This document shows, piece after piece, positions 1 through 29,430 of a stretch of 29,430 nt of DNA. The notes under the pieces were generated by a model. The model had not been told where the DNA came from. It worked only from the letters and a program-made list of their open reading frames with translations, and searched no databases. The stretch's first letter is position 1; the number at the start of each line of letters is the position of its first letter. Made by a program: the position numbers and the translations under genes. Origin of the DNA: a virus; the IMG/VR virus record IMGVR_UViG_3300023712_000215, one strand, 5' to 3'.

Positions 1-176
1 GGATTTTAATTGAATAATAATTGTTTTAAGTTAAAATAATTATTTTTTTATCATATGGAAATATTAAGATAAATAAATTTCATTTTTTAAATCAATTATT
101 TAGATATTTTAAAAAAAAAACAATTATAATTTATTATTTATATAAACTGAATTTATTAAATGTAAAATATCAGATT

Positions 177-1357
177 CTAACTCATTGTATGAGTATAAGT
201 GAATATTTGAATAGTTTTATTTTTTATTGAAAAGTAATATCTGACTGTTGTATTTTTTTTATTTCCTACTTTATATACTGGAATATTGTTATCATTAATT
301 TTTTCTGAAAAAGGAATTCCCTCATGTTTTTTAACAAAATTTTTATAATTTTGTACAAGAGTTTCAATAGATTTATTTTCTGATTCCATATTGAAATATA
401 TGGTGTTATTATCTTTAGTTATTGTGTTCTTGGAATTAATGGTGCATTCTAATGGTAATTCAAATATAAATTCATTAAATTTAAAGTATTTATTTTCATA
501 TTTTTCATTTAATTTTTTATGACCTATCTTATTTAATTTAAAATAATTATTCAATAAATTGAGAGTATAATGTTGAGGTAAGGCTTGATGACCTTTATTT
601 TTTCCATAAATAAAAAGTTTTATATTGTCTAATTCATTAAATGGTAATTTATTTAATGATGTTAAAAAATCTGTAAATTGTGTCTGATAATCTCTATCAT
701 CATTACAATCCATTATTATTAAGGAATTCGGAACATATTCTTCTTTAAGAATGTGTGCTAATATTGAAAGTCTATAATTAAATTTTTTAATTATTTCTTC
801 CTCAGAATAGTTTGAAAAAATTGTATTTTAATTGTATCCCAATACCATCTTTTTAAATTCAATTGAGGAATATCTGCCAGAACATTTGTTTGTTTAATCA
901 TTATTCCTAATTGTAATGATGTGAATCCTCCTGCAGAACTTCCATAAAATATCACGTTTTCATTTTTAAATCCAAATTTTTTAAATAGTTGTACCAGTAT
1001 ATCTTTAATATCTTCTAAAAACCAATCTTCAGGAGTTCCTAAGCCCCATCCTGCATCCATCTTATCATTATATAAATATAAACTAGGATCATTATAATGA
1101 ATTGTAGAAAATTCATCAAAATTCCAACTCCATCGGTTAAACCAAGGTTTAGTTTTATCAATTTTACTTTTATCTAATGGATATGCACCTGATCCTAAAC
1201 ATATTAAATTATCTGTGGATGTTTTTATATTTATCAAAAATTCAAATTTCACATTTTTATATTCGACAATCAAACCTACTTGTTCATTGAGCGGTATTGT
1301 GGAATTAGTTATATTTTCAAAGGAAGTTTTAATTATTGTTTTTACTAGTTTATCCAT
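177..1357 (-). pseudogene. Alpha/beta-hydrolase-fold protein (esterase/acyltransferase-like, about 393 aa if intact), split by a 1-nt frameshift near 812-832
   Basis: ORF 791..1357 carries a nucleophile elbow (IFYGSSAGG). The frame of ORF 177..713 stays open upstream to 827 (NTIFSNYSEEEIIKKFNYRLSILAHILKEEYVPNSLIIMDCNDD), overlapping the end of the first ORF. One extra base in the homopolymer at 826-829 or 815-820 fuses them. Candidate Asp (MDCNDD) and His (KGHQ) lie in the downstream part. Confidence 0.7.
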
Positions 1358-1620
1358 AATGAAAGTATTATATTTTTGTTATTTAAATATTTTGATATTC
1401 ATTAAAAGAGGTTTTTAGAAGATTTAAACATTAAAATTTTTCATTTAAATCATTTATTTAATTATTGATGTTTTTATTTTTGAGTTAGTGAATTTTATTA
1501 GGATTAAGATTAATGTTTTAAATTTACTCCGAGAATTATTAAATTAATTATTTAGTATTATTTAAACAAAAGATAAGTAATAATTATTCAAAAAAAATAT
1601 TATATAATAGATGAAATAAT

Positions 1621-1669
1621 TTTATATATAAATTTCAGAAGTCATATTAAAATGTAATTGATATTACAT
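1621..1669 (+). promoter_or_regulatory. Candidate archaeal TATA box (1621-1630) plus a 7-4-7 palindrome (1652-1669) upstream of the acetyltransferase
   Basis: TTTATATATA about 60 nt upstream of ATG 1692; ATGTAAT-tgat-ATTACAT downstream of it. The AT-rich background limits certainty. Confidence 0.3.
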
Positions 1670-1691
1670 AATCTAAGTGGTTGGTGAAGAA

Positions 1692-2480
1692 ATGAAAATT
1701 GTTAAAGAAGATGAAAATAATAATCAAATTATTGGATATGAACCACAACTGATAAGAAGTACAATAGAATTTAAAGGAAAAAATAATCGTGTGATATGTG
1801 AAAAAAACGTTAGATTAATAAATGCTCGAATAGTATGTTTAGGTAGTAATTCCATAGTCTATTTATCTTCATCACGAAAAAATTATAATATAACTGTTGC
1901 AATATTTAATAATTCTACTTTATTCATAGATGAAAATTGTTCCACTAATGGTAAATTATCTCTAAGTTTATCTGAAGAAAAAAACATATTCATTGGAAAA
2001 GAGTGTTTATTTTCATTTGATATATGGATACGCCTTGCTGATCCACACTTAATTTATGATATTGATACCAAAAAAAGAATAAATTATTCTAAAAGTGTAT
2101 ATTTAGGCGACCATATTTGGGTAGGTCAAGAAGCGTTAATATTGAAAGGAACACAAATAGGCTCTGGAAGTATAATTGGTGCTAAATCAGTAATATCTAA
2201 TAAGATAGTTAATTCAAATACAATTAGTGGTGGAAATCCTATTAAACAAATTAAAGAGGGTATTTTTTGGGATGCTGAATGTGTTCATAGATATACAAAA
2301 AGACAGACAGAAGCATCAATAGATTATGATAGCAATCAATGGATTTATGAAGATGATGGTGAAAAATTAACTTTTGATGAAATTGAAGAGAATTTAAATA
2401 AAACAAACGATTTAGATGAAAAAATTAATTATTTATTAAAAATAAGAAATTTTAAAAGTCATAATAGATTTTACATTTAA
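1692..2480 (+). CDS. Hexapeptide-repeat (left-handed beta-helix) O-acetyltransferase, LacA/WcaF/maltose acetyltransferase-like
   Basis: Motifs CLFSFDIWIRLADPH and VYLGDHIWVGQEALILKGTQIGSGSIIGAKSVI..GGNP. GGTGA RBS at 1683-1687 favours ATG 1692 over the GTG at 1677. Confidence 0.88.
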   Translation: MKIVKEDENNNQIIGYEPQLIRSTIEFKGKNNRVICEKNVRLINARIVCLGSNSIVYLSSSRKNYNITVAIFNNSTLFIDENCSTNGKLSLSLSEEKNIFIGKECLFSFDIWIRLADPHLIYDIDTKKRINYSKSVYLGDHIWVGQEALILKGTQIGSGSIIGAKSVISNKIVNSNTISGGNPIKQIKEGIFWDAECVHRYTKRQTEASIDYDSNQWIYEDDGEKLTFDEIEENLNKTNDLDEKINYLLKIRNFKSHNRFYI

Positions 2481-2515
2481 GTTAATTTATTTAACTTATA
2501 AACTTCAAATATTTT

Positions 2516-4333
2516 TTAATTTACTAATTTTTCAATAAACTCTTTATTTTCTGAATTTAAATGTTTATCTAATTCATATTCTAAATCATATTTACTATTA
2601 TAATCATTAAAGCTATTTTTAAGTATGTTTTTAATCAATTCATTAGTGGTATAACTTTCATAAATATTTTTATATAATTCAACAATATAATTTAAGAAAT
2701 ATTTATCAAATCCTTCATCATATGATCTTTTATAAATTTTAAATAGTATTTCTAAATTAGAAATAGAATTTAACAGATCATGATTTGGATATGTTGTAAT
2801 GTTTTCTAGATATTGATTATTTATTAGGAATGTCTTTGCATTATAAAGTGATAAGAAATTAAATACATTCGGATTATTGAAAATATTATCAGAATAGTTT
2901 TTTAACAATTTATCAAGGAATTGCTTAGAGATAACTAGATTTATATCTTCATTTAAAATATTGAAAAATTCTTTTTCTGTGATATCATTGCTTTTTATTA
3001 CATTATTATCAAATTCATTTAAAATACTTGTATTGTAAGTGATTTTTTCAATATCGTTTACTTTTTTAAAGACCATTAAATCAGCCTGTTTTTCTGAAAT
3101 TTTTAAAAAGTTTTCAATACTATCATAATCAAACCAGCTGTTTGCAGTGACGAAGAGTATGTTTTTTCCCAATGATTCTTGATATCCTTTAATAAATGAT
3201 TTTCTCCGACCTTCATAGTTATTATTAAATATTAATTTAATATCTGATTTTTTATTTTTGTTAATTAACCTGTGAATACTATTTACAAAGTTCTCTTTGG
3301 TGATGTCACTAACACAGATTATTTCAACATCTTCAAAATCCTGGTATAAAAAACTATTTAAACAATTATTTAATTCATTTAGAGTATTGTTTGCATATAT
3401 TATAATACTTAACTTTTTAGAATTATTTATTTTAAATTCTTTATTTACAGAGTCTTTAAATGATTTGATTTCTTCAGAATTCAGTTGTTTATTCGAATTT
3501 AATAGTTTATAGATATTAAACAATATGTTGTCAATATTTTTTAATTGCTTTTTGGAATGTATATCTACTTTAATTTCTTTTAATTCAAGGAATTCTTTTA
3601 AAAATAAATCTAAATAATCTAATTTATTATTTTTTGAATAAAATTCACAAATTTTCTGGTAAGAACAAAGAAGATCCCTGTAGTTTTCAAAAGACATTAC
3701 ATTCGTATAATCAGGTACATTATATGCATAGGATTTAATATTTACATTTACGAATTTCTTTATTTGAAGTAGGACTTGTGCCATGAATAAGTTATCTTCA
3801 CCTTTAGATAAATCTGAAAATTTTAAATTGTTTTCATCAAGAAAATCCTTTTTAAATATATTTTTTTGAATAAAATGAGGTAGTTCATATTTTTTAGAAT
3901 CATATACTTGTGTTTTCATAATATTTTGATAATACTGAGTTTCATTTTTTACCCCATTTATAGTATTAAACTGAATGTTACTAGAAGCTACTGGAACATT
4001 ATGTTTTATTGATTCTTTAATCATAAATTCATAAGAGTGTTTGTTAATAAGATAATCATCAGAATCTACAAATGCTATGAAATAACCAGTTGCTTGTTCA
4101 ATACCTATATTTCTACATTGCCCTGATCCTAATCTTTTTTTATTTCGTATAATTTTAATATTATCATATTTTTGAGCATATTGTTCAATAATAGTTAAAC
4201 TATCATCAATAGAAAAATCATCTATTAAAATAAGTTCAAAGTCTTGTAATGATTGTCTGTAAATTGAATTTAAACATTTTTTTATAGTTTCTTCAGAATT
4301 ATATACAGGTACTACTATCGATAATAATTTCAT
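2516..4333 (-). CDS. Two-domain GT2 glycosyltransferase (intact N-terminal GT2, degenerate C-terminal GT2)
   Basis: N-terminal LSIVVPVYN..IDDFS..RNIG..AFVDSDD. Second domain KLSIIIYANN..QDFEDVEIICVSD..ILFVTANS lacks the DxD. AGGTG RBS upstream on the minus strand. Confidence 0.9.
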   Translation of the reverse strand: MKLLSIVVPVYNSEETIKKCLNSIYRQSLQDFELILIDDFSIDDSLTIIEQYAQKYDNIKIIRNKKRLGSGQCRNIGIEQATGYFIAFVDSDDYLINKHSYEFMIKESIKHNVPVASSNIQFNTINGVKNETQYYQNIMKTQVYDSKKYELPHFIQKNIFKKDFLDENNLKFSDLSKGEDNLFMAQVLLQIKKFVNVNIKSYAYNVPDYTNVMSFENYRDLLCSYQKICEFYSKNNKLDYLDLFLKEFLELKEIKVDIHSKKQLKNIDNILFNIYKLLNSNKQLNSEEIKSFKDSVNKEFKINNSKKLSIIIYANNTLNELNNCLNSFLYQDFEDVEIICVSDITKENFVNSIHRLINKNKKSDIKLIFNNNYEGRRKSFIKGYQESLGKNILFVTANSWFDYDSIENFLKISEKQADLMVFKKVNDIEKITYNTSILNEFDNNVIKSNDITEKEFFNILNEDINLVISKQFLDKLLKNYSDNIFNNPNVFNFLSLYNAKTFLINNQYLENITTYPNHDLLNSISNLEILFKIYKRSYDEGFDKYFLNYIVELYKNIYESYTTNELIKNILKNSFNDYNSKYDLEYELDKHLNSENKEFIEKLVN

Positions 4334-4363
4334 AAGAAAAACACCTATATCATTTATTTTTTT

Positions 4364-5137
4364 TTAAGAATCTTCTAATACTTTTTTAATATATGATTTT
4401 AAGTCATGATTTTCATAAATAATATTATTCATAAGATTTATTGATTTTTCTAATTCATCAAAGGAATTCTTTAATTCCATAAAATCAGATTCTTTAATAT
4501 CATTATTTTTCATATATTCTAATTGAAATAATTCTGTTTGTCTTTTCAATTTATTAAGTTCAAGATAGATATTATTAATATTATTTATATCATTAACAGT
4601 ATCATTTTGTTTATTAATTAAATCAACAATCTCTTTTGTTTGATTTTCAAATTTATCATTGATTGTGTGTTTTAATGTATTGTTAAAACTATCATGTAAT
4701 GTTACATCAAGATTTTCAATTTTTTTATTTTCTTCTTTAGTAAGATTACATAAATTTTCCATAGTTCTATTACTATCATCAGTAATATTGGATAACTTAT
4801 CTATCCTTTTAGAACTTTCATCTGTAATATCCGATAACTGCTCTACCTTTTTATTACTGTCTAGAGTAATTTCAGATAACTGCTCTATATTTTCATTACA
4901 TTCAGAGAAAATGTCCAACAAATGCTCTATATTTTTATTTTCTTTATCAGCAATTCCACATAGCTTTTCAATTTTTGTATTAAAAGTATTTTGATTATCT
5001 AAAATTTCTTCGTATTTTTCTAGAGACTCTTTAATCTGAGTATTTTCGATTAATAATTTTTCATAATTAGTTTTATAAAAATTATATTGGTTACTTGAAC
5101 GAAGTATACGATTTTTTATTTTATTTAAAACTTTCAA
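4364..5137 (-). CDS. Predicted coiled-coil protein with internal 14-aa repeats; probably co-transcribed with the downstream GT2 gene
   Basis: Heptad-rich E/K/N/L sequence throughout. A GGTG RBS-like sequence precedes TTG 5137 (the ORF track start at 5149 overlaps it). The gap to the next gene is 30 nt. Confidence 0.75.
   Translation of the reverse strand: MKVLNKIKNRILRSSNQYNFYKTNYEKLLIENTQIKESLEKYEEILDNQNTFNTKIEKLCGIADKENKNIEHLLDIFSECNENIEQLSEITLDSNKKVEQLSDITDESSKRIDKLSNITDDSNRTMENLCNLTKEENKKIENLDVTLHDSFNNTLKHTINDKFENQTKEIVDLINKQNDTVNDINNINNIYLELNKLKRQTELFQLEYMKNNDIKESDFMELKNSFDELEKSINLMNNIIYENHDLKSYIKKVLEDS
4707..4958 (-). repeat. About six imperfect 42-bp (14-aa) tandem repeats inside the coiled-coil gene
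   Basis: GATAAC anchors at 4791, 4833 and 4875 (42-nt spacing). Protein units: NKNIEHLLDIFSEC / NENIEQLSEITLDS / NKKVEQLSDITDES / SKRIDKLSNITDDS / NRTMENLCNLTKEE / NKKIENLDVTLHDS. Confidence 0.8.
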
Positions 5138-5234
5138 ATTATCCACCAATTTGATTAATAAGTAAATGTTTATATATTATTTAATATAAATTTTTTATAT
5201 ACATTATTTTTAGTTCTTAAAAAGTTGTGATTAA

Positions 5235-7211
5235 ATGAACAAGATTAAAATATCACTAATAGTAAATATTACTACTAAAAAATATTTAGAAGAGTTTTTA
5301 GATAATATTTTTTCTCAAAATTTTAGAGATTTTGAGATTATTCTTGTTAATTCACAAAAAAACAATTTAGATAACTTAGTTAAAGATTATGAAAAAATCA
5401 AAATAGTAAATTCAAATAATGAAAATATAAACATATCCTGGAATAGCGGATTAAAACTTGCTGAAGGACGATATGTTTTATTTATGAACTCATATGATTT
5501 TTTACAGGAAAATAGTCTCGAACTTTTATATGAAAAAGCAGAACTTAAACAAACAGACGTGCTAATGTTTAAGTCTATTGATTTCTTCGATTCTTATAAT
5601 ACTTATCAAACAAAGGATTATTTTCCTTCTTTAAATGAATTAACCAATAAAATATTTCTAGCGGAAAATATGGATAATGACTTGTTATTCGAAATAAATA
5701 CTAATATTAAACATTTATATTTAAATTCATTTTTAAAAGAAAACAACATATGTTTTTCAGAAGATTTACTACAAGAAGACTTATTATTCAAATTTAAGAC
5801 ATTATTTTGTGCAGATAAAATTTCTTTTGCAGATTATCCGTTTTATTGTTCTAGAATATTTGAAAATGATGCAAATAGTTTAAATTTATGTTTTAATGAT
5901 TTTTCTTCGTTTTTATCTAAATATATTTCTTTTTTCATAATATTTAAAAAATATTTATCCTATAAAAAGAATATACTTGATCAATATGTTACATTTATAA
6001 AAAATTATTTTTATTCTTTATCTGATTTTGATAAAAACAAGTATTTTAACTTCATCAAACAGGAACTGACCAAATATGACTTTATTGAATATGATGATTA
6101 TTATGAGAATCTTAGCTATGAAAATATACTTTTTATTAATTTAATTCAAAAGTCTATTAGTTATACAGATTATTTGGTTAATATTGATCTTCGGAAAAAT
6201 AAAAATCATCAATTGATTTCTGTTATTATGCCAGTATATAATGGTAAAGTGGAAGATATAAAAAATGCATTTAAATCAGTATTTAATCAATCTTTTGGAT
6301 TTGAAAATATTGAATTAATAATCATTGATGATTGTTCTACAGAAAAAGAGGGTAAAAATTATATTAAGTTATTAACTGATCTATATCCTAATGTTAAATC
6401 TATTTTTTTAGATGAAAATAAGGGTTCTGGTCATGCACGAAATCAAGGTATTAAATTAGCATCAACACATTATATCATGTTTTTAGATCATGATGACACT
6501 TATACTCCAGATGCGTGTAAAGTTTTATTTGATAATATTTTTAATAAAGATGTTGATGTGGTTAGTGGAAATTATATCAATACAACACCAGGTGCTCATA
6601 AAATTATACATTGGGATAAAAGGAATATTCCTCATTTATATGAAAAGACACATAATTTACATGATAATCCTAGTTTACTTAAGATATACCCGTCAATATG
6701 GACTAAAATATTTAAAAAATCTTTTTTACTGGATAATAAACTTTTTTTTAAAAACTTCAAAGCAGGTCAAGACCTCATTTTCTATCAAGAAGTTTTATGT
6801 AAAGTAAACTCTATAAAGTTTATAAAGGATTTGATTGTTAATTATTCATTTAGAAAAGGTAATTCAATTAATAAAGGTTCAATTTCATTAAATCGTTCTA
6901 AAGAAATATTAAAGACATATATTAATGTTTATTACACATCATATAATCTTATAAATAATGAATTACCAGAATATTCGTATTTAGCCTTGAATAATTTGAA
7001 TAGTTGGTTAAATAATAAATTTTTTGATACGAATTTTGATTATGATAATTTTAAAGAAATTTGTGATTTTTCACAAGAATTATTTGAATTATTTAATAAT
7101 AACGATAAAACCAAACCTATTAAACAATATGAACAAATATATGAGGATATTGCAAATAATAACATTCCAGAAGCATACATATTTTATAAAAAGAACAATA
7201 ATGTTTTATGA
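5235..7211 (+). CDS. Two-domain GT2 glycosyltransferase (degenerate N-terminal GT2, intact C-terminal GT2)
   Basis: N-domain ISLIV..SQNFRDFEIILVNS..WNSGLKLAEGRYVLFMNSYD (DxD lost). C-domain ISVIMPVYN..IIDDCST..ARNQG..IMFLDHDD..SIWTKIFKK. Confidence 0.9.
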   Translation: MNKIKISLIVNITTKKYLEEFLDNIFSQNFRDFEIILVNSQKNNLDNLVKDYEKIKIVNSNNENINISWNSGLKLAEGRYVLFMNSYDFLQENSLELLYEKAELKQTDVLMFKSIDFFDSYNTYQTKDYFPSLNELTNKIFLAENMDNDLLFEINTNIKHLYLNSFLKENNICFSEDLLQEDLLFKFKTLFCADKISFADYPFYCSRIFENDANSLNLCFNDFSSFLSKYISFFIIFKKYLSYKKNILDQYVTFIKNYFYSLSDFDKNKYFNFIKQELTKYDFIEYDDYYENLSYENILFINLIQKSISYTDYLVNIDLRKNKNHQLISVIMPVYNGKVEDIKNAFKSVFNQSFGFENIELIIIDDCSTEKEGKNYIKLLTDLYPNVKSIFLDENKGSGHARNQGIKLASTHYIMFLDHDDTYTPDACKVLFDNIFNKDVDVVSGNYINTTPGAHKIIHWDKRNIPHLYEKTHNLHDNPSLLKIYPSIWTKIFKKSFLLDNKLFFKNFKAGQDLIFYQEVLCKVNSIKFIKDLIVNYSFRKGNSINKGSISLNRSKEILKTYINVYYTSYNLINNELPEYSYLALNNLNSWLNNKFFDTNFDYDNFKEICDFSQELFELFNNNDKTKPIKQYEQIYEDIANNNIPEAYIFYKKNNNVL

Positions 7212-7384
7212 AATATCTTTATGTAATAATTTTTATACTGCAATATACTAAAAGATTATATATAAGAATTTAATAAATTCAAAATTAGGAGATTTTCTTA
7301 TAAAAAATATCCTGAAATGGTTAAATTTAAATTAAAAGAAAATTAACTCATAAAAAATTAAATCTGTATGAATAGGTGTAAAAA

Positions 7385-10300
7385 TTGTATAAAATTTCTA
7401 TTGTAATATTAATTGATTCATTTAATAATGTTGAAAACATCATAGAAATCTTAAAAAAACAAAATTTAGGATTTGAAAATATTGAATTAATATTCATAGA
7501 CAATTATTCTGATGACGATACACAGAATTATTTATCTAAATTATCAATGGAATATCCGAATATTATTAAATATCGTACAAGACAAAAATTAGCAAAAAAT
7601 AATTTATATAATATTGGTATAAAATTAGCCAATGCAAAATACGTTATGTTTGCAAATAATAATTTTTCATATTTAAATTATTCCTTTGAAACATTATATA
7701 ATGTTATTTCTAATGAAGATGTTAATATTGTATGGGGAAATTATATTCTAAATTATGAAAATAAATTTATACAGAATAATGTCAATATACCATTTAAAAA
7801 TGGATTATTAATTGTTAGAGATATAAATAAAGAACCAGATTTATTAAAAAACAGTTTTCTTTTAGAAACATTCATTTTTAATAGAAATTTTTTAATGAAA
7901 AAATTGATTGAATTTGATGAAAATATTTCTGATAATACTATTTTTATCCAAAAATCATTACTAAATTCTGAAAAAACAATTTTTATAAATAAACCTATAT
8001 TAAAAATAAAGGAGAACATAATTAACGAAAAAATTAATAATTCAACATATATCCAATATATAAACTCATATTTAAAATTTATTGATTATTTAAACGAGAA
8101 ATTTCCCCAGTTTATATGGTTATCTTCCAAAATTGTTAAAGATATGATAGATTTATTATTAACTTACAAATTTAATGATGTGGAACTCTATTATATTCTT
8201 GAACAAACACATAAATTATTTATTCAAATTGATACTTCAGCAGAACATATGAACTTAACCTTTAAAGAAAATACCTTGTTTAATTTAATTGTTGAAAGAA
8301 AATATGATAAACTGGTAAAAATTCTTAATCTTGTTCATATGGATTCCAGGATATTAGATGAGAAGATAAAATCAAAGGATATTCTCATTCTATTTTATGG
8401 ATTTGACTATGAAATTGGAGGTTTAGCTAAAGCAGTATTTAATAGAGCTAATATGTTAACTGAATATGGATATTCCATAAAATTAATCAATATTGATCCA
8501 TATAGTCCTAATTTTATGAGAAATCAAATAAAAAATATTAAATTAATTGAAAATAATTTTAGAAAACTAAATTATATACATTCAGAAGTTGAGTTTTTAA
8601 ATGTTTTTGAATATTACCGTGACAAAAATACCTTATCAAACATTACTTTTAAGGATATTGATTTTTCTTCTGACTTAATGTTGACTAATGAATATGTTAT
8701 TAAAAAAATTAGTCAAGAAAAAGGTGTTATTAATTATAATTATTATCGTAAGGAAGTATTTACTGATAAAGAATTAAAAAGAATATATTTTGAATCCAAA
8801 AAAGAATATTCTAATGATATAAAAAGTATAGTACTAGAAAAAATATTTGATAAAAACATATATAAAACAGAATATTATATTAATAAAGAATTATATTTAA
8901 TTTCATATTATAATAACTTAAATAAAATCATAAAAGAAGAATTTTATACAAATGATGGCTTTATATATTTTGAAATAATAAAATATGGAAATAAAAATAA
9001 ATACGAATACATTTTACATAATATTGAAACAAAATCACAAATAATATTTAATAATTTAAAAAGATTCTGGGATTATTTTATCGAAGAAATATGTATGGAA
9101 TGTAATGAAAAACCATTTTTAATTAATGATTGTTCAGGACCTATTCCATCAATAAATAACGTATCAGCAGATTTAGCATATAAAATAGGAAATATCCATT
9201 CAAATCCGTATTTAAAACCCACATATTGTTATGGTAGTCCCTTAAGAAATATTGCAGCATTGAAAGATATTGAAAATATGGATACTATAATAACATTGAC
9301 AAACTCTGAAAAAAATGATTTTATTAAGGAATTTAAATCAGATAAATTTTATACTATTCCTAACTTAATAAATCTTGATGAAATATTTCAATTAGATAAG
9401 ATTAACTTCAAAATTAACAAGAAAAAAATATCAATATTTTCAAGAATTTCCAAGGAAAAAAATTTAGAAGATGCTATTAAAGCATTCAATATAGTAGTTA
9501 AAAAACATCCTGATGCAATCTTAAATATTTATGGCAGATATCTTAAAGTAAATGAACAGAAAGAATATAAAAAACTTCAGGCTCTTGTTAATAAGTTAGG
9601 TTTAGAACAAAATGTTTTTTTCAAGGGACATATAACAAACAGTTATGAAGAAATGCGCACTTCATTATTTACATTACTTGTTTCCCATATTGAAGGTTTA
9701 CCTATGGTTTTAATAGAATCAATGGCAAATAAAACACCTATGATTACCTATGATATTAATTATGGTCCAAATGATGTCATTTCCAATAATATTGATGGTA
9801 TTATTGTTGAAAAATATAATGTAGATGAATTAGCAGATAAAATGATTTATTTATTAGACAATCCTAATAAAGCTATGGAAATGGGAATTTTAGCCCAACA
9901 AAAAATTATTAAAGAATTTAGTTCAGAAAAAATTTGTAAAAAATGGACACATGCTTTTAGAAACACATATTTAATGGCAAAAACTAAGCTAATTGAACAA
10001 AAATTAACTATTGATATGTATGAATCAAATATCAAAAAATTAAGCAATATTAATAGTTCTCAATACCATAGGATAAATGATATGGATGAAATAATAGATG
10101 TTAATAGAAATAAAATTAATCAAATTCAAGTGGATTTAATAGAAAAAAAGAATTATACAATAAAACAAAAAAAATTAATTTATAATAATGAGAAAAAAAT
10201 TGAAGAAGATACTGTTAACCTTGAAAAATTAAAAAAGGAATTGAAAAAATTAGAAGTTAAACATGATAATTTAAATGATACTATTTATAATAATCAAAAT

Positions 10301-10429
10301 GAAATTAATCAATTATTGAAAAAAATAGAAGATCAAAGCATCCTAAATAAGAAAAATGAAGAAATTATTAATCAAAAGAAACAAAAAATTAAAGAAATGG
10401 ATATTTATAATCTTTATAATTTAAAATAA
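7385..10429 (+). CDS. Fusion: degenerate GT2 + GT4 (TarM/TagE/GtfA-like, with beta-sheet insertion) + C-terminal coiled coil
   Basis: GT4 motifs IGGLAKAVFNRANML, IHSNPY, FSRISKEKN, SHIEGLPMVLIES (EX7E) and YDINYGP. Beta-rich insertion (EEFYTNDGFIY). The N-terminal GT2 has MFANNN in place of DxD. AGGTG RBS before TTG 7385. Confidence 0.88.
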   Translation: MYKISIVILIDSFNNVENIIEILKKQNLGFENIELIFIDNYSDDDTQNYLSKLSMEYPNIIKYRTRQKLAKNNLYNIGIKLANAKYVMFANNNFSYLNYSFETLYNVISNEDVNIVWGNYILNYENKFIQNNVNIPFKNGLLIVRDINKEPDLLKNSFLLETFIFNRNFLMKKLIEFDENISDNTIFIQKSLLNSEKTIFINKPILKIKENIINEKINNSTYIQYINSYLKFIDYLNEKFPQFIWLSSKIVKDMIDLLLTYKFNDVELYYILEQTHKLFIQIDTSAEHMNLTFKENTLFNLIVERKYDKLVKILNLVHMDSRILDEKIKSKDILILFYGFDYEIGGLAKAVFNRANMLTEYGYSIKLINIDPYSPNFMRNQIKNIKLIENNFRKLNYIHSEVEFLNVFEYYRDKNTLSNITFKDIDFSSDLMLTNEYVIKKISQEKGVINYNYYRKEVFTDKELKRIYFESKKEYSNDIKSIVLEKIFDKNIYKTEYYINKELYLISYYNNLNKIIKEEFYTNDGFIYFEIIKYGNKNKYEYILHNIETKSQIIFNNLKRFWDYFIEEICMECNEKPFLINDCSGPIPSINNVSADLAYKIGNIHSNPYLKPTYCYGSPLRNIAALKDIENMDTIITLTNSEKNDFIKEFKSDKFYTIPNLINLDEIFQLDKINFKINKKKISIFSRISKEKNLEDAIKAFNIVVKKHPDAILNIYGRYLKVNEQKEYKKLQALVNKLGLEQNVFFKGHITNSYEEMRTSLFTLLVSHIEGLPMVLIESMANKTPMITYDINYGPNDVISNNIDGIIVEKYNVDELADKMIYLLDNPNKAMEMGILAQQKIIKEFSSEKICKKWTHAFRNTYLMAKTKLIEQKLTIDMYESNIKKLSNINSSQYHRINDMDEIIDVNRNKINQIQVDLIEKKNYTIKQKKLIYNNEKKIEEDTVNLEKLKKELKKLEVKHDNLNDTIYNNQNEINQLLKKIEDQSILNKKNEEIINQKKQKIKEMDIYNLYNLK

Positions 10430-10468
10430 TTTGAAAAAAAAGAATACAGTAGAAATGAAAGTGATAAT

Positions 10469-13057
10469 ATGTACTTGATATCTGTTATACTACCTGTTTA
10501 TAATGTTGAAGATTATTTGGACAGATGTTTAAATTCATTACTAGGACAAACAATTGGATTTGAAAACTTAGAAATCTTATTTATTGATGATTGCTCCAAA
10601 GATAATAGTTATGAAATTATCAAAGAATATTCAAAACAATATGATAATATAAAAGTATATCAGACAGAAAATAATTCTGGAAGTGCAGGTAGACCTCGAA
10701 ATATTGGTTTAAAAAATGCTTCAGCAGATTATATAATGTTTTTAGATCCTGATGACGTATATTTTGAAGATGCTTGTGAAAAATTATATTTTAATTGTAT
10801 TAATGTAAACGCAGAAGTAACTTCTGGAAATTATATTAAACTTTCTGATGGCATAGAAACTAAATTAATTAATTTTTCTAATGTATTTAATACAAAAGTG
10901 GATTATGTAGAATTTGAATCTGTTGATGAATATCCACGGGTTCTAACTATGATTCCAGCATTATGGGCAAAAATTTATAAAAAATCTTTTTTGAAAAGAA
11001 ATAACATTACTTTTCCAGAAAATGTCCTTGCACAAGATTTATACTTTGTAGTTTTATGTTTAATCAAATCAAGAAAAACAGTTTTTGTTGATACACCTAT
11101 AGTAAAATATGAAATTAGAAATAGGGGAAAATCAAAATCTGTAACGGCAAATGTTTCTAAAAAAAATCTATTGTCCTATGCATATGTTTATAATAGGTTA
11201 CATGATTTATTGAAGGATTACAATGAAAAATATGCATATATGGCTGCAATTCATTTACATTTTTGTACAGGACAGTTTGTTAAAGCTAAAGATAAACAAT
11301 CTAAACTTGAATATTTATATACTGCTACAAATTTATATTCTATTTTTAAGAATAGATATAAGCCTCAAGAATTTTATGAAGATTTGTTTAAATTAATTAA
11401 TGAAAAAAAATTTATTGATGCGATTAAATTTTCAGAATTATTATTCTTCAAATTAACAGATACTGATGAAATCTTAAAGAACATTAAAGATAAAGAAATT
11501 ATAATGTTATATGATGATTCTGATGAAAAAAGAGTTTTAAATCAATTAATCAAAGAAGATTATCATATACTGTTGGAAAATAACTTTAAGATTAAAGCTA
11601 TAAATACAGGTTTATTTGGTGAAAACAATGAAATACTAACTCAGGATGATCAGAACAATACTGATGTTTTTGATAATACAACATTTTTTAAAGATAGCAG
11701 TATTTTTGAATATTTCCATGAAAATTATTCTTTAAATGGGAAAATCTCTACAAATATTTTAGAAAAAACCCAACATAACGATGCAATAATAATAACAGAG
11801 AATTATATTATAAATAATTCTTTAGATGAATCTAATGATAAAAAAACATTACTTTATTATAATAAAACAGATTTTAATGAAGCAGAATTAAAAATAATAA
11901 AATCAGATAAACTTTCTCAGGATAATTTAATTAAGGTTTTAGAGGTATTAAATGAAAAAACAATTATTAAATCAGAAGTTTATTTAAAAGAGTATTTGTT
12001 TATTAAAAAACTGCCTAATAACAATGAAACTTTATTTTATACACAGGATGGCTATGTGTATTTAACTGAAGAATTTAAATCAGACGACTATAAACTGATA
12101 TTTAATAATCGTTTCAATAATCAAGAAATAATTTTTGAATCTGAATACGATTTTAAAAAATATTTTTTAAATATACTTAATTTACGATTAAATGAAAAAT
12201 TATTATTATATAATCCAAATAATAGATTATATGATGAAATTACTGCAGAAATATATCGTATTTATTCAGAAAATAATTTGATTAAAACTATAAAAAAATC
12301 ATATCTAGATAAAGAGATTGATGATTTTATCAAAGTACATAATATTAAGAAATATGAATATAATCTTAAAGAATTAAACACATCAAAAGTTGAAGGAAAA
12401 CGTTCCATAAAGAATAATGAAGAATCACAATACAACATACAACAAATTATTGACTCTTTTGAAAATGAAATCAACACTTATGATCATCTACAAAAAGAGA
12501 ATGATGAAATTATTTATCAACAGAAAAATACCTTGAATCAAAATCATAAGGATATGGAGTTTTTAAAGAATCAAATAGATGAAATGTCATATACACAGGA
12601 AAATAATGAAAAAACTATATCGGATACACAACAACAAATAAAACAATATACTGATGATTTAAACCATTTATTAGATGATAATAAAGAAAACTTAAAGAAT
12701 ATTAAATCCATGGATGAGATTATTTCTAATTTAGAAATTTCAAACAGGTATTATGACTATAATTCAACAAATAAGAAGAAAATGCTTAATGTTTTACCTT
12801 ATTTATACATTATTTATAATCGAAAGGAAATTGCAAACAATATTAAATTATATAGAAAAATTCATGGAAGACAATTTTTAGACATTAGCTTTTATTTAAA
12901 ACATAACAAAGATATTTCTAAAGATAAATGGTGTAAATTGTTGAATTTAGAAACTCATTATGTATGTCATGGATTTGATGAAAACAGGCATCCTAATTCA
13001 AGATATAATTGTAATTTGTCAAAAAAAGAATTAATTGAAAAATTAGATAATGAATAA
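10469..13057 (+). CDS. Fusion: intact GT2 + truncated GT4-like remnant + coiled coil + C-terminal HYxxxGxxE module; paralog of the upstream gene
   Basis: ISVILPVYN..IDDCS..GRPRNIG..IMFLDPDD..LWAKIYKK. The middle region aligns by eye to the GT4 N-half of 7385..10429 (TLFYTQDGYVY vs EEFYTNDGFIY). The C-terminus contains LDISFYL..HYVCHGFDENRHP. Confidence 0.88.
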   Translation: MYLISVILPVYNVEDYLDRCLNSLLGQTIGFENLEILFIDDCSKDNSYEIIKEYSKQYDNIKVYQTENNSGSAGRPRNIGLKNASADYIMFLDPDDVYFEDACEKLYFNCINVNAEVTSGNYIKLSDGIETKLINFSNVFNTKVDYVEFESVDEYPRVLTMIPALWAKIYKKSFLKRNNITFPENVLAQDLYFVVLCLIKSRKTVFVDTPIVKYEIRNRGKSKSVTANVSKKNLLSYAYVYNRLHDLLKDYNEKYAYMAAIHLHFCTGQFVKAKDKQSKLEYLYTATNLYSIFKNRYKPQEFYEDLFKLINEKKFIDAIKFSELLFFKLTDTDEILKNIKDKEIIMLYDDSDEKRVLNQLIKEDYHILLENNFKIKAINTGLFGENNEILTQDDQNNTDVFDNTTFFKDSSIFEYFHENYSLNGKISTNILEKTQHNDAIIITENYIINNSLDESNDKKTLLYYNKTDFNEAELKIIKSDKLSQDNLIKVLEVLNEKTIIKSEVYLKEYLFIKKLPNNNETLFYTQDGYVYLTEEFKSDDYKLIFNNRFNNQEIIFESEYDFKKYFLNILNLRLNEKLLLYNPNNRLYDEITAEIYRIYSENNLIKTIKKSYLDKEIDDFIKVHNIKKYEYNLKELNTSKVEGKRSIKNNEESQYNIQQIIDSFENEINTYDHLQKENDEIIYQQKNTLNQNHKDMEFLKNQIDEMSYTQENNEKTISDTQQQIKQYTDDLNHLLDDNKENLKNIKSMDEIISNLEISNRYYDYNSTNKKKMLNVLPYLYIIYNRKEIANNIKLYRKIHGRQFLDISFYLKHNKDISKDKWCKLLNLETHYVCHGFDENRHPNSRYNCNLSKKELIEKLDNE

Positions 13058-13776
13058 GTATAATATTTAAATTTTTAATATAATATTAAGTTATTAATTA
13101 TTTAAAAGAACTAACCTTTTTCTATTTTTTTAAAATCATATTTTTTTTGTTGTATTTTTGGAAAAAAACCTATTTCCGTGAAAAAAAAGATAATGCAAAT
13201 TCAATGTATCTTTTAAAACTAAATTTTGTTAATTGAAAGTTGATTAAAAATTATGGTTTAAAAATAAATAAAAAATTAAATAATAATTAGAAAAAACTAA
13301 TCAAAATATTGATTATTCAATTTATTTTATAGGGATATTTTTAAAATGACCATCTGAAAAATAAACAATTAAACGCACATTCTTCAAAATAAAAAAAAGA
13401 ATAAAAAAAAGTAAGAGAAATCCTTTAATAAAAATTAGAATAGTAACTTTATATAGTATAAAATAATATAAATATACATAATATAAGATATTATGAGACT
13501 ATCTTAATGAATGATTATTATTTTACAAATTTCATAGATTACAGGATATTTAATTTAAGAGAAATATGATTAATTATTTTTTTATTAATTATCGTTGCTT
13601 ATTTAATAAATAAAAATGATATTTGCAATATTTAAAATAACAAATATTTTAATATTATTTATTTGTTAACTTTTAATTATATTAATCTATAATTATTCAT
13701 TTAAATCTTCAATAATCAGAAGTATTGAGCTAATTAAATAAGTTTAGATGATTATTATTTGAAATGGGTGATATGA

Positions 13777-16700
13777 TTGTTATATACATTTAAATTTTCT
13801 ATAATTGTTCCTTTTTATAATTCAGCAAAATATTTGAAAAAAACTATTAGATCCATTATTAAAGATCAAACTTTAGATTTTCAACAAAATATCCAGTTAA
13901 TTCTTGTAAATGATGGCAGTGATGATGATTCTAAATATATTGCAAGAGAATTTTTGAAAAAATATCCTATTAATATTGTATATGTTGAATCAGAACATAA
14001 TGGTCGTGCAGCTTCAAGAAATTTAGGACTTAAACATGCTACAGGAAAATACATATTATTTTTAGATAGTGATGATTATATATCTAAAAATACATTAAGA
14101 AATGTTTATAACTTCTTTGAAGAGCATTATGATGATTTAGATGTAGTTTCTCTACCCATGAAATATAAAGGTATTTATAATAAAAATCATGAATTAAATT
14201 ATAAATTTGAAAATGAAGAAATAATTGATTTAAATGAAAATCCGAATAATCCTCAATTATCAATATCTTCATCAATAATTAAAAGTGAAGTTATTAAAGA
14301 CTGTCACTTTGATACGGATAAGTTATCATTTGAAGATTCTTTGCTTTTAAACAAAATATTATTAAATAAAAAGAAAATTGGTGTTGGTAAAGGAATGTAT
14401 TATTATAGAATTACCTATAATAATCTTGAAAATAATGATAAACTTCAATCAGATATTACTTATTACACAGATAAGTTTAATTCATACAATGACTTGATTA
14501 ATTATTCAATTAGTAAATACGCTAAAGTTGATGATTATGTACAATTCTTAATATTATATGATTTAGTTGAATTAATCACCTTTCCAAACATCAATTCATT
14601 TGATGAAAAACAGTTAAATACAATTAAAGATTTAATCATAGATACATTACAGCATATTGATATAGAAAAAATATATCAAATAAATCCAGAAAATAATAAC
14701 CTAAAAGAATATTTGATTTATTTATATGATCAAGAAAAAGTAGTTAAATATGATAATGAAGATTTATGTTTATTTGTTAATGATTATAAAATTGAATCCA
14801 TATCAGATAAAAAAATAAGATTATATCAGCCAGTTGTTAAAGATGAAAAATTATATTTAAAAGGAGATATTATCACTAAATTTAATATTGAAAACTTTTC
14901 AGTTAATGTGATAATTGAAGATAAATCAAAAGAGTTTTCCTGTAAATTATATGCTCCCAAAGATCCATTATACAAAACATCTAAAATATTAAATACTATT
15001 TGGGAAGATGAATACTCCTTTAAAACAGAAATTTATATTGAAGATATTAAAAATGATGAATTTAAAATAAAACTATCTTATGAGGGTCATGATTTTTATC
15101 CAGAAATTCAATTGTATGAAGAGCCACTTAATTTACAAGATACTAATTTAATAATATTAAATAAGAAATATGCGTTATTTAAAGATATTAATTCTGTAAT
15201 GTTTCTACCATATAGTCCATTTATGCAAGAGAATATATTCAAACATGAAGATTTCATATATAATTTTAAATTTTCAATTGTTATGGCAGTATATAATACT
15301 CAACTGTATATTAAAGAAGCAATTGATTCATTAATTAATCAGACAATTGGATTTGAAAGAAATATTGAATTAATCATAGTTGATGATGGAAGTACTGATA
15401 ATTCAATAGATATAGCATTAGATTATCAAGAACAATATCCAAATAATATAAAGATTTTTAGAAAAAAACATAGTGGTCAGTCATCAGCACGTGATTTGGG
15501 AATTATATATGCTCAAGGAAAATATGTTAATTTTTTAGATAGTGATGATTATTTAGATGAAGATGCATTAGAAAAAATTGATGAATTCTTTAATAAAAAT
15601 TATGAAAAAACAGACCTTGTTTCAATACCAATGGTCTATTTTGAAAGAATTGAAAAAGAACATCCATTGAATTATAAATATCATTCTAATAAGATTATTA
15701 ACTTAAATAAATCACATACATATCCCCAATTTTCATTGTCTTCATCATTTGTTAAGACAACAGCGCTTAAAAAATATGAAATGGACCATAAGTTAATTAC
15801 ATCAGATGATGCTTTATTTATTAATCAAATATTATTGGATAAAAGAACTATGGGTATATTTAAAGATACTCAATATCATTATAGGAAAAGATTTACAGAA
15901 GATAATTTATTAGATGATATTACATCCGATAAAAGGTTTTACACACAACGTCTTAAACATTTCCATAAATATTTAATTGATTACTCTATAAAAAATTATA
16001 AAAATGTACCAAAATTTATTCAATTTATGTTAGCTAGTGATTTAAATGATTTGTTACGTATTCCTACATTAGATATTTTTGATAATAAAGATGAAGAAGA
16101 TGAATTTTGGAATTATTTAACTAATAAAGACCAGAAATATGATATTATTGGACATATTAATGAAAATATGATTCTGAAAAACAGAAATGTTAATCCTACC
16201 TTAAAATCATTTTTCATGTTTTTACGTAAAGGTAATTTCCATATACATATTAATAATAAGGGTGTTGTACATCTTAAAACAGGAAATTATGTGATTGATA
16301 GATTTAATATACATAAATTATGGTTTGATATAATTGAAATAAGATATGGTAAATTATATCTTTCAGGACATTATGTGTCTAACTTTAAAGATGATACAAT
16401 TTCCATTAATTTAATTAAAGAAAATAAAGATAGTGATAATGAAATATATCCTGCAGAATATTTCCAATATGGCCAACCGGATCGTAGTACTAAAACATTT
16501 TTATCAGTAGACTGGAAATATGATTATAATTTCAATGTTGAAGTTCCACTTGAAAATGTATATCAATGTAGTTTTCACTTTGAAATCACATATCATGAAG
16601 ATGAAAGAAACATAACATATACTCCGAAAATCGGTTTTAGAGTTCCTTCAGGATTAACAGAATTTAACAAATATTTTGTACAAGATTCACGAATTGTATT

Positions 16701-17931
16701 CTATCAAGATAATAAAATACATATAATACCATATTCTTATGTTAATCTATTAAAAAGAGAGTATAGAACATTACAATTAATAAATGAGGATAAACAAGAA
16801 GGATATAGAACTATAATGTTTTATAGGTTATTGTATTTAATACTTTATCCATTTATGAAAAATAAAAATATTTGGATAATAAATGATCGTTTAGATCAAG
16901 CAGATGAGAATGGAATTCATTTGTTTAAATATGCATATAAACAAGATGATGGTATTAAAAAATATTATATTTTAGATAAGAATTGTGATGATTATAAGAA
17001 ATTGAAAAAAGAATATGGTAGTAGTATCTTAGCACATAAATCATTTAAGCATAAGATTATTTATTTGTTTACTAAGAAAAGAATTGCATCATTTTTAAAT
17101 GAATCATTCTTTAATCCATTTTGGATTGATGATAATTATGATCATAGGAAAATATATTGTAATTTAATAACATCCCCATGGTATTTCTTACAGCATGGTG
17201 TAATATACAGAGATTTAACTAGTCATATTAAAAGATACAAATATAATTTGGCATTGATTGTTACATCTGCAGATTTTGAAAGACAATCATTTTTCGATTT
17301 GAAATACGGATTTCCAGAAAATGTTGTTCAAACATTAGGATTGCCAAGATATGATAATTTAATTTCTAATAATGAGATAAAAAAACAAATATTATTTACT
17401 CCTACATGGAGATTAAATCTGGAAAAAGATGATAGTTTATTCTATAATTCTGAATATTATGAGATGTTGATTAGTTTCTTAAATAATGAAAAGTTATTTA
17501 ATTTATTGAATGAATATGGTTATAAATTTATCTTTAAACCACATCCTCAACTAGTAAGACACTTAGAGGATATGCAGATAAATGAAAACATTATTATATC
17601 AACAGAGGAATCCTACCAAACATTAATTAGGGATTCTGCAATAATGATTAGTGATTTCTCATCAGTAATTTCTGACTTTGCATATCTTAAAAAGCCTATA
17701 ATTTACTATCAGAAAAATGATGATCATCATTTTGAAGCATTTTTTGATTATAAAACATTAGGATTTGGAGATGTTCTTGAAAAAGAAGAAGAAGTAGTGG
17801 ATAAAGTTAAATATTATTTAGAAAATAACTGTGAAATGGAACAAGAATATAAGGATAGAGTAACTAATTTCTTCAAATATAATGATACAAATAATTGTAA
17901 ACGTGTATATGAATGGATTTTGAAAAACTAG
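13777..17931 (+). CDS. GT2-GT2-TagF fusion: two GT2 units plus a CDP-glycerol glycerophosphotransferase (TagF/TagB-like) domain
   Basis: Two FSI..YN..DDGS..FLDSDD domains (from 13777 and about 15259). C-terminal TagF-family motifs FLQHG, GLPRYD, ILFTPTWR, FKPHP, ISDFSS. GGTGA RBS before TTG. Confidence 0.9.
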   Translation: MLYTFKFSIIVPFYNSAKYLKKTIRSIIKDQTLDFQQNIQLILVNDGSDDDSKYIAREFLKKYPINIVYVESEHNGRAASRNLGLKHATGKYILFLDSDDYISKNTLRNVYNFFEEHYDDLDVVSLPMKYKGIYNKNHELNYKFENEEIIDLNENPNNPQLSISSSIIKSEVIKDCHFDTDKLSFEDSLLLNKILLNKKKIGVGKGMYYYRITYNNLENNDKLQSDITYYTDKFNSYNDLINYSISKYAKVDDYVQFLILYDLVELITFPNINSFDEKQLNTIKDLIIDTLQHIDIEKIYQINPENNNLKEYLIYLYDQEKVVKYDNEDLCLFVNDYKIESISDKKIRLYQPVVKDEKLYLKGDIITKFNIENFSVNVIIEDKSKEFSCKLYAPKDPLYKTSKILNTIWEDEYSFKTEIYIEDIKNDEFKIKLSYEGHDFYPEIQLYEEPLNLQDTNLIILNKKYALFKDINSVMFLPYSPFMQENIFKHEDFIYNFKFSIVMAVYNTQLYIKEAIDSLINQTIGFERNIELIIVDDGSTDNSIDIALDYQEQYPNNIKIFRKKHSGQSSARDLGIIYAQGKYVNFLDSDDYLDEDALEKIDEFFNKNYEKTDLVSIPMVYFERIEKEHPLNYKYHSNKIINLNKSHTYPQFSLSSSFVKTTALKKYEMDHKLITSDDALFINQILLDKRTMGIFKDTQYHYRKRFTEDNLLDDITSDKRFYTQRLKHFHKYLIDYSIKNYKNVPKFIQFMLASDLNDLLRIPTLDIFDNKDEEDEFWNYLTNKDQKYDIIGHINENMILKNRNVNPTLKSFFMFLRKGNFHIHINNKGVVHLKTGNYVIDRFNIHKLWFDIIEIRYGKLYLSGHYVSNFKDDTISINLIKENKDSDNEIYPAEYFQYGQPDRSTKTFLSVDWKYDYNFNVEVPLENVYQCSFHFEITYHEDERNITYTPKIGFRVPSGLTEFNKYFVQDSRIVFYQDNKIHIIPYSYVNLLKREYRTLQLINEDKQEGYRTIMFYRLLYLILYPFMKNKNIWIINDRLDQADENGIHLFKYAYKQDDGIKKYYILDKNCDDYKKLKKEYGSSILAHKSFKHKIIYLFTKKRIASFLNESFFNPFWIDDNYDHRKIYCNLITSPWYFLQHGVIYRDLTSHIKRYKYNLALIVTSADFERQSFFDLKYGFPENVVQTLGLPRYDNLISNNEIKKQILFTPTWRLNLEKDDSLFYNSEYYEMLISFLNNEKLFNLLNEYGYKFIFKPHPQLVRHLEDMQINENIIISTEESYQTLIRDSAIMISDFSSVISDFAYLKKPIIYYQKNDDHHFEAFFDYKTLGFGDVLEKEEEVVDKVKYYLENNCEMEQEYKDRVTNFFKYNDTNNCKRVYEWILKN

Positions 17932-17940
17932 ATGACAAAA

Positions 17941-17984
17941 AAGAGTACATGAAAAGAATTTTATTCTTTTTGTAATGTATTCTT
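17941..17984 (+). terminator. Imperfect stem-loop followed by T-tracts just after the GT2-GT2-TagF stop codon
   Basis: AAGAGTACAT/ATGTATTCTT outer stem, AAAAGAAT/ATTCTTTT inner stem, and a T-run at about 17994-18002. Confidence 0.5.
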
Positions 17985-18557
17985 AACATATTATTTTTTT
18001 TTAGATTTTATTAGCATTTTTTATAACACTTTTTTAAAATTTAATAGATTAATTTAATAATTATTTTTTCTTTAATTGTTAGCCCTTTTTAGATTTGAAT
18101 ATACTTAAATAGTTAAAAAGATTTAATTGATTTATTGTTTTTCATAATTAAATTATTATTAATAGTATTAATATAAAATCAATAATTTTAGATGACATTA
18201 GTGTATGAATTTTGTGTTGTATGATAATAATATATTATAGCAATATAATGAAATATTTAGATGATTATTGTTAGATAATACTGAAATTATCCTAATAATA
18301 ATCTTCATTTGCTTAGAAAAAAATAATAATATCTTAATTTTACCAACAATTTCTATTTTAGTTTTAAATTAAAAAAAATAGAGGATAGAAATCTTAAAAG
18401 ATTTTCTCAAATAATGAAAATACAGATTATGATAATTCAAAAAATAATATAAATTTCAATAAAAAGATAAAAACATTTTTTAAAGATTATCTCGGATATT
18501 TTTAAATATTTAAAACATTATATTAATTATTATATTTAATAATTTAAGGAGATAGAA

Positions 18558-21221
18558 ATGAAAATTAATAAGTTATTATTATTTTTTACGCTTCTAATAT
18601 TTCTAATTGGAATAGGATATGCTTCTGAAACATCGGATAACATAACTGATGTATCTGAAAAGATATCACAAAACATCCAAACAAAAGAAGTTACTAGTAG
18701 CATAGTAAATGAAACTAATAATAAAAATAATAAAATATACAATGAAAACACTAAAAATAAAAATCTCAAGACAACTACTAATTCCTATGATGTAAAAACA
18801 TATGAAGAATTTAATACAGCATTAACAAAAAATAGTAACAACAACATAACAATTAATATAAAATCAAACATCCTATTAAAAAACAATACACTAATCAATA
18901 AAGCAATCAAAAACGTTACTATTAATGGAAACTCAAAAATAATTGATGGAAAGAACACATATCAATTTTTAAAATTCAATAATGGAATTAATGTAAATAT
19001 CAACAATCTCATAATAAAAAATTGTATAAATAGTTCCATAGAAAATAGAGGTACATTAACTATAAGCAATTCCACATTCACACTAAATTCTGCAAATTAT
19101 GGTGGAGCTATATACTCATCACGTGCAAATCTAACAGTAACTCAATGTAATTTCAATAATAATACTGGAAATATTTATGGTGGAGTAATTGACAGTTATT
19201 TATGTAATTCAACAGTTACATATTCCAATTTTAGTAACAATATTGCTAAAAAATATGGTGGAGCAATTTATATTTATGGTGGAACTTTAAAAGTAACAAA
19301 TTCCGTGTTTACTAGCAATAATGCAGAATTTAGTGGAGCAATCCATAACAGTAATGGAAAAATCTCTATTTCATATTCTAAATTTAATAAAAATACAGCT
19401 CAATATAATGCAAAATCAAATCATGATGGAGGAGCAGTTTATACATATAAAGGTGTTTTAAACATTGCCAAATCTTCATTTACTAGTAACAGTGCAGATT
19501 ATGGAGGAGCAGTTTATATCCTTAATGGAACATCAACAATATCCTCTTCAAATTTCACAGGAAATATAGTAAATCATGATGGAGCAGCAGTTGAAAGCTA
19601 TCAAGCATCAACAAGAGTTATAAATTCAATCTTTACAAACAATCTTGCTAAAGTTTATGGTGGAGGAATATATAATTTTAATGGTACAGTAAATATAACT
19701 ACTTCAACTTTCAATAAAAACAATGCAAATAATGATTCAGGTGCAGTAGAAAATTATCAGGGAATATTAACAATTAGCAAATCCACATTCACAAATAATA
19801 ATGCAAAAATGTTTGGTGGAGCTGTTAGAAACTATGATGCTAAAACAACTATCCAAACATCAACATTTACAAATAACACTTCAAATAATGGAGGAGCAAT
19901 ATATTCATCGTTAGGACGCTTTGAATTATACACATCAAAACTTGAAAGAAATACTGCTAATTATGGTGGAGCAATATTCACTCATAAAGGATATTTTAAA
20001 GTTAGTACATGTAACATCAGCAATAACAATGCCAATTTTACTGGAGCAATAAGAAGTACTGATTCAAATACGACAATCTTAAAATCTAACTTCAATAAAA
20101 ACACTGCAAAACAACAAAGTGGAGCAATATATACTTATAATAGTAATGTAACAATTACAACTTCCAATTTTACATTGAATAGTGTTAATGATTATGGCGG
20201 CTCAATTTATACTTCATTAGGTAAAGTCACCATTTCTTCATCTAAAATAATTAATTCAAAAGCAGGAAAAAATGGAGGAGCAATTTACAACACCAAGACA
20301 ATATTAACCATTACCAATTCAACATTAAATTCTAACAATGCAACATCTTATGGCGGAGCAATCTATACTACCCAAGGTACATTAAAAATTTCCAATTCTA
20401 ATTTAACAAATAATTCTGCAGGAAATTATGGTGGAGCTATAGAAAACTATGATGGTAAATTAAATGTAATAAAATCAAAATTCTTAAATAATAAGGCAAC
20501 ATCCCATGGTGGAGCAATATTCAACAAAGGAAACAATACCGTTATTGAAAATAACATCTTCAAAAACAATACAGCCAAGGTAAATGGAACAATACATCAA
20601 GTTGCTGGTGGAAAAAATAATTCAATCAGAAACAACACAATTGACGATACAAAAATTGCTACTAAACTTACTTTAAATGTACCCACAATAAAAGTAATTC
20701 AGAACAATTATGTTACAATAACCGGTAAATTTACAACAAATAGCAATGTAAATCTACCCAATACAACACTTAAAATAAATCTAAATAATAATATAATTTC
20801 AGTTAAAACAAATGCCACTGGAGCATATTCATACAAGTTTAAAGCAAGTAAATTTGGAATCAATACTGTAAATATCACATATCCTGGAAATACCAAGTAT
20901 GACTCAACAACTTTAACTAAAACATTCAATGTAATTTATGGAACTGTTTTAACAATAAATACTATTCCTAATACTAAAGTTAACAAAAATGTTACCATTA
21001 CTGGTAAATTTAGCAATAAAAATGGAAATATTTTAAAAAATAGTAATGTGAAACTCACCATTAATTCAAAATCATATATAGCTAAAACAGATGCTAATGG
21101 AATATATAAATTCACAATTAAAGCAGATACCATAGGAACGAATACTGTAACAGTATCTTTTGCAGGTAATACTAACTATAATGCAACTAGTATAAAAACA
21201 AGCTTTAATGTTACAAAATAA
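18558..21221 (+). CDS. Adhesin-like (Asn/Thr-rich) surface protein: signal peptide, right-handed beta-helix repeats, two C-terminal Ig-like domains
   Basis: Signal peptide MKINKLLLFFTLLIFLIGIGYA-S. 19 GGAI-type repeats of about 26 aa. Two terminal domains of the type T.LT..VTITGK..KT.A.G.Y..G.NTV...Y.GN..Y. AGGAG RBS. Confidence 0.9.
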   Translation: MKINKLLLFFTLLIFLIGIGYASETSDNITDVSEKISQNIQTKEVTSSIVNETNNKNNKIYNENTKNKNLKTTTNSYDVKTYEEFNTALTKNSNNNITINIKSNILLKNNTLINKAIKNVTINGNSKIIDGKNTYQFLKFNNGINVNINNLIIKNCINSSIENRGTLTISNSTFTLNSANYGGAIYSSRANLTVTQCNFNNNTGNIYGGVIDSYLCNSTVTYSNFSNNIAKKYGGAIYIYGGTLKVTNSVFTSNNAEFSGAIHNSNGKISISYSKFNKNTAQYNAKSNHDGGAVYTYKGVLNIAKSSFTSNSADYGGAVYILNGTSTISSSNFTGNIVNHDGAAVESYQASTRVINSIFTNNLAKVYGGGIYNFNGTVNITTSTFNKNNANNDSGAVENYQGILTISKSTFTNNNAKMFGGAVRNYDAKTTIQTSTFTNNTSNNGGAIYSSLGRFELYTSKLERNTANYGGAIFTHKGYFKVSTCNISNNNANFTGAIRSTDSNTTILKSNFNKNTAKQQSGAIYTYNSNVTITTSNFTLNSVNDYGGSIYTSLGKVTISSSKIINSKAGKNGGAIYNTKTILTITNSTLNSNNATSYGGAIYTTQGTLKISNSNLTNNSAGNYGGAIENYDGKLNVIKSKFLNNKATSHGGAIFNKGNNTVIENNIFKNNTAKVNGTIHQVAGGKNNSIRNNTIDDTKIATKLTLNVPTIKVIQNNYVTITGKFTTNSNVNLPNTTLKINLNNNIISVKTNATGAYSYKFKASKFGINTVNITYPGNTKYDSTTLTKTFNVIYGTVLTINTIPNTKVNKNVTITGKFSNKNGNILKNSNVKLTINSKSYIAKTDANGIYKFTIKADTIGTNTVTVSFAGNTNYNATSIKTSFNVTK
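19101..20520 (+). repeat. 19 degenerate GGAI..T.S.F..N.A beta-helix repeats (about 78 nt period) within the adhesin
   Basis: Counted from YGGAIYSS (19101) to HGGAIFNK (20508): 18 intervals over 1407 nt. Confidence 0.8.
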
Positions 21222-21290
21222 TTCATTAAAATGAAATGATTAATTAGATTCAAGAGAAATATTCTAAAACTTTTTACTAAAAAACTGGTA

Positions 21291-21322
21291 ATTACTTATG
21301 AATAATTTAATTCATAAGTAAT
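21291..21322. terminator. Perfect 13-bp hairpin between convergent genes; candidate bidirectional terminator
   Basis: ATTACTTATGAAT (21291-21303), 6-nt loop, ATTCATAAGTAAT (21310-21322). Confidence 0.6.
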
Positions 21323-21370
21323 ATTATTTTTATTTCTTACATTAAACCATATTAAGAATCAAAATTTATT

Positions 21371-24007
21371 TTAATGATCAAGTATCCATCCATATACTCT
21401 TTTACAATTATTTTTATCATTGTATTTAAAGAATTTTTTCATATTCTGATTATATCCCTCTTTCATTTGACATTCATTTTTGATATAATTATTAATTAAT
21501 TCTATTAACTCTTCTTCTTCTTTTATTACTTCTCCAAATCCATCGGTTTCATAGTCAAAGTATCCGTTTTCATAGTGATAGTCATCATCTGCTTGGTAGT
21601 ATATTACTGGCTTTTCCAGGTATGCAAAGTCAAAGAATACTGAGGAGTAATCTGTTATTAACAGTGATGAGTCAGCAAATAGTTTTTGGTATGACTCATC
21701 TTCGGATATTTGCACATATTCAGGTATTTCTATGATATCCATGAATTCCTTTAGTTCTGGATGTGGCTTAAATACTAATGTATATCCAGAATTTTCAAGA
21801 ATTTCTTTTAGTTTTTGATTGTTTAGAAATCCCACGAGTGTTTTATAGTAATCTGATTCCAATAGTCTTTTTGGATAATTTAGGCCTATTCTCCATGTTG
21901 GCATGTACAGTATTTGTTTTTTTGTATCATTACTTGTTAAGTTATCATATCTTGGAAATCCCAATGTTTGTATTATATCTTCATCAAAGTTGTATCCTTC
22001 CTGTAGGAAAGATTGTCTTTCACGTTCTGATACTGTAACTATCAATGAGAGATTTTTATCATATTTTTTGATAAATTCTGATACGTCATCCTTTGTCACT
22101 CCATGCTGCAGGAAGTATCTGTTTGATGTTATCATTCCACTGTATAGTTCAGGTGTTTTATAATGGAATGGATTGATGAAATTTTCATTTACATATGATG
22201 AGATTACTTTTTGAGCAAATAGATAAAGTAGTTTATGTTTTAGGCCTCCAAATGATACTATGTTTCCACCAGTTTTCTTCATATTATTATAATCTTTTGA
22301 ATCCTTATTTATTATGAAGTATTTTCTGATTTCATCTTCTTGTTGAATGGAATATTTATAGAGATGTTTTGCATTGTCATCTGCAAAGTCTGGACGATCT
22401 GAGTATAACCATATTTTCCTGTTTCTATAAAAGGGATACAACAGAAGATATAATGTCTTGTATAGTATTGCATTTAGATAGAATTCCTGTTTGTCATATA
22501 GGATTCTTTTGATGTTGCTGATATCATAGCGTATCATTGATGTGTATTTTTCTGGTTGTATGTGGAATGAATTATTTTTAAACAGCAAAAGTTTAGAATC
22601 TTTTGTAAAGTATGCACTTGATGTAGATAATCCACAGTTATTTCTAAAACTTATATGTGGATTAAATGAATATTGATTTTGTCCATCATCATATACTATT
22701 TCAAAGTATAATCTTGTATTATATGACGGACATTTTATTGATACATCAAAGTTGTATGAGTACTTCCAATCGTATGTTATGTATTTGAGTGTCATCCTCT
22801 TGGGATTATTGTATTTTACATACCTTGCAGGAATGATATTTTTTTCACCTTCACAATCGGCTATCAGATTGACATGCATATACTTATTTTCAAACAATGA
22901 CTCAAAGTTTCCTGAAAAATTAATGATGTCCTCGTTTAATTCTATTATGTCAAACCATAATGGATGAATTGATAATTTATCTAATATATAATCATTTGAA
23001 CAGATACAAACATCATCAGAGCATACTTCAATCTTTTTATTCTTATCATGTTTTAGATATATGAAAAATGGCAATACATGCTCATCAATGTATTCATTAT
23101 CCATTATTACATCTTCATCAATGTATGATAAGATATAGTATATTTTTTCCCAGAAATCATCAATTTCTTCTTGTGTTTCCAGAATTTCCAAATCTTCTAC
23201 CTTAAATACCCATTGCAAGTCATATGCCATTAGTGCTTGTATAAATTTAGGGACTTTTCCTTCCTTTTCTAAGGAATAATTTATTATTTCATAATAGAAG
23301 CGTTCCAGTCGGGATGTGTAGTATTCTTTCTTTTTTGTCATTGTGTCAACAGTACTTGTTGCATCCATCCTTTGTCTATAATAATAGTATACATTACTGA
23401 TTAAGCCATATTTTTTCTTCTCTAGAAATATTTTATTAATTATCAACGCATCTTCAAGGTTAACTAGCTTTGTATCAAATTCATAGTCTTTTATTGCATC
23501 ATATTTAATAAATGCTGATGATGAGGACAACTGTGGATTATTTGGTTCATCTATTAGATTGACTACTCTTGTTTGTTGAAATTTATTGTTTAATCTATGT
23601 GGTGCTTCAACTCGTTCAAATAACAGCATAGGTATTGCAACTACATCCACTTCCTGTTGATGTTTTTCAAAAAAGTCATATACTACTTTAAGTGTATCCT
23701 GTGAGATATAGTCATCACTATCAAGGAAGTTAACATATTTTCCCTTAGCATATTTTAGTCCATTATTTCTTGCTGTTGATTGTCCCTGATTTTCCTGTCT
23801 GATTACAATAATATTTTCAGGATATTTCTCTTTATATTCAGTTGCAATTTTGTTTGAATTATCCGTACTTCCATCATCAACCAATATCAATTGAATATTT
23901 TCTTTAAAGTTTAGTGTTTGGTTTAAAATGGAGTTTATAGTCTCTTCCAGGTATTCTTCCACATTATACACGGCTATTATTATTGAAAACTTGTACTGAT
24001 AATTCAT
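21371..24007 (-). CDS. GT2-TagF fusion (glycosyltransferase / CDP-glycerol glycerophosphotransferase-like); paralog of 13777..17931
   Basis: FSIIIAVYN..VDDGSTD..ARNNG..VNFLDSDD. TagF motifs FLQHG, GFPRYD, ILYMPTWR, FKPHP, LITDYSSVFFDF. The C-terminus NNCKRVY.WI is shared with the paralog. Confidence 0.92.
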   Translation of the reverse strand: MNYQYKFSIIIAVYNVEEYLEETINSILNQTLNFKENIQLILVDDGSTDNSNKIATEYKEKYPENIIVIRQENQGQSTARNNGLKYAKGKYVNFLDSDDYISQDTLKVVYDFFEKHQQEVDVVAIPMLLFERVEAPHRLNNKFQQTRVVNLIDEPNNPQLSSSSAFIKYDAIKDYEFDTKLVNLEDALIINKIFLEKKKYGLISNVYYYYRQRMDATSTVDTMTKKKEYYTSRLERFYYEIINYSLEKEGKVPKFIQALMAYDLQWVFKVEDLEILETQEEIDDFWEKIYYILSYIDEDVIMDNEYIDEHVLPFFIYLKHDKNKKIEVCSDDVCICSNDYILDKLSIHPLWFDIIELNEDIINFSGNFESLFENKYMHVNLIADCEGEKNIIPARYVKYNNPKRMTLKYITYDWKYSYNFDVSIKCPSYNTRLYFEIVYDDGQNQYSFNPHISFRNNCGLSTSSAYFTKDSKLLLFKNNSFHIQPEKYTSMIRYDISNIKRILYDKQEFYLNAILYKTLYLLLYPFYRNRKIWLYSDRPDFADDNAKHLYKYSIQQEDEIRKYFIINKDSKDYNNMKKTGGNIVSFGGLKHKLLYLFAQKVISSYVNENFINPFHYKTPELYSGMITSNRYFLQHGVTKDDVSEFIKKYDKNLSLIVTVSERERQSFLQEGYNFDEDIIQTLGFPRYDNLTSNDTKKQILYMPTWRIGLNYPKRLLESDYYKTLVGFLNNQKLKEILENSGYTLVFKPHPELKEFMDIIEIPEYVQISEDESYQKLFADSSLLITDYSSVFFDFAYLEKPVIYYQADDDYHYENGYFDYETDGFGEVIKEEEELIELINNYIKNECQMKEGYNQNMKKFFKYNDKNNCKRVYGWILDH

Positions 24008-24122
24008 ATTTAATCAACTAAATTTTTTATTGAAGATTCTGTATATAATTATTCTATCATACGAAATTAATAAATTTTAATTAGAACAAAGATATACTTT
24101 AAGAAAAAAAATAGAATGTTGT

Positions 24123-25181
24123 ATGTTTATGTCCGATTGCAAGATTAGTGTAATTATTCCAGTATATAATAGTGCTGATTATCTATGTGAATGTTTAGAT
24201 AGTTTAATTAGTCAAACATTCAATGATTTTGAAGTAATATGCATAGATGATGGTTCAACAGATAAATCAAAAGAAATTCTTGAAGAATATTCAAACAAAG
24301 ATATTCGTTTTAATGTATTCAGTCAAGAAAATTCTGGTCCTGCAGTTGCACGAAATAATGCAATTGATAAAGCAATCGGTGAATATATCCTATTTTTAGA
24401 TAGTGATGATTGGCTAAAATCAGATACTTTGGAAAAACTTTACAGTACAGCTTGTTCCAATAGTTCAGAACTAGTACTTTTTAATGCAATAGAACATTAT
24501 AAAGATAATATTACAAGAGAACGTATTTATCATATACATGCCGATGAGACTACTGATTTTGATGAGTTTAGTTTTGATTATAATAATAACATTAATCTTG
24601 TAATGAACGGCTACCATATTGTATGTACTAAACTGCATAAAAGAAGTTTTATAAATGAGAACAATATAAGATTTAAGAGATATGGACAATTTGAAGACAT
24701 ATACTTTCATATAAAAAGTATGATCTGTGCAAAGAGAATTTCATATAATCCAGAAATATTTTATCATTACAGACGTACACAGGAAGATTCTAGGCAAAAT
24801 ACTACAATATCCACAGATAAAAGCTTTGTTCTGTTTAGTATATTTGATGAAGTGGAAGAATTACTTGAAGAATATGAATTATCACAAAAGCTACATATAA
24901 ACTTTATACGCTTTAAGGTAAATGAAACATACAACATATTCAATAATATAAAAAAGGAATATACTGATGAATTATATAAAATTACATATGATGAATTTAA
25001 TAAGATGAACTTGAACAATAAAGATATTCTAAGACTTCCATTAAATCATCAAATCTTTTATAAAAGTATAATTCAATCATCAGATTATTTACAATATGAA
25101 AAACTATTGAAGAAAAACAAAATTCTTACCGAATTTAAAGGATATGCACGTAAACTTAAAAATAAAATTATGCAACAATAA
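24123..25181 (+). CDS. Single-domain GT2 glycosyltransferase
   Basis: ISVIIPVYN..CIDDGSTD..GPAVARN..ILFLDSDD..FEDIYF. The start could be ATG 24123 or 24129. Confidence 0.92.
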   Translation: MFMSDCKISVIIPVYNSADYLCECLDSLISQTFNDFEVICIDDGSTDKSKEILEEYSNKDIRFNVFSQENSGPAVARNNAIDKAIGEYILFLDSDDWLKSDTLEKLYSTACSNSSELVLFNAIEHYKDNITRERIYHIHADETTDFDEFSFDYNNNINLVMNGYHIVCTKLHKRSFINENNIRFKRYGQFEDIYFHIKSMICAKRISYNPEIFYHYRRTQEDSRQNTTISTDKSFVLFSIFDEVEELLEEYELSQKLHINFIRFKVNETYNIFNNIKKEYTDELYKITYDEFNKMNLNNKDILRLPLNHQIFYKSIIQSSDYLQYEKLLKKNKILTEFKGYARKLKNKIMQQ

Positions 25182-25407
25182 CATTAAGTAAATAAGGTAT
25201 ATTATATATTATATTATGTTAGTCACCAAAAAATGAAATAAAAAAATGCATTAAATCCAATAGGAATTCTCCTTATTCCAACATTAATGAAATCATATGT
25301 TAAAATATATGTAATATGTTGAACAAATATAGAATAAATAATTTAAAAAATAATTAAGATAAATTAAAACAATTAAAATAATCATTTTTCAATAATTAAA
25401 GTCAAAG

Positions 25408-26898
25408 ATGAGATATGGTATTATGTCTTCAAGTAATGAGAAAAAATCTTTTTTTAGAAATATAATAAGTAAAATTTCTAAAATGAGAAATTTACGTTAT
25501 GCTAATAAGCAATTTAAACACATGCTTGAAGAAATTATTGATAAAAATTTACAACAGGAATATTTTAAAACTAATGCCATAACGGTTATTGAAGATGATC
25601 CAAAATTAGATTTGGAACTTGATGAAGAATACATCAACAATACATTATTATCCAAGTATTACGAGTATAATACAACTCGCCTACCATGGGGTATGAATAA
25701 ACTTATTTTTGAAAATAATCTATACAAAGAGATTATACGTGATTTATTTACAAATACAGAAGTATTTGAAGCATATAAAAGAATTATTGATATGAATCTT
25801 GTAGATAATGAATATTATAATGAAAAATATGATTATTCCCTTTCTGTTCCACCAATACTACATTTTTTATATAGAGGATATAATGAAGGAAAGAATCCAA
25901 GTTCATACTTTGACTGTGATTTTTACCAGGAATATAATGAAAATGCGGGAAATTCTGAATTAAATCCAATAGTATACTTTGTATTAACGGGAGTGGATGA
26001 GGGACTAGTTAAAATTAATCGAGACTTTTATGCACCTCGTGCAATAAATAAACTAGAACTTAAGGATAAAATTGAAAATTACAAGGAATATGGATTAACA
26101 ATAGATAAACGCAAAAAACAGTTAATTGTATCATTCACTTCATATCCTTTACGTATGAATGAATTGCATTATACTATTTATTCACTTGTTAATCAGGAAT
26201 TAAAGCCCGATAAACTATTATTATGGTTATCATATGAAGAGTTTCCTAACTTGGAGGATGACATTCCCGAAAGTGTTTTGAGATTTAAAGATCATGGCCT
26301 TGAAATAAGATGGTGTAACAATATTTACTCATATAAAAAACTTATTCCAACTCTTTCGGAATATCCTAATGATATTATTGTAACTGTTGATGATGATGTA
26401 TTTTATCCACGAAATTGGCTTAAAAAACTTTTTGAGACACATACAAAGAATCCAAAAGAAATAATAGTCCATCGTGCAAGAAATATGAAATTAATTGATA
26501 ATTATATGTTTAAGGAATATACCAGTTGGGATCTTATTAAAGAAGAGTCAGAACATTCTTATTTAACATTTATGACTGGTGCGGGTGGAATACTTTATCC
26601 ACCAGAATCATTACATGAATATGTATTTAATCAAGAGCAATTTTTAGATTTGTGTCGTTATGGTGATGATATATGGTTCTGGGCAATGGCAATACTTAAC
26701 AGGACAAAATTTAAAGTAGTTGATGATCCATTCTATGATTTAATATACATCAATCCTGCACGTGAAGTTCATCTTATAAAAGAAGAAACATTATGGTCAA
26801 ATAATAGACAAGGAAGTAATGACAGACAATTAAAAGCAGTAATAAAACATTTTCCTGAGATTATGAAAATAATACAAGAAAATGATGAAAATTCCTGA
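25408..26898 (+). CDS. Putative GT-A-fold glycosyltransferase with an N-terminal duplicated H[FY]xxxGxxEG module
   Basis: C-domain LIVSFTSYPLR, YKKLIP, VTVDDDVFYP, TGAGGILYPP, DDIWFWAM. N-module LHFLYRGYNEGKNPS..FDCDFY..PIVYFVLTGVDEG. The start could be ATG 25423. Confidence 0.75.
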   Translation: MRYGIMSSSNEKKSFFRNIISKISKMRNLRYANKQFKHMLEEIIDKNLQQEYFKTNAITVIEDDPKLDLELDEEYINNTLLSKYYEYNTTRLPWGMNKLIFENNLYKEIIRDLFTNTEVFEAYKRIIDMNLVDNEYYNEKYDYSLSVPPILHFLYRGYNEGKNPSSYFDCDFYQEYNENAGNSELNPIVYFVLTGVDEGLVKINRDFYAPRAINKLELKDKIENYKEYGLTIDKRKKQLIVSFTSYPLRMNELHYTIYSLVNQELKPDKLLLWLSYEEFPNLEDDIPESVLRFKDHGLEIRWCNNIYSYKKLIPTLSEYPNDIIVTVDDDVFYPRNWLKKLFETHTKNPKEIIVHRARNMKLIDNYMFKEYTSWDLIKEESEHSYLTFMTGAGGILYPPESLHEYVFNQEQFLDLCRYGDDIWFWAMAILNRTKFKVVDDPFYDLIYINPAREVHLIKEETLWSNNRQGSNDRQLKAVIKHFPEIMKIIQENDENS

Positions 26899-27147
26899 TT
26901 TTAGTAAAACTTATATAATAAATTTAGATGAGTTTATATAGTAGCAAATTAAAAATTTAATATGAGGATAACTATTATATCCATTAGTCTAAATGATACA
27001 TTTCATACATAATAGATTATCCTCATTAATTTATCTTGATAAATTTAATCATTATTTTTTTCTTTTTATAAAAAAAATTCCATAAGAGAATTTCTTTAAA
27101 TATTATCTTTAAAAATATAATTATATTGAATAAAATCAAAATTAAAT

Positions 27148-28521
27148 TATAGTTTTTTACCAAAAGTTTATACCATTTAATTAATAAATATAGTATTATG
27201 AAAACGGAAAATAAAAAAGTTGCAGATCATTTGAGTATTAATGAAATGAATAGTTTATTAAAGGAACATAGACATTCTTATGACATATATAGACGTTTAC
27301 TATTAATTAGAATGGTATACAAAGGTGAAACAATTTATAAAGCATCTGATAATTTAAATATATCTCGTAAAACTGGTGAACGCTGGATAAAAGATTATAA
27401 TAAATATGGATTAGAAGGATTAACTTCAAAATATTCAAATTGTGGTAGAAAATCATTCCTAACTAAGGAACAAAAACAAGTTTTAAATGATAAAATTACA
27501 GGAAAAGAAGAAAATTATGACTTAAAAAAAGTTAAAAAACTAATTAAAGACGAATTCGACATAGAATATAGCGATAAACAAGTATGGGTTATAACACGAA
27601 AAAAATTAAACTTAAACTATGGAAAACCCATGTTACAATACAATACAAGACCAGAAAATGCAGAAGAAAAACTGAAAAAAAAACTAAATTAATAAATTCA
27701 AAAACAGAAAAAATAGCCATTTAGACGAAACTAAAACACAATGTACCTAATACTTCAAGAATATTATATAAACCTGGAACAAAAAATATTATTATTAAAC
27801 CACCATTTAAATTTGGTATAAATGTTGTAGGATTTCAAGGAATCAATTGTAAATCATATATGGAAGAAAATATAAAAAACAACTCATATACTTTCCTTAA
27901 AACAGTATGTAATTTCAGATCTTTAAATACAAACAATCATAAAGTAAAACAACAGATAAAAGAAGCATTAAATAACCCTAATTTAGAAATAGAAAATATA
28001 CAATTAATATTATACAAAAAACAATTATCTAATAAAGATTTAATTAATAAAATCAATGATGAATTGTATAATGAAAATCCAAAACAGATATCAATAGAAA
28101 AAATACAAAAAATATGTAGAAAAGAAGATATTAATAATTCAAGAAAAATAAGTAATTTACAAAGAGAAATAATATTAAAAAACCTTCAAAATTCAAAAAT
28201 AAAGGAAATATTATCAAAAGAAAAACCAATTTACTTAATCCTTGACAACGCAAAAATTCATCATGCAAAAATAATAGAAAGTGTTTGCGACATATTAAAC
28301 ATGAAATTAATCTTTTTAGAACCATACTGTCCTGATTTAAATCCAATAGAAGATGTATGGAGAACTATCAAAAGAATATTATATAATTCAAACTATAAAA
28401 CACTAGAAAAATTAATTAAGCTATTTAAAAAGTTATTTTACGAAATAGTTGATGATACATCATTTTATAATAATTGGCTTTCGGAATATTTTATGGTATA
28501 AACTTTTGGTAATATACTATA
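27148..28521 (+). mobile_element. IS630-family insertion sequence, about 1.37 kb, with 29-bp terminal inverted repeats including the flanking TA
   Basis: Left TATAGTTTTTTACCAAAAGTTTATACCAT (27148-27176) matches the reverse complement of 28493-28521 at 27 of 29 positions. TA at both ends fits the IS630 target duplication. Encloses HTH and DDE ORFs. Confidence 0.92.
27198..28501 (+). pseudogene. IS630 transposase: HTH ORF (27198..27692) plus DD34E catalytic ORF joined by a -1 frameshift at A9, with extra indels at the first catalytic Asp
   Basis: HTH ..LNISRKTGERWIKDYNKYGLEGL..GRKSFL. A9 at 27675-27683 before the stop. The C-part has LILDNAKIHH..EPYCPDLNPIE (34 residues between D and E). The -1 frame meets TAG at 27722, and the LDETK motif lies in a third frame. 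Confidence 0.85.
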
Positions 28522-28858
28522 GTTAAATAGTTAAATAAAAAAAAATACAATGTTGAGATAAACTTTAAATAATATCAAATGAATATTGCATATTGAAGAG
28601 TATTAATATTGTATACCTAAAATTATGTTTAAAATATAACATTTATCCATTACAAGATATTCATAATACAATATTAACCTCTTTATCATAATTTACGATT
28701 TTTACTATTTAAAATCTTCTATATTCCATAACTGTTTTTATAGAAATACCTTTTTCAATACCCCTACTTATTTTAATAATAAATATTATTATCAAGTATA
28801 ATTTACATAAGTTAATATTAGTATAGAATATTTTCTTTTAATTTAGGATGTGAATTAT

Positions 28859-29430
28859 TTGGATTTTGAGATAAGATATAAAGATGCTATGGCTAGGATT
28901 GGACGTTTTAAGACTCCTCATGGTGTTGTTAATACGCCTAATCTTATGCCTGTGGTTCATCCGGGTAAACAGACTTTGGATGTTAAAAAGTTTGGTGCAG
29001 AGATTGTGATTACTAATTCTTATATTATTTATAAGAATGAAGAGTTAAAAGAGAAAGCGTTAAAAGATGGTGTGCATTCTTTAATTGATTTTCCTCATAC
29101 TATTGAGACTGATAGTGGTTCATTCCAGTTATCTGTCTATGGTGATATTGATATTACAAATGAGGAAGTAATTAAGTTCCAGGAAGCTATTGGTACTGAT
29201 ATTGGAACTAGCTTGGATATTCCAACAGCTCCTTATGTTAAGCGTGAAGAGGCAGAGGCTGACTTGGATATTACATTGGAAAGGGCACGCGAGGCTATTG
29301 ATGTACGTGGCGATTTATTGCTTAATAGTGTTGTTCAGGGTTCTACTTTTCCTGATTTAAGAGAGTACTGTGCAAAGGAAATTAGTAAGCTTGATGCTGA
29401 TATTTATCCTATTGGTGCTGTTGTACCCCT
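28859..29430 (+). CDS. tgtA: Archaeal tRNA-guanine(15) transglycosylase (archaeosine pathway), 5' part, truncated by the window end
   Basis: Translation (L/M)DFEIRYKDAMARIGRFKTPHGVVNTPNLMPVVHP..ITNSYII..TDSGSFQL..LDIPT..VQGS..PIGAVVP. Start is TTG 28859 or GTG 28850. Absent from the ORF track because there is no stop in the window. Confidence 0.93.
   Translation, partial: MDFEIRYKDAMARIGRFKTPHGVVNTPNLMPVVHPGKQTLDVKKFGAEIVITNSYIIYKNEELKEKALKDGVHSLIDFPHTIETDSGSFQLSVYGDIDITNEEVIKFQEAIGTDIGTSLDIPTAPYVKREEAEADLDITLERAREAIDVRGDLLLNSVVQGSTFPDLREYCAKEISKLDADIYPIGAVVP

Follow-up and report, generated by a model that had tools for sequence, protein, structure and literature searches.

A contig of 29.4 kb from a Methanosphaera genome, analysed over its whole length and here called the window, is best explained as most of a strain-variable surface-glycan island, which probably makes a phosphate-linked surface sugar polymer. 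We give a probability of roughly 55% to the reading in which GT2-TagF polymerases make a teichoic-acid- or capsule-like polymer that is tailored by the other transferases of the island, with a candidate primer and exporter on another contig (C29). Methanosphaera is a gut methanogen, and the methanogen host proposed in an earlier sequence-only reading is borne out by the nearest loci and the named homologues of the window genes, which belong to Methanosphaera and Methanobrevibacter. The elements listed in that reading, two GT2-TagF fusions, a TarM-like GT4, an acetyltransferase, a hydrolase and further glycosyltransferases, were all recovered where it had placed them (Table 1).

About ten contiguous glycan or transferase genes lie within 27 kb of the window, and the GC content of the island is 22–23% against 29.3% for the genome, which together argue that the arrangement did not arise by chance. 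None of the transferases has a predicted TM segment, the single TM-like segment in the island being that of the adhesin-like protein. At the border, the stretch holding the insertion sequence measures ~1.9 kb, as compared to ~0.5 kb in the relative G029 at its syntenic position, and the flanking TGT gene runs on into contig C72 in synteny with the same relative. The source assembly consists of 132 contigs and is 99.9% complete; its contig breaks fall exactly in glycan islands.

Table 1. Features of the window, with supporting matches (E-values where given).
Feature	Coordinates	Strand	Basis
Frameshifted alpha/beta serine hydrolase, Asp2/XcbB-CpsF-like esterase or O-acetyltransferase	177..1357	-	
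Hexapeptide (left-handed beta-helix) O-acetyltransferase, WbbJ/WcaF/Vat-like	1677..2480	+	Pfam Hexapep; NCBIfam WbbJ 1.3e-16, all NCBIfam matches scoring under equivalog cut-offs
605-aa GT2 (GT-A) protein	2516..4333	-	Glycos_transf_2 1.1e-41, two stretches
261-aa coiled-coil protein	4364..5149	-	~14-residue repeats
658-aa GT2 protein	5235..7211	+	Glycos_transf_2 2.1e-43; two stretches, best at residues 329-460
1014-aa fusion: N-terminal GT2, TarM/SdgB-type GT4, C-terminal coiled coil	7385..10429	+	Pfam
862-aa protein: GT2 with intact DxD, coiled coil	10469..13057	+	Pfam finds GT2 only
1384-aa GT2-TagF fusion	13777..17931	+	Pfam GT2 x2 + Glyphos_transf (1.3e-33)
887-aa secreted adhesin-like protein, within the island	18558..21221	+	Pfam Chlam_PMP, Beta_helix, Big
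878-aa GT2-TagF fusion	21371..24007	-	Pfam GT2 + Glyphos_transf (1.4e-50)
352-aa stand-alone GT2	24123..25181	+	Glycos_transf_2 1.5e-39
496-aa protein, probable GT-A in C-half (VTVDDD)	25408..26898	+	Weak GT2 3.1e-4; KfiA 0.023
IS630-family insertion sequence, at island border	27141..28528	+	Pfam; 41-nt terminal inverted repeats
IS630 ORFs	HTH 27198-27692; DDE_3 27860-28501		Pfam
tRNA-guanine transglycosylase (TGT), gene start, conserved flank	28850..29430	+	Pfam TGT 2.2e-43

The two fusions are central to the proposed polymer. Profile searches, named in the earlier reading as one of the checks to make, confirmed Pfam Glycos_transf_2 and Glyphos_transf in both, and the full TagF motif sets it had described are intact (DR..ADDN, F[LI]QHG, LGxPRYD, PTWR, FKPHP and [TS]D[YF]SSV..DFAYL.KP); the same set is kept in two more paralogs on contig C55. 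The 878-aa protein comprises a TarS/TarP-like GT-A unit (residues 1-~485, DxD at D96-D99) and a TagF-like GT-B phosphotransferase domain (~488-878) with H635 in QHG and H749 in KPHP, and invariant residues were found when 35 homologues were compared. Its sequence matches in the PDB are TarL (1.4e-8) and TagF (2.5e-5). In the AF2 model (pLDDT 90.3) the C-terminal domain matches S. epidermidis TagF with a Z of 28.2 (354 aligned, rmsd 3.8 Å), followed by Cps3D (26.9), Bcs3 (25.6) and TarL (23.3), while the N-terminal unit matches TarS (Z 27.6) and TarP (Z 27.1). Both units and the TagF domain of the 1384-aa protein align to this paralog, at 44% and 36% identity. DxD is present in every GT2 unit of both fusions, retained as FLDSDD in both units of the larger protein, which is predicted to be a three-site polymerase with two successive GT2 plus helical/beta-sandwich units and a TagF-like GT-B domain. 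The TagF-like domains here have Gln where TagF and TarL have a Trp stacking on the catalytic His. The closest bacterial homologue, from Roseburia, has 33% identity over the full length and the same QHG motif, and adjoins TarI and TarJ.

The GT4 part of the 1014-aa protein matches TarM over residues 3-492 of 493 (phmmer 1.4e-30) and also SdgA and SdgB (7.7e-31 for SdgB). Its N-terminal GT2 has NNN in place of DxD ('FANNNF' aligned to 'FLDPDD' of the 862-aa protein) and is, to judge from these residues, probably inactive. The 862-aa protein is a paralog, with 26% identity over ~600 aa, and has a stretch homologous with the N-terminal half of that protein's TarM-like part but no Glycos_transf_1 lobe. 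The 496-aa protein carries an N-terminal Y/N-rich module with weak likeness to the C-end of the 862-aa protein (BLASTP 0.002). The teichoic-acid or capsule toolkit suggested earlier is accordingly present as TagF/TarL-like GT-B, TarS/TarP-like GT-A and TarM-like GT4 units.

The claimed serine hydrolase stands as regards its nucleophile elbow, GSSAGG, in the N-part (791-1357, minus strand), but the gene is frameshifted, the C-part being an open frame (180-827, minus strand) that frame analysis places in a different reading frame. The hydrolase has a weak XcbB/CpsF match and atlas matches to Asp2-like alpha/beta hydrolases; full-length archaeal relatives measure 431 aa, and an intact paralog (C92:11089-11847) has both halves joined in one frame. 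Profile searches gave no family match for the 261-aa coiled-coil protein. The adhesin-like protein has a signal/TM segment, PMP-type beta-helix repeats, Ig-like domains and 37 N-X-S/T sequons, and is possibly a glycan carrier, possibly a mere neighbour.

Donor supply is where the genome departs from expectation. No CDP-glycerol or CDP-ribitol synthase (TagD, TarI) was found in the genome itself, 99.9% complete, nor in two relatives that share these fusions, G029 (closed, one contig, four TagF genes) and G038 (two contigs, three TagF genes). The best TagD-model match in the source genome scored 51 bits, where the cut-off is 165. Matches to this model were rejected as TagD, being Fom1-like cytidylyltransferase-PEP-mutase fusions, a RibL-like protein and PPAT, and the sole IspD match was rejected as TarI, being CobY. 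A Pfam scan located a third housekeeping-type CTP_transf_like gene of ~180 aa on C118, presumably an NMN adenylyltransferase; G029 and G038 have only three housekeeping CTP_transf_like genes, and TagF-less relatives carry the same three. The remaining nucleotidyltransferases are PmurB, CofC, GalU, RmlA and a ManC-like enzyme, and a 436-aa ORF on C120 is by its Pfam match a probable GlmU-type enzyme. Since no CDP-polyol synthase was found, only UDP-, dTDP- and GDP-sugar routes are left, UDP-sugar supply being represented by GalU, UDP-Glc dehydrogenase and Glf. The sequence-only reading had held that a genome with neither a CDP-polyol nor a sugar-1-phosphate donor pathway would speak against the polymer; the former is missing, which in part weakens the proposal, and the sugar-nucleotide routes are present. 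TagF-like domains of GT-A/TagF polymerases move hexose phosphate from UDP-sugars (PMC5974469; PMC10901376). The phosphodiester link proposed here could draw on a UDP-sugar, the way it does in CslB/Cps1B, or on an unrecognised CDP-polyol source.

It is possible, if rather doubtful, that a classical poly(glycosyl-polyol phosphate) is formed, with CDP-ribitol or CDP-glycerol as the substrate of the TagF-like domains. The donor would then stem from a gene missing in the assembly, or from a cytidylyltransferase that is moonlighting or went unrecognised. The TarI and TarJ beside the Roseburia homologue, together with a TarI-like gene inside the TagF island of another Methanosphaera (G108), suggest that the subfamily may ancestrally use CDP-ribitol. 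The glycosyltransferase folds are TarS/TarP/TarM-like, and the GT-A kin TarS, TarP and RmlT glycosylate ribitol phosphate; TagD-like fusion genes occur near TagF genes in Methanobrevibacter genomes, and the assembly is broken up at the glycan islands. A RibL (FAD-synthetase)-family protein can work as glycerol-phosphate cytidylyltransferase, according to the passage of PMC8262930 that cites Rodrigues 2017, and by this precedent CDP-glycerol could be supplied by the RibL-like housekeeping gene of contig C41. Domain architecture cannot tell the donors apart, as a GT2-like N-terminus is seen in S. epidermidis TagF too. What weighs against polyol donors is the lack of TagD and TarI in the source genome, G029 and G038, the latter two with four and three TagF genes, and a set of CTP_transf_like genes in G029 and G038 that TagF-less relatives share.

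Two further alternatives are far less probable. That the island modifies adhesin-like surface proteins and makes no free wall polymer, by analogy to the GT4 enzymes SdgA/SdgB/GtfA and the acetyltransferase Asp2 of Gram-positive serine-rich adhesins, is improbable: the GT4 matches SdgB and SdgA nearly end to end, the hydrolase is Asp2-like and an adhesin-like gene lies at mid-island, but serine-rich and SD repeats are absent from the adhesin, a frameshift splits the Asp2-like gene, the TarM score is on a par with that of SdgB, and we know of no role for TagF-like polymerases in protein glycosylation. More improbable still is the use of CMP-2-hydroxyethylphosphonate, whereby hydroxyethylphosphonate would replace glycerol phosphate in the polymer. 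This compound is the predicted product of two Fom1/Fom2/FomC-like clusters (C92 and C96), which encode a cytidylyltransferase-PEP mutase fusion, a phosphonopyruvate decarboxylase and an Fe-ADH, and is the only predicted CMP-activated small alcohol of the genome. In closed G029 the phosphonate cluster lies ~13-40 kb from the GT2-TagF island, and TagF genes occur in 4 of 4 PepM-positive genomes (genus members sampled at order level). Both clusters, however, contain a LicD phosphotransferase as the obvious transferase, the TagF-positive G033, G038, G108, G115 and G181 have no PepM, the LicC-type nucleotidyltransferase follows PepM and not TagF, and to our knowledge no TagF-like enzyme uses a phosphonate donor.

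For the favoured teichoic-acid- or capsule-like polymer, the observations are domain content, motifs, folds and gene presence or absence, and the chemistry, donor, export and anchoring are all inference. [quoted passage not shown] Decorating or lengthening it would be the task of the acetyltransferase, the TarM-like GT4 and the remaining GT2s. A lipid carrier would bear the growing chain at the inner membrane face. The 29.4-kb window contains no recognised primer, flippase or exporter; contig C29 encodes the candidates for export, an ABC-2 permease (68-74% identity across the genus) with an ATPase, and for priming, a Bac_transf enzyme, such that priming could be by this WbaP-type phosphoglycosyl transferase, or by a PF00953 enzyme, and export by the Wzm/Wzt-type ABC-2 transporter. 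In closed relatives the exporter is ~0.5 Mb away from the TagF island. Attachment to the pseudomurein wall is conceivable as pure conjecture. Neither TagA nor an LCP ligase was found in the genome, and the pathway thus does not strictly qualify as one for teichoic acid nor, with TagD and TarI also missing, as a canonical one. The earlier proposal of a polyol- or sugar-phosphate wall polymer hence keeps its enzyme families and motifs, while these four genes and a primer, flippase or exporter in the window are wanting.

The system-level function, offered previously as the novelty, is not new: Leahy 2010 proposed it for M. ruminantium M1, whose 'teichoic acid biosynthesis' genes (mru1078/1079, mru2181/2182/2191) were assigned to unidentified wall glycopolymers and inferred to be gained from Firmicutes, and whose walls have phosphate at teichoic-acid levels, linked to TagF homologues (PMC2812497). 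Here the usual activated-polyol donor genes are absent, and such glycan islands are of a known, still uncharacterised kind. As in M1, GT2/TagF fusions occur in a pseudomurein methanogen; M1, in contrast, has an annotated IspD/ADH pair, TarI/TarJ-like, and a cytidylyltransferase, where this Methanosphaera has neither TarI nor TagD. TagF domains were found in 139 of the 201 Methanobacteriales genomes sampled, those of this Methanosphaera being further from the Pfam model (E ~1e-50 versus 1e-124 in other genera).

Like TagF (S. epidermidis, B. subtilis) and TarL/TarK (S. aureus), the fusions have a GT-B fold whose N-lobe holds a catalytic-type His-Gly, together with PTWR, K/R-x-H and TDYSS motifs; a GT2-like N-terminus is shared with TagF. 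They differ in an identity of ~19%, in the Gln ahead of the catalytic His and in the donor-polyol loop (HGVTKDD versus HGTPLK), and unlike TagF/TarL systems the genome also lacks a TagB-type primase context. For a GT-A joined to a TagF-like domain the earlier reading pointed to capsule polymerases such as CslB and Cps1B, and this design is that of group 2 enzymes: CslB (N. meningitidis L), Cps12B and Cps1B (A. pleuropneumoniae) and Ccs2 (H. influenzae c) (Litschko 2018, PMC5974469). Compared by architecture, both groups have in one polypeptide an N-terminal GT-A (DxD) and a C-terminal TagF-like GT-B with two histidines. CslB/Cps1B-type polymerases have no need of CDP-polyols because UDP-sugars give both the hexose and the hexose-1-phosphate. 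The Methanosphaera fusions differ in their archaeal host, in a TarS-like helical and beta-sandwich unit instead of a TPR domain, and in the doubling of the GT-A unit in one paralog. This GT-A plus beta-sandwich unit resembles TarS/TarP (S. aureus) and RmlT (Listeria), matching full-length TarS over 428 residues (Z 26.1); unlike TarS it is covalently fused to a phosphotransferase and, similarly, the TarM-like unit differs from TarM in being fused to a degenerate GT2.

The window, which is contig C9 in its entirety, contributes a Methanosphaera case in which the TagF-like polymerases are apparently intact and no polyol donor can be recognised in the genome. The genome comprises 2.61 Mb in 132 contigs and is 99.9% complete; the loci closest to the window lie in Methanosphaera genome bins, and the named homologues of its proteins belong to Methanosphaera and Methanobrevibacter. 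The gene content, established from an ORF listing and Pfam/NCBIfam scans, is listed in the table below, and the GC content of the island is 22-23% against 29.3% for the genome.

Features of the window
Feature	Position	Strand	Remark
Alpha/beta hydrolase, split	177-1357	minus	Asp2/XcbB-like
Hexapeptide acetyltransferase	1677-2480	plus	
Double-GT2 protein	2516-4333	minus	
Coiled-coil protein	4364-5149	minus	
GT2 protein	5235-7211	plus	
GT2 + TarM-type GT4 fusion	7385-10429	plus	
Diverged paralog of the GT2/TarM-type GT4 fusion	10469-13057	plus	
GT2-GT2-TagF fusion	13777-17931	plus	1384 aa
Adhesin-like protein	18558-21221	plus	Secreted
GT2-TagF fusion	21371-24007	minus	878 aa
GT2	24123-25181	plus	
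Probable GT-A protein	25408-26898	plus	
IS630-type element	27141-28528		41-nt terminal inverted repeats; between island and TGT gene
tRNA-guanine transglycosylase (TGT) gene	Right end of window		Start only

Four TagF-like domains are encoded in the genome, two in the window and two on contig C55. The window pair score 116.9 and 172.7 bits against Glyphos_transf (PF04464), whose curated cut-off is 22.1 bits, and all four domains share the motifs DR..ADDN, F[LI]QHG, LGxPRYD, PTWR, FKPHP and [TS]D[YF]SSV..DFAYL.KP. The 878-aa protein was modelled with AlphaFold from 35 homologues (mean pLDDT 90.3). Residues 488-878 of the model superpose on the GT-B fold of TagF (3L7J; Z 28.2, rmsd 3.8 Å over 354 residues) and match the capsule polymerases Cps3D (Z 26.9) and Bcs3 (Z 25.6) as well as TarL (Z 23.3), residues 2-424 match TarS (Z 27.6) and TarP (Z 27.1), and residues 5-501 match TarS in full, beta-sandwich included (428 residues, Z 26.1); Foldseek agrees with these matches. 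The 1384-aa protein follows the same design with a doubled GT-A unit, FLDSDD being kept in both copies. The sequence-only reading of two GT2-TagF fusions with full TagF motif sets is borne out by profile score and motifs, and for the 878-aa protein by fold as well. Separating hexose-phosphate from polyol-phosphate domains by fold was dropped, as TagF, Cps3D, Bcs3 and TarL all fall within Z 23-28.

The C-lobe of the 878-aa protein aligns directly with TarL (8VA1, 1.4e-8) and TagF (3L7I, 2.5e-5), and its second catalytic histidine, H749 in FKPHP, is aligned straight onto the RMHY segment of TagF and the KMHP segment of TarL (reference histidines H444/H584 in TagF and H300/H433 in TarL). The N-lobe histidine, H635 in QHG, is invariant across the 35 homologues and was assigned from motif order and fold rather than from residue-level superposition. 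The tryptophan preceding the catalytic histidine (W443 in TagF, W299 in TarL), which stacks on that histidine in both enzymes (PMC10901376), is replaced by glutamine in all four paralogs of this genome and in 35/35 aligned homologues, the closest bacterial one included. The TagF-like domains are genuine and, judged from sequence and model, look active.

A TarM/TagE-like GT4 had also been recognised beforehand, and the GT4 part of the first of two tandem, diverged paralogs, which together span 7385-13057 and each end in a long coiled coil, does match TarM at full length with the inserted N-lobe beta-domain (1.4e-30, residues 3-492 of 493) and covers positions 11-494 of 496 in the SdgB profile. 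Both matches stay under the NCBIfam exception-level cut-offs, and the protein is therefore not an orthologue. In this first paralog the GT4 is complete and the GT2 has lost its DxD, with NNN where the second has DPDD; in the second paralog the GT2 DxD is intact and, of the TarM-like part, the N-half alone is found. The serine hydrolase did not hold up as a whole gene, since a frameshift near 794-827 divides it; an intact paralog is located elsewhere in the genome (C92:11089-11847). No hydrophobic segment was found in any transferase of the window, the adhesin-like protein alone having one.

A syntenic island is present in the closed relative G029 (G029:C1:~1124788, L021/L022), where a 2557-aa open frame contains a TagF domain. 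Gene order differs between the two islands and their nucleotide identity is 65-70%, while the adjoining TGT gene reaches 82%; the island thus evolves quickly and is subject to rearrangement. The stretch holding the IS630-family element measures about 1.9 kb in the window and about 0.5 kb at the corresponding G029 site. In Methanosphaera sp. rholeuAM130 a GT2-TagF homologue is followed immediately downstream by two genes for SGNH/GDSL-type esterases or acyltransferases (GxDLY and Lipase_GDSL_3; L012:4662-6790), and from these genes O-acyl tailoring seems to be recurrent in such islands.

A six-frame search of the whole 132-contig assembly for nucleotidyltransferases gave 51 bits as the best match to the TagD (glycerol-3-phosphate cytidylyltransferase) model, against a cut-off of 165. 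The two best matches are cytidylyltransferase-PEP mutase fusions of 432 and 444 aa (PEP mutase equivalog, 427 bits) situated in phosphonate clusters, the remaining pair being PPAT and a RibL-like protein encoded beside hisA; none of the four was retained as a CDP-glycerol route. Nor was a TarI obtained, the sole IspD-family match in the genome being CobY. The remaining nucleotidyltransferases are PmurB, CofC, GalU, two RmlA, a ManC-like protein, a probable GlmU-type enzyme on C120 assigned from its Pfam match only, and a 241-aa LicC-type enzyme next to one PEP mutase (C96). The last was rejected as the missing donor enzyme because it tracks PEP mutase rather than TagF: its gene adjoins the cytidylyltransferase-PEP mutase gene in 7/7 genus genomes having it and is absent from three TagF-positive relatives without PEP mutase (G033, G038 and G108). 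Neither TagD nor TarI was found in G029 (one contig, four TagF genes) or in G038 (two contigs, three TagF genes), whose only CTP_transf_like genes are three housekeeping ones also present in TagF-less relatives, so the absence of a CDP-polyol synthase is not merely an assembly gap. TagD-like domains scoring 110-121 bits, under the equivalog cut-off, occur inside 440-460-aa ORFs of other Methanobacteriales, often about 10 kb or less from TagF genes; such ORFs were seen in 36/201 genomes from three genera only (e.g. G091:C19:20425-20793 and G186:C93:28204-28572).

Other parts of a teichoic acid pathway are missing as well. The genome has zero matches to PF03808, the family of the linkage-unit ManNAc transferase TagA (WecG family), and zero to PF03816, that of the LCP (LytR-CpsA-Psr) wall ligases. 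The TagO/WecA-type initiating transferase family (PF00953) is represented by two genes, on C11 and C96, at least one of which presumably serves pseudomurein or N-glycan synthesis. With several defining features absent, membership of a strict Gram-positive wall teichoic acid pathway fails; at the level of the polymerase the resemblance is strong. One cluster (C29:1-11000, L019) contains an ABC-2 permease, an ABC ATPase, two GT2s, a WbaP-type phosphoglycosyl transferase (Bac_transf), UDP-glucose dehydrogenase and a DUF1616 protein, and is a candidate primer/exporter module for glycans made in the cytoplasm. The permease belongs to the core genes of the genus, and a tie to the TagF island by position was discarded, since in closed relatives about 0.5 Mb separates the two.

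The mechanism we favour is a lipid-primed, ABC-exported phosphodiester glycopolymer, which the GT-A/TagF-like fusions would assemble in the cytoplasm and which other transferases and the acetyltransferase would tailor. UDP-hexose is the preferred phosphodiester donor, because the same architecture is known to transfer hexose-1-phosphate in CslB, Cps12B, Cps1B and Ccs2 (PMC5974469), because several fusion-bearing genomes are without a CDP-polyol synthase, and because a UDP-sugar supply is present; the expectation of a CDP-polyol or sugar-1-P donor pathway in this genome survives on its sugar side only. A classical CDP-polyol donor is a serious rival. A TarI-like gene lies within the TagF island of G108, another Methanosphaera, and the cluster of the closest bacterial homologue, from Roseburia sp. 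CAG:309, holds two YfhO genes, TarI, TarJ and a canonical TagF, TagD also being present in the bacterial genomes concerned. A RibL-family enzyme able to make CDP-glycerol is moreover cited (Rodrigues 2017) in a passage of PMC8262930.

Two phosphonate clusters were observed in the genome, at C96:~44400-49000 (L001, L007) and C92:~23600-29200 (L002, L008), each with a Fom1-like cytidylyltransferase-PEP mutase fusion, phosphonopyruvate decarboxylase, an Fe-alcohol dehydrogenase and a LicD transferase; the C96 cluster also has the LicC-type nucleotidyltransferase, two Wzx-type flippases and Glf. They are predicted to decorate glycans with 2-hydroxyethylphosphonate. PEP mutase occurs in 20/201 Methanobacteriales genomes, limited to two host-associated genera, and was noted in one Methanobrevibacter by a 2016 genome paper (PMC4987999). 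That these clusters supply the TagF-like domains with a phosphonate donor is unlikely, since each has a LicD transferase of its own and PEP mutase is missing from many TagF-positive genomes. A bolder reading, in which the divergent QHG domain of those Methanosphaera genomes that have TagF-like fusions but lack a CDP-polyol synthase would accept a non-canonical donor, either CMP-2-hydroxyethylphosphonate from the neighbouring Fom1-like clusters or, more conservatively, UDP-hexose, is given a low probability (0.08). With the former, the pseudomurein wall would bear a phosphonate counterpart of teichoic acid; with the latter, the product would be the first hexose-phosphate polymer from an archaeon. 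As the polymerases are intact and the usual CDP-polyol supply is absent, donor specificity becomes a concrete question that can be tested on the soluble 878-aa enzyme.

In Methanobacteriales walls, neutral sugars were reported in 1978 along with phosphate at teichoic-acid levels, and to our knowledge the polymer behind them has never been identified. Islands of the present type are the obvious candidate genes for it. They are variable among strains of host-associated methanogens and thus probably affect how hosts, viruses and antibodies recognise these methanogens, as in anti-methanogen vaccines. TagF domains were found in 139/201 sampled Methanobacteriales genomes and 23/28 genera, including 9/14 other sampled genomes of Methanosphaera, and homologues are publicly annotated as bifunctional glycosyltransferase/CDP-glycerol glycerophosphotransferases. 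A full-text search returned no paper on Methanosphaera and glycerophosphotransferase. The system-level function cannot be claimed as new, as the sequence-only reading had done: Leahy et al. 2010 placed GT2/TagF fusions of M. ruminantium in the category 'teichoic acid biosynthesis', linked them with the high wall phosphate that Kandler and König had measured, and deduced that the wall contains unidentified glycopolymers and that the genes came from Firmicutes (PMC2812497).

As to known systems, an analogy with B. subtilis GgaB (minor teichoic acid) was left out, the papers found giving no domain data. There is a close likeness to the GT-A/TagF-like capsule polymerases (Litschko 2018), in which GT-A (DxD) and TagF-like domains share a single polypeptide, as they do here. 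Of the group 2 capsule setting (KpsMT, KpsC/S, poly-Kdo lipid anchor), the analysis covered a generic ABC-2 pair, the one on C29. Most of these polymerases also have a TPR oligomerisation domain; none is seen in the model of the 878-aa protein, which has instead a helical linker and a beta-sandwich matching the C-terminal part of TarS.
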